Virus record (IMG/VR): IMGVR_UViG_3300008255_000101
Coordinates: 32,001-96,000 of that record
Source of the DNA: a virus
Length of the DNA: 64,000 bases
Strand: one strand, 5' to 3'
Below are positions 1 through 64,000 of the stretch, one piece after another. Each line of letters starts with the position of its first letter. Position 1 is the first letter of the stretch. A model generated the notes under the pieces. It was not told the DNA's origin and made no database searches. It worked only from the letters and a program-made list of their open reading frames with translations. The position numbers were made by a program, and so were the translations under genes.

Positions 1-625
1 ATAACCCCTTTAAGGTGGAACTCGTTCCGTTTACCGAGGCCTGCACGCCGTCGTTGGTATCATTTTCAATGGTGTAGTCCTTCTCAGCCATATCCCTTTC
101 AAAATCCCTTACGATGGACTCCTCAGTGGTTATAGAGTCCAGCAGGGAGTTGTTAGCTAGGGAGAAAAAGGCTGCCAGAGCCTTACTCTTGGCAGGTCCT
201 TCCGAGGCCTTCTTGTTGATTTCCTTCTTAGCGCTCTGTATACTTTTCAGTTTGGTGTTCATGGCCTGAGCCACCTTATTCACCGCTGTCTTTAGTTCCA
301 CGGATCCAAATATGGAAGCCGTTGGCAGACACTGAAAATCCTGAAGTTTTTTTTCGTCCAAAAACTTGAACTCATCCGGAAAAATTTTGAAGTACCGTGT
401 GGACAATACCTTGATCTTGGTCTTTATTTCAACAATGGCCGAATCCACAGGTTTAACGGTACCAACGGGGGTCGCCGTCTTTTTGAATGCCAGCTCTATA
501 CCGGATAGCTTCTTAACCTGGTACTCCGTGAAAATGGCCAGGACGCTGTGCAAACCCGTGAGAGCTGCCTGGGCATCCCTCTCAAGATCTTCTAACCGCT
601 TGCGTGATAACTCGTAACTAGCCAT
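1..625 (-). CDS. Hypothetical protein, 3'-truncated by the window edge (helical, baseplate region)
   Basis: Not in the ORF track. ATG at 625 overlaps the stop of 618..1181 and follows a GAGG-type RBS. The frame reads MASYELSRKRLEDLERDAQ... and runs off at position 1 (...TSSTLKGL). Confidence 0.7.
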   Translation of the reverse strand, partial: MASYELSRKRLEDLERDAQAALTGLHSVLAIFTEYQVKKLSGIELAFKKTATPVGTVKPVDSAIVEIKTKIKVLSTRYFKIFPDEFKFLDEKKLQDFQCLPTASIFGSVELKTAVNKVAQAMNTKLKSIQSAKKEINKKASEGPAKSKALAAFFSLANNSLLDSITTEESIVRDFERDMAEKDYTIENDTNDGVQASVNGTSSTLKGL

Positions 626-1181
626 TTTCCCGTTCCTCCCCTTTAGCCACAGCCTCTTGCTCGGCCACCAATTTCTTGAGTTCCTCTCTCTTAAGGTTCA
701 CAATAAGGAAAGCATTCAGTATCTTGTGCTCGTATCTCCGGGCGATGGAGTCCTCACTTTTAAGAGCCAGCAAGGCCTTGTTCACGGCTACGTTAACATC
801 CTGTTGGGATGGTCGCGTCTGGGGTCTTTGGGTAGGGTCTGAGTAATCCCTAAAGTTTTTGTTCTGGACTCTAGAAGGAGCGTCTGTGCGAGAGTTAATC
901 CCTAGGTCAGGAAGCGTAGCGTACGGATTCCTAGTGGGCTTACCGTCGTCACCTATGGGGCTCATAGGAACCAAGCCCAAGGTGCGGAGGTAACTTTCTT
1001 CGGCCTTCTTTAGATCTGCAATGTGGTCCAGTCCCATCTGTATCTCATTACGTAGGGTTTCTATCTTCCTCATCCTATCGTGATGGGTGAGATCGATCAT
1101 ACCCATGAGGACCCTGAGGTCCTCAGCGCGGGGAGCCCCCGTATAACTGTTTAACTTGCGAATCATATCAGGACCCTCCAA
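618..1181 (-). CDS. Hypothetical coiled-coil protein (baseplate operon)
   Basis: 187-aa ORF overlapping both neighbours, with heptad-like segments. Confidence 0.7.
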   Translation of the reverse strand: MEGPDMIRKLNSYTGAPRAEDLRVLMGMIDLTHHDRMRKIETLRNEIQMGLDHIADLKKAEESYLRTLGLVPMSPIGDDGKPTRNPYATLPDLGINSRTDAPSRVQNKNFRDYSDPTQRPQTRPSQQDVNVAVNKALLALKSEDSIARRYEHKILNAFLIVNLKREELKKLVAEQEAVAKGEERENG

Positions 1182-3039
1182 ACAAACCGGTTAGGAAGCC
1201 CATAATATCTTCGGCGTAACCGAAGTCAGTATCGTCCTCATTCCCAACCTTATCGGCCAGTCCCTTTCTACCCGCAGAAAACTGTGCCTTGGCTGATTCA
1301 AAATTTCCGGCTTTCTTTATCTTGTCCAACTCATCGGATGCTACGTTACCCAACTTATCGAAGCTAGATCCCGTAGGAGCTCCCACTACAAACATGAGAC
1401 CTCCGTAGATGGTACAGTTGTTATCTGTGGCATCCAGGTACTGCCTTAGGTTAGAAGAAAAACCTGCTTGGTTTATGCGACTCTTAAGTCCTGCCACCCC
1501 ACCGCTTTCCGAGGGGATGGTGAGTACCATGGCATTAGCACTGAACTGCAGAGCTTTTAGAGATTCCAAGAATTTTTTAATCTTTTCAAGGAGTACCGTG
1601 AGATCATCCACCCAATCCTGCAGGGTCTCTATAAGTTCTTCGAAATGCTTACTGGAGGATGTAGATACACCCTTCAGCCGGTCAGCCAAACTCTGAACTG
1701 ACCTCAGTAAGGAATCCATTGATTCCCCCAGAAGACCCCTAAGAGTGACGTTGTTCCAATAGGGCGGGTCTCCGCTAGCCTTACCGCGAAGTAAACCGTC
1801 TGGAGTCTCGTAGGTGTTGAGCAGAAGGTCGCTAGGTAAACACGCAGAAGCTTTGGCAGAAGTGTACTGACTTATTACCTCTCCCTCCACTATGGACCCC
1901 GCGGAATCCTTAAATACTGGGACCACCTTATAGAAGTAGATTTCCCCGTCGTACACTTCAAAGTCCACGTACTCCAACTTGTTTTTCTTGCTTTCTTTAA
2001 TGAGTACGGGCTTGCCATTGTTGAAGGCGTAGTCAACGTACTGGGTGATGGTCCTTCCAGCATTGAACGGACTGTCGGCGGGAACCCTTAGCAGATTACC
2101 CTTGTCGTCCAGCTCAGGAGTTCCCTCCTGGGTTTTGCTTCTGTATATGCGGTACCCGTAAATGCCAGGTATGCCCTGTGGAGCACCCCATGAAACTTTT
2201 ATGCCGGGTAGCTTGACACCAGCTGCTGCGGATAGGTAATCGGTGATAGTGTCGTAGGTGCTTGCACTTTGGCCCTCAGTCTCGTAGTATAGACCAGGGG
2301 TGGCGTTTAGGGCTGTGACTGTGGACAGCTTAGAACCTGAATCGTCCCCCTGCAGGAATTTTACAAGAATGGATAGATCCTTTATAACATCCCCTGCATT
2401 GGTGCCCGCAGTTAACAAGAATATCACGGAGCCCAAGTAGTCCCCATCAAAGAACACGGGGCGGTTGGGGTCCTGGCTATTGGTTAGGCTGTGGTTGACC
2501 TTTGCCATCACTTCCTTGAAGCCTCCGCCCGCCGGGGTGCTGGGGTCAAAGGGGGACGTCTCGGGCAGGAGGGGTAGCACATACACACCAGTGGAGGAAA
2601 TACTCACTGCCAATTCTTTGAGCACATCAATGATAGCTTGAATGGCAAAGTTTATAACCACGAACAAACTGTTTGCGTCCGACTGGAAGGCATTGATTAT
2701 TTTACCGGTTATCTTGAGTATCTCAATGGCAGCCTCGATAGTGCCTATCACATCGGATAGTGCGTTCACAGACTTACGCACTATGGGTTTATCCAACGTA
2801 TTACCGAGGGGGTTTATGTTGACCTTACCCAGGTCCCGCCAGGTATCTGTCACCTTAGGTTTACCCGATACCACTTCGGTGGGGGAGTCTCCCGTGCGAG
2901 TGCTTGTGGAGCTAGTGGCTGAGCTGGCCTGTTTAGCTTTAGCCTGCTGGGCTTGGGCCGTAGCCTTAAATACTCCAAGAGGTATAGCCACCTCGGATTT
3001 AAGATTTGGGTCTTGGGGTCTCTTATTAGGAATCGCCAT
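1168..3039 (-). CDS. Putative baseplate-associated virion protein with a central FN3/Ig-like domain
   Basis: 623 aa. The FN3-like pattern IKVSWGAPQG...YGYRIYRS...YVD...YFYKVVPV is flanked by helical regions. Lies downstream of the spike and hub genes. Confidence 0.6.
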   Translation of the reverse strand: MAIPNKRPQDPNLKSEVAIPLGVFKATAQAQQAKAKQASSATSSTSTRTGDSPTEVVSGKPKVTDTWRDLGKVNINPLGNTLDKPIVRKSVNALSDVIGTIEAAIEILKITGKIINAFQSDANSLFVVINFAIQAIIDVLKELAVSISSTGVYVLPLLPETSPFDPSTPAGGGFKEVMAKVNHSLTNSQDPNRPVFFDGDYLGSVIFLLTAGTNAGDVIKDLSILVKFLQGDDSGSKLSTVTALNATPGLYYETEGQSASTYDTITDYLSAAAGVKLPGIKVSWGAPQGIPGIYGYRIYRSKTQEGTPELDDKGNLLRVPADSPFNAGRTITQYVDYAFNNGKPVLIKESKKNKLEYVDFEVYDGEIYFYKVVPVFKDSAGSIVEGEVISQYTSAKASACLPSDLLLNTYETPDGLLRGKASGDPPYWNNVTLRGLLGESMDSLLRSVQSLADRLKGVSTSSSKHFEELIETLQDWVDDLTVLLEKIKKFLESLKALQFSANAMVLTIPSESGGVAGLKSRINQAGFSSNLRQYLDATDNNCTIYGGLMFVVGAPTGSSFDKLGNVASDELDKIKKAGNFESAKAQFSAGRKGLADKVGNEDDTDFGYAEDIMGFLTGLFGGS

Positions 3040-3172
3040 TGTGGGCCCTCTTTAGATCGTCGATCTCTTTTTTCTTCCCATCTACGGCACGACCTAATAA
3101 AGAGATTAGATCCTCCAATTTTCCTTGCAAGTCCGTTGGTTGCTGAGCAACCCTTTTCCATTGTGCTCCCAT
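3026..3172 (-). CDS. Small 48-aa coiled-coil protein missed by the ORF track
   Basis: MGAQWKRVAQQPTDLQGKLEDLISLLGRAVDGKKKEIDDLKRAHNGDS*. ATG lies just after the TGA of the 1783-aa gene, with a GAGGGGG RBS. It fills the gap and overlaps the next start. Confidence 0.65.
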   Translation of the reverse strand: MGAQWKRVAQQPTDLQGKLEDLISLLGRAVDGKKKEIDDLKRAHNGDS

Positions 3173-3173
3173 A

Positions 3174-6100
3174 TCACACCCCCTCTATCATTTTTTTAAG
3201 GGGAAGTATTTGATTAGCGGGTCCCCATATTCTCTGCAGATTGTTCTTCAACCAGAGCTGCCTATTACCCGCCAAAGCCTCTCCGTCACCACTGAAAGAG
3301 TTCTCCAGCTGTACGCCCCTAGCATGGTAGAATGAAGCGTAGTCCACTATGTCAGTAGACCTGTTGTTGAGTGAGGCTACCCTCATGTCCAGCACATAAT
3401 CGGAGATACTGTAGAAAGAGAGATCTCCTCGGGATCCGAAGTACATAGTGTAAGGAGTTACTAGGGATACCGGAGTGCTTACAGGTGTCATCAACCCGTA
3501 AGTAGCCGAGGCATCCACGTGGACCAGGGTCATGCTGAAGTAAGCCAAAGCATTTACCGCCATAGCCAGGGACGACAGTGACGGGTAGTTACCGTAGGGT
3601 ATTGTGTGGGTAGTCCCGTTGCCTTCGTCCAGGTATAGATTGTACTCATCTGAGCGGATAGAAGCTGCGGGCAATGTAGACGATACGGTAACGGACTGGC
3701 TCATTCTGAATATGTAGCTCTGACCGTCTGAGTACCCATAGGTGGACGGGGCACTATCCCACGACCCTATGGGGTTGCTTACGAAAAGGCCCTTATACGA
3801 GCTATTGTTGGTGTAAAAGGGGAACACGTTAGTCAAAGCGTAGTTTACGCCAATAGGGACAGATGGGGAGTTAGATTTATTTCCAAACAAAACCCTACCG
3901 TCATAGGAAGAACCCAAAGGGGATGTGAACTCTATGAAGGACTGGCCCGACGCCGCGAGGTTACTGGAAAGTATGGTGTTGACGCTGGACCGAGTGCTCA
4001 TGACTGCGGTAACGTCGTTTACCAACTTATTGACACTGGAACTCACCACCACATTTTTGAACAGGTTGTCGTCAGCAAGTATCGACTGGGTTTCCCCGAA
4101 AAAAGTCTGGTACTCTGTAGAGGCAGCCTCGGCTTGTTCGTAAGCAGGACTCATGCCTGTCTCCCCCATAATCACAAGGGCGGCTTCGTAGGCCATGGTT
4201 ATGCCTGTAAGGTGGTCAGTGGTGCTGCTAATAGTGTCAGTTACCAGCGGTGCAAGGGCGTCCATGGGGCCTGTGTACCCTCTTTCCAACTTGTTGGGTA
4301 TGGATAGCACTTCTTCCCCTAGGAAGGCTAGTTCCACGTTACGACTATCTTCTTCCATCGTTACCATAGTGCTGCAGTTGACCTGATCGTACTGGCTCTT
4401 GTAAGTCTTCGTTTTGGATATGCCCAAGTCTATTCCACCCGTGGTGGGGAACTTTACCCACACATTATTCTTTCGACTCCTAATAATGATGGCCGACCTG
4501 CGGGAATCCAAACCATCCATGTCGGGTATGGGGAGAGGCCAAGATATGTCTAGGGACTTGCTCACCTCCGCTGACATTCCTGGCCAGTTGTACACATCCT
4601 CCACACGCACGATAAAATCTCCATACATCTGATCGTAAAGCAACGAGGCCATCTCGGACAATGAGTAGAAACCTATTCCAGGAAATCCGGTGTCTACAGT
4701 ATAGGTTTTGTCGACCCACGTTTTCCCACTGTCTTCGGACATTTTCATCTTAAAGGTTTTATCGCCATCAGTCAGAATAAATGTATCTCTTTGTAGGGGT
4801 GCTACAACCACACAGCCGGCGCAACCCCTGTCATCCACATAAGACCAGGTACGTCCATCTCTAACAACGCTATAGCTGGTACCCTTGAAGGCACCGGGCT
4901 CCTGTATACTGGATGGTAGGGCTGAAGGAGCATCAGGTACCTCTTCTTCTAAAGTCACCAACACCGCCGAGTCTATGGACTCCACGGTAAAGTCCTCGGA
5001 CCAACCCTGTAGCTTAATGGTGTCACCCACCTTAATATCCCTAAAACCAGAATTGAATTCTGAATGGGGACCGTAGAGCTTGCCATTACCACCGGTGTTG
5101 TAGACGTAGACCTGATCGTACGCAGCATAAGAGGAAGAGTACCTACCGTCTTCCAGAGGAGTGTTCTTCCTATAATTTTTAGGATAGAACACGGACTCTC
5201 CCAAGGAAGCCTGCTGCTCTACGTCGGATAGGTTTGACATACGGTTCAATTCCGAGTCAGTAGTAGAGAAGTCGTTGTTGCCAAACCTTAATCCCTGCAG
5301 GGCTTCGGATTCCCCCGAGAAGTTACCCATGCGGTATTTATAATACTCAGAAATTTTCCAAAGAAGATTGTAGGATAGCCAATAATCCCTGAGCCTCATG
5401 AAGTTGTTGTACACCCCGCCACCCGAAGAAGGCGCTGCGGATATACCCTGGGACCCTTGGGACCGGGCTCCCTTTTGGGCTTTTACTTGTTCCTCTATGT
5501 AAGGATAGACGTAGTCCCCTAGGAAACTCAACTCGGTCATGCTCTGAATCATGTGCTGGTCCGGAGATAGGTAATCCATTACCAATCTAACGGAAGTGTC
5601 CTTGGGTATGCCCACGAACTTACTACCCGTGATAGTCACCTTGTCCCCATCGGTCATCCCCAAGCTATCCGAATGGGTGTAAGTCACCTTGAACCTGTCC
5701 CCCTTGGCTATGGGGTAACTTAAGGCAATAACACCCCCAACCACCGAGTAGTCCCCTTGACCAGGGGCAACTCCCCTAGTCAATACAGAGTAACTTCCAG
5801 AACCCGACTTCTTGCTGAGCGTGGTATACGCCTTGATGTCCATCGGGACCTGGTGGGGGTTGACAGACATCACCGTATTAGCCAGGCTGCTTGCTCCTAT
5901 CAGAGAGGTATCCCTGATCTCGGTATAGGTTACCTCAGAACTCGTGGCGGTTTTAATGGCCTCCAGTACGTCGTTCAGGGTTTCTAAACCGGTAGTGTCC
6001 ACCTCAATCAACTCGTCCTCGAGTGATTCCTGCCTACGTGTTATTTTAACCATGCCCGTGACGATTTCGATATTGAAACGAATCTCCGTATTTTGGTCGG

Positions 6101-8525
6101 AGCTATCCTGCAGTGTAGCTACGGGTGCCTCGAAACCTACCACGGGGTACTCGGTCAGTAATCCCGTATCCCCTTCCACATACGAGGGCTTGGCTGTAGC
6201 TAACACTGCACCCACCACATCTGAGGACTTTACCCTCGTGTTCGGTGTAACGCTAACGGTCTTGGTAGTCCCGTCTACACCCACTCCAGTCACTGATAGG
6301 ACTTGGGAGGATCCCAGGGCTATGAGACAGCCTAGCTTAATGTTGAGGTCACTAGCATTTTTGAACACCAGTGTGTCAGATCCTGCCCCGAAAGTACCCA
6401 GGGTGGTGGCTGACGGCAGCGATGTGAAACTAACCACAGCGTCCGTGTAATACATCAGGGGGAAAACAACTTCGGCACTCAGTGGGTTCTTTAGGTGTAC
6501 CCTAGAATTGACACCATCCAAGTCCTCTACACTATCCACCCAGGAGTACTCCTTGAAAGACGGATCTGCCGCAGAACGGAAGTTAAGAACGCTATCGGTG
6601 GCAATCTCCAAATCTGTGGATGGTATCCCTTCTAAGTCCACAAACGTGGAACCCCTAGGGAGTCGCTTCCGTATCCTTATCAGTGGGGCGTAGGCCAGCA
6701 CATCGGATGTAAGCGCTAGATCAGCATAGGCGTAGGATGCCTCTGCCATTTTACTACTGACTCCCCCAACGCTGTAGACTCCATTACCCAAGGACTTAAT
6801 GTTGGCTACACCTATGTCTGTACCATCGTGGGCTACTAACTTCTCAAAAACCAGGGAAGTGCCACTCATGAGCACCTTAACGGTTTTATTTGAATCCACC
6901 TGGACCGCTGCACGCACATATCTAAAAAGGGTGTTGTTATCGTCCGTGGGGGCCACGTAGCACACCATGGTTGTGGCGGGAGAGTACTGCACGGTGATAC
7001 TATCGGTATTCGCCGCGACTTCCTCACTGAGGGTTATGATCCCGTTCGAATAGTAAAGAGTAAAATCTTCTCCTTCCACCAAAGTTCTTATGCGTGTACC
7101 CTTGTAGGAAGAAACTTTAACAGTGTTGGGGACGATGGGGAAGTAGTTCAGCCTCAGATCGCTAGCTTTTTCCAACAGGTACTCTTCCTTCTGGGTAGCT
7201 CCGCCAACCATGTACTCTATACGGGCGCAACTATCCGGAGGTATCTGCCTAAGAAACAGGAATCCGCCATTGTTATCGTTGACAGCGTACCCTACTCCCT
7301 CTTGCAAGGAAGGGGCCCCGTCAAAAGAGGACTCGGTGGCTTCGGACAAGGGCACTTCGGCTACCTTTACGGACACCCCGTTGGGGAAAGCGTCCAAGAA
7401 TCCAAAGACCTGATCCACGGGGTATTCGTTGGAGGCGTGACCTATGGTTACCGTAGCACCTGTGGAGACGTTCGTAAGGAAGTCCGTTTTATGATCGATG
7501 GCGGTCTCCACACCGTCCACTTTCTTCACACCTTCCAAGGAATCCTCGTAGATGTTAGTTACAAAGGAATCCCCTTCCTTAAGAATAACAACTCCGTCAT
7601 AATCGGAGGCAATGTCCTGGGAGCATTCAAATTCATTTAGAAGGTGTATGTTAGCATTAGTCGCCTCGCCCGATAGTGGTCGGTAACCGTCATACATAGG
7701 ACTGGAGGTGTACGACAAAAGATAGTCCTGAGTGTACACCAAAAGCTTCTGAGTTACGTCCGTGGGTAACTTCATAAACACTTGAAACTTGCTCATGTCC
7801 TGGGGCGCCGTCAGGTTTGAGGGATTAGGCACAGGAGAGAAGGGGACAGTGTTGGAGTCGGTGGAAATTAGAGGCAAGTACTTATCGAGCACACCTGCTA
7901 CGGACATGTCCGGCACATCCACGACATCGTTAGCCAGCGTGTGTACGCTGATACCATCTTTCATGGGGGTGATGGAGCCATCCGAATTAGTGTCAAAGGG
8001 TCCGTCGGGATTTGACCCTGGTAAGGATTCCCAAGTATCCTTGCTCTTGTCGTAGTAGAACTCTGCACCCGTGGTCCCCACCTCATTCTCCAAGGTACTG
8101 TACTGAACCCTGCCAAAATTTATTTTCTGGACTTCACATATACCCGTGGTGTTGGGTAACTCGAAGGGTTTGTCAATCTTGATGGAGGAGGCGTTAACCT
8201 CAGTCACAGCGTACAGGATTCCGCCCGTACTTTGTGGACGCACAAAGTCCCCCACGGATACTGTGGAGAATGAAGAGGTAGTGTTTACCGTCTTACTACC
8301 CTCTACGAAGGTACAAGAGGAAACAGTTATGAAGTTAGCCGTCTTACCCGCCTGTAACCTGTACTCCTTGGGGGTAGCGTCGTCATAAGGATCATCCGTG
8401 TGGATGTAAAATAACCCCGCGTCAGGATTGTTCTTATTACCGGGCTTAGCGTTTCTAACCACCCTCTTGTCAAGGTTGCCCAAGTAACTGATATTCTGTA
8501 GGTCTTCTGCCACTGTGATCCTCAT
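3174..8525 (-). CDS. Large baseplate/tail structural protein (wedge- or fibre-attachment-like)
   Basis: 1783 aa, beta-rich. Repeated modules such as LVEGEDFTLYYSNGIITL and GDYSVVGGVIALSYP. Immediately downstream of the spike genes. Confidence 0.6.
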   Translation of the reverse strand: MRITVAEDLQNISYLGNLDKRVVRNAKPGNKNNPDAGLFYIHTDDPYDDATPKEYRLQAGKTANFITVSSCTFVEGSKTVNTTSSFSTVSVGDFVRPQSTGGILYAVTEVNASSIKIDKPFELPNTTGICEVQKINFGRVQYSTLENEVGTTGAEFYYDKSKDTWESLPGSNPDGPFDTNSDGSITPMKDGISVHTLANDVVDVPDMSVAGVLDKYLPLISTDSNTVPFSPVPNPSNLTAPQDMSKFQVFMKLPTDVTQKLLVYTQDYLLSYTSSPMYDGYRPLSGEATNANIHLLNEFECSQDIASDYDGVVILKEGDSFVTNIYEDSLEGVKKVDGVETAIDHKTDFLTNVSTGATVTIGHASNEYPVDQVFGFLDAFPNGVSVKVAEVPLSEATESSFDGAPSLQEGVGYAVNDNNGGFLFLRQIPPDSCARIEYMVGGATQKEEYLLEKASDLRLNYFPIVPNTVKVSSYKGTRIRTLVEGEDFTLYYSNGIITLSEEVAANTDSITVQYSPATTMVCYVAPTDDNNTLFRYVRAAVQVDSNKTVKVLMSGTSLVFEKLVAHDGTDIGVANIKSLGNGVYSVGGVSSKMAEASYAYADLALTSDVLAYAPLIRIRKRLPRGSTFVDLEGIPSTDLEIATDSVLNFRSAADPSFKEYSWVDSVEDLDGVNSRVHLKNPLSAEVVFPLMYYTDAVVSFTSLPSATTLGTFGAGSDTLVFKNASDLNIKLGCLIALGSSQVLSVTGVGVDGTTKTVSVTPNTRVKSSDVVGAVLATAKPSYVEGDTGLLTEYPVVGFEAPVATLQDSSDQNTEIRFNIEIVTGMVKITRRQESLEDELIEVDTTGLETLNDVLEAIKTATSSEVTYTEIRDTSLIGASSLANTVMSVNPHQVPMDIKAYTTLSKKSGSGSYSVLTRGVAPGQGDYSVVGGVIALSYPIAKGDRFKVTYTHSDSLGMTDGDKVTITGSKFVGIPKDTSVRLVMDYLSPDQHMIQSMTELSFLGDYVYPYIEEQVKAQKGARSQGSQGISAAPSSGGGVYNNFMRLRDYWLSYNLLWKISEYYKYRMGNFSGESEALQGLRFGNNDFSTTDSELNRMSNLSDVEQQASLGESVFYPKNYRKNTPLEDGRYSSSYAAYDQVYVYNTGGNGKLYGPHSEFNSGFRDIKVGDTIKLQGWSEDFTVESIDSAVLVTLEEEVPDAPSALPSSIQEPGAFKGTSYSVVRDGRTWSYVDDRGCAGCVVVAPLQRDTFILTDGDKTFKMKMSEDSGKTWVDKTYTVDTGFPGIGFYSLSEMASLLYDQMYGDFIVRVEDVYNWPGMSAEVSKSLDISWPLPIPDMDGLDSRRSAIIIRSRKNNVWVKFPTTGGIDLGISKTKTYKSQYDQVNCSTMVTMEEDSRNVELAFLGEEVLSIPNKLERGYTGPMDALAPLVTDTISSTTDHLTGITMAYEAALVIMGETGMSPAYEQAEAASTEYQTFFGETQSILADDNLFKNVVVSSSVNKLVNDVTAVMSTRSSVNTILSSNLAASGQSFIEFTSPLGSSYDGRVLFGNKSNSPSVPIGVNYALTNVFPFYTNNSSYKGLFVSNPIGSWDSAPSTYGYSDGQSYIFRMSQSVTVSSTLPAASIRSDEYNLYLDEGNGTTHTIPYGNYPSLSSLAMAVNALAYFSMTLVHVDASATYGLMTPVSTPVSLVTPYTMYFGSRGDLSFYSISDYVLDMRVASLNNRSTDIVDYASFYHARGVQLENSFSGDGEALAGNRQLWLKNNLQRIWGPANQILPLKKMIEGV

Positions 8526-8528
8526 CTA

Positions 8529-9125
8529 TTATATGAACTGGGCTGGGAAGACGGTAGCTGCAGGTGCAGGTCCCGCTGGCCCTACGATCGGTACCCCAGG
8601 TACCGTTCCGGCCGCATTCAGGCTCAAGCATACCCCATCACCAATTGCTGCAGCCAGGGGTATGGCATTGATTCCGAACATTCCCAACGACGCCATGTTC
8701 GTATAGAGGGTTGTGCTAAATAGAACATTATTAAAACCCACGATCTTACCCATACCCACCCCGGCGCCCACTCCGGGGCACGGACCTGTCAGCACTAGCG
8801 TGGATACCCCGGAAACCACACCGGTGCTTATGGCCATGGCTTGGTTATAGGCTTGAGTACCCAGCATGCCCGTAGCGGACATTCGAACGTACATGAGATC
8901 AGCCATGGTTTTCGGGGTTATACCCGTAACCGGAGGTCCGGGGGCGATGGCCCCTGCTCCGGCGGCTCCTGTTGCGGTCACCACGACAGTTCCAGGTAGG
9001 AGGAAAACCGCCTGGCAGGTGACTGCCACAGCTTGTGCTATTTTGGCAAAATCAGGCCCCACCAGTCCTAAGCCTGATCCGGCGGACATGATGCTGCTGG
9101 TTACTGCCGGGATTACCCAGGGCAT
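8529..9125 (-). CDS. Gly/Ala/Val-rich hydrophobic protein with three internal repeats; possible spike-tip or membrane-active protein
   Basis: 198 aa with almost no charged residues, translationally coupled to the spike gene. Confidence 0.5.
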   Translation of the reverse strand: MPWVIPAVTSSIMSAGSGLGLVGPDFAKIAQAVAVTCQAVFLLPGTVVVTATGAAGAGAIAPGPPVTGITPKTMADLMYVRMSATGMLGTQAYNQAMAISTGVVSGVSTLVLTGPCPGVGAGVGMGKIVGFNNVLFSTTLYTNMASLGMFGINAIPLAAAIGDGVCLSLNAAGTVPGVPIVGPAGPAPAATVFPAQFI

Positions 9126-11164
9126 TACAGACCTGCCGTAACCGTGAGGGACGGTATCAAGGGAGCCCCCGTGGTGTAATCCTTATGGCTAAGCATAGTG
9201 ATGACACCAGATCTGGTGGCGGGGTTACCCAGCGATACAAAGGCTGAATCCACAGAGGTGCTCGTACTCGTAATGTTGACGCTAGTCCCCGATATGGAGA
9301 AGGACCCACTCGTTGACAGAGACATAGACCCGGCACCTACGGATACGCTGTAGTTACCAGCTCCTACCGTTGTGGAGTGGTTACCTGTCGCTATGACATC
9401 CTTTACGTCACCTACTCCTACTTGCCTTTCAATGTTACCGGTCCCCACAGTGGTCTTGTAGTTACCAACCACGATATCGGTGGTCCGGTCCCCCAATAGA
9501 ATCTGTTTTTCGTCGCTACCCTTTACAAGTTTCTCAGTACGCTGGGCAGAGGTGATCTTGATTTCCGTGGTAGCGTTTACCGAGAAAGCCCCCATAGTGC
9601 TAATGGTCCTATCGCCCGTTGACGACTCACTCATGGACCCACCTATCGACGTGGACTTCAAGCCGGATATTTTCTTGAACTCATCTCCACCTATGGAATG
9701 CTCAGAGTTCCCCATCACTTCATCACGGGAATGCCCCGCCACACGCTCTACTCTTCGGTAGGTTGCCAGGTCCAGCTTATTCAGGACTTTACCCTTATCG
9801 TTTCCCCTCAGGTACCTGATAATCTTGGGATTGAAGCTGGCATCAAACCCGTGCTCCGTATAGGTGCTCCCTATGTAGCGAACTTCCATGCTTCGGGGTA
9901 TCTTGTTCTTCTCAGGATTCTCGGCCGTCTGGCCAATGACCCAACGTATGCCGCCTTTGGTGAAAAGGTCCCAGGACACGTTGTCCTCTCGTATGGCTCC
10001 CCATTCCTCGCGTTTTCCTCCACGGGCTACAGTCACCTGGGATACACCAGTGTTGGTACCGCGAGCTTCACTCATGTACTCGTACTTGACACCCTGTTTG
10101 TCGAAACCATAAAAACCCTTACCGGGTATATGGAAAGACCAGGCGACTCCCCTTTTACCTATATCATCATTGTCGCCCGATGGGGACAATGCTTCAAACC
10201 CTAGGCGCCCGTCACCTTTACCCTCGGATATGAAGGCAGGTGCTAAGAATTTACCATAGTTTTCAATGTCGTTTGGATCATTACCCACGTAATTAGCGAT
10301 CGACATGATGACGCGAGGGCTACGGGGAGTTACGTTCTCTCCGTCGTTTACATCGTTGACCGGCTTATTGAGGCGATTGGAGTCCTCCACTTCTAGGCGG
10401 TACTCGTTGTACACCTGACCGCCGTGACCAAAATCCCCACCAATGTATACGGATTTGGTTCCATCGGAATTAATAACTTCCTTAGCTTCTATGCCCCCAG
10501 GGGCATCCCCAGCTACTGTAGCTGCTAGCGAGTTCCTCTGGATGGGCCCAGCTGATCTCCACACACCATTGGTGAACATGTAGTTCTGCTGGGTAGTGGT
10601 TATAAAACTTCCGTCCCCGGCTCTTAACCGGACGGAGTTACCTGCCCGGTTTTCGATCTCTACGCTATCATCGAGGAATATTTCAGCTCCTTGGGCAGAA
10701 GCTAACCTACCTTCACCGGATCTCATCTTGCGGATACGTGACGGCATTACCCTGGTATGCTCGTTAGCTTCGTCAGAAACACTTTCGGGGAACCTTTCCA
10801 CTAGGTTGTAAGATAAAGCAGTCTCTGCGTCCGGGATGAAATAGGATATGGGAATCAGAATCCCCTTAGAACCGTTCAAGAGCACTACGAGGCAGCCTAC
10901 CTCTGGCATCACACCCATGTAACCCATGGGGCCCTGATAGGCAGGCATCCAGTATATGTCTGTCAATACCTGGGCGCTGTCCAGGGTGATGACATCCATG
11001 GTGTACCTTTCACCGTTAACCTGGGTCACTTTAGCAAGGAAAGTAATTTCCTTGTGATTTTTCTTAGTGACCTCTGCGGGTTTATCACCCTTGGCTACGT
11101 ACAAACCCCTATGGCTTTTATCCATGTAGTTTGCATTTGTGGAATTTAGTGAAGCCCTGTTCAT
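9125..11164 (-). CDS. Baseplate central spike (gp5/VgrG/gpV-like)
   Basis: N-terminal OB-fold-like segment (FLAKVTQVN...GYMGVMPEVGCLVVL). C-terminal beta-helix repeats (VGNYKTTVGTGNIERQVGVGD...GNHSTTVGAGNYSVSVGAG). Follows the hub gene. Confidence 0.8.
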   Translation of the reverse strand: MNRASLNSTNANYMDKSHRGLYVAKGDKPAEVTKKNHKEITFLAKVTQVNGERYTMDVITLDSAQVLTDIYWMPAYQGPMGYMGVMPEVGCLVVLLNGSKGILIPISYFIPDAETALSYNLVERFPESVSDEANEHTRVMPSRIRKMRSGEGRLASAQGAEIFLDDSVEIENRAGNSVRLRAGDGSFITTTQQNYMFTNGVWRSAGPIQRNSLAATVAGDAPGGIEAKEVINSDGTKSVYIGGDFGHGGQVYNEYRLEVEDSNRLNKPVNDVNDGENVTPRSPRVIMSIANYVGNDPNDIENYGKFLAPAFISEGKGDGRLGFEALSPSGDNDDIGKRGVAWSFHIPGKGFYGFDKQGVKYEYMSEARGTNTGVSQVTVARGGKREEWGAIREDNVSWDLFTKGGIRWVIGQTAENPEKNKIPRSMEVRYIGSTYTEHGFDASFNPKIIRYLRGNDKGKVLNKLDLATYRRVERVAGHSRDEVMGNSEHSIGGDEFKKISGLKSTSIGGSMSESSTGDRTISTMGAFSVNATTEIKITSAQRTEKLVKGSDEKQILLGDRTTDIVVGNYKTTVGTGNIERQVGVGDVKDVIATGNHSTTVGAGNYSVSVGAGSMSLSTSGSFSISGTSVNITSTSTSVDSAFVSLGNPATRSGVITMLSHKDYTTGAPLIPSLTVTAGL

Positions 11165-13806
11165 TGGTTAACGCTCTGGTTTAGGTTGGCTATGGCATCG
11201 GGGTCCATGCCCTGATTATTAAGGTTCTGGTTGAATGCAGCCTTGGGGTTATTGGTGGAAGCCACGTTGGCCACCATGTCCCTCTCACTCTTACCTTTAG
11301 ACTGGACCGACGATCCCACGTCGGAGGAAACAACCCGCGGGTTATGAATACTATGGGCATCATCCGTGGTGGATAACCCTTCTTGAGGGTCTGCAGAAAT
11401 ATTTTTGACATCCCCAGACTTACCTTCTTGGTCCAGTTGCTCAGCCTTAAACGCCATCGAGTTACCGTAAAAGTCCTGGGTACTCTGTAGGTTGCCGTCA
11501 GACCTGAGAACCATGTTGGCGCCGTAGGGAAATCCCCCAATGTGGTAGAACCCATTCACATCAGTGTAGGGCAGAGTTTCCCCTGTGTAGTGTACGAGTT
11601 CCGTTAATTCCCCATTGGCAACATCCACAGAAAAGTCTCTTGTCTTAGTAGGGTCCCCGTTGGACTGGGACTTGGCCGTATCTGAGGTCACTACCCTAAA
11701 AGCTTTAAACGCATCTGACTCCACTATCCTGTAAAAACCAGGAGTAGGGGACGATATGAAACCGCCCTGCTGGTAGTACTGTTCGGACGGTGTCATGGCC
11801 TGCTCGAAGTAACTATTATCCGTAGTGTTTTGGGTACTGTCCTCAGCTTCCTTCTGTAGCTGCTGACTGGATAGTAAGCTCTGAGAATTCTGGTAACGTA
11901 GGGCATCATCGTTACTGAGGTTCTTTTTGAAAGTATCCAGCTGAACAGCTCTCTCCCCTTTATCCCCCAACTTCTTGCTTTCAGCCGTCGCGAAGGACTT
12001 CTGTATGTAACCTCTAAGGGGCTCTCCCTGGGCGTTGTACAACCTGACCCTCTTAGCTTCCAGCACTAGGGTGGTAGTGGCCGTGTTACCCATAGAAATG
12101 GAGTGGGACACGGATCTTAGGTAGTAGAAGGTATCCAAGTGATCAATATACACGGGGTAGCCTATCCTGATTTCGGGACGAAACGGTATGGTTACATTAG
12201 CGGTGTAGGCTTTAGAATTGGCCTTGGCCATCTCCCCCGCAGCCATAGCTTGCAACTCTTCGGCGTTGTTACCGTAGGCTACCTTTACGGTCCTCTCCCT
12301 TATGCCGTACTTAGCCATAAGGCCAAAATCCGCATGAGCGGCCTGGAAGTCCGTACTGGTGGCCTGCATGATGATAGGACCGCTGGCCTCCACAAAGGTT
12401 ACTATCTGCGAGGAGTCCTCAGCAAAATCAGCGTTAATTATGTCTCCCGCCTTAATCACATAGATGGGGTTGTTCGATGTGTCCATGTTAAAGAACGGCG
12501 GTTTGAAAACAAACATACCGTTCACATCCTGATAGAATTCGAAATGAATGCTATCCGCCACATAGGAAGCCACCTCCAGCTTTGTCATTTTGGTGGGCTC
12601 CGTTCCCATGCTGTAAGAGCTGAAGGCACCAAAGGGGAGGACCCTACCAAAGGCGGCAAAGTCCACATCTATGCGATGGGACGGTGTCTGAAACTTCTTC
12701 ACCTGGTAAACACGGTTTCCCCCGTTACCCCCACTATTCTTGGGAGTGCTACTGCCATCAGTGCTACCGTCAGCATTAGGTGTTTGGTTACCACCGGGCT
12801 CGGTATCTGGTAGGAGAGGGCTCTTCCTTTTTTTCAAGCTCTCGTCTGAATCTACTTTAAACGGAGTTGAAGCCAGATCTTCTAAACGGAATACCTTGGA
12901 GATACCGAACATCTCTAAATTAGAAAAAGCAGAATCCTTCTTATTTTTAGAGGAGTAAGGTGTACCCATACCGTAACGACCCTTCCAAGAAGCCAAAACC
13001 TGCTTACCCAGAATTTCCCAAATACCGTCTGAACCCGGTTCCGACTTTGCAGCTCTGGGCATAGCAGCTTCAGGGGGGATTACGCCGTTTTTAAGCAGTG
13101 CAGGGAAAACAAAGTTGTCAAACGTGGTCTCCTGGAATAAATTCAGCATGATTTCCCACGGGTTCATGAATCTGAATAAGGAACCTGTGGAGGGGACGGA
13201 CCCGCCACCGTACCGAGCGTTTACGGGGGATGCCACTACGTTTACATTTTGGTATTCCCACCACCCCAACATATCCCTGCAGGTTATGTTGAAAGTGGTT
13301 TCGCTGCTGTTGTACGACTCATTAACTGTTGTAATGAAACCCCAGAACACGGGGTAGTACGCGGGAACAAGATCCTCTCCGTCCTTCCTCATGAAGCGTC
13401 CCTTTGCAAAGACTTGTACTTCCATCATACTGGAAAAGAAAGGAACCTTGGTGCCATTGGGTTGATCTATGTAGAAGCTCTGGTTGAGGCTATGGTACTG
13501 AGGGCAAACATAGGTTAAGGAACATGTACCCGATCCGGGGTTAGTTGCAAAACCAACGGACATGTTGGTTATCCCAGACTTGAAACTTATCTTCTGGAAT
13601 CCTGCATCATTATTACCCTGGGCGCCACCAGTGTATTGTTTGTTCCCGTCCACCACAGTGTATTCGGCGGACTTGGTTTCATTGGAGACCAACACCCGTG
13701 CGTCGTCGCGTCCCTGTATCTGCACAAAGAAGTCGGGGGCTAACTTGAGCACGCCCTTGTTCTTAAACTCATTTAGAGTGTAGATGCCGTCATTTCTATT
13801 TGCCAT
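11161..13806 (-). CDS. Baseplate hub protein (gp27/gpD-like)
   Basis: Hub-type motifs VFWGFIT...ITCRD, FEFYQDVNGMFVFKPPF, KYGIR and RPEIRIGYPVYI...YYLRSVSHS. Sits between the tube-like proteins and the spike. Confidence 0.75.
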   Translation of the reverse strand: MANRNDGIYTLNEFKNKGVLKLAPDFFVQIQGRDDARVLVSNETKSAEYTVVDGNKQYTGGAQGNNDAGFQKISFKSGITNMSVGFATNPGSGTCSLTYVCPQYHSLNQSFYIDQPNGTKVPFFSSMMEVQVFAKGRFMRKDGEDLVPAYYPVFWGFITTVNESYNSSETTFNITCRDMLGWWEYQNVNVVASPVNARYGGGSVPSTGSLFRFMNPWEIMLNLFQETTFDNFVFPALLKNGVIPPEAAMPRAAKSEPGSDGIWEILGKQVLASWKGRYGMGTPYSSKNKKDSAFSNLEMFGISKVFRLEDLASTPFKVDSDESLKKRKSPLLPDTEPGGNQTPNADGSTDGSSTPKNSGGNGGNRVYQVKKFQTPSHRIDVDFAAFGRVLPFGAFSSYSMGTEPTKMTKLEVASYVADSIHFEFYQDVNGMFVFKPPFFNMDTSNNPIYVIKAGDIINADFAEDSSQIVTFVEASGPIIMQATSTDFQAAHADFGLMAKYGIRERTVKVAYGNNAEELQAMAAGEMAKANSKAYTANVTIPFRPEIRIGYPVYIDHLDTFYYLRSVSHSISMGNTATTTLVLEAKRVRLYNAQGEPLRGYIQKSFATAESKKLGDKGERAVQLDTFKKNLSNDDALRYQNSQSLLSSQQLQKEAEDSTQNTTDNSYFEQAMTPSEQYYQQGGFISSPTPGFYRIVESDAFKAFRVVTSDTAKSQSNGDPTKTRDFSVDVANGELTELVHYTGETLPYTDVNGFYHIGGFPYGANMVLRSDGNLQSTQDFYGNSMAFKAEQLDQEGKSGDVKNISADPQEGLSTTDDAHSIHNPRVVSSDVGSSVQSKGKSERDMVANVASTNNPKAAFNQNLNNQGMDPDAIANLNQSVNQ

Positions 13807-13814
13807 AACTAAAC

Positions 13815-15209
13815 CTATTTGGGATCATATTCGATGTGGAAGTGCTCGACGGGTCCATGCAAAAGTACGTCGTAGTCCTTACCCAGAACCCGTCGGAACT
13901 CACCCAATATCTGTTTTTTGGTAGTAGCGGGCATACCGTTGGAACGGAAGTCCGCGGCTAATCCTTGGTAATGCAAAGAGTTTGTCGCAGTATGGGTACC
14001 ATCCTTGGCCGAGGTCACCATCAGGGGATACCAGTGCCCTATCTCCGCGTCAGTCTGTAACCCTTGGTCTTTTACTTGCTGGGCGTACTTTGCCACTATT
14101 GCCGCTAGTATAGGTATCTTGGAAGCTATCTCCGTCTTGAGCTCCACAAGGTTGGTTTTACCGCTAAGAGCCCTTATGGTGCCGTTCTCTACCAAGGGTA
14201 CCAGATAGCTTCCGGTAGCGTAGCGAGTTACACCCGTGTTCTTCAGGTATTCATTGACCGCCTTAAAATTCAGAGTCATACGGGTTTGGGCGGACCCTCC
14301 CGTATCTACTCCCTGTACAAAAAGCTTTATACCCGAGTAGTGGTTGGTGCCAGTGCTCAGATGGCCCTCTACGTTATCACCAAGTATACCCGAAACCACA
14401 AACTCAAAAGAATACGAAAATCTAAAGGGGCTACTGGCGTCGTCCTCTAAGGTGAAGGAATTGAAAGTTCCTAAGTACGTGGTTCCTCCGTAGGAGATAG
14501 CCAACGTGTCCATTACGTGAATAACCCTAGTACGCTTGTCGCCTATGAAGGCAGTGGGCATCGCCGACGGTGCAAAAGTGCTTACGGGTATGTCCACCTC
14601 TGGTGTTTCCTTCGTGGGCATGGAGGTGCTGAAAAGGGGGTTGTCGCTGTTTGCCTTTATACCCAAATTACCAGGCTGCACGCCTTCGGTTAAATGCCTG
14701 TACCCATTACCTCTCACCAGTGAAACAAAGGACATCATATTGGCGTAGGCTAAGCTGTCTTTTTTAGAAACACCCTGACCGGAGAAAGCTGTGTTAGCTA
14801 AGCCCCCGTCCAAGTTAATAAAGGCGGCACTCGAACCGTTACCGGTTAGCGTTGGCTGGGCCTTCCCCCATAACGAATTTATGTGACCGTCCCGTCCGTA
14901 CTGGCTGTTTTGCACCTGTGCGGACCCCACGTTTAAATCCGACGGGTTTATCATCATTGTGAGCTTGTGCTTTACTTCCATGTCGCTTGGGGATGTCGTA
15001 CCCGCCACATACACCAGTATCTCGAAGGGCAGCATGTCCGAGGCAGACCTAGACTGGATGGACGAGGTTATGGAGTACCCCGTTTCAGGAGTGTTCTTAC
15101 GTGACCCCACGGACCTTATGGCATTGTTACTGACAGTCCCCTGGACGCCCTCGCGGCCATCGTCCTTGAGCCAGCTAGCTACGAAATTAGGATCTACTGG
15201 ACGTTCCAT
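13815..15209 (-). CDS. Tube-like baseplate protein fused to a C-terminal Zn-dependent peptidase (M15/Hedgehog-DD-peptidase fold); putative virion-associated peptidoglycan hydrolase
   Basis: C-terminus VTSAKDGTH...SLHYQGLAADFRS...EHFHIEYDPK fits the SxH-x6-D...HxH Zn motif. The N-terminal part is paralogous to 15217..16590. Confidence 0.7.
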   Translation of the reverse strand: MERPVDPNFVASWLKDDGREGVQGTVSNNAIRSVGSRKNTPETGYSITSSIQSRSASDMLPFEILVYVAGTTSPSDMEVKHKLTMMINPSDLNVGSAQVQNSQYGRDGHINSLWGKAQPTLTGNGSSAAFINLDGGLANTAFSGQGVSKKDSLAYANMMSFVSLVRGNGYRHLTEGVQPGNLGIKANSDNPLFSTSMPTKETPEVDIPVSTFAPSAMPTAFIGDKRTRVIHVMDTLAISYGGTTYLGTFNSFTLEDDASSPFRFSYSFEFVVSGILGDNVEGHLSTGTNHYSGIKLFVQGVDTGGSAQTRMTLNFKAVNEYLKNTGVTRYATGSYLVPLVENGTIRALSGKTNLVELKTEIASKIPILAAIVAKYAQQVKDQGLQTDAEIGHWYPLMVTSAKDGTHTATNSLHYQGLAADFRSNGMPATTKKQILGEFRRVLGKDYDVLLHGPVEHFHIEYDPK

Positions 15210-15216
15210 GGTACCC

Positions 15217-16590
15217 TCACAACCACTTTGTGTGTTCGGCGCGGAACGACACGTTATAGCTCAAGCTGAATGGTTTATCTGAGGACTCAGTAACATCGAA
15301 TGATTCAAAGTACCCTATGAACTCTGCAAAGTAGCATCTCATCCGAATGTATAAACGGTAATTAGCCATACCAGCCCTAGGGTGGTTACCCACCGTGTAG
15401 GGATTGGCCGGGTCCCCCATGTTGAAGAAAGTTCTTCTTTGTATGAGGGGAGTCAGCAACCCTGTGTCGGGATCTCTCTTTAAGGGGATTTCTTTGTCCT
15501 GGTACACTATGCCGTTGGTCGTGTACAAGTCCACCAAGTGCTGAAGCTCTTTGTACGGTTCAGATATGTTTCTGCTGTTTACGCACAGACCCTGTCCTCC
15601 GTCAGTCTTAAAATCAATAAAGGCGTAGCTGGTTCCTGAGAAGGATATCTGATCCATCTCATCGCCCCAATGCTCCTCTACCCAACGTACCAGGGTTTGG
15701 TACCTATTGGTTTTTTTGGCAGCATTTATTACTAAGGAAGCGGGTGACATATTTAGCTGCAGGGACGTGACGATCCTTCCCTCAGCTGCTTCCAAATCCA
15801 CTCGGCGAGGTTCCGTACCGTCCAAGGACGGAGTTATCATCTCCACCGTGAAGAAGTCGGATCTAGGCCTACGACGTGACATGCTGTCAGCCTGGTAGTA
15901 GGTGGGGGAACTATCCAGCAGCTTAGCGCCCGCGGTAGCCTTTACAGACACATTGTCCAAAAACAGATGGTCGATGGATGTGTTCTTGGCGAAACAGTTG
16001 GCATGTATCGTCAGGGGCAAGCTCGTCCTCAAGCCTTCCAAAGCTTGGATACTTCTTTTCTTCTCAGCGGCGGTGTAGGATTTAAAGTTCTGTACGCGGG
16101 TTATGTAGACATCGATGGACTTATTCACCATAGCGATCATGTCCTGGTACCCGGCCAGGACGGAGTAGTCGGTTTCGCTTAGCATAGCCAGCAGATTGTT
16201 CCTGCCCTGGCCCACTGGGTCAGAGGAGTCCGAAGGGTTCGCTATACCGCGAAGTTCGTCATACTGGTCGAGCTGGGACAGCCTTAGCAGGTTGTCTGGA
16301 CCGTATTTGCCCTCGGGTATCTCCACGCCTTTACCCGATAGGTAAAACTTGGCACCAGGGTCAGAAGCATCGTAAACGATGTTGGTGGCTGCACTCGTAG
16401 CGAAGGCTATGTTGGCTACCTCGGGCGACTCCGTGGCCACTGTGATAGCGTCCTCTATCTCAGCACGGACGCAGGCTAGGTAATAGAAGTCCCCGCTCAC
16501 GTTACCGTAGACGGTATCGGGATTTGGTTTCTTAGGCCCCGTGGAGAAGTCTAGTGTAGACTGGGGGAATGTTGTCTCGTTTGTGGCCAC
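15217..16590 (-). CDS. Tube-like baseplate/tail-tube initiator protein
   Basis: C-terminal LQLNMSP...EEHWGDEMDQISFSG...GYFESFDVTESSDKPFSLSYNVSF. Directly after the tape measure gene. Confidence 0.6.
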   Translation of the reverse strand: MATNETTFPQSTLDFSTGPKKPNPDTVYGNVSGDFYYLACVRAEIEDAITVATESPEVANIAFATSAATNIVYDASDPGAKFYLSGKGVEIPEGKYGPDNLLRLSQLDQYDELRGIANPSDSSDPVGQGRNNLLAMLSETDYSVLAGYQDMIAMVNKSIDVYITRVQNFKSYTAAEKKRSIQALEGLRTSLPLTIHANCFAKNTSIDHLFLDNVSVKATAGAKLLDSSPTYYQADSMSRRRPRSDFFTVEMITPSLDGTEPRRVDLEAAEGRIVTSLQLNMSPASLVINAAKKTNRYQTLVRWVEEHWGDEMDQISFSGTSYAFIDFKTDGGQGLCVNSRNISEPYKELQHLVDLYTTNGIVYQDKEIPLKRDPDTGLLTPLIQRRTFFNMGDPANPYTVGNHPRAGMANYRLYIRMRCYFAEFIGYFESFDVTESSDKPFSLSYNVSFRAEHTKWL

Positions 16591-19562
16591 TATTCTTCCT
16601 GCTTCTCAACGTAGTTGACCTTATCTAGGTCACCCTTTACGTCGTTGGAGTTGTTAAAAGTAACAGACAAATTCTTCACAGTGTATACTTTCCCACCTCC
16701 AGCTGTCGTCTTGTGCTGACCCACGTCTCCACCCTCGGCAGCTGCACCGCTAGCTTCGTACGCAGTGAATGTTTTGTTTTTGAAGTATTTCTCGGAGTCT
16801 ATCAAATCCTTACCACGGTCGCGGAACGCAGCGGCCCTTTGGTCAGGGTCCAGATCGTCCAGTTCCTTAGCCACACGTGAGTGGGCTTTCCCTATAGCCC
16901 TCTTAGAATCGTAAACCCCTTTATCGGCTTTGGTGCCTAGGCGAGTAAGGTCGAGGTCGCCTCCATATTTTTCCATTAGGGTCTTGAACTGAGTGTCCGC
17001 GTCACCGCTACCCAATTTCATCTTATCCATTTCCTGGTCTACCGTAGTCCCTTCTTTCATAGCCCGTAACCGTGCTACACTGTACTTAGACTTAGCCAGG
17101 ATTTCTTCTTTGTCTGCCCCATTGGTTGCGTTAGCCATGGCCTCTTTGGCGTTCGTCATGTTAGCTACGGCCATTTGGTCTTTTTTGGCTTCCTCAAAGC
17201 TAGCCGTACTTTCCTTTAGCTCCGATGCTGCAGCTTCAAAGTCGTCCCTCTCGCTTCGAGTCATAAAGTCTAGAATACCAAACACACCCTTCTTGATAGC
17301 CAGGGACGCTGCGTAGGATGCTTCAGCTTTATCCGAAGAGAATATCTGCCACTCCAAAGCCTCCTTGGTTATACCAGACATTTTCTCCAACGGGGTCAAT
17401 GCCTTTATCTGGGCTTTCTGGTTCTTTACAGAATCCTTGTACATACCCGAAGAGCTATCTGCGGTGCGTTCCAGCTGCTTCTCTGCAATAGCGGAGGAGC
17501 TGGCGCCCACCAAATTCTTACCCTTAGCAAAGAGTCCCTCATTTTTAGTGAGAAGACCCGAGAATGTTTCACCTAGGGACTTGGAGTCCTTTTCCAACAT
17601 GTATATGAAATCCTTAATGTCGTCCGGGTTTACACCCTGTTCCTTAAGGATACCTGTCATCTGTTTCTTAGCGGCGTCTGATTCGAACTGGCTCATGTCC
17701 CGTCCCTTACTCAGGGTGTCCATAAGCTGCCTAAAACCTTCTTTCTGGTCCTTAGTGGCATCTCCACCGCCCACAGCATTTTTCATGTAATCGTTCAGCT
17801 TACCCACTACGGGGGCCAATTGGGCCTTATCACCCTGAATAGCGTTCTTCAGTTTCTCAACCATGTCCTCGCTCATACCCAGACCCTGTGCGGACACCAA
17901 ACCTCCGTAACTGCCCAGGTACTCTTCCATGGACTGACCGTTCTGGCCCTTGACATTCTTAAGAGCCTTCATGATAAGAGGTACTGAGTCCACGTAGCGT
18001 GTGGCGCTAGATAGTGCCCCATACCTTTCCCCGCCCTGTGTGTTAAGAGCGTCCGAGATTTTGGAGCGCTGACCCTTCAGCTTCCTTCGCTCCTCGTCCG
18101 TTACGTTACCACCGGCTAGCTTCTTATTGATCTGGTCCAGTTTTTCTTGAAGGGCGGGGGCTATGACCGTCTCCTCGGCCCCTTTACCCATTATACCAGT
18201 GAACTTCATGCGCTCGGTTATATCCTTGCCCCTAAAGAAGGTGGTAAGATCGCCGGTCATCTCCTCAGCATCCTTCTGGGTCACACCTGCATTGTTCGAA
18301 AATTTCTCCAAAGTGGAAGCTGCTGCCTTTGTGAAGTTACCATAGGTACCCATGGACAGCGTCGACGCCTGGATGACATTCAAAAATTTATTGGACTCTA
18401 TTCCAGCGGAGCGTGCGCTCTTGGCTACTTCCTCGAAACCTTCTTGCATGGTGCTTATACTGGAACCCATCTCTAGATTCTGCTGCACCATGGCCTCGCC
18501 CATGACTTCGGTGGATACACCGAGGGCCAAGCTAGTTCTACGGGTAGCTTCCATGGTGGCACCAAAGTCCCCCATTTTCTCGGTTACACCGTGAAGGGAC
18601 AATCCCCCCTGCGTCATGGATTCGAACATGGACTTCCAGTCCGAGGAATCCATGCCAAGCTCCATATTGGTACGTATGTCCCGGATAGCGGAGTTGAACT
18701 CCTTTCCTTCTTTCACAAACTGGGTACCGCTAGTCTGGGCACCCGACATGGAGGAATAGTCCTTCATGGCTCCGGTATACTTATTGTTCCCGTAGTTGAC
18801 GGCGTCGTTGATCATGGACCCTACCTGTACGGCGGTGCCCACTAGGGGTACTGCCTTGCTGGCTCCGGCCAATCCTCCGCCCAGCATCTTCGCTGCACCC
18901 CCGCCCATCCTCATGGCTCCGCCCAGAGCCTTGCCCCCTATACCGGCTCCGGGCTTGCTGCCCGCGAACCTACCCAGTAGGCTTTGGCGACGTCCCCAGG
19001 ACTTCATCATGTTGCCAGTAGAGCGCCATTCGCTGGGGTCCTTATTCACCCAACCCCTCTTAAGGGAGCCACCTATGTCCTTGGCCGCGGCGCCCCGCTT
19101 CATCCACTTGGCGCCAATGGCTTCGCTGTCGACCTTGTGTATGGCTTTGTTAATACCCTTGATTCTATTTAGAACCTCAGTCTGGGTTTTTTTGGATAAA
19201 AGCTGATCGGCTGACAGACCTCCACCACTCTCCAGAGCCTTCTGCAGATTTTTGATGGTCTTGAGAGCCCTCTTTCCGTAGGCGTCCTCAAACGCATCAC
19301 CCGAGGCATTTACGGACTTATTGAAGTCCTTATTGATGGTCCTCGGTATTTTCTTAAGGGCATCGTCAATGCTCTCCAGGGTCTCTTCATAATCACTAGC
19401 GTTCGCGTTAGCTTTCTTCAGGGCGTCCTGGGTGGCCTCATTGTATTCACGCTGAGCTTTCTTCAGACCACGGACAGTATCCAAGAGCTTCTTCTCAAGC
19501 TCTAGGGTTTTTTCCAACTCCGCGTTGGTCCTCTTGGTGTTTTCTTCCATATCCGAAGCCAT
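16590..19562 (-). CDS. Tail tape measure protein
   Basis: 990 aa, helical and Ala/Gly/Lys/Met-rich, with a Gly-rich hydrophobic segment. Canonical position after tube and chaperones. Confidence 0.8.
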   Translation of the reverse strand: MASDMEENTKRTNAELEKTLELEKKLLDTVRGLKKAQREYNEATQDALKKANANASDYEETLESIDDALKKIPRTINKDFNKSVNASGDAFEDAYGKRALKTIKNLQKALESGGGLSADQLLSKKTQTEVLNRIKGINKAIHKVDSEAIGAKWMKRGAAAKDIGGSLKRGWVNKDPSEWRSTGNMMKSWGRRQSLLGRFAGSKPGAGIGGKALGGAMRMGGGAAKMLGGGLAGASKAVPLVGTAVQVGSMINDAVNYGNNKYTGAMKDYSSMSGAQTSGTQFVKEGKEFNSAIRDIRTNMELGMDSSDWKSMFESMTQGGLSLHGVTEKMGDFGATMEATRRTSLALGVSTEVMGEAMVQQNLEMGSSISTMQEGFEEVAKSARSAGIESNKFLNVIQASTLSMGTYGNFTKAAASTLEKFSNNAGVTQKDAEEMTGDLTTFFRGKDITERMKFTGIMGKGAEETVIAPALQEKLDQINKKLAGGNVTDEERRKLKGQRSKISDALNTQGGERYGALSSATRYVDSVPLIMKALKNVKGQNGQSMEEYLGSYGGLVSAQGLGMSEDMVEKLKNAIQGDKAQLAPVVGKLNDYMKNAVGGGDATKDQKEGFRQLMDTLSKGRDMSQFESDAAKKQMTGILKEQGVNPDDIKDFIYMLEKDSKSLGETFSGLLTKNEGLFAKGKNLVGASSSAIAEKQLERTADSSSGMYKDSVKNQKAQIKALTPLEKMSGITKEALEWQIFSSDKAEASYAASLAIKKGVFGILDFMTRSERDDFEAAASELKESTASFEEAKKDQMAVANMTNAKEAMANATNGADKEEILAKSKYSVARLRAMKEGTTVDQEMDKMKLGSGDADTQFKTLMEKYGGDLDLTRLGTKADKGVYDSKRAIGKAHSRVAKELDDLDPDQRAAAFRDRGKDLIDSEKYFKNKTFTAYEASGAAAEGGDVGQHKTTAGGGKVYTVKNLSVTFNNSNDVKGDLDKVNYVEKQEE

Positions 19563-19569
19563 TATGAAC

Positions 19570-20661
19570 CTACCTCACAGAGCCCCTCGGCTCTCCTATT
19601 ACCCTTTTACCTACTACCGCGGTGGCACCCGGTCTGATAGGCACCTCGCTGGCTGCTATCCTAACCCTGTCCTCCTCAGCCTTTTGCTTCGCCAATCCCA
19701 TAGGGGTCGCCTCACCCCTCATAACCCTTTCCATTTCCTCCGGGGTCACTTCGAAACTACCGGTGTGGGGATCACCGCCCCTTTGGCGGCGAACTTCTTC
19801 CAGACGCTTCTTTTCGACCTCTTCTCTTTCCTGAAGTTCTCGACGTAGCTTTACACGGTAACCCTCGATAAAGAGATCATGCTTATCTTGGACGCCGTGC
19901 ATCTGTCTTTCCAGCTCGTCCATGATATCTTTGGCAGTATCCAATTTTGCAGTCCACCGCTCTTTCTTGTCAAGGGACTTGTCCTTGGTGATCCTCTTAT
20001 GCGCCTCGGAGCCATACTCCACAAGCATCCTACGATTTTTCTCTATAAGCTCTTTTTCACCCTTGATACCGGCTCCCACTTTTTGGGAACCCTTGGGGTT
20101 TGTGGCAGAGGTAAGAAAAAGAGCATTTGACATTCTCTTATCACTTTCCACTTCTTGGTCCAAACTCATATTCACCAGGGACCATACCTCCACACTTTCA
20201 GGTATACCCAAGGTGGAAGTGCCGGGGATATGAGTGACCTCTGGGGATAGGAGGGGGCTACCCCTACGGGACTTCCACAGCAGCCTTGATGGTGTACTGT
20301 ATGAGAACCCCTCCACTAGATTACAATAGCGCCTATAGCGACCCTGCAACCTAATAGCAGTCTCCTCCACATTTTCGAACAGATGGACTGGGAGGCTACC
20401 GTACATGTCGACGAGGCTGTCTACGTGCTCCTGGCGGTTCTCCAGGGTCATTACCCCGTTAGCCATAAACGTAGCGTAAGCCATGCGGTATAAACGAAAG
20501 CACAGGATCCCCCTGCCGAACGAATGGTAGCGGGCCATGTCCAACTCATGGGGTGTCAAAGTTTTCAGGATAAGGGAAAGACCGCCGTAGTTAAACCCTA
20601 CGGTGTCAAACCCTCTCTCAGCGACTTTGAGGAGAACCCTGTATGCACGGCCTACATCCAT
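19570..20661 (-). CDS. Putative tail assembly chaperone (second, T-like)
   Basis: 363 aa between the first chaperone and the tape measure gene, with a charged coiled-coil C-terminus. Confidence 0.55.
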   Translation of the reverse strand: MDVGRAYRVLLKVAERGFDTVGFNYGGLSLILKTLTPHELDMARYHSFGRGILCFRLYRMAYATFMANGVMTLENRQEHVDSLVDMYGSLPVHLFENVEETAIRLQGRYRRYCNLVEGFSYSTPSRLLWKSRRGSPLLSPEVTHIPGTSTLGIPESVEVWSLVNMSLDQEVESDKRMSNALFLTSATNPKGSQKVGAGIKGEKELIEKNRRMLVEYGSEAHKRITKDKSLDKKERWTAKLDTAKDIMDELERQMHGVQDKHDLFIEGYRVKLRRELQEREEVEKKRLEEVRRQRGGDPHTGSFEVTPEEMERVMRGEATPMGLAKQKAEEDRVRIAASEVPIRPGATAVVGKRVIGEPRGSVR

Positions 20662-20676
20662 TATGGGGCAGCTCCG

Positions 20677-21288
20677 CTATGCCACTGGTTCTGTAGGAGT
20701 GGGTGGTTCGGGGGTCTGGAAGGAGGGAGTATCTTGAGAGGTACTACCATCGTCCGTATACTCCACACGCCGTTCCTCTTCCTGACGCATTTTTTCCTCT
20801 TCAGCAAGAAGGGCTTCTTCTTCCTCCTGCTCGTCCCTTTCATCCTTTTCAATAAGATTTTCCCCGAACCACTCGTATTTTACGGATTCTCGGATATCCT
20901 TACGGATCTTCTTTTTCAAGTCGATGCATACAAGGTGTAGGGATGTGACCAGGGAAGCAGGCCATTCTGTGATCTCCCCCAACAGGTACAAAACCCGTTC
21001 CTTGGTATGGGCGGGCACATCGCCTTCTGCGGGGATATTCACGATTTCAGGTATTTCTACGCCATCGACGGCCTTCAGCATGGACGCGATGGTCCGGAGC
21101 CGGATATTACCTATGGCGGCCACGGCGTCGCTGGGGTCGATTGCCTGTTGGGACAATTCACCAGCTAGGGCAAACTCATCCCTATTGGACGTGGGGCCAA
21201 ATCCGAATACGACACCTTTGATGGTGGCGGTGGCTTTCAGGTTATCGTCCCGAAAGGCTTCCTTGATTTTCTTGGTGATGTTCAGCAT
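20677..21288 (-). CDS. Putative tail assembly chaperone (G-like)
   Basis: 203 aa with an acidic C-terminal tail, directly after the tube gene. AGGAG RBS. Confidence 0.6.
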   Translation of the reverse strand: MLNITKKIKEAFRDDNLKATATIKGVVFGFGPTSNRDEFALAGELSQQAIDPSDAVAAIGNIRLRTIASMLKAVDGVEIPEIVNIPAEGDVPAHTKERVLYLLGEITEWPASLVTSLHLVCIDLKKKIRKDIRESVKYEWFGENLIEKDERDEQEEEEALLAEEEKMRQEEERRVEYTDDGSTSQDTPSFQTPEPPTPTEPVA

Positions 21289-21462
21289 CTACCCGTCTCC
21301 TATCTAATGGACATAACGTCCGTTTTTGATTTGCACAATTAACCATGCAAGACGGGGCAGCACTAAGACCGAATGTTCTAAGATTTTTCATGTGGTATCT
21401 TTTTGCTGGTAAGGCTACTTTTGGCCCTACGATATCTTATTTCATTTTGGATCTTGGATCGG

Positions 21463-21493
21463 AAAAAGGCCCCGGTTTTTACACCGGGGCCTT
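21463..21493 (-). terminator. Rho-independent terminator after the sheath-tube operon
   Basis: Minus strand AAGGCCCCGGT-GTAAAA-ACCGGGGCCTTTTT: GC-rich stem plus U-tract. Confidence 0.85.
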
Positions 21494-21516
21494 CAGTCCC
21501 GTCTTACGTCAACGTC

Positions 21517-22179
21517 TTAGGCCGTTAGGCCTTGCATACGCACAGACATCATCTTGTTACCGGTATCCTCGCGAGGATCGGTAAGGATCTGATGAGTACC
21601 ATCGTACACGTCGGAAACCATCATGGAACAATTTTCTTGCACCAAGGCAGCATCGGAAGAATAACTGGTGCTCCAATCTTGGAACCAGCATGCTTCAAAC
21701 ACCGTTAGGGTAGCCGAAAAATCTTCACCAGTGGCGTCCTGCATTCCACTCTTACCGTTACCGTCAGACAGATCCGAAACCAGTTCAGAGAACACGGTTT
21801 CCTTGATCACGTCGAAAGGCCAGCGGTGATGTTTCAGTGAGCGTACCAGTCCGTCGATACCACCCTTGTACCCAAACACCTGATACATGTTGGACAAGTA
21901 CTGTGCAGTACGGTCCACGCTCAGGGTCATAGGTTCAGTTACACCGGGAATCAATTCAGCGATCTGGTCGCCGTAACCGATACCACGGATGGGTTCGATC
22001 GAACGGGATTCATTGGGGTTGAATGCAGCGATCACACCGACCTGCACCTTCTGCCCTTCCCCTTGTTCTTGTCCTGCAGGTACCGCGAAGATCTTCGTCT
22101 TGGACGAAATCTCGGAAACGGTATTTGGGGAAACACCTTTCCTAACTACGTAGGTATCCTGATCACTTCTCAGAGCCAT
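21517..22179 (-). CDS. Tail tube protein
   Basis: 220 aa downstream of the sheath gene. Tube-type motifs (VGVIAAFNPNESR...IRGIG...ELIPG, VFEACWFQDWSTSY). Strong GGAGGAG RBS. Confidence 0.8.
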   Translation of the reverse strand: MALRSDQDTYVVRKGVSPNTVSEISSKTKIFAVPAGQEQGEGQKVQVGVIAAFNPNESRSIEPIRGIGYGDQIAELIPGVTEPMTLSVDRTAQYLSNMYQVFGYKGGIDGLVRSLKHHRWPFDVIKETVFSELVSDLSDGNGKSGMQDATGEDFSATLTVFEACWFQDWSTSYSSDAALVQENCSMMVSDVYDGTHQILTDPREDTGNKMMSVRMQGLTA

Positions 22180-22216
22180 ATGTTACTCCTCCAATTACAC
22201 GTTCCGATGAACGGTC

Positions 22217-23014
22217 TTAGTTATTGAAAAGACCGTGTAGTTCGCTGTCCGATGCTTCCAGTTGGACAGGTTCCACAGAGGAACTTCCACCCATTTGGAT
22301 ACCTGCGAACACGTAACCTTCTTCAGCAGCTTCCTTGGGCTCTTCCTTCCCCTCTTCCTTCTCAGGAGCGGGTGCGGGAGCTTCGGCAGCAGCCTTGGAT
22401 TCCATGGTGTCCACAGGTCCATCGCTCTTAGCCACCATGTCCGATTTGATCACGGTAGCGTCTTCCGGAGTTTGCTCTTTGGGGAGCTTTGCACCGGTAT
22501 TGTCGGGGGTGTCGGTCACAGTGCCTTCACCTTCGGACTTTCCATCAGGAATCTGTTCCTTAGGGAGAGCAGCCGCAGGGACAGCATCAGGACGACCAGC
22601 ATCGGCAGCAAGCTTGGCTAGCACAGCGGCCGCGGCCTTACTGTTCCAGGCGCCTGCAGCTTCCGCAGCAGATTTCATGGTGATCACAGGTCCGTCGCTC
22701 TTCTTCACCATGTCAGAATCCAGGGATTCAGCGACATCGGGAAGTTGATTGGTTTCGACCTTGGCACCGGAAGCTTCAGGAGCGGTCTGCTCCGTGCCTT
22801 GCTTGACGCCTTCGCCGTCAGGAGTTTGATCCTTAGGCAAAGTAGAGGCAAGCTTGGCCAGGGAGTCCAAGTTCACCATACTGGCAAACTTCTCGTCCGA
22901 AGCTTGATGGAGAGCCTCAGCCGCGGTATTGATATCCGTGGCCATGGCTTCGTGGGTGATAATCTCAGATGCTTGCCTGAGAAGACCTATGAGGGCTACC
23001 TTCTGTTCTTGCAT
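22217..23014 (-). CDS. Acidic, largely disordered repeat protein between sheath and tube
   Basis: 265 aa with LPK[DE]Q[TI]P[DE] x3 and SDMV[KA]KSDGPV x2. AAGGAG RBS. Confidence 0.75.
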   Translation of the reverse strand: MQEQKVALIGLLRQASEIITHEAMATDINTAAEALHQASDEKFASMVNLDSLAKLASTLPKDQTPDGEGVKQGTEQTAPEASGAKVETNQLPDVAESLDSDMVKKSDGPVITMKSAAEAAGAWNSKAAAAVLAKLAADAGRPDAVPAAALPKEQIPDGKSEGEGTVTDTPDNTGAKLPKEQTPEDATVIKSDMVAKSDGPVDTMESKAAAEAPAPAPEKEEGKEEPKEAAEEGYVFAGIQMGGSSSVEPVQLEASDSELHGLFNN

Positions 23015-23025
23015 TTTGTTTCTCC

Positions 23026-25857
23026 TTACAGTGTGCTTCTCAGGTAGTGAGTTACAGTGATCCAGTTCAATCCGAAAATCGGACGGTAGTACACGACTAC
23101 ATTGATGATAGTGGGGTCGGCATCGTCAACCACAGCCTTGATACCTTGGAAAGCCCCAATCAGATTGAGGAGTTTCAAGGAGCTGAAGTAGCTGTTCAGG
23201 CTCTTTTCGATGTCGTTGGTGAGACCATTGATCATCTTCTTACCGATGAACACGTCACAAGTCCTACGGACACCCTGCTGCACGAAGTGCTTAACAGAGA
23301 TGATACGAGGGTCACGAGTCAAAGGAGAGGACAGATCAGTGGTCAGTGCCATCATAACTTTGATGACGCCGAATTTGTTTTCCAGCACGGTGATACCAGC
23401 CTGGGCAACCTGGGAAGCGTTGGCCAAGGTCATGGCTCTTGCCAGACGGAGGATACCCACCAAATCGATGTTGGTCAGAGGGGTAGCCACGTCACGAGAC
23501 GGGGATACATCCGCACCAGCCATGGCACAAGCGATGTACTCCCCACCGACCTGGATGTCCTGGTCATTACCGTTTTCATCAGGAACGGTAATAACCGCTC
23601 CGTCAGGGTAGATGGCTGTGAGGAGTTCAGTACGAAGAGCCTTGGCGTAACCAATGGCTGCTTCAGGTGTGGTACCCAAGGCAAAGCCAAAGTAGGAAGT
23701 CCTTTCGTTCTTGAAGCGGATGCTGGTCTGCTGAGCGTTGGAGCTCTTCAGGTGGTTGATCACCTGTTGATTGGAGGTAACCACCTGAAGGATGCAGGGG
23801 CGAGTGCTGTTGGAAAGGGGTTCGTCGAATTCGTCGATGGCGGCGATGTAACTGTTTACAGAAGCATCGTTGCTGTCAGGAGCCTTCTGCACCTGCTTAA
23901 GAGCCAGGGCTTGAGCACCATTCTTGAAAGCCAAGTCGGCAGCGATAACGATAGGGTTGTTCTGGGCCAAAGGACCGAACAGACGAGTCACTTCAGGGAA
24001 GGTTGTGACATACTTGGTAGTAAAGTCCACCTTCACCTTGTCGAAAGTCACGTAGTACACGTCACCCACGCCAGGTTCTTCGTCGTAGTTCATATTGTAG
24101 GTTTTGAGCAAAGCGGTGTCAGAAACAGCCACGCCCAAAGTCGTTTCCACATTGAAGCGAAGGTTAGGGATACCCAGCTCGTAGTTCACGCCTACGGTGA
24201 AATCCTTGGTCACGTTGAAGATCAAGGTTCCGGCAGTAGCGGATTCCAGAGCGAAGGTGAATCCAGTGATGGTGTCCACATAAGTCTGACCCACGGTACC
24301 AGTGTTGATGGAACCAGATCCAGTGCCGGTGGCGACGTTGGAGGTAACCACAAAATCACCACCGGCATCCACGGTCACGGTAACGATTTCATTACCGCGA
24401 GAGCGCGAAGGAGCAATATATGCGTTGCTGGCAGAACCGGCAGCGTCATCCCAACTGGTAGTTCCTGAGTCCAGGAAGGTAGCAGTGGATGTGCTGGCAC
24501 CATCCAAGCTGACCTGGTACACGTTTCCGTTGGTAGCTCCGCGAACAGTGTACTTACCTACTCCGGCGGCACCAGCCACGGAGTTGGTTACTGTCCAGGT
24601 GTCATCTTTGTACATGTTCACGTAGGAGTCCACGAAAACATATTCTCCGACAGCAGGAGCCGTTTGCAGAGTGATGGTCTTACCGTCCAACTTGGTGATG
24701 ACCGCTTCTACAGCGGTAGCCAAGGTGGTGCCCACATAGGCCGTAAGGTCGTCGTAAGTTTCGGGGGTGCCATTTCCGATATCAGAAATGGGGTTACCCA
24801 TTCCGTCACCTTTAACAGGTACCCATGGCAGCGTGAAGGACTTTGTGGTGCCGTTACCGGTCCCCACGGAAGCCTTGTAGTAGCGCCAGTCCACCATGAC
24901 AGCGGAAATCTGGTTAGCTCCGAATTCAGTGGAACCCACAGTGGTGTCACCGGCTTCGACGGAAGCCGAGTTACCCCAATGGATTTCGTTACCGTTAGCC
25001 AATACGTAGTCTCTTCCGTTCAGGAAGTCTGTGCGGCCGGCGTCGTAACCTGCACGAACGATGCTACTCACCAAAGCGGCTGGCAAGATATCGTACGTGT
25101 TTTGGTAATCGTTGGAGAAATAGCTTACGAGAATTTCAGCTCCAGCGGTAGGGGCTGACACGAGAGTGAACACACCAGTGCTTCCACTGATGGACTCAAC
25201 AGATGCTTCCACACCGTCAACCATTACGAGAAGGACGGGTACGGTGATGATGCTTCCGTTGGACTCGGTAGAGGCGCTTGCGCCAATGTCAGAGTTAGTA
25301 GCGCTTGCGCCACCGTTATCACCCTTGACGATGCGAGCGGCCTTCACCTTGAACTGGCGAGTAGTTCCGTCCGCCTGTACAGTAAGGTCTTCGGCTTCGT
25401 TGTAGGAGTCGCGGCGCTTGAAGTAGTAGTTCAATACTACCAGGTCGCCTTCCTGAGGGGGGTTAACCAGAGTGATCAAGCCGTTAACAGCGTCAATCCT
25501 TTGGACCGGTGAGTTCTCACCGTTAACCTGAACGATTACCTGGCTAGGCTCGGTAGCAAAAGTACCCTGTCCATCGCCTTTGACGAGAGGGTAGTGCTTG
25601 GCGCCGACTTGCACATTAACGCCATCAAACACATTACCTCTACCGTTGGAGGCAGCGAGTTCACCCATGATCAGATTGTCAGCGGTGGAGGAAGATCCTC
25701 GAATCATTTCGAATGATTCAACTCTTTCCTCTTCCTGACCTACACCAATAATAGCTGGGTAACGCAGACTGCCTGCAGCTGTAGGAGTGGGTGATTCCAC
25801 GAGGGTCCTAGTGTAGGTCCCGGGGAACACAAATTGTTCTAGTGGTCCTATGGCCAT
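23026..25857 (-). CDS. Contractile tail sheath protein
   Basis: 943 aa. N-terminal FPGTYTR, VTRLFG motif, and a C-terminal sheath domain (AGITVLE...ALTTD...DPTIINVVVYYRPIFGLNWITVT). Confidence 0.9.
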   Translation of the reverse strand: MAIGPLEQFVFPGTYTRTLVESPTPTAAGSLRYPAIIGVGQEEERVESFEMIRGSSSTADNLIMGELAASNGRGNVFDGVNVQVGAKHYPLVKGDGQGTFATEPSQVIVQVNGENSPVQRIDAVNGLITLVNPPQEGDLVVLNYYFKRRDSYNEAEDLTVQADGTTRQFKVKAARIVKGDNGGASATNSDIGASASTESNGSIITVPVLLVMVDGVEASVESISGSTGVFTLVSAPTAGAEILVSYFSNDYQNTYDILPAALVSSIVRAGYDAGRTDFLNGRDYVLANGNEIHWGNSASVEAGDTTVGSTEFGANQISAVMVDWRYYKASVGTGNGTTKSFTLPWVPVKGDGMGNPISDIGNGTPETYDDLTAYVGTTLATAVEAVITKLDGKTITLQTAPAVGEYVFVDSYVNMYKDDTWTVTNSVAGAAGVGKYTVRGATNGNVYQVSLDGASTSTATFLDSGTTSWDDAAGSASNAYIAPSRSRGNEIVTVTVDAGGDFVVTSNVATGTGSGSINTGTVGQTYVDTITGFTFALESATAGTLIFNVTKDFTVGVNYELGIPNLRFNVETTLGVAVSDTALLKTYNMNYDEEPGVGDVYYVTFDKVKVDFTTKYVTTFPEVTRLFGPLAQNNPIVIAADLAFKNGAQALALKQVQKAPDSNDASVNSYIAAIDEFDEPLSNSTRPCILQVVTSNQQVINHLKSSNAQQTSIRFKNERTSYFGFALGTTPEAAIGYAKALRTELLTAIYPDGAVITVPDENGNDQDIQVGGEYIACAMAGADVSPSRDVATPLTNIDLVGILRLARAMTLANASQVAQAGITVLENKFGVIKVMMALTTDLSSPLTRDPRIISVKHFVQQGVRRTCDVFIGKKMINGLTNDIEKSLNSYFSSLKLLNLIGAFQGIKAVVDDADPTIINVVVYYRPIFGLNWITVTHYLRSTL

Positions 25858-25960
25858 GCTATGTCTCCTTCAGTTATAAAAACTGCTGCCTTTTGTACTC
25901 CGGTTCGTACCCTATAGCCAGGTACCACAGAATGACTAATTTCTTCTGAGTCAACTCACG

Positions 25961-25973
25961 ATTAAAAGATTAT
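25961..25973 (-). promoter_or_regulatory. Putative late promoter motif (ATAATCTTTTAAT)
   Basis: Copy of the recurrent intergenic motif, ~100 nt upstream of the sheath gene. Confidence 0.65.
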
Positions 25974-25983
25974 AGGGTTCTGA

Positions 25984-26463
25984 CTAAATCTTTACTTCTC
26001 GGAAACCAGTCTTATCCCAAGCTTTAGGATCTCGTCCTAGGGCTCTTTGGCTATCCTGATGACCAGTCACAGCTTCTGAGTATATCTCAGATCTTTTTCT
26101 GCGGTTGGCATCACCCAGCATAGCCTCTGGATTGAACTTCTCTCCGGGTTTCACAGCGACGGTAACAATCTTGGCGCCTTCTGTTTCTTCGGCCTTCGCG
26201 ATCTTCTCAGCCGTTTTCTTCTCGAAAGCTTGCCACTTCTTATCAGCGTCTTCACCTACTACCCTGTCGATCTCTTTCTTCGTGTGGGGACTCTTTGTTT
26301 TCAAATCCAGTGGGGTATTTACGGAAAATCCCGAAAATCCGTTACGTACGGCCTTTCCAGAACAAAGGGGGCACCCCTGGTCATCCCTTTCGTTCATCGC
26401 AACCATTCTTTCGAAATTGTGGTTGCACTTAGTGCCGGAGCACTTGTATTGGTATAATGGCAT
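25984..26463 (-). CDS. FmdB-family zinc-ribbon protein
   Basis: MPLYQYKCSGTKCNHNFE...CPLCSGKAVR matches the MPxYxYxC...CPxC pattern. Confidence 0.75.
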   Translation of the reverse strand: MPLYQYKCSGTKCNHNFERMVAMNERDDQGCPLCSGKAVRNGFSGFSVNTPLDLKTKSPHTKKEIDRVVGEDADKKWQAFEKKTAEKIAKAEETEGAKIVTVAVKPGEKFNPEAMLGDANRRKRSEIYSEAVTGHQDSQRALGRDPKAWDKTGFREVKI

Positions 26464-26478
26464 CTGGTTTTCTCCTAT

Positions 26479-27918
26479 CTAGTAGAATCTTGGATATGCT
26501 GTTTTTGGGTAGATAACCTGGAAGGGCTTATTGTCTACCCACATCTCTTCTTCGAACCACACCGATGGATTGACAGCAGTCACGCTATCCTTGACGTCCG
26601 TTGGAACCACTCGTCCCTCTGACACCTTAGCACGGTACTTAGCCAGCTTCAGTATGTAAGGAACGAATTTCTTCCACTCGGTCATTATTTCCATGGATAT
26701 GGTGTTTTGGAAGTACACGGCCTGGGTGGCATCGTCGTAGGATTCTTCCATCTCGCCTGTGGCATCACAAGCCTCGATGGTTATGCCTTCCCAGCGCAGG
26801 GGTTCCTTGCGGTTTCCCCAAATGTCAGAAATCAAATGGTCAGTCAATTCTTCGGTAGACATTGGGTCCCGAGTAAAAACCTTCCATTCTAAATTCATTA
26901 TGTAGTGGCCGCCATACACTTTGGCCACCTGCTCCCTCTGGGGATTAAGAACCACTACCTGCTTGTCCCCTGCCTGCTTACGGCTACCCACAGAAAGCAC
27001 TACACCTTTGATGGCGCTGTCTATGTACTGGTACTCATCCTTTACCGGGAAAGGACCTCTGTCCTCACCTCTCCATCTATAGGATGCGTAAACAGTGGTG
27101 CCCGTCTGCAGGGGGCGTAGGAAAGTGACCAAACCGGTTTCATCCACGTCGTAGTCGACGCCTCTGTCCAGGTAGATCAAAGTGGAGTTGAAGTTTTTCT
27201 TGGTGGTTAGGTTGAGGACGTAATCCAAGAGTACGGGGCTATTAGTTAGCTGTGCGTTAACTTCCACACCAGTTGTCTTTGCTATCAAAACTTCATTGAA
27301 CTCCGAGTACATCGGGGTTATCATAAAGTTGTCGTTCGCATCAAATTCTATGAAGTAGTAACCGGGTTTATCCACATCCACGTAGTAATAGGAGACTTCA
27401 ATCTTATCAGTGGAGGAAGCTGAGTATGGTAAACGGATCTGTCCACTCGCGGCATCCACTCCGGCGGCATCCAGGGGAACACCGTTTACATACAACTTTA
27501 CCTGTCCAAAGCTGGTAGCAGGCATCGTGTTTTGATTACCGGCTGCGATGGGAGCGTTAGCCACAGTCACCGTTCGCTGAGTCAAAGGATCCAGAGTGCT
27601 GGACACATCTTCTTTCTCGACGTAAGGTGTCAGATTATAGGCGTCTTCCCACACCCACTCGATGGTGGAACCCGGATAGTTTCCTACCCTGGTCAAAGCT
27701 ACCAGGGACCACAGGTCCCCTATGTAATCGTCGGGGCTTAGGTTTATGCGGGAAGAGGACACGCTCTGCAGGACTACTCCTGTCTGAGGTCTCTCCTTAC
27801 CCATATGAAGTCTGTTGTAGGCTTTCGTCCCGTGGGCATACGTAGGATGGCGCTGAATCGATAGATTCATCTCCTCAAACATCCTGTGCTTTATGGCACT
27901 GTATAGCTTATTTTCCAT
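26479..27918 (-). CDS. Putative tail terminator/neck completion protein
   Basis: 479 aa just upstream of the sheath, with inserted beta-sandwich modules. The call rests mainly on position. Confidence 0.5.
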   Translation of the reverse strand: MENKLYSAIKHRMFEEMNLSIQRHPTYAHGTKAYNRLHMGKERPQTGVVLQSVSSSRINLSPDDYIGDLWSLVALTRVGNYPGSTIEWVWEDAYNLTPYVEKEDVSSTLDPLTQRTVTVANAPIAAGNQNTMPATSFGQVKLYVNGVPLDAAGVDAASGQIRLPYSASSTDKIEVSYYYVDVDKPGYYFIEFDANDNFMITPMYSEFNEVLIAKTTGVEVNAQLTNSPVLLDYVLNLTTKKNFNSTLIYLDRGVDYDVDETGLVTFLRPLQTGTTVYASYRWRGEDRGPFPVKDEYQYIDSAIKGVVLSVGSRKQAGDKQVVVLNPQREQVAKVYGGHYIMNLEWKVFTRDPMSTEELTDHLISDIWGNRKEPLRWEGITIEACDATGEMEESYDDATQAVYFQNTISMEIMTEWKKFVPYILKLAKYRAKVSEGRVVPTDVKDSVTAVNPSVWFEEEMWVDNKPFQVIYPKTAYPRFY

Positions 27919-27945
27919 GGGCCCTACTTTAAAGGGGTGCGAGCG

Positions 27946-27958
27946 ATTAGAATATTAT
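27946..27958 (-). promoter_or_regulatory. Putative late promoter motif (ATAATATTCTAAT)
   Basis: Motif copy ~28 nt upstream of the start at 27918. Confidence 0.6.
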
Positions 27959-28001
27959 GGGGTTTTCAGAGGGTGACTCAAATAATTTGTGGTGTTTTAA
28001 T

Positions 28002-28036
28002 AAAGTACCCCACCTCTTTTAGGAAGTGGGGTACTT
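28002..28036 (-). terminator. Rho-independent terminator after the actin-like gene
   Basis: AAGTACCCCAC...GTGGGGTACTT inverted repeat followed by a T-rich tract on the minus strand. Confidence 0.75.
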
Positions 28037-28055
28037 AAAGTTTAGACCGGTTGGA

Positions 28056-29069
28056 TTACTCCGAGAAATTGATTGCCGCGATGAGCAGTCCCTTGGCAAC
28101 GTCGTTCAAAGGATCGTTGGCCAAGCGTATCTCCGAAATAGGGATGGGGAAGTCAGTGACCTTGTCGAACTCGGCTTGGAACAATTCCAAAAAGTTCTTA
28201 GCCTTAGCAGTACCGCCAGAAAGAACCCATGGTAGGGGCTCATCCACTTGTACGGCACTTTCCGTTTTACGGAACTCCCTCTTGATGTTATCCACCACAT
28301 ACTTGATGAGATTCTTGTAATAGACGATAATGGCTTCCCGCTCACGTAAATGCTTGGGATCTCCGTCGGTGGGGTCCAAAAGGTTCACGCCGCGTTCCTT
28401 AATGGCCATGATCTGCGAAGCAGTCATGCCCACAGCCCTGGCTGCATTTTCATCGATCCAGTCCCCCGACCGAGCCACAGAAAACTTCATACCTTCCATG
28501 GTCTGGTAAACCAAGGCCGAGTTCACCATGCCTGCTCCGAAGCTTGTGGCCAAAGCGGTAAAGGCCTCATCGGAACAGTTAGAGAATACCAGAGAGGTGG
28601 CCTCATTCATGGGTTGTGCGGTGTACCCGATCTGTTCGAGGATTTTCTTAAAAATTGCCTCATGGTAGGCTACATCGCCTTCCGCGTCCACGGGAGCCGC
28701 TGGGATGGAGTAGAAGCATACTTCCCCCTTCTGCGCGGGATCCCCCACCACTTCCTTAAGAAGGATGTACAGGATATTCTCAGCTTCCCTCTCGCCTGCG
28801 GAAATGACTCCCTTAGATAGGGGACGGCGTGCTTCGCGCTTCATCATGTTGGCGATCTTCAGAGCGGGGTCGCCCACGATGTAGAGTGTATCGCCCTTCT
28901 CGATGAAACTCACCTTGCTCATTTTGAGCATATTCTTAGTAGCGGGTTCGTTGTCCATGTTAAGAAAAGCGTCCCGGACAGATGTGATGTTCACGTCTGC
29001 CATGTCCGTGCTATCCGTTGTGGTAGCTCCCACAAGGAAACAGGTTCCGATGTCTAGCCCTTTTGCCAT
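28056..29069 (-). CDS. Actin-like ATPase (MreB/ParM/FtsA superfamily)
   Basis: All five actin-fold motifs: phosphate-1 GLDIGT, connect-1 PMNEA, phosphate-2 SFGAGM, adenosine VLSGGTA, connect-2 DPLNDVAKGL. 337 aa; AGGAGG RBS. Confidence 0.85.
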   Translation of the reverse strand: MAKGLDIGTCFLVGATTTDSTDMADVNITSVRDAFLNMDNEPATKNMLKMSKVSFIEKGDTLYIVGDPALKIANMMKREARRPLSKGVISAGEREAENILYILLKEVVGDPAQKGEVCFYSIPAAPVDAEGDVAYHEAIFKKILEQIGYTAQPMNEATSLVFSNCSDEAFTALATSFGAGMVNSALVYQTMEGMKFSVARSGDWIDENAARAVGMTASQIMAIKERGVNLLDPTDGDPKHLREREAIIVYYKNLIKYVVDNIKREFRKTESAVQVDEPLPWVLSGGTAKAKNFLELFQAEFDKVTDFPIPISEIRLANDPLNDVAKGLLIAAINFSE

Positions 29070-29085
29070 AATGGCCTCCTATCTG

Positions 29086-29781
29086 CTATTTTTGATTGTT
29101 GTTCTTGTTAAGTTCTCGTAGTTTTGCCAAAGAAGAATTGACAGTTCCTCCCTGACCGAGACTCTTAGTCTCAAGCTTCACCCTATTCGTCATGTCGTCC
29201 ACTTGGAAAGATGATGGAACGTAGACCTCTTCACCCACCGTACTCCGGCTAGACTTGGTCTCTACAGACCGTACACCTGCCCCTGAAACGGTTATACCCC
29301 TGACGGACTCTTCAACGCGATCCAGTTGTTCGACCACCGATGAGGAGATGTCATTCTTATTTTTGAGAGCCTCCTGGATACCAGCTACCTGTACAGCCAG
29401 GGACTGCAGGGCAGTTTCTACACCTGTACCGGTTGCGGGAGTGGCTGCAGGGGGCATTACTTCTTGACCACTCTTTTGCTGTATAACAGCAACCTTATCA
29501 CTGAGCTCTCTAATTACTCCCAGGATTGCGTCCATCTTCCCATCATCTACGGGGACCGCTGGTTGCACCACTTCTGGATTCTGTACGGGGGCCTTAAACC
29601 CAGGATAACTCTCGACCTTGTGGTCCATCACAAAAAGCTTTCCAGCTTCTATGGCCTTTTTGAGTTCGGGGGAGGAATTATATTGGTTATCCGAAAAAAT
29701 CTTTTCTTGACCATAGTAGACCCTGTCTGCTATGTCCCGTAATTCCACAGTTCGGAAATCTATTCCTCTTACCTTTATCAT
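29086..29781 (-). CDS. Coiled-coil protein co-transcribed with the actin-like gene (possible adaptor)
   Basis: 231 aa: small N-terminal domain ending SPELKKAIEAGKLFV, coiled coils, and an amphipathic basic C-terminus (SSLAKLRELNK). Confidence 0.7.
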   Translation of the reverse strand: MIKVRGIDFRTVELRDIADRVYYGQEKIFSDNQYNSSPELKKAIEAGKLFVMDHKVESYPGFKAPVQNPEVVQPAVPVDDGKMDAILGVIRELSDKVAVIQQKSGQEVMPPAATPATGTGVETALQSLAVQVAGIQEALKNKNDISSSVVEQLDRVEESVRGITVSGAGVRSVETKSSRSTVGEEVYVPSSFQVDDMTNRVKLETKSLGQGGTVNSSLAKLRELNKNNNQK

Positions 29782-29830
29782 TTTTTATAGTAAGCCCGCC
29801 TTAGGCCGCGGGCATAGCCTTTCGGATGGA

Positions 29831-30874
29831 TTAGCCCAAGTAGGCAGCGAGCTTTTCTTGGTTGATGCGCGCAGACTTGCTGGCTGGTGCCGGCGTAGCC
29901 TGTGCCACATCGCGGGGTGCCCCTTGGTTACTGAGTTCATCAGCACCAGGAACGTGTATTTTGGAGGAAGTACCGTCTTCGTTCTGAACCGTTTGGTCAT
30001 AAGAAGGAAGCTGGTGGACAGGAGCCGAAGCCATTTCGTTCACCACTTCGATAGCCTGGGTAGCGCCTGGGAGATATTTTTCCAGCATGGAAACATTCTT
30101 ACCCTGGCCTGCAAAAGAAGCACCGATAGTGAGAAGAAGTGCGGCCAAAGCTGCCTTAACAGGAGCACCTGCCAAATGAGAGGCGTCGGGCTCAGGCATC
30201 AGCATGGAGACCATAGCCTGCAAGTCGTTGTGCTTAGCATCACCGTACTTGGTCTTGAAATTGCGTAGGTTGGTTTCCATGTCCGCAGGAGACAAATTGG
30301 TTTCGAAGATGAATTCCAAATCGTGAGGATGGACATCCTTAAGGATGGCTTGGGCTTGTTCCAAGTCACGTGCGCGAACAGCATGCTCGTCCAGTACCTT
30401 CACAGCCCGGAGTGCTTTCTGCTTGGCGTCTTCACCCACGTCCACTTTACCGGTGGCGATGTTGGAAACATTCTTAAGTCCGTTCATGACCTTGTCTAGG
30501 ATACCCGCCTGTGCCTCCATGGCAGCTTGAGCCTCCATGGCACCTTCGTCTTCCTTGGAGCCTTCTTCGGAAGCCTCGGCAACGTCCACGTAGAACTTTT
30601 CGCTGTCGGGAGTGGCTACGTAGGACATGGAGCTCTGCTTACAGGAAGCACACTTAACCTTGTCATTGACAGTCACAAGCGCAGCTTCGACGTTGAATGT
30701 CCCACCCTCAGAGGCCACTTTGCTGGCATGGCTGTGGATGGACGCATTGATTTCGCTCAACGAGGCAGTGTGCCCACAGCCGCCGCATGCAAAAATGGTC
30801 TTTTCGGCAGCTTCTTTCTCCAAGTCTTCAGCGAGCTTGATGAGGTGTTCGGCGGCAGTGATGATTCGTGGCAT
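29831..30874 (-). CDS. Zn-ribbon protein with an internal signal-peptide-like hydrophobic segment; putative internal virion protein
   Basis: CGGC...CASC pair, hydrophobic stretch KAALAALLLTIGASFA, several K/E-x-A motifs. AGGAG RBS. Confidence 0.65.
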   Translation of the reverse strand: MPRIITAAEHLIKLAEDLEKEAAEKTIFACGGCGHTASLSEINASIHSHASKVASEGGTFNVEAALVTVNDKVKCASCKQSSMSYVATPDSEKFYVDVAEASEEGSKEDEGAMEAQAAMEAQAGILDKVMNGLKNVSNIATGKVDVGEDAKQKALRAVKVLDEHAVRARDLEQAQAILKDVHPHDLEFIFETNLSPADMETNLRNFKTKYGDAKHNDLQAMVSMLMPEPDASHLAGAPVKAALAALLLTIGASFAGQGKNVSMLEKYLPGATQAIEVVNEMASAPVHQLPSYDQTVQNEDGTSSKIHVPGADELSNQGAPRDVAQATPAPASKSARINQEKLAAYLG

Positions 30875-30931
30875 ACCTTTTTCTCCTGTTCCAGTACGTT
30901 AGGTCTAGCAACATAACCGTACGAGGAAAAC

Positions 30932-30953
30932 AAAAACCTGTACGGCGGGTTTT
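30932..30953 (-). terminator. Weak terminator-like hairpin in the leader of the 30874 gene
   Basis: Minus strand AAAACCCG-CCGTA-CAGGTTTT (one C/A mismatch at the top of the stem) followed by TGTTTT. Confidence 0.4.
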
Positions 30954-30970
30954 GAAATAAGAGCACAAGG

Positions 30971-30983
30971 ATTAGAAGATTAT
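30971..30983 (-). promoter_or_regulatory. Putative late promoter motif (ATAATCTTCTAAT)
   Basis: Consensus copy; identical sequences at 37636 and 44032. Confidence 0.7.
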
Positions 30984-30989
30984 CCGTCC

Positions 30990-32375
30990 CTACGCCGTAA
31001 TATTCTCAAAGGTCACTGTGCGGCCTATTGGTACGGTCCCCGGGATGCTCTCTGGCTTGATAGGTAATTGGGGACTTGCGTCCGAAGGCCTATCCTCTCT
31101 GTAGGCGTTCCACCCTGCGGGCACATACAATTGGCCACCATTGATGGGGACAGAATACACGGGGTCCGTCTGGTCTATCTGGGACAAGCTAAAGTGCTGC
31201 TGATAGGTGGCGCCGCGAGATCCCTGTGGGTTGGGCCTCACTACATAGAATCGATCGTTGTTGGATCGAACTATGACGTCCCTGTCGTTCAGAAGGGGCT
31301 CGGGCCCAGTCCAGGTATTCCAATCGTATGTGATATGGAGACCTGCGTCCATCAAATTTACGGCTTTCTCCGTCTCAGGGGGAGCGATTATTATGTCAAA
31401 AGGTCCTTCGTAACCTCCCACATACCCCGTGCCGTAGCAGATCATGCAACTCCGGTCTGTACCCACGCCCTTCGAGCGTCCGTAAACATCGTTGTAGCAA
31501 CTGCATCTTTGGCCGTTCCATTTCCTTAGGAAAAGTTTGACCCTGTCCCCTGTCTGCTCCAAAAGCCAGTGATTCCTGCGAATGGCCTCTGCCCAGATCC
31601 AATCGATCTTCTCCATGTCGTATAGGCTTATGGCTTCGCACTCACTCAGGGGTGTCTCAATGTCTTCGTTCTTATCAAAATCATGAGCTACCGTTGTTAC
31701 CTTGTAGTAGATCTTGCGGCTCATATCGTTTGCAATTAGACCGTTCAGGTAGTAGTAGGTCACTCTTATGCCCCCAGAAAGCAAATCGGGTAGGACAGGT
31801 TTCTTATAGGAGTTAGTGACTGGGTCGTAGGTCCTATTCGTGTTCAGGAATATTAAACCCTCGTCCGCATATATTTTCCAAGGTATCACAGGGACATAAC
31901 CCATACCATCACCGGCATCCACTTCCACCAAAACATCCTGTACGGTTGTGGCCTTTAGGTCATTACTACCAGGATGGATCACCTTCTTGTGAGATGTGTG
32001 GAAAAACCAAGTTTTCTCAGCATTTTCCCCGGGATTCAATCGAGACAGGGCATCTTCCTGAGTTACCAAAACTTCTTGGGTCTGGTCTCTCCAGCTCAAA
32101 CTGGATATGGGCTGCTGGGTAGCGAGCTCGTATGTTCCTTGGGGGGCGTCTAGCGCCCTGTACACGTTTACACCCAGTACCTGAAGCCCGTTGTTTTGAA
32201 AGTATGCTGCGGGGTTATCCCAACGTACATCTATGACCCCTATCAGGTAGGGGCTCGTTACGTTGACACTGCGGGGAGGGAGCGGTAAGGACTTAGGCTT
32301 ATCGTCGCCGCTTCTGTAGGGTAGGTTGAATAAAGGCCTGCCCTGCCCCTGAATGTTACTAGTGGTGTTATCCAT
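30990..32375 (-). CDS. Putative neck/head-closure protein with Zn finger and FN3-like N-terminus
   Basis: RCSC...CMICYGTGYVGGY motif plus WTGPEPLLNDRDVIV...RFYV. N-terminal VRWDNP...GVNVYR. Confidence 0.55.
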   Translation of the reverse strand: MDNTTSNIQGQGRPLFNLPYRSGDDKPKSLPLPPRSVNVTSPYLIGVIDVRWDNPAAYFQNNGLQVLGVNVYRALDAPQGTYELATQQPISSLSWRDQTQEVLVTQEDALSRLNPGENAEKTWFFHTSHKKVIHPGSNDLKATTVQDVLVEVDAGDGMGYVPVIPWKIYADEGLIFLNTNRTYDPVTNSYKKPVLPDLLSGGIRVTYYYLNGLIANDMSRKIYYKVTTVAHDFDKNEDIETPLSECEAISLYDMEKIDWIWAEAIRRNHWLLEQTGDRVKLFLRKWNGQRCSCYNDVYGRSKGVGTDRSCMICYGTGYVGGYEGPFDIIIAPPETEKAVNLMDAGLHITYDWNTWTGPEPLLNDRDVIVRSNNDRFYVVRPNPQGSRGATYQQHFSLSQIDQTDPVYSVPINGGQLYVPAGWNAYREDRPSDASPQLPIKPESIPGTVPIGRTVTFENITA

Positions 32376-33210
32376 TGGTCACCTCGCCATGGCCACCTAT
32401 ACCCACAACCCTCTTACCTATTTTTTGGTAGTAGGGAGCTCCGTAGGTGCCAGAATAGTAAATGATGCGTAGGGTCATCCCTTCCACTAAGGACGGTATG
32501 TCCATAGCATACCCCGCCCACGTTAGGCGATTCCCAATCACTTCGAAATCTACACCCTGTTGCATGGTGGAGGCCTGAGCCAAATTAGCAGCCACCTCCG
32601 TAGCATAGCTGTCTGCTATCTCCACGTACTTATTGATGATGTTCGTAGCGGTGAGCGTTATGTATTCCACAGTTACGCTTCCTGCCGTACTGGAGTCCGC
32701 TGTTACCACATATTTGGTCATGCTAGTGTCCGAAACCTGTCCACTAACAGGCCTGCTCTCCACGTATACTTTCCAATCCTTGACGTTCCTATCGTTATTT
32801 ACGTCTACAGAAGTGCTTAGTACTGGGAGATCATAGGACACATCGTACCTTTTAGACGCTACGGCTAACGATGCGTAGGCGTGGTTCCCTTTGACTTCAA
32901 AGGTTACCCTTGCTTCCCCGTAGGGTGCGGTTAAAGCTACTGTTTCCTGTTGCCCTGCCCAACTTCCTACACCCACTAAGCTCGGATCAAAATTACCGCT
33001 AGTCAGGTTATACGTAGAGATGGCCACCAAGGCTTTTTCAGGATTCCGTCTAAAATAAACCTTGTTGAAGGGGTTAGCTAGGATGACGGTGTAGTCCGAG
33101 GGTACCGACCCTGTAGTCACAGTGAAAGAAACACTAATACCCCTTTGCCCGGTCAGGGAAGGTTTGGCGGACAGGTTCTCCAAGGTGTAAGCGGAATTCA
33201 TGGCAAACAT
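32368..33210 (-). CDS. Hypothetical virion protein (start revised to 33210)
   Basis: ATG at 33210 directly follows the stop of the 706-aa gene. Carries a C-terminal GVDFEVIGNRLTW module. Confidence 0.6.
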   Translation of the reverse strand: MFAMNSAYTLENLSAKPSLTGQRGISVSFTVTTGSVPSDYTVILANPFNKVYFRRNPEKALVAISTYNLTSGNFDPSLVGVGSWAGQQETVALTAPYGEARVTFEVKGNHAYASLAVASKRYDVSYDLPVLSTSVDVNNDRNVKDWKVYVESRPVSGQVSDTSMTKYVVTADSSTAGSVTVEYITLTATNIINKYVEIADSYATEVAANLAQASTMQQGVDFEVIGNRLTWAGYAMDIPSLVEGMTLRIIYYSGTYGAPYYQKIGKRVVGIGGHGEVTNG

Positions 33211-33211
33211 G

Positions 33212-35332
33212 TTAAGCCCCCGAGGGGTGGGATACTGTAAACAGCCCCACAGCAAAAGCATAGGTGGAATCTAGGGATTCAGTTACCTGCCACGAGGATC
33301 CTTCCAAATCTGTGTTCATGAACCCACCCAGTAGGTAAAAATCATTCCGAGGCACGAACACTACTTTTTTACCGGCTACACCCGTGAACAGAGGGTAGCT
33401 GCCGGCCATAACAAAAATAACAGTCGCTATCGTGCTAAGGGCTTTGTCTATGGTCCGATAAGGAGCCGCAAATGAGCCGTTTCCGTCGGTGTCACTACCG
33501 TCCATAGCTACGTAGGCAGACACCCCCTCGAAAGCGGCCTGGTCAAAGGGTTGTACGAAAGCGGAATCTCTTTTTAGCACGTAAGGCGTAGCGGCCTGGG
33601 GGTTAGACACAGAAACAGAGGCACTGTTCAATTCCAACCCGTGATCGTCGAAGTACATTTTGCGATCGGAAACCTTCGCTGTAGTGCTCCCTAGATCAAA
33701 TTGTACGGGGTCGCTGGATACATCAGACATCGCCTTACTAAGGCGTCGGAGTGGTCTGTCGGAATCCCCGTCATATACAACATCGTAACCCTGTTGCCCT
33801 AAGTTTAACTCGGCCTCAGTGCGTCCGTTAACATCCGACAAATTTTCTAAGGCACCTATATCAGAACCTTCCCCCTTATACGCTCTGTTAGCTCCTACCC
33901 TATCCTGAGACTGAGGGTACGGTGCAATCTTGTTGCTTGTATAACTGGTAGAGGGGTTAGCCGTTTTTCTACTTGGCGAGGGATCGGTTAGGTTGTAATC
34001 CCCTGACCCCACAAACAAGGGATCGTCGTCCCGGTTGCCCAGGATTCCTACGAAAAGGGCCATGTCAGCGGTATTGTACACATTGTTGTACCTTACGTTT
34101 GCCAGTAGGCCCGATGTGAAGTTTACAGTATTTACGTTGGTGAAGAAATTAGAATCCAGATTGGAGTAGCCGGGTACGCCAGCTGTTCCTTGCAACTCGT
34201 ACTGCACCCGTAGGTAGTCCCCCACCTCCATAGCATCCCCCAGGTATGGGTTGAGGGGGTCCACGGAACCACTCAGGATGGATACGGTGTCTCCCCCGGT
34301 TACGGTGAAGTCAACACCGTAATCACAGGCTGACCCAGTTGTCAGGTTAATTGCCACCGCGTAGTTACCGAGACCGTCCGTTACGAAGGGGTAAGGAAAG
34401 GGTCCTATGGTTTTACTTATGATCAAGGCAGGCGTTACCGGTACGAAAAGCACTCCGTAGGAAGCAACAGAACCCACGTCATCTATGTTGAGCTCACCCA
34501 CAGAATCCACCGTGTTGTGGGCGAATTCCATACGGGTGACCCCATTAGTGACTAAACCAAAATTGGTTGGGTACCCGTCCCCATAGATGGTGTTGGACAT
34601 GATGGTAGCTTCTTCTACATCACTTAGGGAAACACCTATGTTGGTCGAGTGTACAGTATTCCTTAAAATGGAAACGTAGAGGTAGGAAGTTATGATGATG
34701 GCGTTACTGCCACCAAAGTCACAATTCCGGATCATGATTGACCCTATACGGTTACCTGACCCATTGACCGCCTGCACACCCTCAGTGCTAAAGGTCAGAG
34801 TGTCCAGTACGTATGAGAAACCGTCGAGCAGTTCTACCGAGGATAGGACGGGGGTATTACCTGACAAACCTTTTATAGTACAGGGTTTGGTACCGAAAGA
34901 ACGGGAACCATAATTACCCGTATACAAAAGCACGGCGCCTCCCCCCATAACTCTTAGGAAGGCCACGTCTAGAGAAGAAACGGGAAAGCTCATGGTACCG
35001 GGATAGGAGTTCTTTCCGTTTACTGGATCCACGTAGATAGTCGGAGTCTTAGTCTGTAGCAACCCCACTATGTCAATCTGGACTGTGTACCCCAGGGTCC
35101 CAGCATCATCAGTACGGTTGATACCCAGGGTCATAGGGTAGGACTCCTCATCGTAGGTGTCCACGTTAACTTCCAGAACCCCGTCGTACGAACCAATCTT
35201 AAAAGAATTATTGGTATTGCCAGACACTATAGCGTAAGTAGGAGCGGTGGTACCGTTCCCGGGTGCGTCAAGAGTCCCAACCATAAAGTTCTCAGGTTGG
35301 CCTGCCGGTAAGCTATAGCTGTAATCTGCCAT
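33212..35332 (-). CDS. Right-handed beta-helix (pectin-lyase-like) protein with cadherin-like N-terminus and two DUF1565-like caps; tailspike/adhesin-like
   Basis: PTYAIVSGN...FKI...GVL (cadherin-like). Caps IYVDPVNG...GTMSFPVSSL and YVAMDGSD...GSFAAPYRTIDKAL. Asn-ladder repeats (IRNCDF, ILRNTV, IMSNTI, FAHNTV) and DIGALE. Confidence 0.65.
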   Translation of the reverse strand: MADYSYSLPAGQPENFMVGTLDAPGNGTTAPTYAIVSGNTNNSFKIGSYDGVLEVNVDTYDEESYPMTLGINRTDDAGTLGYTVQIDIVGLLQTKTPTIYVDPVNGKNSYPGTMSFPVSSLDVAFLRVMGGGAVLLYTGNYGSRSFGTKPCTIKGLSGNTPVLSSVELLDGFSYVLDTLTFSTEGVQAVNGSGNRIGSIMIRNCDFGGSNAIIITSYLYVSILRNTVHSTNIGVSLSDVEEATIMSNTIYGDGYPTNFGLVTNGVTRMEFAHNTVDSVGELNIDDVGSVASYGVLFVPVTPALIISKTIGPFPYPFVTDGLGNYAVAINLTTGSACDYGVDFTVTGGDTVSILSGSVDPLNPYLGDAMEVGDYLRVQYELQGTAGVPGYSNLDSNFFTNVNTVNFTSGLLANVRYNNVYNTADMALFVGILGNRDDDPLFVGSGDYNLTDPSPSRKTANPSTSYTSNKIAPYPQSQDRVGANRAYKGEGSDIGALENLSDVNGRTEAELNLGQQGYDVVYDGDSDRPLRRLSKAMSDVSSDPVQFDLGSTTAKVSDRKMYFDDHGLELNSASVSVSNPQAATPYVLKRDSAFVQPFDQAAFEGVSAYVAMDGSDTDGNGSFAAPYRTIDKALSTIATVIFVMAGSYPLFTGVAGKKVVFVPRNDFYLLGGFMNTDLEGSSWQVTESLDSTYAFAVGLFTVSHPSGA

Positions 35333-35338
35333 TTACTT

Positions 35339-35593
35339 TTATCTCTCGTACAGTACTCGTACTGTAACGTCGTGAGGGGCGTTCAGCACTTCGTTAATAT
35401 CAGATGAAGGTATAGCCCCATCGGTCCATACCAATTCGTTCCCAACCACCAGGAAGTCTACACCGTAGACCTGGGCAGGACCACCTAGGGGGTCCACCGC
35501 CACCTCTGACGGGTTCAGGGGAGTGAACGAAAGGGCTACTTTTCCAGCCACCCTGTATGGGGTTAAGTCGATTTCTTCTACTTCTAAAGCCAT
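35339..35593 (-). CDS. Small virion protein (84 aa; start revised to 35593)
   Basis: AAGGAGG RBS before MALEVEEIDL. Consists of a single GVDFLVVGNELVW module. Confidence 0.65.
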   Translation of the reverse strand: MALEVEEIDLTPYRVAGKVALSFTPLNPSEVAVDPLGGPAQVYGVDFLVVGNELVWTDGAIPSSDINEVLNAPHDVTVRVLYER

Positions 35594-35606
35594 GAGAAGG
35601 CCTCCT

Positions 35607-36509
35607 TTAGGACCAATACCCACCGCCGCCAACATAGTTACTTCTGGATTGAGTACCGACTCTATTGAACGGTCCCAGGGCAGAAGAAACACCGATGCCG
35701 AAGCGAGGTTGTTTTAGTCCCTTAACGATTTTAATGCTACGCTTTGCTTGCTCCAGAGCCTTGTCAAACTCTGCTTCATAATTCTCTTTCATGCCCATGT
35801 ACTTAGATGATTTTTCCAAGTCCAGGGATACGCCGCTCACCGAGTAGTTGAACTCGTCCGCGATCCAATTCATTGCCACTGACCTACATGCTTGAGCACA
35901 AGCTCCCATGAGGATAACGGATCGCCACCGGTTGGGCATACTGAGTACAGTAATGTCCGTCACAGGAGGAGCAGCGTTGTACATGTCGATCGCTATGAGG
36001 AGATACTCGTACAATTCCTCGTCTTCCCAAATGTACCCGAACACTTCAGTCTGGGATTGGATAAATTTTTCAGTTGACGGGGGACGGAATCTATAGTTGC
36101 GGTCAGGGTTATTATCCCTCAGCATGATACGTAGACGCCTAATCAGCATCGCGTCACTAGACGCAGGATTCCCCGTGCCGATACTGGTAACTACGTTATC
36201 CCCAACCACATTGAATTCTTGAACAGCTTGTGTGATAGAGGAGGTTGCGGATTCTTTAAAATTCCAACGTACGATCCAATCGCCTATGTTGGAATCGAGC
36301 GGTAGAGTCGTCTGGACATAAAACTCCCCAATCCCCACTGAAGCGGGAACCTGATTGGGAGTACCTATTAGAACTTCTACGCCAGTGGTGTAATCGAACA
36401 AAGAGTACGTGATAGCGTAAGGATCCGTGAGGACCCCTTGGGCATTCCGTATGGCTATCTTCAGATCCTCTGGACCTAGGGTCTGCCCTTTTTTAAAAGC
36501 TACGCTCAT
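35607..36509 (-). CDS. Putative head-tail adaptor/neck protein with N-terminal Ig-like domain
   Basis: LRIMLRD...WEDEELYEYL...YNAAPP...FNYSVSGVSL resembles helical head-tail connectors. Located in the neck region. Confidence 0.55.
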   Translation of the reverse strand: MSVAFKKGQTLGPEDLKIAIRNAQGVLTDPYAITYSLFDYTTGVEVLIGTPNQVPASVGIGEFYVQTTLPLDSNIGDWIVRWNFKESATSSITQAVQEFNVVGDNVVTSIGTGNPASSDAMLIRRLRIMLRDNNPDRNYRFRPPSTEKFIQSQTEVFGYIWEDEELYEYLLIAIDMYNAAPPVTDITVLSMPNRWRSVILMGACAQACRSVAMNWIADEFNYSVSGVSLDLEKSSKYMGMKENYEAEFDKALEQAKRSIKIVKGLKQPRFGIGVSSALGPFNRVGTQSRSNYVGGGGYWS

Positions 36510-36519
36510 CGGTCACCCC

Positions 36520-37077
36520 CTAGCGGTACAACCCTGAAAGTTTGGCAGCATCGTCCTCATCCAGGCTTGCTTCCTTAACTTGCTGTGTACCCCCCAGCAT
36601 GCGGGACATTTCTGTGTGCATGTTTCCTGGGAGGATCTTTCGCTTGCTTATTTCGTCCTCTACCCTATCACCTTCTCGGCTGTCCATCAGTTTTTTGGGA
36701 TCGATGTCTGACGCCACTTTCTGTAAAGCAGGAACTTCCTTGATGATGTCACCGTCTACCTTGGCGGCGTCCTCGGGAGTCACTTCGTTACTGGAAGCCA
36801 TAATAGGTACTTGGTTGCTGACGGGCTTGTTAGCATTGGAGTCGTAGGCGTCGATGACTTTTTGGGCCCTTTCAATATTACCGCGGACGGCATCAGACAA
36901 CATCTTGGAAGGACGATTCTCCATCCTCTGGGAAAGGATCTTCGTCTTACCTCGAACTGTGCGGCCTAAGAAAATGTCTAAACCCTTTATTTCCTTACCA
37001 TTGGCGTAGTCGTTCGCCAATGCCAGTATCCCCAGGTAATTCTCAGCTCTTTCCACGCTAACCGGTTTATCTGCCAT
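36520..37077 (-). CDS. Hypothetical protein with K-x-A-S motifs; putative internal head protein
   Basis: 185 aa with KVAS and KEAS motifs. AGGAG RBS. Confidence 0.65.
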   Translation of the reverse strand: MADKPVSVERAENYLGILALANDYANGKEIKGLDIFLGRTVRGKTKILSQRMENRPSKMLSDAVRGNIERAQKVIDAYDSNANKPVSNQVPIMASSNEVTPEDAAKVDGDIIKEVPALQKVASDIDPKKLMDSREGDRVEDEISKRKILPGNMHTEMSRMLGGTQQVKEASLDEDDAAKLSGLYR

Positions 37078-37079
37078 GA

Positions 37080-37616
37080 TTAATCTCCTACCACTATTAC
37101 GGTGGCCTGTACATCAAAGTATCCAACATTTTCTGAAACGCCGTGATCGTAAATCCCCGCAGAACAAACCTCAAACAAAGTTTTCTTGGTCTCTTCCTCG
37201 GAATCCTCTGACACACGGTACTTCCACAATATCTCGTAATTGCCTGTAACCCACTTGTCCCCAATCTGGAAGTGTGGGTGGAACCTACCTGTCCTGATCT
37301 CTGCAGGAATCCTTTCCTCATTGCCTATGGGGTGAAACTCGGAAAAGTCGTCCCCTGAAACAAAACCCACTGCGTAGCTAAGACTGAAGGGACTTATACT
37401 GTTTCCGTTGGTGTCGTAGAAGACCACGTTCAGATCAGCTGACCCCGTCACGTAACCCTGGGTGTACGCTGGTACTACCATATCCGCTGGGATGAGGGTA
37501 ATCAAATCAGCTAGGTACCCCGTGGACCCTACGTCCGGTGGGGGAGTGTAGAACCCGGTGGCACCAAAGCCGCTCCCAAGCTGTTCTTGGTCTAGAGGGG
37601 GTAGGTACACAAGCAT
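37080..37616 (-). CDS. Ig-like virion protein, paralogue of the N-terminal domain of 35607..36509
   Basis: Both share the pattern L...D/N..G....P....Y......IG......PA....G.F.......G.W/Y...W. Confidence 0.6.
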   Translation of the reverse strand: MLVYLPPLDQEQLGSGFGATGFYTPPPDVGSTGYLADLITLIPADMVVPAYTQGYVTGSADLNVVFYDTNGNSISPFSLSYAVGFVSGDDFSEFHPIGNEERIPAEIRTGRFHPHFQIGDKWVTGNYEILWKYRVSEDSEEETKKTLFEVCSAGIYDHGVSENVGYFDVQATVIVVGD

Positions 37617-37635
37617 AATGTGTACAGCTGTTTGG

Positions 37636-37648
37636 ATTAGAAGATTAT
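37636..37648 (-). promoter_or_regulatory. Putative late promoter motif (ATAATCTTCTAAT)
   Basis: Consensus copy ~20 nt upstream of the start at 37616. Confidence 0.7.
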
Positions 37649-37662
37649 CCTGAGGTAAGGGG

Positions 37663-38100
37663 TTACCCCTTATTCTCTTCCATCACTAAGAGCATTTCAA
37701 TGTCGAAGTACACTCTTTTGTTTTCGGGATCAAGCATGGGTAGATAGTCCACCTGGCTCTCCCATATAAAGTCTTCCAGACCATCTGTGATATCCGAGAG
37801 GTCTCCGTCACCATAGTTGGCCTTGAGGTACTCCGTGACAGGTAATGCCAGCTGAGTATTGAACTCATCCAAATTATCAGAAACGATATTCAGCACCAGG
37901 CCATTAAGCACGCGGATGTCCTCAGGGGGCTCTCCCTCGTAAGAAGCGGACATGTGGGCGTACAACGTGAAGTCCTCGTCAGATAGCCCCAGGACTTCCC
38001 GGTTACCGGCGTCATGAATTTCTTCCAGGGATGGGTCACCTATCTTAAAGGACCCTTCCAGCGCCTTGACGCTTTCTGCAATCTGTTGAGTGTTCAGCAT
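37663..38100 (-). CDS. Very acidic hypothetical protein (start revised to 38100)
   Basis: GGGGAGG RBS before MLNTQQ; the start lies just past the upstream stop codon. D/E-rich. Confidence 0.65.
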   Translation of the reverse strand: MLNTQQIAESVKALEGSFKIGDPSLEEIHDAGNREVLGLSDEDFTLYAHMSASYEGEPPEDIRVLNGLVLNIVSDNLDEFNTQLALPVTEYLKANYGDGDLSDITDGLEDFIWESQVDYLPMLDPENKRVYFDIEMLLVMEENKG

Positions 38101-38101
38101 G

Positions 38102-38383
38102 TTAGAATGACCTCCCCGTACGCTGTCTTCCATTACCCCTTTTGATCTCTGCACAGAGAGATTTTAAAGAGCGGATATTGTCCACCAATGCCAAAGCATC
38201 CACTTCCAACCGATGGGCCAGATACTCCTGGGTTACTCGGGAGACTAGGTCTCCATTATTGTCGTAGTGGAAATACACCCTTTCTCTTTCCTGGGTGTTC
38301 TTGGTCATTTTGTAACCTGAAGCTTGGATGCTTGCAGCCAGGTACAGATCACAAGTCTTATACTCGTCTAATTCGTTTGCCAT
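38102..38383 (-). CDS. DUF5659-like small phage protein
   Basis: YKTCDLYLAASIQASGY...RVYFHY... resembles the T.DL.LAA.L...G family as recalled. Confidence 0.55.
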   Translation of the reverse strand: MANELDEYKTCDLYLAASIQASGYKMTKNTQERERVYFHYDNNGDLVSRVTQEYLAHRLEVDALALVDNIRSLKSLCAEIKRGNGRQRTGRSF

Positions 38384-38483
38384 TCTGTTATGCCCTATAT
38401 GCTTTTATTTTCGGGCAATAAGGTATTACCCGTCTTCGATGGATATACGCCTAAAAACCGATATTTAAAGAGTATGACACGAC

Positions 38484-38511
38484 AAAAGCCGGGAGTCTCC
38501 CCCCGGCTTTT
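38484..38511. terminator. Rho-independent terminator (bidirectional form) after the 137-aa gene
   Basis: AAAAGCCGGG...CCCGGCTTTT inverted repeat. Confidence 0.85.
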
Positions 38512-38537
38512 AACCAATCAACCAATCCAAAAAAGGA

Positions 38538-38951
38538 TTAGAAGTCACCCACAGTGTTGCTGGGGTCAGTCTTGGTGCCGACAGTGCCGGCACGAGAGAG
38601 GCCCGTAGCGCCAGCGAGATCATCGATACCGGTGATCGTGATGGGGGCAGCCAGACCGGTAGGGTTACCGTCGGTACCGTAGTACACGGTTCCGCCTGCG
38701 TCTTCCACCATCTTGGCCACTTCAGGATCGTTGGCAGTTGCGAAACGCTTCAAGGTTCCTTTTTCTTCGGACATGAGCACTTCACCGGTGTTCACCAAAG
38801 CGATTTCGTCGCTGAAGTTGATCACCAGGTCTTGACCCACAACACGTTGACGGCCGGCGCCAAGTTGTGAGCGTTGTTGAATGTCTTCGAGGTACAGAGC
38901 GCCGACGTCGACACCGCGGTACGTGATGAGGCTGTATTTGTTGAGAGCCAT
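38538..38951 (-). CDS. Small, probably abundant virion protein (possible head decoration)
   Basis: Monocistronic layout: upstream motif, AAGGAG RBS and strong terminator. Codon usage looks similar to the sheath and tube genes. Confidence 0.65.
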   Translation of the reverse strand: MALNKYSLITYRGVDVGALYLEDIQQRSQLGAGRQRVVGQDLVINFSDEIALVNTGEVLMSEEKGTLKRFATANDPEVAKMVEDAGGTVYYGTDGNPTGLAAPITITGIDDLAGATGLSRAGTVGTKTDPSNTVGDF

Positions 38952-39038
38952 GGTATACTCCTTGGTAGGCTTTTACAGTTCCGCCGGCACTGTAGGAGCG
39001 AACCTAACATTACCGGAGTTTCCACTTTCGTGACAAAC

Positions 39039-39070
39039 AAAAACCCCATAATACTAGATTATAGGGTTTT
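39039..39070 (-). promoter_or_regulatory. Hairpin/terminator enclosing a variant late-promoter motif (ATAATCTAGTATT, 39050-39062)
   Basis: Near-palindrome AAAACCC-C-ATAAT-ACTAG-ATTAT-A-GGGTTTT, followed by a T-tract on the minus strand. Confidence 0.5.
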
Positions 39071-39086
39071 CTTCTTTTAGGATAAC

Positions 39087-39746
39087 CTAGGGCTTAACAG
39101 CATCTTGGTACTCTACCTTGGTGGCTTTTCCGTCAGTAGAGAACGGTGCTGTGTAGACGATCTTCTTGGCATAGGCGCCCGAGGGGTCACTAGCACGGTA
39201 GATGAGCTCCTCCACCACATTACCCGTATCGATGGTCCGGTCTATTACCCAGTTGTCCTCATAGTATTCCACTGCGGAAGTGGATAGGGCCCCCAGAGCC
39301 GTTGCAGTGACACGCGCCCAACCTGATGCAGCTGGGGAGTAACCATAGTTATGGGCATTACTTACGGGGTTATCACGGACGTAGCCTGGAGTCACGCCCA
39401 CGACACCCACCGCCCTAGTCAGAGCGGAAGCAATCGCACTCTCCACGCCGGCAGCGCTTACTTCTGTGGCACGCAAGAAGAGTGGGGTGTTCGCGAAGGA
39501 CACACCGTCGAAGGGAGCACCCAGTGCCTGAACTTCCACCAGGGTAAGTTCGAAGTTTACTTGGTCATCCCCGCGAGGCCGTGCGGGGATGTTGGGGATG
39601 TTGCTCTTTACCTGGACATAGTTTCCTGTCACATCGGTCAGGGACAGGTACAAATTAACGGAGGCAACGTCTCCCGGGACTTTGTCGAAGAAAATCCGAA
39701 TCTTGTCTTCTGAGACAGCTAGGATTTGTAAAACTGCATTAGCCAT
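39087..39746 (-). CDS. FN3-like virion protein, paralogue of 57307..57930
   Basis: DKIRIFFDKVPG...NLYLS...KSNIPN...GVESA versus EKITVYWDLLPG...RLYWS...QDNIPN...SVESS. Confidence 0.65.
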   Translation of the reverse strand: MANAVLQILAVSEDKIRIFFDKVPGDVASVNLYLSLTDVTGNYVQVKSNIPNIPARPRGDDQVNFELTLVEVQALGAPFDGVSFANTPLFLRATEVSAAGVESAIASALTRAVGVVGVTPGYVRDNPVSNAHNYGYSPAASGWARVTATALGALSTSAVEYYEDNWVIDRTIDTGNVVEELIYRASDPSGAYAKKIVYTAPFSTDGKATKVEYQDAVKP

Positions 39747-39782
39747 TTTGATTACCTCATCTGATTGGTGACTATAACTGCC

Positions 39783-39795
39783 ATTAGCAGATTAT
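39783..39795 (-). promoter_or_regulatory. Putative late promoter motif (ATAATCTGCTAAT)
   Basis: Motif copy overlapping the glycosyltransferase stop codon, ~37 nt upstream of 39746. Confidence 0.6.
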
Positions 39796-42700
39796 ATGCC
39801 GGAATCCTGTACCCACTGATCAGCGGCCCTCTCCCAAGTGTACTGGGAGACATGATCTCGCACCTTGTCGGCCTCTACCCTGCGGTAGTCCTCATCCTTA
39901 AGAAGGGCTATCACTTCCCTTAAAAAAGCACCCTGGTACTCCGGAGTCCCACTCCACCGGTGGGGCTCCAAACCTTCGGGACCTTTTATGAATAATCCTG
40001 AAGGTCCTAGGGTGGTCAACAGTCCTCCGTAGGGGGTCGTGACCACAGCATTACCGGCTAACCCGTTCTCCACTGCTGTGATGCAGAAGGTCTCGGAGAA
40101 CCACGTAGGGTATGCCCAAATCTTAGACTCCTTCTGCCGAGTCGCCAGTTCTTTTTTGTTTATGCGGCCCAGGTAGTTCACCCCAGGTTGCTTCATTTGC
40201 TTCTTAATGGCCTCTATACGGTCGAGTCCCACCTGATCACCACGAGTCTTAGCCATGGACTCCCAGTTATGGAATCCGTAAGCTACGTCGATTTCAAAAT
40301 CAGGAATCTCCTTGCGGATTTCTGGAAGCAGGTGTAATAACAACTCTAGACCCCTGTCAGGGGAGGAGCTGTACACCATCTTATTTTTCTTGATGCTATG
40401 GTCGACGTCACCGTAGTTGTCATGACGCACGCCGTTGAAGGTCATCAGCATTTTGTCATTGGGTATGCTGTGATGGGTACCAAAGAAACTCTGGTGCCAG
40501 TCGCTAAGAACTCCAAACTTTTTGACAGCCCATTTCATGGTGTCGTAACTCTTTTCGTGGTGGAGCCACACATCGTGGACCATCACGTAAAGGTTGGTGG
40601 TGTGCATCTTGAATGTTTTTAAGGGCTCACAGGTACGGGATAGGATACACATATCAATGTTTCGGTACTCTACATAATCTTTGAACCGGCTGTGGTGTAA
40701 GTAACTGACACCGTCCCGATCTATTTCCTCTACCTTAGGGTCCCCGAACAAAGTGGTCCTGTAGCCCCTCTTGCTGAACTCAGCGGAAAGCTCAGCGGCC
40801 CAAGTCTCCGACCCAGCCATACCCATGTCTACGTCTTCACGACCCCACTTCTCCCACGCTGGTCCTGTGTAGATAACCACTTCTTTCTTTTCCCACTTTT
40901 TGTGGAACAGTTGGTGGTTGTAGGCGTCTTCCTTATCATAGGATTCCTTGTTTTCCCCCTGGTAAGCCCCTCGGGAGATGCCACCAAAATGGTAAACGAA
41001 AGAGTCCAGGGATTGCCCTATGCGGTACCCCTGCTTAGAAATCCTTCGGGCATGGTCAAGATCCTCACATCCATTTTGGTACTGGGGATCCAGGTAACCC
41101 ACGTCGTTCCAAGCGGACTTGGCAAAGATAGTGGCATAGTAGGCTACCCACGCTTGGTCCATATACTTGCCTTCCAACTCTTTGTTCGAATTTTCCATGA
41201 AGGCGTTTAGCTCATCCAGGCGCGGGATGATTTGATCGTATTTCATACCGGGGACTAGCTCTAAACCGCTTGAAGGAAGTCTCATGTTGAAAACGGGTGA
41301 CTGCGGGTCACGGGGATTGCTGTGTAGCCAACCCCTATCACAATTGGATAGCACACCACAGACGGCCAACCTATCGGTGGTCTCCATCTTTTTAACCATG
41401 TTGGTTAGCCACCCCTTCGATACTAGTACATCAGAATTTAGAATGACAAAGAAACGGGAGTCCCCCGTGGCGGACACTCCATCGTTTACCGCTTCCGAGA
41501 AGTTTTTCCTAACGCCTCTGCTACCCAGAACGGTTATACCCTTAAGGGTGTCCAGGTAAGCCCAGGTGTCCTCATTACTACCCGCGTCCGATACCACAAT
41601 ATGGTACGGGTATAGGGTGTTCATATGAATGGATGTTACGCAGGCCTTTAGGTATTCCACTTCATTGTACACGGGGATAACAATGGGTACGGTCTGCTTT
41701 AGGGCCAGGGACTCGGTAGGTTGTGCAGGGGCTGTAACGGCGGGTACCGCAGGTAACGCCGCAGGTACGCTATTGACAATCTGGTCCGCCTTGGCTACCC
41801 ATTTCTTGGTAATGGCGTCCACAGAAAATTTCTGAGCGACATCCTGTCCGTTGAGGCCGACCTGTATACGCTTCTTGATGTCCTTGAGTTCTCTGAGGGC
41901 CTGTAACCATTCCCCTTTACCGTCACAGATATAACCACTGCGACCGGGTTCTATGAACTCCTTGTAGGCAGGCAGAGGTGAAGCCACCACTGGGATGCCA
42001 AAGGCCATGGCCTGCGCTGCCTTAATGTTGGACTTTGCCGGCTGCACATCAACCCGCTGGGGGCACAGAACCACATCAGCTCGGGACATGACTTCCTGCC
42101 ATGTTTCTAATTCCCATTTTTCGTCGGCATTATCCCACTCGGTACACACCACCAGGTCATAACCCGCCTCAGCTATAACATCTTTAAGGTAGTCTGTCAC
42201 CAAAAAGGAATTACCACCCATACCCATGTAGAGAGCCACCGGGTTTAGGGGTACCCCGTCCTGATCAAATCTACGGAGGAAATGGTCGTGGCTCTTTTCC
42301 ACTTTTTCCACAGCGTCTTCAACCACAGCCAATTTTTTGGAGAAAGGTTTGGCTTTTTCTAAAAGAGCCGAGGAACAAGTTATCACCGCGTCAGCGACAC
42401 CCAGGATCTTCTGGACCAGGGGGTTACCCACCAAGTCTTCGTTTAGATCCACTACGACTTTTATGCCCTTAGCCTGGATGTCCTGAATTAGGCCATACTC
42501 TTCCTCGTCAAAAACGGAAGATACCACCACGTTACTGGAGGATAGTTGGTCTAGCAGCCAGGACCTCTCAGCCTTTTGGTAATTTGTAAAGAGTACAGAG
42601 GTCACTCCCTGTTCCTGCATTTCCTGGTGGATGTTTAGGCGCCTTATACGCTGGGACGGATCCACGGGATTAAAGTACCGTAGTAACCAAGCCACCTTGA

Positions 42701-43841
42701 CTTCTTCATGGGGTTTGCTAGGGGCTCTTACAGGCTCGGGGTCGGGGATGGGGCCATCTACTTTACCGGTGAGAAAGATTTTATTTCTCTGGTAATTGGC
42801 ATCCTCCGGGTAATGCATCAAAAACTCTTCTACCACTTCTAAGGACTTTTTGTATTCCCCCCTGTCGTGGTAAATCTTCATGAGCTTATCAAGTGGGTAC
42901 TTCTTATAAAAGGCGGGCTTAGCCCCAAAGAGCCCCTGGGGGTCCTTGGACTTGGCGGTGAGGAATAGTTGTTCGGCTTCCTGCACGTCCCCCTGATCCT
43001 GGTAATAGCACCCCAAGAAATAGTACACTTCGGCGTACTGGTTGGAGTACATGGAAGCTTTCCTCAAGAAGGACACCGCCGCCACCGTATCATTTTTTGA
43101 AAACGTGTAATAGTTGTACATCTTGAGACAAGCCACTACTTTGTTATGGGCATAATCGGTAGGGCCCTTCAGGTATTCCTCGAATATCTTGACGGCCTCT
43201 TCCTCTTTTTTGTTGTCCATTAAATCTTTGGCGTAGTAGAATTTTATACGAGGGGTAGCATCGCCTCTGTCGTACTCCTTCTTGAGTATCGTTAGGTTGC
43301 GGGTAGGATCGTACTCCCTAGTTCTACGATGGTCCACCGCGATATCCGGTCTTTCCAGTCTTCGGTGCCCGCCATGGGTCAGGATGTACTCGTGGATGGG
43401 GTCATACCACCTGAGATCCTTACCGTTACGGACTATTCTCTCACGGGGGAGCGTTACCGATGGGCGGCCCTGGTCGTCGTGGCCGTAATTGTAAGTGATG
43501 TAAACGTAATCGTACTGGTGAAGGGATTCCTTCATATCCAGAATTTTCTTGTAGTTGTCGGGGGTCAGCTCGTCGTCAGCGTCCAACCACATGAGGTAGT
43601 TGCCGGTAGCCTGATCAAAGCTAAAATTTCTAGCCGCCGAAAAGTCATGCACCCACTCGAACCGAGGGGTCTTGTCAGCATACTTGCGGGCTATGGCCTC
43701 TACCTCAGGATCCTCCTGAGTGAGTGCCACTACGATCTCATCGAACAAAGGACCTTGGACGCTCTTTAGGCATCTCTCCAATTCCTTGGATTCGTTTTTA
43801 CCGACTATGACGCAAAGGGACAGTTTAACCTGTTGACTCAT
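39792..43841 (-). CDS. Multidomain glycosyltransferase GT2-TPR-GT4-GT2-GT4
   Basis: GT2: LSLCVIV...DFSAARN...WLDADD. TPR helices. GT-B: KSNIK...AMAFGIPVVAS. Second GT2: IVIPVYN...DAGS...LNSD...EDLD...VYHFGG. Second GT-B: GSETW...YSSSPDRGL...ETFCITAVE. Confidence 0.9.
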   Translation of the reverse strand: MSQQVKLSLCVIVGKNESKELERCLKSVQGPLFDEIVVALTQEDPEVEAIARKYADKTPRFEWVHDFSAARNFSFDQATGNYLMWLDADDELTPDNYKKILDMKESLHQYDYVYITYNYGHDDQGRPSVTLPRERIVRNGKDLRWYDPIHEYILTHGGHRRLERPDIAVDHRRTREYDPTRNLTILKKEYDRGDATPRIKFYYAKDLMDNKKEEEAVKIFEEYLKGPTDYAHNKVVACLKMYNYYTFSKNDTVAAVSFLRKASMYSNQYAEVYYFLGCYYQDQGDVQEAEQLFLTAKSKDPQGLFGAKPAFYKKYPLDKLMKIYHDRGEYKKSLEVVEEFLMHYPEDANYQRNKIFLTGKVDGPIPDPEPVRAPSKPHEEVKVAWLLRYFNPVDPSQRIRRLNIHQEMQEQGVTSVLFTNYQKAERSWLLDQLSSSNVVVSSVFDEEEYGLIQDIQAKGIKVVVDLNEDLVGNPLVQKILGVADAVITCSSALLEKAKPFSKKLAVVEDAVEKVEKSHDHFLRRFDQDGVPLNPVALYMGMGGNSFLVTDYLKDVIAEAGYDLVVCTEWDNADEKWELETWQEVMSRADVVLCPQRVDVQPAKSNIKAAQAMAFGIPVVASPLPAYKEFIEPGRSGYICDGKGEWLQALRELKDIKKRIQVGLNGQDVAQKFSVDAITKKWVAKADQIVNSVPAALPAVPAVTAPAQPTESLALKQTVPIVIPVYNEVEYLKACVTSIHMNTLYPYHIVVSDAGSNEDTWAYLDTLKGITVLGSRGVRKNFSEAVNDGVSATGDSRFFVILNSDVLVSKGWLTNMVKKMETTDRLAVCGVLSNCDRGWLHSNPRDPQSPVFNMRLPSSGLELVPGMKYDQIIPRLDELNAFMENSNKELEGKYMDQAWVAYYATIFAKSAWNDVGYLDPQYQNGCEDLDHARRISKQGYRIGQSLDSFVYHFGGISRGAYQGENKESYDKEDAYNHQLFHKKWEKKEVVIYTGPAWEKWGREDVDMGMAGSETWAAELSAEFSKRGYRTTLFGDPKVEEIDRDGVSYLHHSRFKDYVEYRNIDMCILSRTCEPLKTFKMHTTNLYVMVHDVWLHHEKSYDTMKWAVKKFGVLSDWHQSFFGTHHSIPNDKMLMTFNGVRHDNYGDVDHSIKKNKMVYSSSPDRGLELLLHLLPEIRKEIPDFEIDVAYGFHNWESMAKTRGDQVGLDRIEAIKKQMKQPGVNYLGRINKKELATRQKESKIWAYPTWFSETFCITAVENGLAGNAVVTTPYGGLLTTLGPSGLFIKGPEGLEPHRWSGTPEYQGAFLREVIALLKDEDYRRVEADKVRDHVSQYTWERAADQWVQDSGI

Positions 43842-44010
43842 TTTCGGGTCCTTTCTCTGATATGTGATTTGATCGGAAATCCGCCAGTGCTCTTCGGGCT
43901 TCTTCTTGGGGATCCGTCATACGGGACGCAGCAAAAGACAAGAACCACTCTTTAAGTTGTGGGTCCACTCTGATAGACCACGTGGTCTTGCTGTTGTTTT
44001 TAGTCCGCAT
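43825..44010 (-). CDS. Ribbon-helix-helix (CopG/Arc-like) DNA-binding protein
   Basis: 61 aa with a beta-alpha-alpha pattern TTWSIRVDPQLKEWF...EEARRALADF. Overlaps the glycosyltransferase start by 17 nt. Confidence 0.65.
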   Translation of the reverse strand: MRTKNNSKTTWSIRVDPQLKEWFLSFAASRMTDPQEEARRALADFRSNHISEKGPENESTG

Positions 44011-44030
44011 ACGTATACAAGTGCATACGT
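44007..44030. promoter_or_regulatory. Putative RHH operator: GCATACGT direct repeat and ATACGTAT palindrome
   Basis: GCATACGT at 44007-44014 and 44023-44030, running from the promoter motif to the RHH start codon. Confidence 0.45.
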
Positions 44031-44031
44031 T

Positions 44032-44044
44032 ATTAGAAGATTAT
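44032..44044 (-). promoter_or_regulatory. Putative late promoter motif (ATAATCTTCTAAT) for the RHH-glycosyltransferase operon
   Basis: Consensus copy ~22 nt upstream of the RHH ATG. Confidence 0.7.
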
Positions 44045-44652
44045 CGGTTGTATGTTATAACGTCGGCAACGGTAAGCATGGTACGGTACCTTCCAAGTCT
44101 TTCCTCGGTGAAAAAAGTGTTGGGGGTGAAACCGTACAACCACATCACACTTTCCCTAAACGAACCCGTTAGCAGGAGAGGTACCAGCTGCATTGTCTGA
44201 GCAGCTATTTCCAAACTGGAGAAACCCTCCAAGCTAGGACTAGATATACACTCCTCTCGGAACAGGGCTATAAACTCAAAACCGACCATCATATTTTGAT
44301 TTACTTCCGTGGAGTTATCCACTACTGCCTGAAGCCGGGTGCAGTTGACCTGGTACTCGATCCTAAACCTTTCTTCTGTTACGAGCACACCAAAACAATC
44401 CAATACCTCGTGATCCCCGAAGGACTGCAAAACAAGGTACGCTTCGTTTACCCAAAATGTTTTAGAGTTGTAAATGCATGACCCATCTACAAAAGTTACA
44501 CGGCTTACGTAGTTCATGTCTTTAATGTCCTGTAAAAAGGTGTATGTGAAGCTATCATGGTCGGCTAGGGTGTTTATGTAGGACAGAGCTAAAGCTTGGG
44601 TGTCGAACTTTCCTACCAGAATGCCTGTGGTTTCGTTTAGTGCGTATATCAT
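44041..44652 (-). CDS. Hypothetical protein (possible fibre assembly chaperone)
   Basis: 203 aa, ATGA-coupled to the upstream fibre-associated gene. Confidence 0.6.
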   Translation of the reverse strand: MIYALNETTGILVGKFDTQALALSYINTLADHDSFTYTFLQDIKDMNYVSRVTFVDGSCIYNSKTFWVNEAYLVLQSFGDHEVLDCFGVLVTEERFRIEYQVNCTRLQAVVDNSTEVNQNMMVGFEFIALFREECISSPSLEGFSSLEIAAQTMQLVPLLLTGSFRESVMWLYGFTPNTFFTEERLGRYRTMLTVADVITYNR

Positions 44653-45239
44653 TCCATTACCAGGGTTAGGGTTGGACGAGTGGCTGAGGACGTGGAGGCT
44701 ACATTAGCATTGCCGCCCGTGGATAGAGACCATTCATATACGTCCCAAGTGTTACTTGTACCTACCCCTACGATTTTTTTAGTCGTGTAGCGCTCCCCCA
44801 ACCAAAACAAGTAGGTAGTGCCGGAAGTCAAAGTAGCCCGAGACCCTGAGGCCCATGTTTTGGTGTGGGTGTACTTTGTATCCGCTCCCAAGGTCCCCCC
44901 GTTAACAAACGACACACCCGATGTGGAATTGATACCGATAAACCCAGCAAGGGGTACGGCGTTACTGCCAGACGCTGTCCATATACCCCAGCAGTAGTTA
45001 TACGCCTGGGTGGTGTTGTAGGTCATGGACATGGATACTAGAACTTGATTCGACGGGGGGGTGTACTCCACAAAAAGGGCATAAGCCGAGCTATCCAACC
45101 ACTCTTCTGTAGGGCCGGCGCCCACCTCCCAAAGTATATCCCCTCCCCTAACAACCTGAACGATGTTGTTAGAACCCAGGGCGATCTCGCTCACCCCGGC
45201 TGTGAAAGAATCCATTTGGATGTTAGTAATACTGGCCAT
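44649..45239 (-). CDS. Fibre-tip/receptor-binding-like protein
   Basis: N-terminal IALGSNNIVQVVRGGDILWE resembles the adaptor motif that follows fibre proteins ending in ...YF[LI]. The remainder is beta- and aromatic-rich. Confidence 0.5.
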   Translation of the reverse strand: MASITNIQMDSFTAGVSEIALGSNNIVQVVRGGDILWEVGAGPTEEWLDSSAYALFVEYTPPSNQVLVSMSMTYNTTQAYNYCWGIWTASGSNAVPLAGFIGINSTSGVSFVNGGTLGADTKYTHTKTWASGSRATLTSGTTYLFWLGERYTTKKIVGVGTSNTWDVYEWSLSTGGNANVASTSSATRPTLTLVME

Positions 45240-45240
45240 A

Positions 45241-47814
45241 TTAACCTATGAGGAAATACATCCTACCCGCTATACGGGATGATACTGCGGGCATAGCTGT
45301 TACCACTTCGATGGAGCTTACCGGGTAGGAGGATCCCGTGGCGCCGGCTACAAATAAAGCTGTGGACGGTGTAGCCCCTGTAACTCCCCTAAGACCTGTG
45401 ACGCCTTGAAGTCCGGCACCCGTCAACCCCCTTAAGCCCGTCAGTCCTCGCAAACCCGTAACTCCCCTTAATCCCGTAACACCCTGGATACCCTGGATAC
45501 CCTGGATACCCTGGATACCCGTTACTCCCTGAATACCTACACCTGTTAATCCTCTGAGACCAGTTACTCCGGGTACACCCTGTAAGCCGGTTACTCCTTG
45601 GGTACCTATCCCTGTAGCTCCCGGAGTCCCTGCTAACCCGGTCACACCCCGTAACCCCGAACCAGTGGCCCCCTGAGGCCCAAGTAGACCAGTGACCCCC
45701 TGAGGTCCCGTGACACCTCCTGATGAGTTACCCGTCACAGACGTCCAGGTGTTAGCACCCCAAGTCAGACCCTGCACGGATCTGTAGTTGATAGCGCCTG
45801 AGCTATTAAAGGAAACCTGCATGCGGTACGGATTACTCCCGTCATCCGGGGGTATGAAGTTCAGGACATAAGTCGTCTCCATAGCCCCCGTAGCGGTGGA
45901 CTCCTTCTGCAGGTCACCGTTTATGGAACCCATACCAAACGACTTTATGGATAAGTAAAAATAGTCAGTATCATCGAAAGTGTTACCCACGGCAGCTTGC
46001 ATAGCATCGTTGGCTACGGCCTCCGAAACTGTGGCGCATAATCTCATGGGTGCCAGTATCGATAGCATCCCCAAGGAGTCCAAATGGGTACCGAAGCTCC
46101 CAGTCACGTCGATTACCAGGGCGCAAGCCGCTACGGGGTCGGCGTCCGATATGCAGGATAACAACGTGGCGTTAGTAGCTATGTTGTTTAGATAGGTATA
46201 CACGGCGGGGTCCCCATAGGCGTCATAGGCACTCACTAGCTGCTGCAGCACCCTACAGGCATCATAACCGTGCCCCTTAACACTCGACCCCGCTATGTCA
46301 TTACCGTCGTAGTCACACCAGTTACTGGGTAACCCGTACATGGCCGAATTCTTAGTCTGGTTCTGCTGGAGCAACCATAGCCCATCGTCGTAGACAGTGT
46401 CCCAACCCCTGCTGGGGTCTTGTAGAGAGAACGTGCGTATCGCTTCCAAGTCGATGTAGGAAGGATTGCAGTAGCTGTTCCAGCTATCCCCGGGCCCTAT
46501 CAACCTTTTTGTACCGCTCCCTGTGGTAGCATTGAATGTGTCAAAGTTGTAGATGTTGGCCAGCATGCTTAGGGCATCAGCCTTGTGGGAAGCGTCACCA
46601 AATTTCCCATACATGGTGAATAATATTTGGGCCACATGGATATCCGCATCGGAAGCTGAACCTGATCCCGTAACAGTACCCGTAAAACCTTGCACCTGCC
46701 AGTTCATCAGACCGCGGCTGCTTAGGTTGTCATTCCAGTATGCAAAAAGTTTGTTGAACTTTGTAACATAGGGCGATGAGGGGGAGTCAGCCACGAAAGC
46801 AGCAAGCATCATACCGTAGGAAATACCCTCAGATACAGTGAGTTCGCCAGTGAGGTGGTTTTCATCTATCCATTTTATACGGGCTAGCGTGCCGTCCACA
46901 TTCTCTTCGTAGAACTGGGTGAACCAGGAATCCACGTAGTCCTTGAACTGCTGAGAGTACGTGGCGTGGTTTTGGAAGGTTATGCCGTGGGAGTACATAT
47001 AGCCCGTTCCGTTTAGGACCACTTTGTACACTGTGAAGTTAGATGTGGTCTGCTCCGTGTCGTACTGGAACTGAAGCCCCACTAACTCGCTCAGGGGTAT
47101 GTCCCTAACGGTTCCAAAACCCGAAGGTTGGGCAAAATCGGACCACACTAACTCTAGAGTGGATTCCGCAGCTGCTATGGGTAAAGTTGTGAACCAGGAG
47201 GCTCCGTCCCCAGACAAATGGTCCCGGAGTTGCAGCTTTAGGGCTGTGTCCGATTTATAGGTTACAGTGACACCCATGTAGGTGCTAATGTCCACCGTAG
47301 GCTTGTCAGGTAAGGCCAGTGCCGAGGATTCCTTAAAGTCGAAATTAACACCACCGTAGGGGTACTGCCCCGCGCCGGAATTACCCAATAGGGCTACTGT
47401 TACGGCTAGGGACCCAGTGTCCAATTGTTGTTGTAGATCCCCGACGGCCGGGTCCACGGTAGAACCCAAAGCGTCAATGAAAGACACCCAGTTACCAATG
47501 GTAGCACCTGATGAGTCCCTGCAAAGTATTGGTAGGCTATTGCAATCGGTTAGTACCACATCATTAGTATTCTGGGGATATGTGTAAGTGGGTACAGTCA
47601 CAGACCCAGTCTTGGTGTCAGACAGGTATAACCCTGGCCCCGTGGCCCCGTTTGGGTCACTTTGCATCTGGGCCACTAGCTCATTAGCACTTAGAGCGTG
47701 CCAAGCACTTAGGGCCTCATGGTACTCAAATTTTGTATCCCCCACAACACCTACTGTCAAGTCTGCAGGGGAGTCTGCTTTTAGTGCCTCTATGCTCTCA
47801 TAAACTACGATCAT
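45241..47814 (-). CDS. CBM11/CIA30-like + GH8 glycoside hydrolase + collagen-repeat fibre protein
   Basis: GH8 motifs [29 protein letters not shown] and YDACR. CBM-like [10 protein letters not shown]...VTVTYKSD...WSDFAQP. About 115 aa of GXY near the C-terminus. Confidence 0.85.
45370..45720 (-). repeat. Collagen GXY repeat region, including a perfect (CCCTGGATA)x4 microrepeat near 45482-45520
   Basis: GVTG/GLTG/GIQG repeats seen directly. Confidence 0.85.
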
Positions 47815-50800
47815 GCTTTGATCCCCACGAAGTATCTAGTTGTGGACTCATTTCCCGCTGTCAGGGTACTGGCCGGAGGAGTGCTCTGGTTATCAAATTT
47901 CATTGCAAGGTACGGCGCTATATTGAAATTAGAAGCAGCCGATACCCCCGCGAATACGGGGGAGTTCATAGTGGTTACTATGCCCAGGTAGTAGATGCTG
48001 CCTCCCGTCAAAGTGTATGTAGACCCCGATACGAAATTACTGAGGGTGTAGCTCCTTAAACCAGCGGAAGGGTTTGTGTTTATAGACGTGTAGGCTACCA
48101 ACGACAGGGTGCTGCCTGACAGGGAGTACAGGACATAGTATAGATCTCCCCCTGATGGCTGTATCAGGAGGGCTTCCATTGTTGACGTCGTGGTGATAGC
48201 CATATCCCCGCTTGGTATCATTATGCTCAGGTGCATGGTGCGGGTATTGACGGTAAGTGCCGCTGCAGATATAGCCGAAGCTGGCAGTAGCGTCCTTTCG
48301 TAGGCTACAGAACCTCCTCCTCCAGACGGTCCCGTAGATCCGGGTACACCGGTTACTCCCTGGGTACCAGTATAACCTACACCAGTTACACCCTGGCTAC
48401 CCTGCAGACCTGTGACACCACGTAAACCAGTTAAGCCCCTAATGCCTGTAACACCCTGAACACCAGTGGCACCCTGGGGACCTGTGGACCCTTCGGCACC
48501 AGCCGCTGAAGCAGATGCGGCTCTTGAGATAGTCAGGTTATCTACACGGTATAGAGACCAGTTCCCGCCCTGGTAGTAGATAATGACGCGAGCCATAAAG
48601 GTGTATTCCAGAGAGAAACTAGGGAAATCCCCTAGTGCTAAACTCTGGGCGCTAAGAGCTTCCTGGCTACTGGCACTTCCTGCGGATTGACCCTGTATCC
48701 ATAGATACCTCTTGGCTTGGCTAACTGCATCTGCCGCAGCGGGTACCCCCATTAGCCATACGGCCATGTAGGTATTATTTGACATGGGGGTCTGTGTCCA
48801 GGTACCTCCCGAGTTCTGGTTATAGAACGGCGTGTTTCCGCTTAGCGGGACTATGTCAGACGCAGTCGTATTAAATGTAGCTGTACCTGTTCCTGTCCCC
48901 GTGAGGGAGTATTGGCAGTAAACACCACTTGTTAGTGCTGTGGACAGGGTGAGTAGGTCCTCGTCCTTGATGACTGTAGACGCTACATCCGGCCTTCTAT
49001 CGGCCACGGTGGTACTAGCCAAAACATAGTTACTGAGGGAACCACCTGACTCCCTGTAAGTACCCACCACCTCATGGAACTCTCTATGATCCTCCCACGG
49101 CATGGCCAACCCGTGACACTCCCTAATGGAGTATAGGTAGGTACCTGCGCTGTTATACACCACATAGGTTATCTGCAGCATGTCAAAGGACCACGGTGTG
49201 GTGTCCCACACGTAGGACGTACCATTATAATAAAGGAACAGAGGGGCCGTTGGGGATGCCGAGTGGGCGGGGGACACCCACCCGCTAGTAAGATCTGGTA
49301 TTAGTACACCCCGCCAATAGGCTTTAAACGTGCCAGTAAGTGCTACAGTACGGGAGGCGGAGTTGTAAGTTACTACGGGGGCCGACGTATCGTCAAAACC
49401 AGTGGGGTCTTTTAGAAGATCCTCATAACCAGTGGCTACACCAGTGGCGCCCTGGATACCGGTGTTACCCTGAGATCCGGTGTACCCCTGGATTCCTGTG
49501 GCACCCTGCACGCCTGTTGTTCCTTGAATACCTTGGGCTCCAGTAGTTCCTTGGGTACCTTGAACTCCTGTTGCTCCCTGAATACCTTGGGCTCCAGTAG
49601 CACCTTGGGTACCTTGAACTCCTGTGGTACCCTGAATGCCTGTTTCCCCTTGGATTCCCTGAATACCTTGGATTCCTTGAATTCCTTGGACTCCTGTTGT
49701 TCCTTGAATACCTTGAACACCAGTTGCTCCTTGAATACCCTGAATACCTGTGGCACCCTGGATTCCTTGTACACCAGTTGCTCCTTGAATACCCTGAACA
49801 CCAGTAGCACCCTGAATACCTTGGGCTCCAGTAGCACCCTGAATACCTTGGATTCCTTGAACGCCTGTAGATCCCTGGATTCCTTGAACCCCCGTCGACC
49901 CTTGGATACCCTGAACACCAGTTGTTCCTTGTACTCCTGTGGCACCTTGGATACCTTGGACTCCAGTTGCTCCTTGAGCGCCTGTTTCCCCTTGGATGCC
50001 CTGTACGCCAGTAGCACCCTGGATTCCTTGAACACCAGTAGTTCCTTGTAAACCAGTTACGCCCTGGCTACCGGTGTTACCTTGAACGCCTGTAGATCCC
50101 TGGACACCTGTTGTCCCTTGGGCACCCTGAACACCAGTAGCGCCTTGGGCACCTGTACTCCCTACGAAGTCCGCCCAGTACATAGTAGTGCCATCGTAGG
50201 TCAGGGCCTGGCCCAACGTGGGGTTTAGACCTGTTAGGCCCATTAGCAACTGGGCATAAATGACACCCTCTTTGGTCCACCTTCCCGTAACTACATTGTT
50301 GAAATCTTCTATTTCTAGGACTGCCCCACCGGTAATACCCGTCCCGTCCGCTATAGTTAAGGGTCCACCTAAGATGCTAGTAACTATCTCTGGGTCAGGT
50401 GAGTTGTCGTAGGCCTTTTGTAAAGTGGTAACGCCCACTGCACCAGCTCCTGCCACAACCTCACCTAATTTGGAGACACCTACGAAGGAGGCCTCTGTGG
50501 GGTCACTTAGGGAGGTGGCACCCTGCTGCACAGCCAGAACTCCGTATAGGGTGGCGTTTTCTTCTACGTCCTTCAACTTATTAAACACTTCTCTCTCCAC
50601 ACCCGCTACGGAATCTGCCAGGTTACCGTACACCTGCTGACCGTACTGCACAACGGTTCTGCCCGAGGCATACAAATAAAATCTCTGATTTGTGAATTTG
50701 TTGTTGGGTACGGCAGTTTTGGTACCGTTTAAATCGTAGAAGTTGGGGGAGATAAAAGTGGTAGGAGATTCCTCAGTGTTTGGGTCCTGGGTAGTGTAGC

Positions 50801-51917
50801 TAAATGTCAGGGGGGTAGCGACTGGGATCCCCTTAGTGTGGAGGTCCTTCACTTCTGTGCCGAAGTTTATACCGTTTCCAAACAGCGTACCCTCAGACTT
50901 GTTTAACCTAAGGTCCCCATCGTGTGGGGATAGCACGTTACCGCTTACATTTATGAACCCTAGTGCGGCCATAAAATCTCTTAACTGGGAGAAAGGTGAT
51001 ACAGACACATCTGGTTGCGTGTTAGCTACAGTTATGCTCGTGCGGTTTCTGTGCACCACCTTACCCAGCCAAACGTAATCCCTTCTTTCTGCGTTGGTGG
51101 GCTTGGTTGCGTAACTCAGCACGTTGTACTCTTTGTCCAGCAATACGTAGGTACTGTCCTGCGTAGCTAAGTTCGGAGGGGACACCCCCGTGGTACCGTT
51201 CCACTTTAGCTCTGTAATCGACGGAAAGTCGGGGTTAGACCAATCGTCTACCACAATAGCGGTTCCACTAGCTATGTCGTATTTTGTGCTGTCCAAGGGA
51301 TTGATTGATAGGGCCCCTCCTTCTATTAATCCTGTGGAATTGGACCACAAGGATCCCTTACTCATGTGGTCTAGGGGTAACCTGCCTACAGTGTCCAATG
51401 GGGCTATGCCACCCGAAGCTCCCACAGCCGCGTCAAAGGTATCAAACGCTCTCTGGACCTGGGTGTCCGCGACCGAAAGAATATTCGCGAAATTGCTTGT
51501 GTCCAGAGATATACCACTGGCGCCTTGGTGTTCTCCAACGTAGGTCATTACTGCCTGGCTGGTGGGGATAGCCGTGGACGGGCCTGTCTCGCCTAGTACG
51601 AGAACTTCACTAACTAGCACTATCTCTGAAGGCTTACTGTCCAACCCTATCAAGGCCTTGTATGCCTCGGTTCCTTTGGAACTGAGAAAGTTAGCGGTCT
51701 TGTCCGTTAGGGTATACCTGTCTTGTCCAGTTATCTCCTGGCCATCCATATCCCATAAACTTACGTTACCCTGAGTTATGGCGCTAAGGAGGTCACCCGC
51801 AAAATTTCCAAAAATTAGGGTATTGTAAAAGACTTCCTTCGTTTCCCCTGTAGCAAATGTCACCCCGTTAAGACTAAGGGGCGCTCCGCTGGTATTCTCT
51901 ATACTTTTGATTTCCAT
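47811..51917 (-). CDS. Collagen-like fibre protein with globular domains
   Basis: 1368 aa with a central ~240-aa (GIQGATGVQ)n region, a second short GXY stretch and beta-rich domains. Confidence 0.85.
49440..50165 (-). repeat. Degenerate 27-/18-nt tandem repeat encoding GIQGATGVQ collagen
   Basis: Recurrent ccttgaatac/accagtagcacc units on the + strand. Confidence 0.85.
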
Positions 51918-51926
51918 AATACAGCC

Positions 51927-54900
51927 TTAGGGGGTCTCTGGATCAGTGCTCTCGAACACAAGATTGAGCATGAATCTAGCCGCAGCATTTATTTGATTAT
52001 TATTACTGCCTAAATTCGTGAACTGCCACCCAATCATGTCGTTAGCATTTCCTGTTATTCCTGTTATTCCTACGGCACTTACCTCTTGGTAAGCGGTAGT
52101 TCCCAAATTATTGTAGATACCGCACAGGGTTGGGTTGATATCGAGATCGATACTACCTATGGAGGTTCGGGAGGTACCGTCAAGCACGAATAACTCAATC
52201 CTTATCTTCGGGGAAGTACCCACCGTGCCCTGAGCAACAGCACACCTGGCTATGTGGCCATAGGCCGCTACCAACTTCCACCCGAAAGGAGTGACGTAGG
52301 GGTGAACACCTCCGTCCTGAAACTGTATGGAGCTATGTGTAAGTGGGGCCCCAAATGGATTGGCATTTCCAGATTGGATGGAGAAGTACCCCAGGGTACT
52401 AGACGCTTGTCCCATCATACCTGATAGCACGTAATCCCTAGGACGAGGACCTTGGCCTACGGGGCCAGTCTCACCCTGGGATCCGGTTTCTCCCTGTATG
52501 CCCGTGGCGCCTATCAATCCTGTTACGCCCTGGATACCCTGTACACCGGTAACGCCCTGGGCACCTGTGGCTCCTTGCACACCAGTCACACCCATCAGTC
52601 CCGTACTTCCGTCAGGTCCCGCATTACCAGTTATACCCTGGTACCCCGTGGCACCATCGGGACCCACGGACCCAGTCAGTCCATCCTCACCCGTCACACC
52701 TTGAGTGCCGTTGGCTCCTGTGATGCCTTGGACTCCCTGGATACCGTTGGCACCTGTTAAACCTTGTACGCCCTGAGAACCTGTCACACCCTGGACACCC
52801 ACAGCACCAGTGATACCCTGTATTCCTTGAGTACCCGTGACACCCTGGGTTCCCGTGCTACCCTGGACTCCGTTAGCACCTGTGGTGCCACGTAAACCTG
52901 TAATACCCTGAAGCCCTGTGATGCCCTGAGAACCGGTGATGCCCTGCACCCCGTCGAGTCCCGTGACACCCCGTGTACCCTCGGCGCCGGTGATTCCCTG
53001 TGTGCCATCGGCGCCGGTGATTCCCTGTACTCCATCAGTCCCAGTAATACCCTGGACACCGTCCGCTCCTGTGACACCGCGGAAACCTGTCAGTCCTTGT
53101 ACTCCGTTGGTACCCGTGATACCCTGGGTACCGGCTATGCCTTGAGTACCGGTAACACCCTGAAGGCCCTGAAGACCGGTGATACCGTCAAAACCAGTAT
53201 CCCCCTGGGATCCCTTTTCGCCAGTGATTCCCTGGGCACCGTCCGTTCCTGTAACACCCTGGATACCGTTGGCGCCTGTGGTGCCCTGCACTCCCGCGAT
53301 CCCCGTGATACCCTGCACACCCGCGGCACCAGTAGCACCCTGAAGGCCTTGAGTACCTGTGATACCGCCGAACCCAGTATCCCCCTGAGGACCCTGGTCA
53401 CCTGTGATGCCTTGAACACCGTCAGTACCAGTGGTTCCCTGCTCCCCTGCCACACCTTGTTGCCCTGTAATTCCTTGGACACCGCTTGCGCCCGTAATTC
53501 CTCTAATACCGGTGATGCCCTGGGTACCCGTATTACCTTGGGTACCAGTAACCCCTTGGTTACCGCTAGCACCAGTAATACCCATTAGACCGGTGATACC
53601 AGGTAAGCCGGTCTCTCCCTGAATGCCTTGTTCACCCGTGATACCCTGAGGACCTTGAGACCCAGTTATGCCTTGGGCGCCCGGAGAACCTGTTTCACCC
53701 GCAGGACCATAGGGTCCCGTTACTCCTTGGGAACCCGTGGTACCCTGTATACCCGTAGGTCCTTGGGAACCTGTGGCCCCCACCCCGGTGGATCCTTGGA
53801 TACCTTGGGTACCAGTCTCTCCTTGGGTACCAATACCTGTTTCACCTTGAACGCCTGTTTCTCCCTGGACGCCCGTTAATCCCTGGGACCCGGTGGCTCC
53901 TTGAATACCCTGAACACCAGTAGCGCCTTGAACACCAGTAGCTCCTTGAATACCCTGAACGCCTGTTGCTCCTTGAATACCCCGAACACCGGTAGCACCT
54001 TGAATGCCCTGAACACCGGTAGCACCCATTAAGCCCGTTGACCCATCGGGGCCGGGATTACCTGTGATACCCTCGAACCCAGTAATACCCTGAACACCGT
54101 CCACGCCTGTTATACCGCGGAAACCTGTAGGACCCTGGGCTCCCTCAGCACCTGTTAGACCGGCAGGTCCTGAAGGGCCTGTAAGACCTCTTGCACCTGT
54201 GTCCCCTTGGACGCCTTCAATACCCGTGAGACCCTGTAATCCAGTGTCGCCTTGAACACCATCAACACCTGTGAGGCCCTGTGCCCCCGTATCCCCTTGG
54301 ACGCCTTCCGAACCTGTGGCTCCTGCGGACCCCGTGATGCCCTGGGCACCAGTGTCCCCTTGTACGCCATCTACACCTGTAGGGCCCTGAACGCCCGTGT
54401 CACCCTGTACGCCTTCTGACCCGGTAACACCTTGAGCACCTGTGGCTCCCACACCCGTGGCGCCTGGGATACCCTGAATACCAGTTTCACCTTGGGTCCC
54501 TACACCAGTTTCACCTTGGGTACCTGTGGCACCCATTAAACCTGTGGATCCGTCTGGACCAGGGTTACCCGTGATACCGTTGAAACCTGTTAAACCCTGG
54601 ATACCGTCGGTACCAGTTATGCCTCGGAAACCTGTTAAGCCCTGGATACCGTTGGCACCGGTAATTCCGGTTACTCCCGTGATACCTTGGAGACCCGTTA
54701 GGCCTTGTTCGCCCTGGACACCGTTGAAACCGGTGGTTCCTTGAACACCGCTGCCACCTGTTATGCCCTGGAGACCAGTAGAACCCTGAGTGCCCTGTTC
54801 GCCAGTAATACCCTGGGGTCCCTGGGAACCGGTAATACCCTGAGCACCGGGGGAACCTGTTTCTCCAGCGGGACCGTAGGGACCTGTTTCTCCAGCGGGA

Positions 54901-56108
54901 CCCGTGGATCCGGACACACCAGTGGGGCCTTGGGAACCTGTGGCCCCCACTCCCGTTGAACCTTGAATGCCCTGAATACCAGTTTCACCCTGGGTACCTA
55001 CACCTGTCTCACCTTGGCTGCCTGCGCCAGTGTCACCTTGGGTACCTGTGCTACCCTGGATTCCTTGGAGACCAGTCTCACCTTGTACTCCGGTAGCACC
55101 TCTTAAACCTGTCGACCCATCCGGGCCCGGGTTACCCGTGATACCCTCAAAACCTGTTAAGCCTTGTATGCCCTCAGAACCAGTTATGCCCTGGAAACCT
55201 GTAGGACCTTGGGAGCCATCAGCACCTGTAAGTCCCGCCGGACCGGCTGGACCAGTAAGTCCCCTTGCCCCCGTGTCGCCTTGTACGCCTTCAATTCCAG
55301 TAGGTCCTTGAAGACCTGTGTCGCCTTGCAGGCCCTGCACACCAGTGTCGCCTTGCAGGCCCTCGGATCCAGTAGCACCCACAGAACCCGTTACGCCCTG
55401 GGTACCTACAGGACCTGTAATGCCCTGATCACCAGTGTCACCCTGGACACCGTCGATACCCGTAGGGCCTTGAACGCCCGTGTCACCTTGTACACCTTCA
55501 GCACCAGTCACACCCTGAGCGCCCGTGGCTCCCACACCGGTGGCGCCCTGTATTCCTGTGTCACCCTTGGCACCCGTAGCACCCTGAGTGCCAGCACCGG
55601 TCTCGCCTTGGAGACCCGTAGCACCCATCAAACCTGTGGAACCGTCGGGTCCTGGACTTCCCGTAATACCTTCGTACCCTGTTAGGCCCTGGATACCGTC
55701 CGCACCAGTTATACCTGAATCACCCGTGATGCCCTGGATCCCTGTAACTCCTGAAGTACCCGCAGGACCCGTCACCCCTTGAGGTCCGGTAACCCCTAAA
55801 CCTGTGTCCCCCTGGGGCCCAGTGGGGCCGTCGCTCCCTATGTAACCGATACCCGTAACGCCCTGTACACCAGTGGGCCCCTGGGGCCCTGTTATTCCTG
55901 GTCCCGTGTAGCTAGAGGAGCCACCTCCAGAGCAAATCCACTCCGTTCCATTGTAATACTCTAAGCAACCTGTAAGTCCGGCAGGGTTCGAAGTGTCCCC
56001 GTGGTAGATTACGTAACCCTCTTCAGCCACTAGGCTATCCCTCTCCGCCGTGGTAAGTACGGGAAGTTGAACGATTCGGCCTTTGTGTTTAATATTCAGG
56101 GTTTTCAT
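51927..56108 (-). CDS. Giant collagen-like fibre protein (~1150 residues of G-X-T/G-X-Q)
   Basis: N-terminal [10 protein letters not shown]...YYNGTEW fibre-type motif. GXY from about residue 70 to 1220, then a ~175-aa C-terminal beta-rich domain. Confidence 0.9.
52450..55905 (-). repeat. Collagen repeat region with higher-order duplications
   Basis: The block GITG[NS][PA]GPDGSTGL[MR]G occurs 5 times. [31 protein letters not shown] occurs twice. Confidence 0.85.
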
Positions 56109-56150
56109 GTGCTATCGCTAGGGTACGGGTTCATGCCTTGCCCCATGGCG

Positions 56151-56163
56151 ATTAGTACATTAT
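56151..56163 (-). promoter_or_regulatory. Putative late promoter motif (ATAATGTACTAAT)
   Basis: Motif copy ~43 nt upstream of the giant collagen gene. Confidence 0.6.
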
Positions 56164-56197
56164 AGCGGTAAGCCCCCGTGTTTAGTGGGGTTGTGGG

Positions 56198-57307
56198 CTA
56201 CCTAGCGTACACCCAGAGTTTGTATAGAGCCAGGCTCGTGTCGATATTTATCTTGACCACATCGTCCGATGTATTGGACCAATCGAAAGACCTTGTCCTT
56301 ACTCTCATTTCGGAAACAGAGCTATCGTGAGCGGTGGAATCCATCCTGAGATTACGGGGCCTTCCGTGCTTTGTGAGGCACCCCTGTATGAGAGTTTCAC
56401 CCAGTATGCCGAAGTCCGCCAAGTTAGGTTTACCGTCATTAACTGAGTCGTTACCTTCCGCCGTGTTGTTGGTGGTGTACAACATAGCACTAGGGTAGTT
56501 GGTATCGTTGCTGTCGTCATTAAAGTAAAGATGGACGGTGGCTAGCGAATTGTTTGAAAAATGGGAGCATTCCACTTTGATATTGCTATAAACTGAGGGG
56601 TCCCAGGTTATGGATCTCTGCGTCGTCTCTGGAGCACTGAGGCTGCTGAAAGAATCTAGGAGTACCCAGTCGCTAGGGGGAGCTGCCGGCGCGGATGCTC
56701 CCGTGGCACCTTGGGCGCCATCGATACCGTAGATACCACCTGGGGTGGGCAGGTATCCTGAGGTGGACACAATTGTTAGGTGCCAAGTCCCCACTATAGG
56801 GGTTCCGTCAACTAGAGACACTTCCACATTGTAGAGGTCCGCAGCACGTATCTCCGTGGGAAGAACGAGTTGGTTCAAATTATCGTACACCTGGACAATT
56901 ACTGATTCAGATCCCAGGTTGTGGTACACGGGTAATATGTCATTAACAAGGTCAGCCTGTGTGAAGGACCTAGCGTAAGAACCTATGCTATTGCAACCAC
57001 CCGTCTGGGAGATCAAGGTCACTCGCCAGGTTCCGGTTATGGGGGTACCGTCCACCAGAGAAACATCAACGTCGTACCCGTCGTTAATAATTATTTCAGA
57101 CGGCAACACTAACTGGTTGTTTTCATCGTACACCTGCACAATGACATTCTCGGTGCCAAAAGTATGATGCACGTTCACTATGTCGTCGACCAGGTCAGCT
57201 TGAGTGAACAGCCTAGTGAAAGCGCCTACACCGTCCCCGGCACAACCCGTATAGCCACCACCTCCACCACCGCCGTATGCCGGGCTCTGTACGAATCCTA
57301 GCATCAT
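56198..57307 (-). CDS. Fibre-associated protein with two tandem ~75-aa H[NT][LF]G beta-modules and a short collagen linker
   Basis: FTQADLV.DI..V.H..G.E.VIVQVYD..NQLVLP...VSLVDGTPI.GTW occurs twice. Linker GIYGIDGAQGATG. Confidence 0.75.
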   Translation of the reverse strand: MMLGFVQSPAYGGGGGGGYTGCAGDGVGAFTRLFTQADLVDDIVNVHHTFGTENVIVQVYDENNQLVLPSEIIINDGYDVDVSLVDGTPITGTWRVTLISQTGGCNSIGSYARSFTQADLVNDILPVYHNLGSESVIVQVYDNLNQLVLPTEIRAADLYNVEVSLVDGTPIVGTWHLTIVSTSGYLPTPGGIYGIDGAQGATGASAPAAPPSDWVLLDSFSSLSAPETTQRSITWDPSVYSNIKVECSHFSNNSLATVHLYFNDDSNDTNYPSAMLYTTNNTAEGNDSVNDGKPNLADFGILGETLIQGCLTKHGRPRNLRMDSTAHDSSVSEMRVRTRSFDWSNTSDDVVKINIDTSLALYKLWVYAR

Positions 57308-57930
57308 TAGTAGTGCACCACTATCCTTACGTCGGCTATGTCGCCGTCGGTTATGATGGAGACTCCGTTGTCCTTAGAAAGATTTCTGAAGATGGTGTAG
57401 TACACCAAGGGGTATACAGGCATGCTCTTGGTTACCGTAGCGTCCACTCCCGTTATATCCACGTAGACCACTGCAGTCTTGGCCGCATTGGAGTTATTGA
57501 ATATCTCCATGAAGGTCACATCGTGTGTGAACTTGATGCGGGTAGCATTTGAGTTTGCTACGTGAGTGGATATATTCTCTGACGCTGTGATGGGACTGTT
57601 TAGGGCCCCCGCGTCGGCCATCTGGTCCGCGATGTAGGGAATCAACCTAGGTGTACCCAAAGACGATTCAACCGAGGACCCGTCTACCGAAGTGATGGAC
57701 AGGTAGAAGGTGTCGCCCTCGGTAAGGCCTATTTTGGCTCTGTTAAAACTCGCAGAGGTGGCCCTCTTACCAAAAGTTCCAAAATTAGGGATGTTGTCCT
57801 GCAGCAAGTTAAAAGTTCCCGCAGACCCTGTGGGGGACCAGTACAGCCTAAATTTTTTCGCACCAGGAAGTAAGTCCCAGTACACTGTGATCTTTTCGGA
57901 ATTCTCGTGGAGCTGTATAGCGGGCAACAT
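57307..57930 (-). CDS. FN3-like virion protein
   Basis: FN3 pattern ITVYWDLLPGAKKFRLYWS...FYLSITSVDGSSVES. Confidence 0.7.
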   Translation of the reverse strand: MLPAIQLHENSEKITVYWDLLPGAKKFRLYWSPTGSAGTFNLLQDNIPNFGTFGKRATSASFNRAKIGLTEGDTFYLSITSVDGSSVESSLGTPRLIPYIADQMADAGALNSPITASENISTHVANSNATRIKFTHDVTFMEIFNNSNAAKTAVVYVDITGVDATVTKSMPVYPLVYYTIFRNLSKDNGVSIITDGDIADVRIVVHY

Positions 57931-57972
57931 AACTAATCCCTGTTTTGTTATCTGTGAAACAGGATGGGCCCC

Positions 57973-57985
57973 ATAAGGAGATTAT
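57973..57985 (-). promoter_or_regulatory. Putative late promoter motif (ATAATCTCCTTAT)
   Basis: One-mismatch copy ~43 nt upstream of 57930. Confidence 0.55.
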
Positions 57986-57987
57986 CC

Positions 57988-58425
57988 TTAGTGGATGTTC
58001 TTAGCCTTTTCCTTTAAGGCTTTGAGCCGACGTTCGTCGATCCCTGCCGAGTTCTGGGAGTTCTCCTCTTTCTCCACGTATTTCTTGAACTTAGTGGAGT
58101 CCTTGAGTCCGTTGTCCTTAGCCAACTGCTCCGCTTCTTTCCATGAGGAAACCTCTTGGCCGTTCACATTGGGGACCAACTTATTTTTACCACCGTATCT
58201 CTCAAGTTGGCGTATCTCCAGCTGAGCGTTTTTCTTCTTACGAAGGCGCTCTTGCTTTTGGTACTTACCTACTGTGGTAGCTTTAACGAAAGAGCCCGTA
58301 CCCCCTGATAGCACACGCCTCATAGGTTCTTGGCACTCCCCACATTTGAACTCGGGGTCCTCAGTCATTCCGTGCGTCTTGGCAGCTGTGTGCCCGTTTT
58401 CACACCGGTACTGGTATAAAGGCAT
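57988..58425 (-). CDS. FmdB-family zinc-ribbon protein (second copy)
   Basis: MPLYQYRCENGH...CGECQEPMRRVLS. AGGAGG RBS. Confidence 0.75.
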   Translation of the reverse strand: MPLYQYRCENGHTAAKTHGMTEDPEFKCGECQEPMRRVLSGGTGSFVKATTVGKYQKQERLRKKKNAQLEIRQLERYGGKNKLVPNVNGQEVSSWKEAEQLAKDNGLKDSTKFKKYVEKEENSQNSAGIDERRLKALKEKAKNIH

Positions 58426-58435
58426 CTTTGGCCTC

Positions 58436-59755
58436 CTAGCTTATTTTATCTTTGATTACTTCGTACGCCGTGTTTATCAAGTTCACAGGTACACTTCCGA
58501 ATTCTTTTTTGTACTCCATCAGTAACAGGATCAGGATATCAGGAGAATTCGAAAATTCTTCTAATATCAGTTCCTGGGTCCTGGGGTCTTGCGTTGCAAA
58601 ATCACCGGTAACATAATCTGCCACTTGGTGCTCTTCCATACCGTTGGCCTTAAGGAGTTTAAGACCGTCATTGTACACTTGGCGGTGCATCTCGGCATCT
58701 TCAAGAAACTGTTTAAGCTTGGTTTTGCGATCCACATGGAACCTTTCCAAAACATCCATAGCTTCTTCGGGTACTTGAATATCCTTGATGTCCAGCAAAT
58801 TCTCTTTGACCTCGTCAGAGTACGCTTGGTCTACACCCATCTCAGTTAAGTGGGTAGCCACGGCATACACGTGCTTACAAAACGTCAGATTCTTTCCGCG
58901 ACCACCGTTAGTCACTTCACGGGGTTCGATAATTTGTGGCCTAAACATGGGCATGTACATGTAGTTGTTTTTCACAGCGTAGTACTGGGGACCCCAAAAC
59001 AAAAAGGAGTTACAGTCGCAAGCCAACTGGCAAGGATGGTCCAGTAAATTGGTGGTAGGGCCTGAGGCCTTGAGGAACTGTATCTTAACTACATGGCTCT
59101 CGTCGTCACCGGACACCTCAAATTCGTACAGTCCGTGCTTCTCCTGCTCAGGGTCGTTTCGTTTTCTGGGTTCCAGGGATCTTCCGCGAGTCTTGAACTC
59201 ATCAGTTTTTTCGTGCTTACTTGAACCCAAAATCTGATGGATATTCTTAGAAGCAGTTTTGATGCCGGCTGTTTTTAAGGACGCCTCCAAATTTGACACG
59301 TTGACGTCCTCGCCGTACAAACCGCTACCCCATGGATTACCTGTGGCCTCGTCCTGCCTCTCACGTGCAGCCCACCACCACTTAAGGGAAGTCTCCGGGG
59401 TAGTCTGCCTATCAAACTTATTGAACTCGATAGGGAAGCTCATCGCGTCCCCGTCAGACCTGTAGGAGTCGTTCTCGTTAGCAGGAGGTACATCCTGGGT
59501 CTTGTTCATACTGAGAGCGTCGTTCACGCCGTCCAGCAGATTAGGTCCTACATCGCCGTCCCCACTAGGGATATCCTTTACAGGTACCTTGCCCTTGTTC
59601 TTTTCTTCCACGTGGATATTACCCGGCGCGTTCTGGTCGGTATCCTTTCCGGGGAGATTCTTACGCATCATGTAGTCCATCCAGGGGATGTCCAAGCTCT
59701 CTTGGTTATTCCCTAGGTATTGGGCTATGATTTCTCTGGTAAAGTCTTTCTTCAT
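58436..59755 (-). CDS. SWIM-type Zn-finger protein with a long disordered N-terminus
   Basis: ACDCNSFLFWG...FCKHVYAV (CxC...CxH), preceded by YEFEVSG...HVVKIQF. Confidence 0.65.
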   Translation of the reverse strand: MKKDFTREIIAQYLGNNQESLDIPWMDYMMRKNLPGKDTDQNAPGNIHVEEKNKGKVPVKDIPSGDGDVGPNLLDGVNDALSMNKTQDVPPANENDSYRSDGDAMSFPIEFNKFDRQTTPETSLKWWWAARERQDEATGNPWGSGLYGEDVNVSNLEASLKTAGIKTASKNIHQILGSSKHEKTDEFKTRGRSLEPRKRNDPEQEKHGLYEFEVSGDDESHVVKIQFLKASGPTTNLLDHPCQLACDCNSFLFWGPQYYAVKNNYMYMPMFRPQIIEPREVTNGGRGKNLTFCKHVYAVATHLTEMGVDQAYSDEVKENLLDIKDIQVPEEAMDVLERFHVDRKTKLKQFLEDAEMHRQVYNDGLKLLKANGMEEHQVADYVTGDFATQDPRTQELILEEFSNSPDILILLLMEYKKEFGSVPVNLINTAYEVIKDKIS

Positions 59756-59786
59756 ACTAAGGGGTTAGACCTTATTTATAGATCAT

Positions 59787-59816
59787 AAAAAGCAGCCCCT
59801 GGACGGGGGCTGCTTT
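59787..59816 (-). terminator. Rho-independent terminator
   Basis: AAAGCAGCCCC-TGGACG-GGGGCTGCTTT stem with a T-tract on the minus strand. Confidence 0.8.
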
Positions 59817-59848
59817 CTAGTGAAGGGCATAAGACAAAGGGAGGAGTC

Positions 59849-61117
59849 CTATGCCAAGGCACTAATTTGTTCTTTGGCAGCTTTACGCACGGACCAATGG
59901 GACTTAACATGTACCCGGATGGCTTCCAGGAGAGTGGGGTCCTTGAATGTCTTGACGTAGGCCACTTTGGACTTGTAGTCGATATCAGACCACTTCTTAC
60001 CTCCCACTACCAAGTCATTGACGTCGGAGACAGCCACTGCAGCAGGAGTGGGATCCTTGGGTGCCTGTTGTTTGGCCTTGAGACGGGCGGTTGCTTCATT
60101 CTTCTTCAATTGGAAGTCGTCAATCCTCTTGCGAGGAGTTTGCTCCTTCTCGTTTATGCCGGAAGAATGGGTCTTCTGCAAGATTGGAGCGTCTTGCGCC
60201 TGCCTGGTGGTACTGTCCAGGTTAGTGAGACTCTGGTCTTTCGAAGGGGGAGCGATAGCGGATGACTCCATGGTCTTTGACGAGGGCCCTACGGCAGGCT
60301 TACCCATACCCTCACCTTCGTCCACCACCGTGGTCACGGCTTTTGCTTCAAGGGTGGAACCCTGGGTACCTAGGCCGGCATTTTTGGAAATCAATTTATC
60401 GAAACCTTCCTCACTCTTGGGAGAAGAAGCGTCCAACTCAATGGTCATCTTGGCGGGAACCATCCTACGCATAGGGATAGCTTCGCCGTCCACGGGGGGA
60501 GGATTCTCCCCTCTGTTCTCGATGAGGGCCTGTTGCTTGGCGGATACAGCCCGGGCACCCATCTTAATGGCACCCTCATTATTGGAGCTCATGGCCACTG
60601 CTTCGCGGTTACCCTTCAAAGGTGCCACGATTTCCATATCTTCACCCATGATGACACCAAGCTTCTGGCGTTCCGTGGATACAGAGGTGGAGTGGTTCTG
60701 GCGGGATCCGGCATCGTCGAAGGCGGTCTTGCGTACGGTGTTGCCCTCAACCGTCTCCACGGGCATTCCCCGTTTGGCGGAGGACCCCTCGACCATGACG
60801 AGATGGCCGTTGTTATTACTGGAGGCAACCGAAGTTGGGGCCACGTTTTCAAACATTTCCTGTGCGGCAGGAGCCTGCGTAGGAGAGCTGGTCTCGTACA
60901 TAGGTACTTCTTCCGTTTCCCCCACAACTCGTAACCACCCTTCTCGGATAGCTGCCTTAAGGGATACAGAGGCATCACGAATGCCATTGTACTCTACATT
61001 GAACCCGTCGTAGAAAAGAACCTCTCCCACTTTTGTGGAAAGGCCCATTGACAAAGCGGGGTTATTGATGAGGGACAGAGTGAACGCCTCGGTCACCAGG
61101 TATTTCTGCATGGACAT
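59849..61117 (-). CDS. Hypothetical protein: small N-terminal domain, long disordered linker, small C-terminal helical domain
   Basis: 422 aa. AGGAG RBS. N-domain ends SLKAAIREGWLRVV. Confidence 0.7.
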   Translation of the reverse strand: MSMQKYLVTEAFTLSLINNPALSMGLSTKVGEVLFYDGFNVEYNGIRDASVSLKAAIREGWLRVVGETEEVPMYETSSPTQAPAAQEMFENVAPTSVASSNNNGHLVMVEGSSAKRGMPVETVEGNTVRKTAFDDAGSRQNHSTSVSTERQKLGVIMGEDMEIVAPLKGNREAVAMSSNNEGAIKMGARAVSAKQQALIENRGENPPPVDGEAIPMRRMVPAKMTIELDASSPKSEEGFDKLISKNAGLGTQGSTLEAKAVTTVVDEGEGMGKPAVGPSSKTMESSAIAPPSKDQSLTNLDSTTRQAQDAPILQKTHSSGINEKEQTPRKRIDDFQLKKNEATARLKAKQQAPKDPTPAAVAVSDVNDLVVGGKKWSDIDYKSKVAYVKTFKDPTLLEAIRVHVKSHWSVRKAAKEQISALA

Positions 61118-61199
61118 CTGGGTGTCTCCTTTTTGGGATCTGTTATATCCTACACATAGGCTAAAAAGTCTACGTACGTGTGCATATGGGGTACCCCGG

Positions 61200-61212
61200 A
61201 TTAGGAGATTAT
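61200..61212 (-). promoter_or_regulatory. Putative late promoter motif (ATAATCTCCTAAT)
   Basis: Consensus-type copy ~83 nt upstream of 61117. Confidence 0.65.
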
Positions 61213-61233
61213 CAGATATTCAAAAAGGACGGA

Positions 61234-61794
61234 TTACAATTTAGCGTATGGCGGGGCCACAGCTTCTTTTTCTTCGGCCAGTATGGTTTCCAAATCATCC
61301 TGATGGCTTTCCTCATCCACCAAGATGTCTTGGAGGATGTCTGCCAAACCGTACTCGCCCAGGGTAAGTGCCTGAGCGATACGTTCTTTGTAACGGGCCA
61401 CGGCTGTCTTCTCGTCCACAAGGTCAAGTTCCAGCATCTGTTTAGCACCTGGTGCCAACTTCACATCACCCACGCCTACAGCTGGTACGCCGCCCATGTA
61501 GTTTATGCGGTCGGCTAGGGAGGAGGCGTGGCCTATTTCTTCCATCCCGTGAGTCTTGAGTTCATCCCTGAAGCTGTCGTACTTCCTGCCCTGCGTACGG
61601 GCATAGTGCTGGAAGTATTGGAGGGCTGCCGTGTACTCGAGAATGAGATCCTCATTCAGCAATTCGATCAACTGGCCCTTACTGACTAATGGGGTGGGGA
61701 TAGCAGCCTGGGGGATGGAGGCCGACTTAATCTTTTCTGTTTTCTGATTTTCGCCGAAAATACTAGCGAACACAGAACTGGCGGTTTTTTGCAT
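61234..61794 (-). CDS. Bacterioferritin-like (ferritin-superfamily) protein, heme-less, with N-terminal extension (start revised to 61794)
   Basis: LNEDLILEYTAALQYFQH, EEIGHA...RINYMGGVP, DLVDEK and ILVDEESH carry all six ferroxidase ligands. Ile replaces the heme-ligand Met. GGAGG RBS before MQKTASS. Confidence 0.85.
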   Translation of the reverse strand: MQKTASSVFASIFGENQKTEKIKSASIPQAAIPTPLVSKGQLIELLNEDLILEYTAALQYFQHYARTQGRKYDSFRDELKTHGMEEIGHASSLADRINYMGGVPAVGVGDVKLAPGAKQMLELDLVDEKTAVARYKERIAQALTLGEYGLADILQDILVDEESHQDDLETILAEEKEAVAPPYAKL

Positions 61795-61804
61795 GGGGCC
61801 TCCG

Positions 61805-64000
61805 TTAGAATAGGCTCTGTTGGTTTGGGTCACCCTTAGGTGCTTTCACAGCGGGGCCCGGGCGGTAGTTTTCTTTGAATGGGTTTCCAAATGGACGAGG
61901 GGGAGCAGGGATATGTACATCCTTAATGGTGTAGGCACCCTTGTTGTACAGATCAGCAGTCACTACTCCTATCTGGGGTACGTGGGCCCTGGCCAGGATC
62001 CTCCCTATGGCACCCCTAATGGCAGTGGCATCCTTCCTTCTTGAGCTATCTATGCTCTCGCTTCCCGGATACCCATACACGGTCAGTTCACTGCGGGCGG
62101 GGACAGACGCTTTCTTGTTTAGAAAAGCTTCTACCACCCGGTTAACCAGCGGTGATGACGCTGTCTTTACCACTGGGTTACTTTCTTTCATATGACTTCC
62201 AAGATCCTTGATCATGGAATCGTATTCTTCAACTAACTCGGGGTCCCTGTCGAAGTCTGTTTTGTCACCAAGGGCCTTTGCGAACTTATCGAGACTTGCT
62301 AAAAAAGACTTTTTATTGACGCCATCGTTACGGCCTACAAGGGCCTTGGCGCTGCGTAGCAAATCCTTGGCCTCTGACCCTACACCCATACCCGAAAGAA
62401 CCCCGTCACCCATGTACTCGGACTTCCCGTACTGCAGGTACATGGCCACTATGTCAGCTACCTCGTACAAGTCGTCAGGGACCTCCAGCAATGCTGTGTG
62501 TACCTCGTTTCCTAGATCCCTATGCTCATCGTTGGAATCATCGGGAACCTTTTCCTCGGCGGGCTCAGACTGAGAGGGCTCTATCTTAGGATCCTCAGGG
62601 GCCTTGAGTCGGGTCCATATGTTAGCGCTTTCCTGCACTATGCTATCGGTGTTCAATATTAGTTTGGCGCCCTGAACGGATTGCATAGCCTTGGCCTTGC
62701 TACGGATCTCGTTAAGTATGCCCTTGATCTGGTCGAGCTCCGAATTAATCCCGTCACCCAACTTGCCCAGCAGGGACTCTACTTCTTCCACAGACTTTAT
62801 AGATCCGCGGTTATCGAAAAGGTACTTCATGAGTCCCTTAACCTGATCACCTATGTCACCAACTAATTCCTTATTGTCCAGAACTTCCCGAGCTTTTACC
62901 AGGGCCTTACTAAGGGCACCGCGAGCGAAGTCTAAGGCCTCCTCAGGGTCCTCTTTTTTGGCTACAAAGGCTTCAACCCTTTCTAGGTAATCCACTATAG
63001 CTTCCGCTTTCTCCACATCCCTCGTGCTGGGGACTTCAGGGGAGGCGCTTCCGGGTTCTTCCACCAAAACCTCAGCTATGGCTTCTGCTTGGGTTTCGTC
63101 CTCGGGCAGGACCTCGCCTTTCTCCTCAATCCTATCGGCCAATTCCTGTAGCATTTTACTGGCATTTTCTGGAGTCACTGGGTCAGAAACTTCCGGGGTA
63201 GCTGGTTTTTCCCCAGTACCCGCCGGCTTATCGGTGACAGTCCCACCTTGTTCTTTTTCATCAGCCTTAGCCCTGGCTGCTTGCTCCTTGGACCTCTTCA
63301 AAAAATCCTTATAGAAAGCTTCACCCCAAGCCTTAAGCTTATCTGCGGCGGGAGTTACCTCGCTGACCACATCAGCAGGAGTCGTCACACCGGGGCGAGC
63401 ATCGTACAAAGCCTCGTCAAGGGCATTATAAAATGCCGAGAAGGGGCTGTGTTTGGATTTGATGATAGTCTCCAACACACGCGGACGATTTAGAACATCC
63501 TCGCTGAAATCTAATCTGTTACCAAGCTTGGACATGACCTGGTCTAGCGTACGGGAAAGCCACGCTTTGTCCACCTTACCGTTCTGCCTATACCAAGCCT
63601 TCATGGTACCGTTGTGGTAGGATCTGAAACCACTAGTGAAAGAACCCTTCTGACGAATCTCGTTAACCAGGTTCTCCCGATCGGGCGCTACTGGGGAGTT
63701 TGGTCCCTTCTCACCCATTTCTTCGGCACTGTAGCCCCCGTCACCCTGCTCTTCGTTAGCGGGAGCCTGCTCTTCAGGTTTGCCCTCTTCCGGTGCTTCG
63801 GTATCCTCTGGTTTGGAGTCCTCAGGTTCTTCCTTAGCCTTGGCAGGTTCGGTACTGTCGGGGACTCCAGCAGTCTCCTTCTTAATGGAGTCGTGCAGAC
63901 TTTTCAGTGCTTTGTACAGGTTGTCCTTACCGTCCAGTATCAATTCGAAGTAGGTATCCGTGACAGCTTTGGACCACTCTGGAGAATCCTTGTATTCCTG
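61805..64000 (-). CDS. Large acidic helical protein, 5'-truncated by the window edge; putative internal head protein
   Basis: The frame stays open from 63943 to 64000. P/E-rich linkers separate helical domains. KTAS and KKAS lie near the C-terminus. Confidence 0.7.
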   Translation of the reverse strand, partial: QEYKDSPEWSKAVTDTYFELILDGKDNLYKALKSLHDSIKKETAGVPDSTEPAKAKEEPEDSKPEDTEAPEEGKPEEQAPANEEQGDGGYSAEEMGEKGPNSPVAPDRENLVNEIRQKGSFTSGFRSYHNGTMKAWYRQNGKVDKAWLSRTLDQVMSKLGNRLDFSEDVLNRPRVLETIIKSKHSPFSAFYNALDEALYDARPGVTTPADVVSEVTPAADKLKAWGEAFYKDFLKRSKEQAARAKADEKEQGGTVTDKPAGTGEKPATPEVSDPVTPENASKMLQELADRIEEKGEVLPEDETQAEAIAEVLVEEPGSASPEVPSTRDVEKAEAIVDYLERVEAFVAKKEDPEEALDFARGALSKALVKAREVLDNKELVGDIGDQVKGLMKYLFDNRGSIKSVEEVESLLGKLGDGINSELDQIKGILNEIRSKAKAMQSVQGAKLILNTDSIVQESANIWTRLKAPEDPKIEPSQSEPAEEKVPDDSNDEHRDLGNEVHTALLEVPDDLYEVADIVAMYLQYGKSEYMGDGVLSGMGVGSEAKDLLRSAKALVGRNDGVNKKSFLASLDKFAKALGDKTDFDRDPELVEEYDSMIKDLGSHMKESNPVVKTASSPLVNRVVEAFLNKKASVPARSELTVYGYPGSESIDSSRRKDATAIRGAIGRILARAHVPQIGVVTADLYNKGAYTIKDVHIPAPPRPFGNPFKENYRPGPAVKAPKGDPNQQSLF

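Follow-up and report, generated by a model that had tools for sequence, protein, structure and literature searches.

Few fibre types are commoner in phage genomes than collagen-like ones. The locus described here raises the question of what a glycosyltransferase with four catalytic domains modifies when its gene stands in one cassette with genes for such fibres. To our knowledge, glycosylation of phage particle proteins has been shown in mycobacteriophages only, on other substrates, and we found no published account of SgtA-like collagen glycosylation in phages. The cassette probably encodes a system with which the phage O-glycosylates collagen-like fibre proteins of its virion. Two features are new: the fusion of four domains, and the gain and loss of enzyme and collagens in concert.

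The cassette and its collagen-like proteins

The cassette occupies positions 39087-57930 of the window, by which we mean the whole 64,000-nt stretch of DNA that was analysed. Every gene in it lies on the minus strand and the genes are closely packed, with intergenic gaps of -4 to 89 nt, except for a gap of 199 nt preceding the glycosyltransferase gene. The genes are as follows:

57307..57930 (-): 207-aa conserved protein that accompanies collagen genes in relatives
56198..57307 (-): protein of 369 aa in which a module of ~90 aa is duplicated; PHROG virion structural protein and conserved constituent of the cassette
51927..56108 (-): 1393-aa collagen-like fibre protein with 375 triplets (Pfam Collagen, E 3e-161)
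47811..51917 (-): 1368-aa collagen-like fibre protein with 102 triplets
45241..47814 (-): 857-aa protein with a GH8 glycoside hydrolase domain and a collagen stalk (36 triplets) at its C-terminal end
44041..45239 (-): a pair of small conserved proteins, of 203 and 196 aa, encoded between the collagen and glycosyltransferase genes
39792..43841 (-): glycosyltransferase P0001, 1349 aa, four catalytic domains, predicted soluble
39087..39746 (-): 219-aa protein 3' of the enzyme gene, restricted to the closest relatives

A contiguous cassette had been proposed in the preliminary description, and as a close-packed block on one strand it is real, but its membership had to be corrected, since it contains three collagen proteins instead of the four that were claimed. 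The protein encoded at 56198-57307 was excluded as a collagen because it has only one true run of five triplets (GIDGAQGATGAS), which is absent from its homologues in relatives, and no Pfam collagen match.

The three remaining proteins contain 513 G-X-Y triplets in total. The X position is taken by Val, Ile, Ala or Leu, and the Y position by Thr in 201 triplets (39%) and by Gln in 183 (36%), while Lys is uncommon there. The earlier statement that the triplets are dominated by G-X-T, with hundreds of Thr, was therefore too strong: Thr takes up 39% of Y and Gln 36%, and the number of Thr residues is about 200.

The longest collagen-like protein (51927-56108) begins with a 70-aa N-terminal domain, which the closest relatives retain in their first collagen gene, and continues with ~1150 aa of G-X-Y and a 173-aa C-terminal domain. 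Residues 1215-1393 were all-beta in a single-sequence AF2 model with a pLDDT of only 48; this C-terminal domain had no PDB sequence match, and PDB sequence searches of the fibre domains were all empty. The protein encoded at 47811-51917 consists of a 585-aa N-terminal tail-fibre-like domain (residues 187-541 match the tail fibre family phrog_16641), 81 triplets, a 310-aa middle domain, a further 21 triplets and a C-terminal domain. A distant phage that likewise encodes the enzyme has a collagen protein with 42% identity to this middle domain. In the third protein (45241-47814) Pfam recognized GH8 (E 1e-16) and Collagen (7e-12), a BcsZ-like NCBIfam match stayed below the cut-off, and the conserved tail of ~40 aa recurs in relatives, where it closes the last collagen gene.

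Domain structure of the glycosyltransferase

The GT2-TPR-GT4-GT2-GT4 architecture attributed to P0001 was borne out by Pfam and PHROG domain parsing, and also by relatives that encode the domains in separate genes. Its modules are:

42756..43823 (-): module 1, SgtA-like GT2 (residues 7-171, WLDADD) and TPR (residues ~179-362)
41742..42716 (-): module 2, GT4/GT1-like (GT-B), residues ~376-700
40986..41693 (-): module 3, second GT2, residues 717-952
39807..40889 (-): module 4, C-terminal GT4, residues ~985-1345, with an E-x7-E motif

We found 382 homologues of P0001, 40-62% identical over the full length and located on contigs of up to 469 kb; among GenBank phages, megablast and tblastn revealed no close relative. 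The alignment of homologues showed invariant catalytic motifs in all four domains. The domains are fused in P0001 and encoded by consecutive separate genes in other phages, which, with the invariant motifs, favours a single pathway. No transmembrane segment could be found in P0001 (the top Kyte-Doolittle 19-aa window, 1.44, falls inside a Rossmann-type domain), and in this it departs from membrane-bound polysaccharide synthases and GtrB-like Und-P glycosyltransferases.

In module 1, the GT2 domain was matched by Pfam and NCBIfam at residues 1-171. Its WLDADD motif (D87, D89, D90) showed no variation across 24 and across 18 homologues, and the C. difficile protein discussed below has the identical motif. 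The TPR part follows directly, with Pfam TPR_2, TPR_19 and TPR_14 at residues 249-353, and the AF2 model (pLDDT 93) shows paired helices at residues 179-362. Module 2 was recognized by Pfam Glyco_trans_1_4 and Glycos_transf_1 at residues 565-667, has invariant GMGGNS and QPAKS motifs, and is divided at residue ~520-530 in two relatives. Module 3 matched Pfam Glycos_transf_2 at residues 720-847, with SDAGS and NSD invariant; its PDB matches, to chondroitin synthase and GalT1, were weak. Module 4 corresponds to phrog_2170 at residues 1076-1345, and an MshA-like NCBIfam match was below the cut-off. In phage loci L017-L020 the GT2-TPR stands alone at 515-516 aa. The window contains no further GT2 gene.

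Relationship of module 1 to SgtA

Among proteins in the PDB, the top sequence match of module 1 was GmaR (1.6e-17), followed by SunS, and the best folds matching its AF2 model were the SunS/ThuS peptide glycosyltransferases with TM values of 0.6-0.69. The nearest solved proteins are thus protein or peptide glycosyltransferases, which supports a protein substrate. Listerial GmaR and the glycocin S-glycosyltransferases SunS/ThuS have in common with module 1 a GT2 domain joined to helical repeats, although they act on flagellin and on Cys-containing peptides, respectively, and no such genes are present near the phage enzyme.

A full-length homologue was found in C. difficile. Residues 4-358 of module 1 aligned end to end with the product of a GT2-TPR gene (33% identity, E 5e-58), a frame of 361 aa immediately upstream of a BclA3-type collagen gene (712 aa, 153 triplets, 71% Thr at Y). 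Judged by organism, length (361-aa frame versus 358 aa) and position, this gene matches sgtA. SgtA is a 358-aa protein composed of GT-A plus TPR and encoded upstream of bclA3, and in vitro it adds beta-O-GlcNAc onto Thr of collagen-repeat G-X-T peptides; BclA3 bears HexNAc chains with a capping glycan (PMC7157674). The phage module shares with SgtA (CD3350) the GT-A plus TPR composition, homology over the full length and the pairing of its gene with G-X-Thr collagen. It differs in being the first of four catalytic domains of a 1349-aa protein, whereas the SgtA type stands alone at ~360 aa and transfers its sugar from UDP-GlcNAc in a Mn2+-dependent manner, an activity that is assayed for SgtA and predicted for the phage enzyme at most by analogy. 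The presumed phage substrates are virion fibres, with G-(V/I/A/L)-T triplets alternating with G-X-Q instead of G-P-T.

The best 80 bacterial homologues of module 1, all from Bacillota, were 31-38% identical. In 53 of these 80 loci a collagen gene with Thr at 45-97% of Y lies within 6 kb, mostly starting less than 200 bp downstream. Since module 1 is a full-length relative of this SgtA-type enzyme, the phage very probably glycosylates its own fibres.

Co-occurrence of the enzyme and collagens

Related huge phages were collected via an independent marker gene, and gene contexts of metagenome homologues were taken from IMG/VR loci by an alignment-based scan of viral contigs; a scan of the contigs for homologues with the single protein was empty. 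Among records at least 90% complete, four had the enzyme and collagens, seven had neither and none was discordant (Fisher p = 0.003). Over all records examined, collagens were present in 16 of 17 with the enzyme and in 2 of 27 without it, both exceptions being a single small frame; these counts take in related genomes, and the independent contrasts number three only. On the marker tree the enzyme and collagen state appears in three separate places. This comparison, suggested in the preliminary description, indicates that enzyme and collagens were gained and lost together, and such joint presence and absence makes the idea directly testable. The proposal that GT2-TPR primes Thr of G-X-T collagen is consistent with both this result and the sgtA homology.

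Of the four gene arrangements, three place the enzyme next to collagen genes. In the window, the three collagen genes lie 1.4-16 kb upstream of the enzyme, and in G012 a GT2-TPR-GT4 enzyme, with module 1 joined straight to module 4, is encoded 5 kb away from a collagen of 2424 aa and 774 triplets. In Tunturiibacter phage Tunturi_5, a weak GT2 relative (gp35) is encoded 4 kb from a collagen-like tail fibre (gp29). In the commonest arrangement (11 of 20 loci), the enzyme gene comes after a zinc-ribbon gene, directly behind head-region genes with no collagen between, and the collagens are 4 to >200 kb away; in most relatives the two are not adjacent. Two complete 42-kb phages carry GT2-TPR homologues (28-30% identity) in their head modules and have no collagen gene. 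In podovirus ctKR88, which has no collagen, a homologous GT2-TPR-GT4 with the same direct fusion as in G012 lies two genes after the major capsid protein. We also considered whether the zinc-ribbon protein upstream of the enzyme equals the small protein at the same position in ctKR88, and rejected this, as they are unrelated.

The two collagen-free 42-kb phages, together with the action of GmaR on flagellin, indicate that the enzyme family accepts other substrates. The enzyme could glycosylate other virion proteins (capsid, decoration or tail), with the collagens at most a side substrate linked to it by the shared ancestry of a block of structural genes. The position of the enzyme behind head genes in 11 of 20 loci and in ctKR88 fits this, as do the glycans reported for mycobacteriophage capsids and tail tubes (cited in PMC12619734). 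We nevertheless regard it as unlikely, because enzyme and collagens were gained and lost together in three lineages and module 1 is homologous to the collagen-specific SgtA. In addition, the sequence G-x-T-[GA] occurs 20 times outside the collagen proteins of the window against ~16 expected, which is no clear enrichment; a virion-wide sequon (32 observed against 19 expected overall) was unsupported, since the excess lies mostly within the collagen proteins.

Proposed mechanism of fibre glycosylation

Homology, gene neighbourhoods and co-occurrence support the glycosylation of the collagen fibres well in silico, and the location of the enzyme gene among virion genes, together with the lack of a transmembrane segment in the protein, points the same way. 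Late in infection, the soluble 1349-aa enzyme would work in the host cytoplasm. Its GT2-TPR module would function like C. difficile SgtA, with the TPR part gripping the collagen-like chain and the metal-dependent GT-A domain (DxD motif) placing the first sugar onto Thr at Y of G-X-T, the acceptor that we infer. By analogy this sugar would be a HexNAc taken from a host UDP-sugar. The GT4, GT2 and GT4 domains would then extend the primer, all three lengthening the same chain, and short glycans would result at up to ~200 sites on the fibres. The fibres are presumably displayed on the virion, where, as the preliminary description suggested, they might form a coat and the glycans may serve stability, adhesion or shielding.

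Homologues of modules 2-4 were not found at the bacterial sgtA-like loci, which leaves chain extension unprecedented at such loci. The four domains might then not build one chain, each adding instead a single sugar to a different site or protein, for example in other triplet contexts or in non-collagen fibre domains. The direct fusion of module 1 to module 4 in G012 and ctKR88, which indicates that the modules are recombinable, would agree with such separate acceptors. Against them, multi-domain glycosyltransferase fusions and neighbouring split genes usually represent successive steps of one pathway, and BclA3 is decorated with capped HexNAc chains (PMC7157674). Separate acceptors therefore appear decidedly improbable, and extension of a common chain is preferred.

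A target outside the virion is quite implausible, be it phage DNA, a small molecule or polymers of the host envelope (for serotype conversion or superinfection exclusion). Modification of DNA and O-antigen is the best-known role of phage glycosyltransferases (PMC12619734) and module 3 weakly resembles polysaccharide synthases, but the enzyme has a protein-binding TPR domain and no transmembrane segment, its nearest relatives are protein glycosyltransferases, and its gene lies inside the structural gene block in tight association with collagen genes.

Comparison with other systems and implications

The exosporium of B. anthracis bears a hair-like nap of BclA, whose Thr residues are O-glycosylated with an oligosaccharide. 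As in BclA, a long collagen-like region rich in G-X-T, here with 39% Thr at Y over the 513 triplets of the three proteins, lies between a short N-terminal domain and a C-terminal domain, the latter being globular in BclA and, in BclA-type proteins, a C1q/TNF-like trimerising domain. The two differ at X, which is Val, Ile, Ala or Leu in the phage triplets and Pro or Ala in BclA-type repeats, and the 150-kb phage contig (~32% of a genome) has no sugar-nucleotide gene of Pfam Epimerase. Tentatively, the cassette could encode a viral counterpart of the exosporium nap, with fibres bearing dense O-glycans on hundreds of Thr, each primed and then built up into a defined oligosaccharide by one four-domain assembly-line enzyme. 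Enzyme and collagens would have been gained or lost among huge phages as one package, at least three times. If so, glycosylation would be a requirement for hydroxyproline-free collagen in virions.

Mimivirus L230 hydroxylates Lys and glucosylates the hydroxylysine. Its enzyme family is different, no lysyl hydroxylase Pfam domain was found in any cassette protein, and Lys is uncommon at Y. The likeness lies in collagens and glycosylation enzymes both being virus-encoded, as in Mimivirus and the giant viruses with fibre glycans (review: PMC9614988). We know of no collagen-like substrate or SgtA-like enzyme in the mycobacteriophages. There, too, phage-encoded glycosyltransferases modify structural proteins of the phage itself, as is predicted here from sequence; the glycans are reported on the C-termini of capsid and tail-tube subunits (Freeman et al. 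2023, cited in PMC12619734).

The cassette suggests that phage particles can be glycosylated by a second route, one that is mechanistically defined: an SgtA-type enzyme acting on collagen-like fibres. If confirmed, this would account for the stabilisation or protection of viral collagens that lack hydroxyproline, an SgtA-like gene together with G-X-T collagen would be a sequence marker predicting glycosylated virions in metagenomes, and P0001 would offer a compact soluble four-step glycosyltransferase for the glyco-engineering of collagen-like materials.

Other genes of the locus

A scan for promoters and terminators gave no signal above chance. The label of major capsid protein for 58436-59755 was withdrawn since its alignment carries an invariant CxC...CKH signature. 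The small cassette proteins matched no family in PHROG, Pfam or NCBIfam. The 219-aa protein (39087-39746) possibly has an Ig-like fold, a weak, sub-threshold lead from the Atlas. The 207-aa protein (57307-57930), with no Pfam or PHROG family match, has homologues that adjoin collagen genes in L020 and lie near them in L005. The 203- and 196-aa proteins (44041-45239) matched no Pfam, PHROG or NCBIfam family and obtained only sub-threshold leads in the Atlas search; they occur only where the collagen cassette occupies this site.

Layout of the cassette and its collagen proteins

The window belongs to a 150-kb contig from an uncultured phage of very large size. Its genes at 39087-57930 are densely packed on the minus strand throughout, flanked by head-region genes on one side and a head-tail connector homologue on the other. 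The cassette (39087-57930, minus strand) reads in transcription order:

207-aa protein
56198-57307, minus strand, 369-aa protein
51927-56108, minus strand, 1393-aa collagen protein
47811-51917, minus strand, 1368-aa collagen protein
45241-47814, minus strand, 857-aa collagen protein
196-aa and 203-aa proteins
199-nt gap
39792-43841, minus strand, 1349-aa glycosyltransferase
219-aa protein

When runs of at least four were counted, the 1393-, 1368- and 857-aa proteins held 375, 102 and 36 G-X-Y triplets, respectively, and the best Pfam Collagen E-value among them was 3e-161. Across the 513 triplets, Y was Thr in 201 and Gln in 183, and X was chiefly Val, Ile, Ala or Leu. PHROG gave one collagen protein a tail-fibre-like domain at its N-terminus, and a GH8 hydrolase domain (Pfam, NCBIfam) is also present in the 857-aa protein. 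The preliminary description of four Thr-rich collagens with a dedicated glycosyltransferase was largely correct, except for the fourth collagen: the 369-aa protein contains a single genuine run of five triplets and matches nothing in Pfam, and no collagen run occurs in its homologues.

In the closest relatives (loci L001, L002 and L012), the N-terminal 70 aa of the 1393-aa protein (55899-56108, minus strand) are conserved at the start of the collagen block and the C-terminal 26-38 aa of the 857-aa protein (45241-45370, minus strand) at its end; in L001 both are on a single protein. Judged from sequence, the fibre genes appear to be built of modules. In the 1368-aa protein, the non-collagen middle domain (48501-49433, minus strand) shares 42% identity with a portion of a collagen protein (20246-21160) of L020, from a remote phage lineage whose enzyme is split. 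This similarity suggests an exchange of fibre domains.

Architecture of the glycosyltransferase

Pfam and PHROG searches divided the enzyme as follows (all minus strand):

residues 7-171, GT2 (module 1)
residues about 180-360, TPR (module 1)
residues about 376-700, GT4/GT1 domain of GT-B type (module 2)
residues 717-952, second GT2 (module 3)
residues about 985-1345, second GT4 (module 4)

An alignment of 24 full-length members showed invariant residues in each domain, including WLDADD in module 1, SDAGS and NSD in module 3 and E-x7-E in module 4; because such residues are kept in every domain, all four look active. Hydropathy analysis of the whole protein revealed no hydrophobic stretch of membrane-spanning length.

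The protein database contained 382 homologues, many of them full-length with 40-62% identity, on contigs of up to 469 kb; shorter ones covered 60% or 71% of the protein. Some are broken by intein-type domains, and others have an extra methyltransferase domain. Many carry an insert of about 400 aa near residue 1243, within the last GT4 domain, which matches the intein and homing-endonuclease families PF14890/PF14528; examples are the enzyme genes of loci L008, L011, L014 and L015 (1750-1800 aa) and proteins P0046, P0048, P0064 and P0069. The methyltransferase-type domain (PF08241/PF13489), added in homologues P0085, P0091 and P0050 (L013, 1575 aa), would fit methylated sugars in the predicted glycan.

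Module 1 and SgtA

The solved structures closest to module 1 by sequence were Listeria GmaR (E 1.6e-17) and then SunS, and a model of residues 1-376 (pLDDT 93) best matched the peptide glycosyltransferases SunS and ThuS. We scanned the module 1 alignment against one genome per prokaryotic species and obtained over 586 homologues. The top 80 were all from Bacillota, mostly Clostridia, with 31-38% identity across the whole module. A collagen-like frame lay within 6 kb in 53 of these 80 loci, and several of the remaining loci end at a contig edge. The frame commonly begins less than 200 bp past the enzyme gene, and 45-97% of its Y positions are Thr. The pairing of SgtA-like enzymes with Thr-rich collagens (53/80, L132-L211) is broad in Clostridia and other Bacillota, far wider than C. 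difficile, with two or three collagen genes at several of these loci.

One locus, from Clostridioides difficile, has a 361-aa frame and, directly behind it, a collagen gene of 712 aa (153 triplets, 71% Thr). Phage module 1 aligned with this frame over residues 4-358 (33% identity, E 5e-58), and the motifs DFSAARNFSF, WLDADD, RER and DPIHE are identical in both. Published SgtA is a 358-aa protein in which TPR repeats come after a GT-A domain; its gene immediately precedes bclA3, and in vitro the enzyme uses UDP-GlcNAc to place beta-O-linked GlcNAc on Thr of BclA3 collagen-repeat peptides (PMC7157674). The 361-aa gene agrees with it in length, domains and position before a collagen gene (PMC7157674).

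No homologues of modules 2-4 were found at the bacterial SgtA-like loci. From the fusion, the split-gene forms and general knowledge of multi-domain glycosyltransferases, we infer that these modules extend the sugar chain. The prediction of glycosylated fibres stands up well in silico, as does the reading of the cassette as a phage-borne collagen O-glycosylation system of the SgtA-BclA3 type that has grown to four catalytic domains. Literature searches found no description of SgtA-like collagen glycosylation in phages.

Co-occurrence of the enzyme and the collagens

Relatives were selected independently of the enzyme using a conserved neighbour protein (30990-32375) as marker, which gave 80 further loci, and their whole records were searched for the enzyme and Pfam Collagen. 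Among records at least 90% complete, G001, G012, G039 and G040 combined the enzyme with dozens of collagen hits, G011, G014, G016, G019, G020, G023 and G027 had neither, and G010 lacked collagen and had no more than a weak TPR match; no record was discordant (Fisher p = 0.003). Over all records examined, collagens were present in 16 of 17 with the enzyme versus 2 of 27 without it, co-occurrence counts that include many closely related, hence non-independent, genomes. The two exceptions have one small collagen frame each, of 230-267 aa (G018:C1:307533-307709, L131 7528-8220; G030:C1:18678-18836); in the G018 frame Y is Lys/Arg, not Thr, and a longer opposite-strand frame overlaps it. A complete 485-kb GenBank relative lacks both enzyme and collagen.

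A quick maximum-likelihood tree built from the marker showed enzyme and collagens paired at three separate places: the window's clade of eight, whose sister has neither component; a deep clade of four; and G012 alone amid an otherwise negative group. G012 encodes a 2424-aa collagen (774 triplets, 50% Thr) 5 kb from a 1122-aa enzyme in which module 1 is fused straight to module 4. In a module 1 tree (FastTree, midpoint root, groups read from topology), phage sequences fell into at least three groups, namely the window's clade with L007 and L010, the split-gene phages adjoining bacterial sequences, and G012 with two small phages, which is consistent with repeated acquisition.

Arrangement of phage enzyme loci

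We mapped the genes of 20 IMG/VR enzyme loci against the window and distinguished four arrangements. L001, L002 and L012 have the cassette as in the window; in L007 and L010 collagen genes immediately precede the enzyme; in L017-L020 the enzyme is four consecutive genes with giant collagen genes on either side. In the commonest arrangement (11/20 loci) the enzyme is not adjacent to collagens and directly follows a zinc-ribbon gene (57988-58425 in the window) with no collagen between; two of these loci have collagen 4-7 kb downstream, and in each of five records of this group collagen genes were present at other places, at distances of up to about 250 kb.

The zinc-ribbon gene (57988-58425, minus strand) encodes a 145-aa protein with an FmdB-like zinc ribbon at its N-terminus and two G-x-T-[GA] motifs, against about 0.1 expected. 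Next to it in the head-gene region, a 439-aa protein (58436-59755, minus strand) had no match in Pfam, PHROG or GenBank phages; its CxC...CKH signature, invariant in 13 homologues, resembles a SWIM-type zinc finger, and these results did not bear out a capsid identity for it.

Possible other substrates and a cultured phage

The GT2-TPR family can serve substrates other than collagen, as GmaR does with flagellin, because homologous enzymes are encoded in the head modules of two complete 42-kb phages, neither of which has a collagen gene. In one of them, podovirus ctKR88 (L041, MW202524.1, 3147-11978), a 761-aa fusion of modules 1 and 4 is encoded two genes past the major capsid protein, with further glycosyltransferase and methyltransferase genes after it. 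A motif search of the window found G-x-T-[GA] only slightly in excess outside collagen runs, with most of the surplus in the collagen proteins, and did not support whole-virion glycosylation.

The cultured 309-kb Tunturiibacter phage Tunturi_5 (L040, record 28905-38126) encodes a 1469-aa collagen-like tail fibre with 110 triplets and 60% Thr at Y. Its gp35, a stand-alone GT2 gene 4 kb from the tail fibre, shows weak homology to module 1 (E 9e-6), and this phage could be usable as an experimental model.
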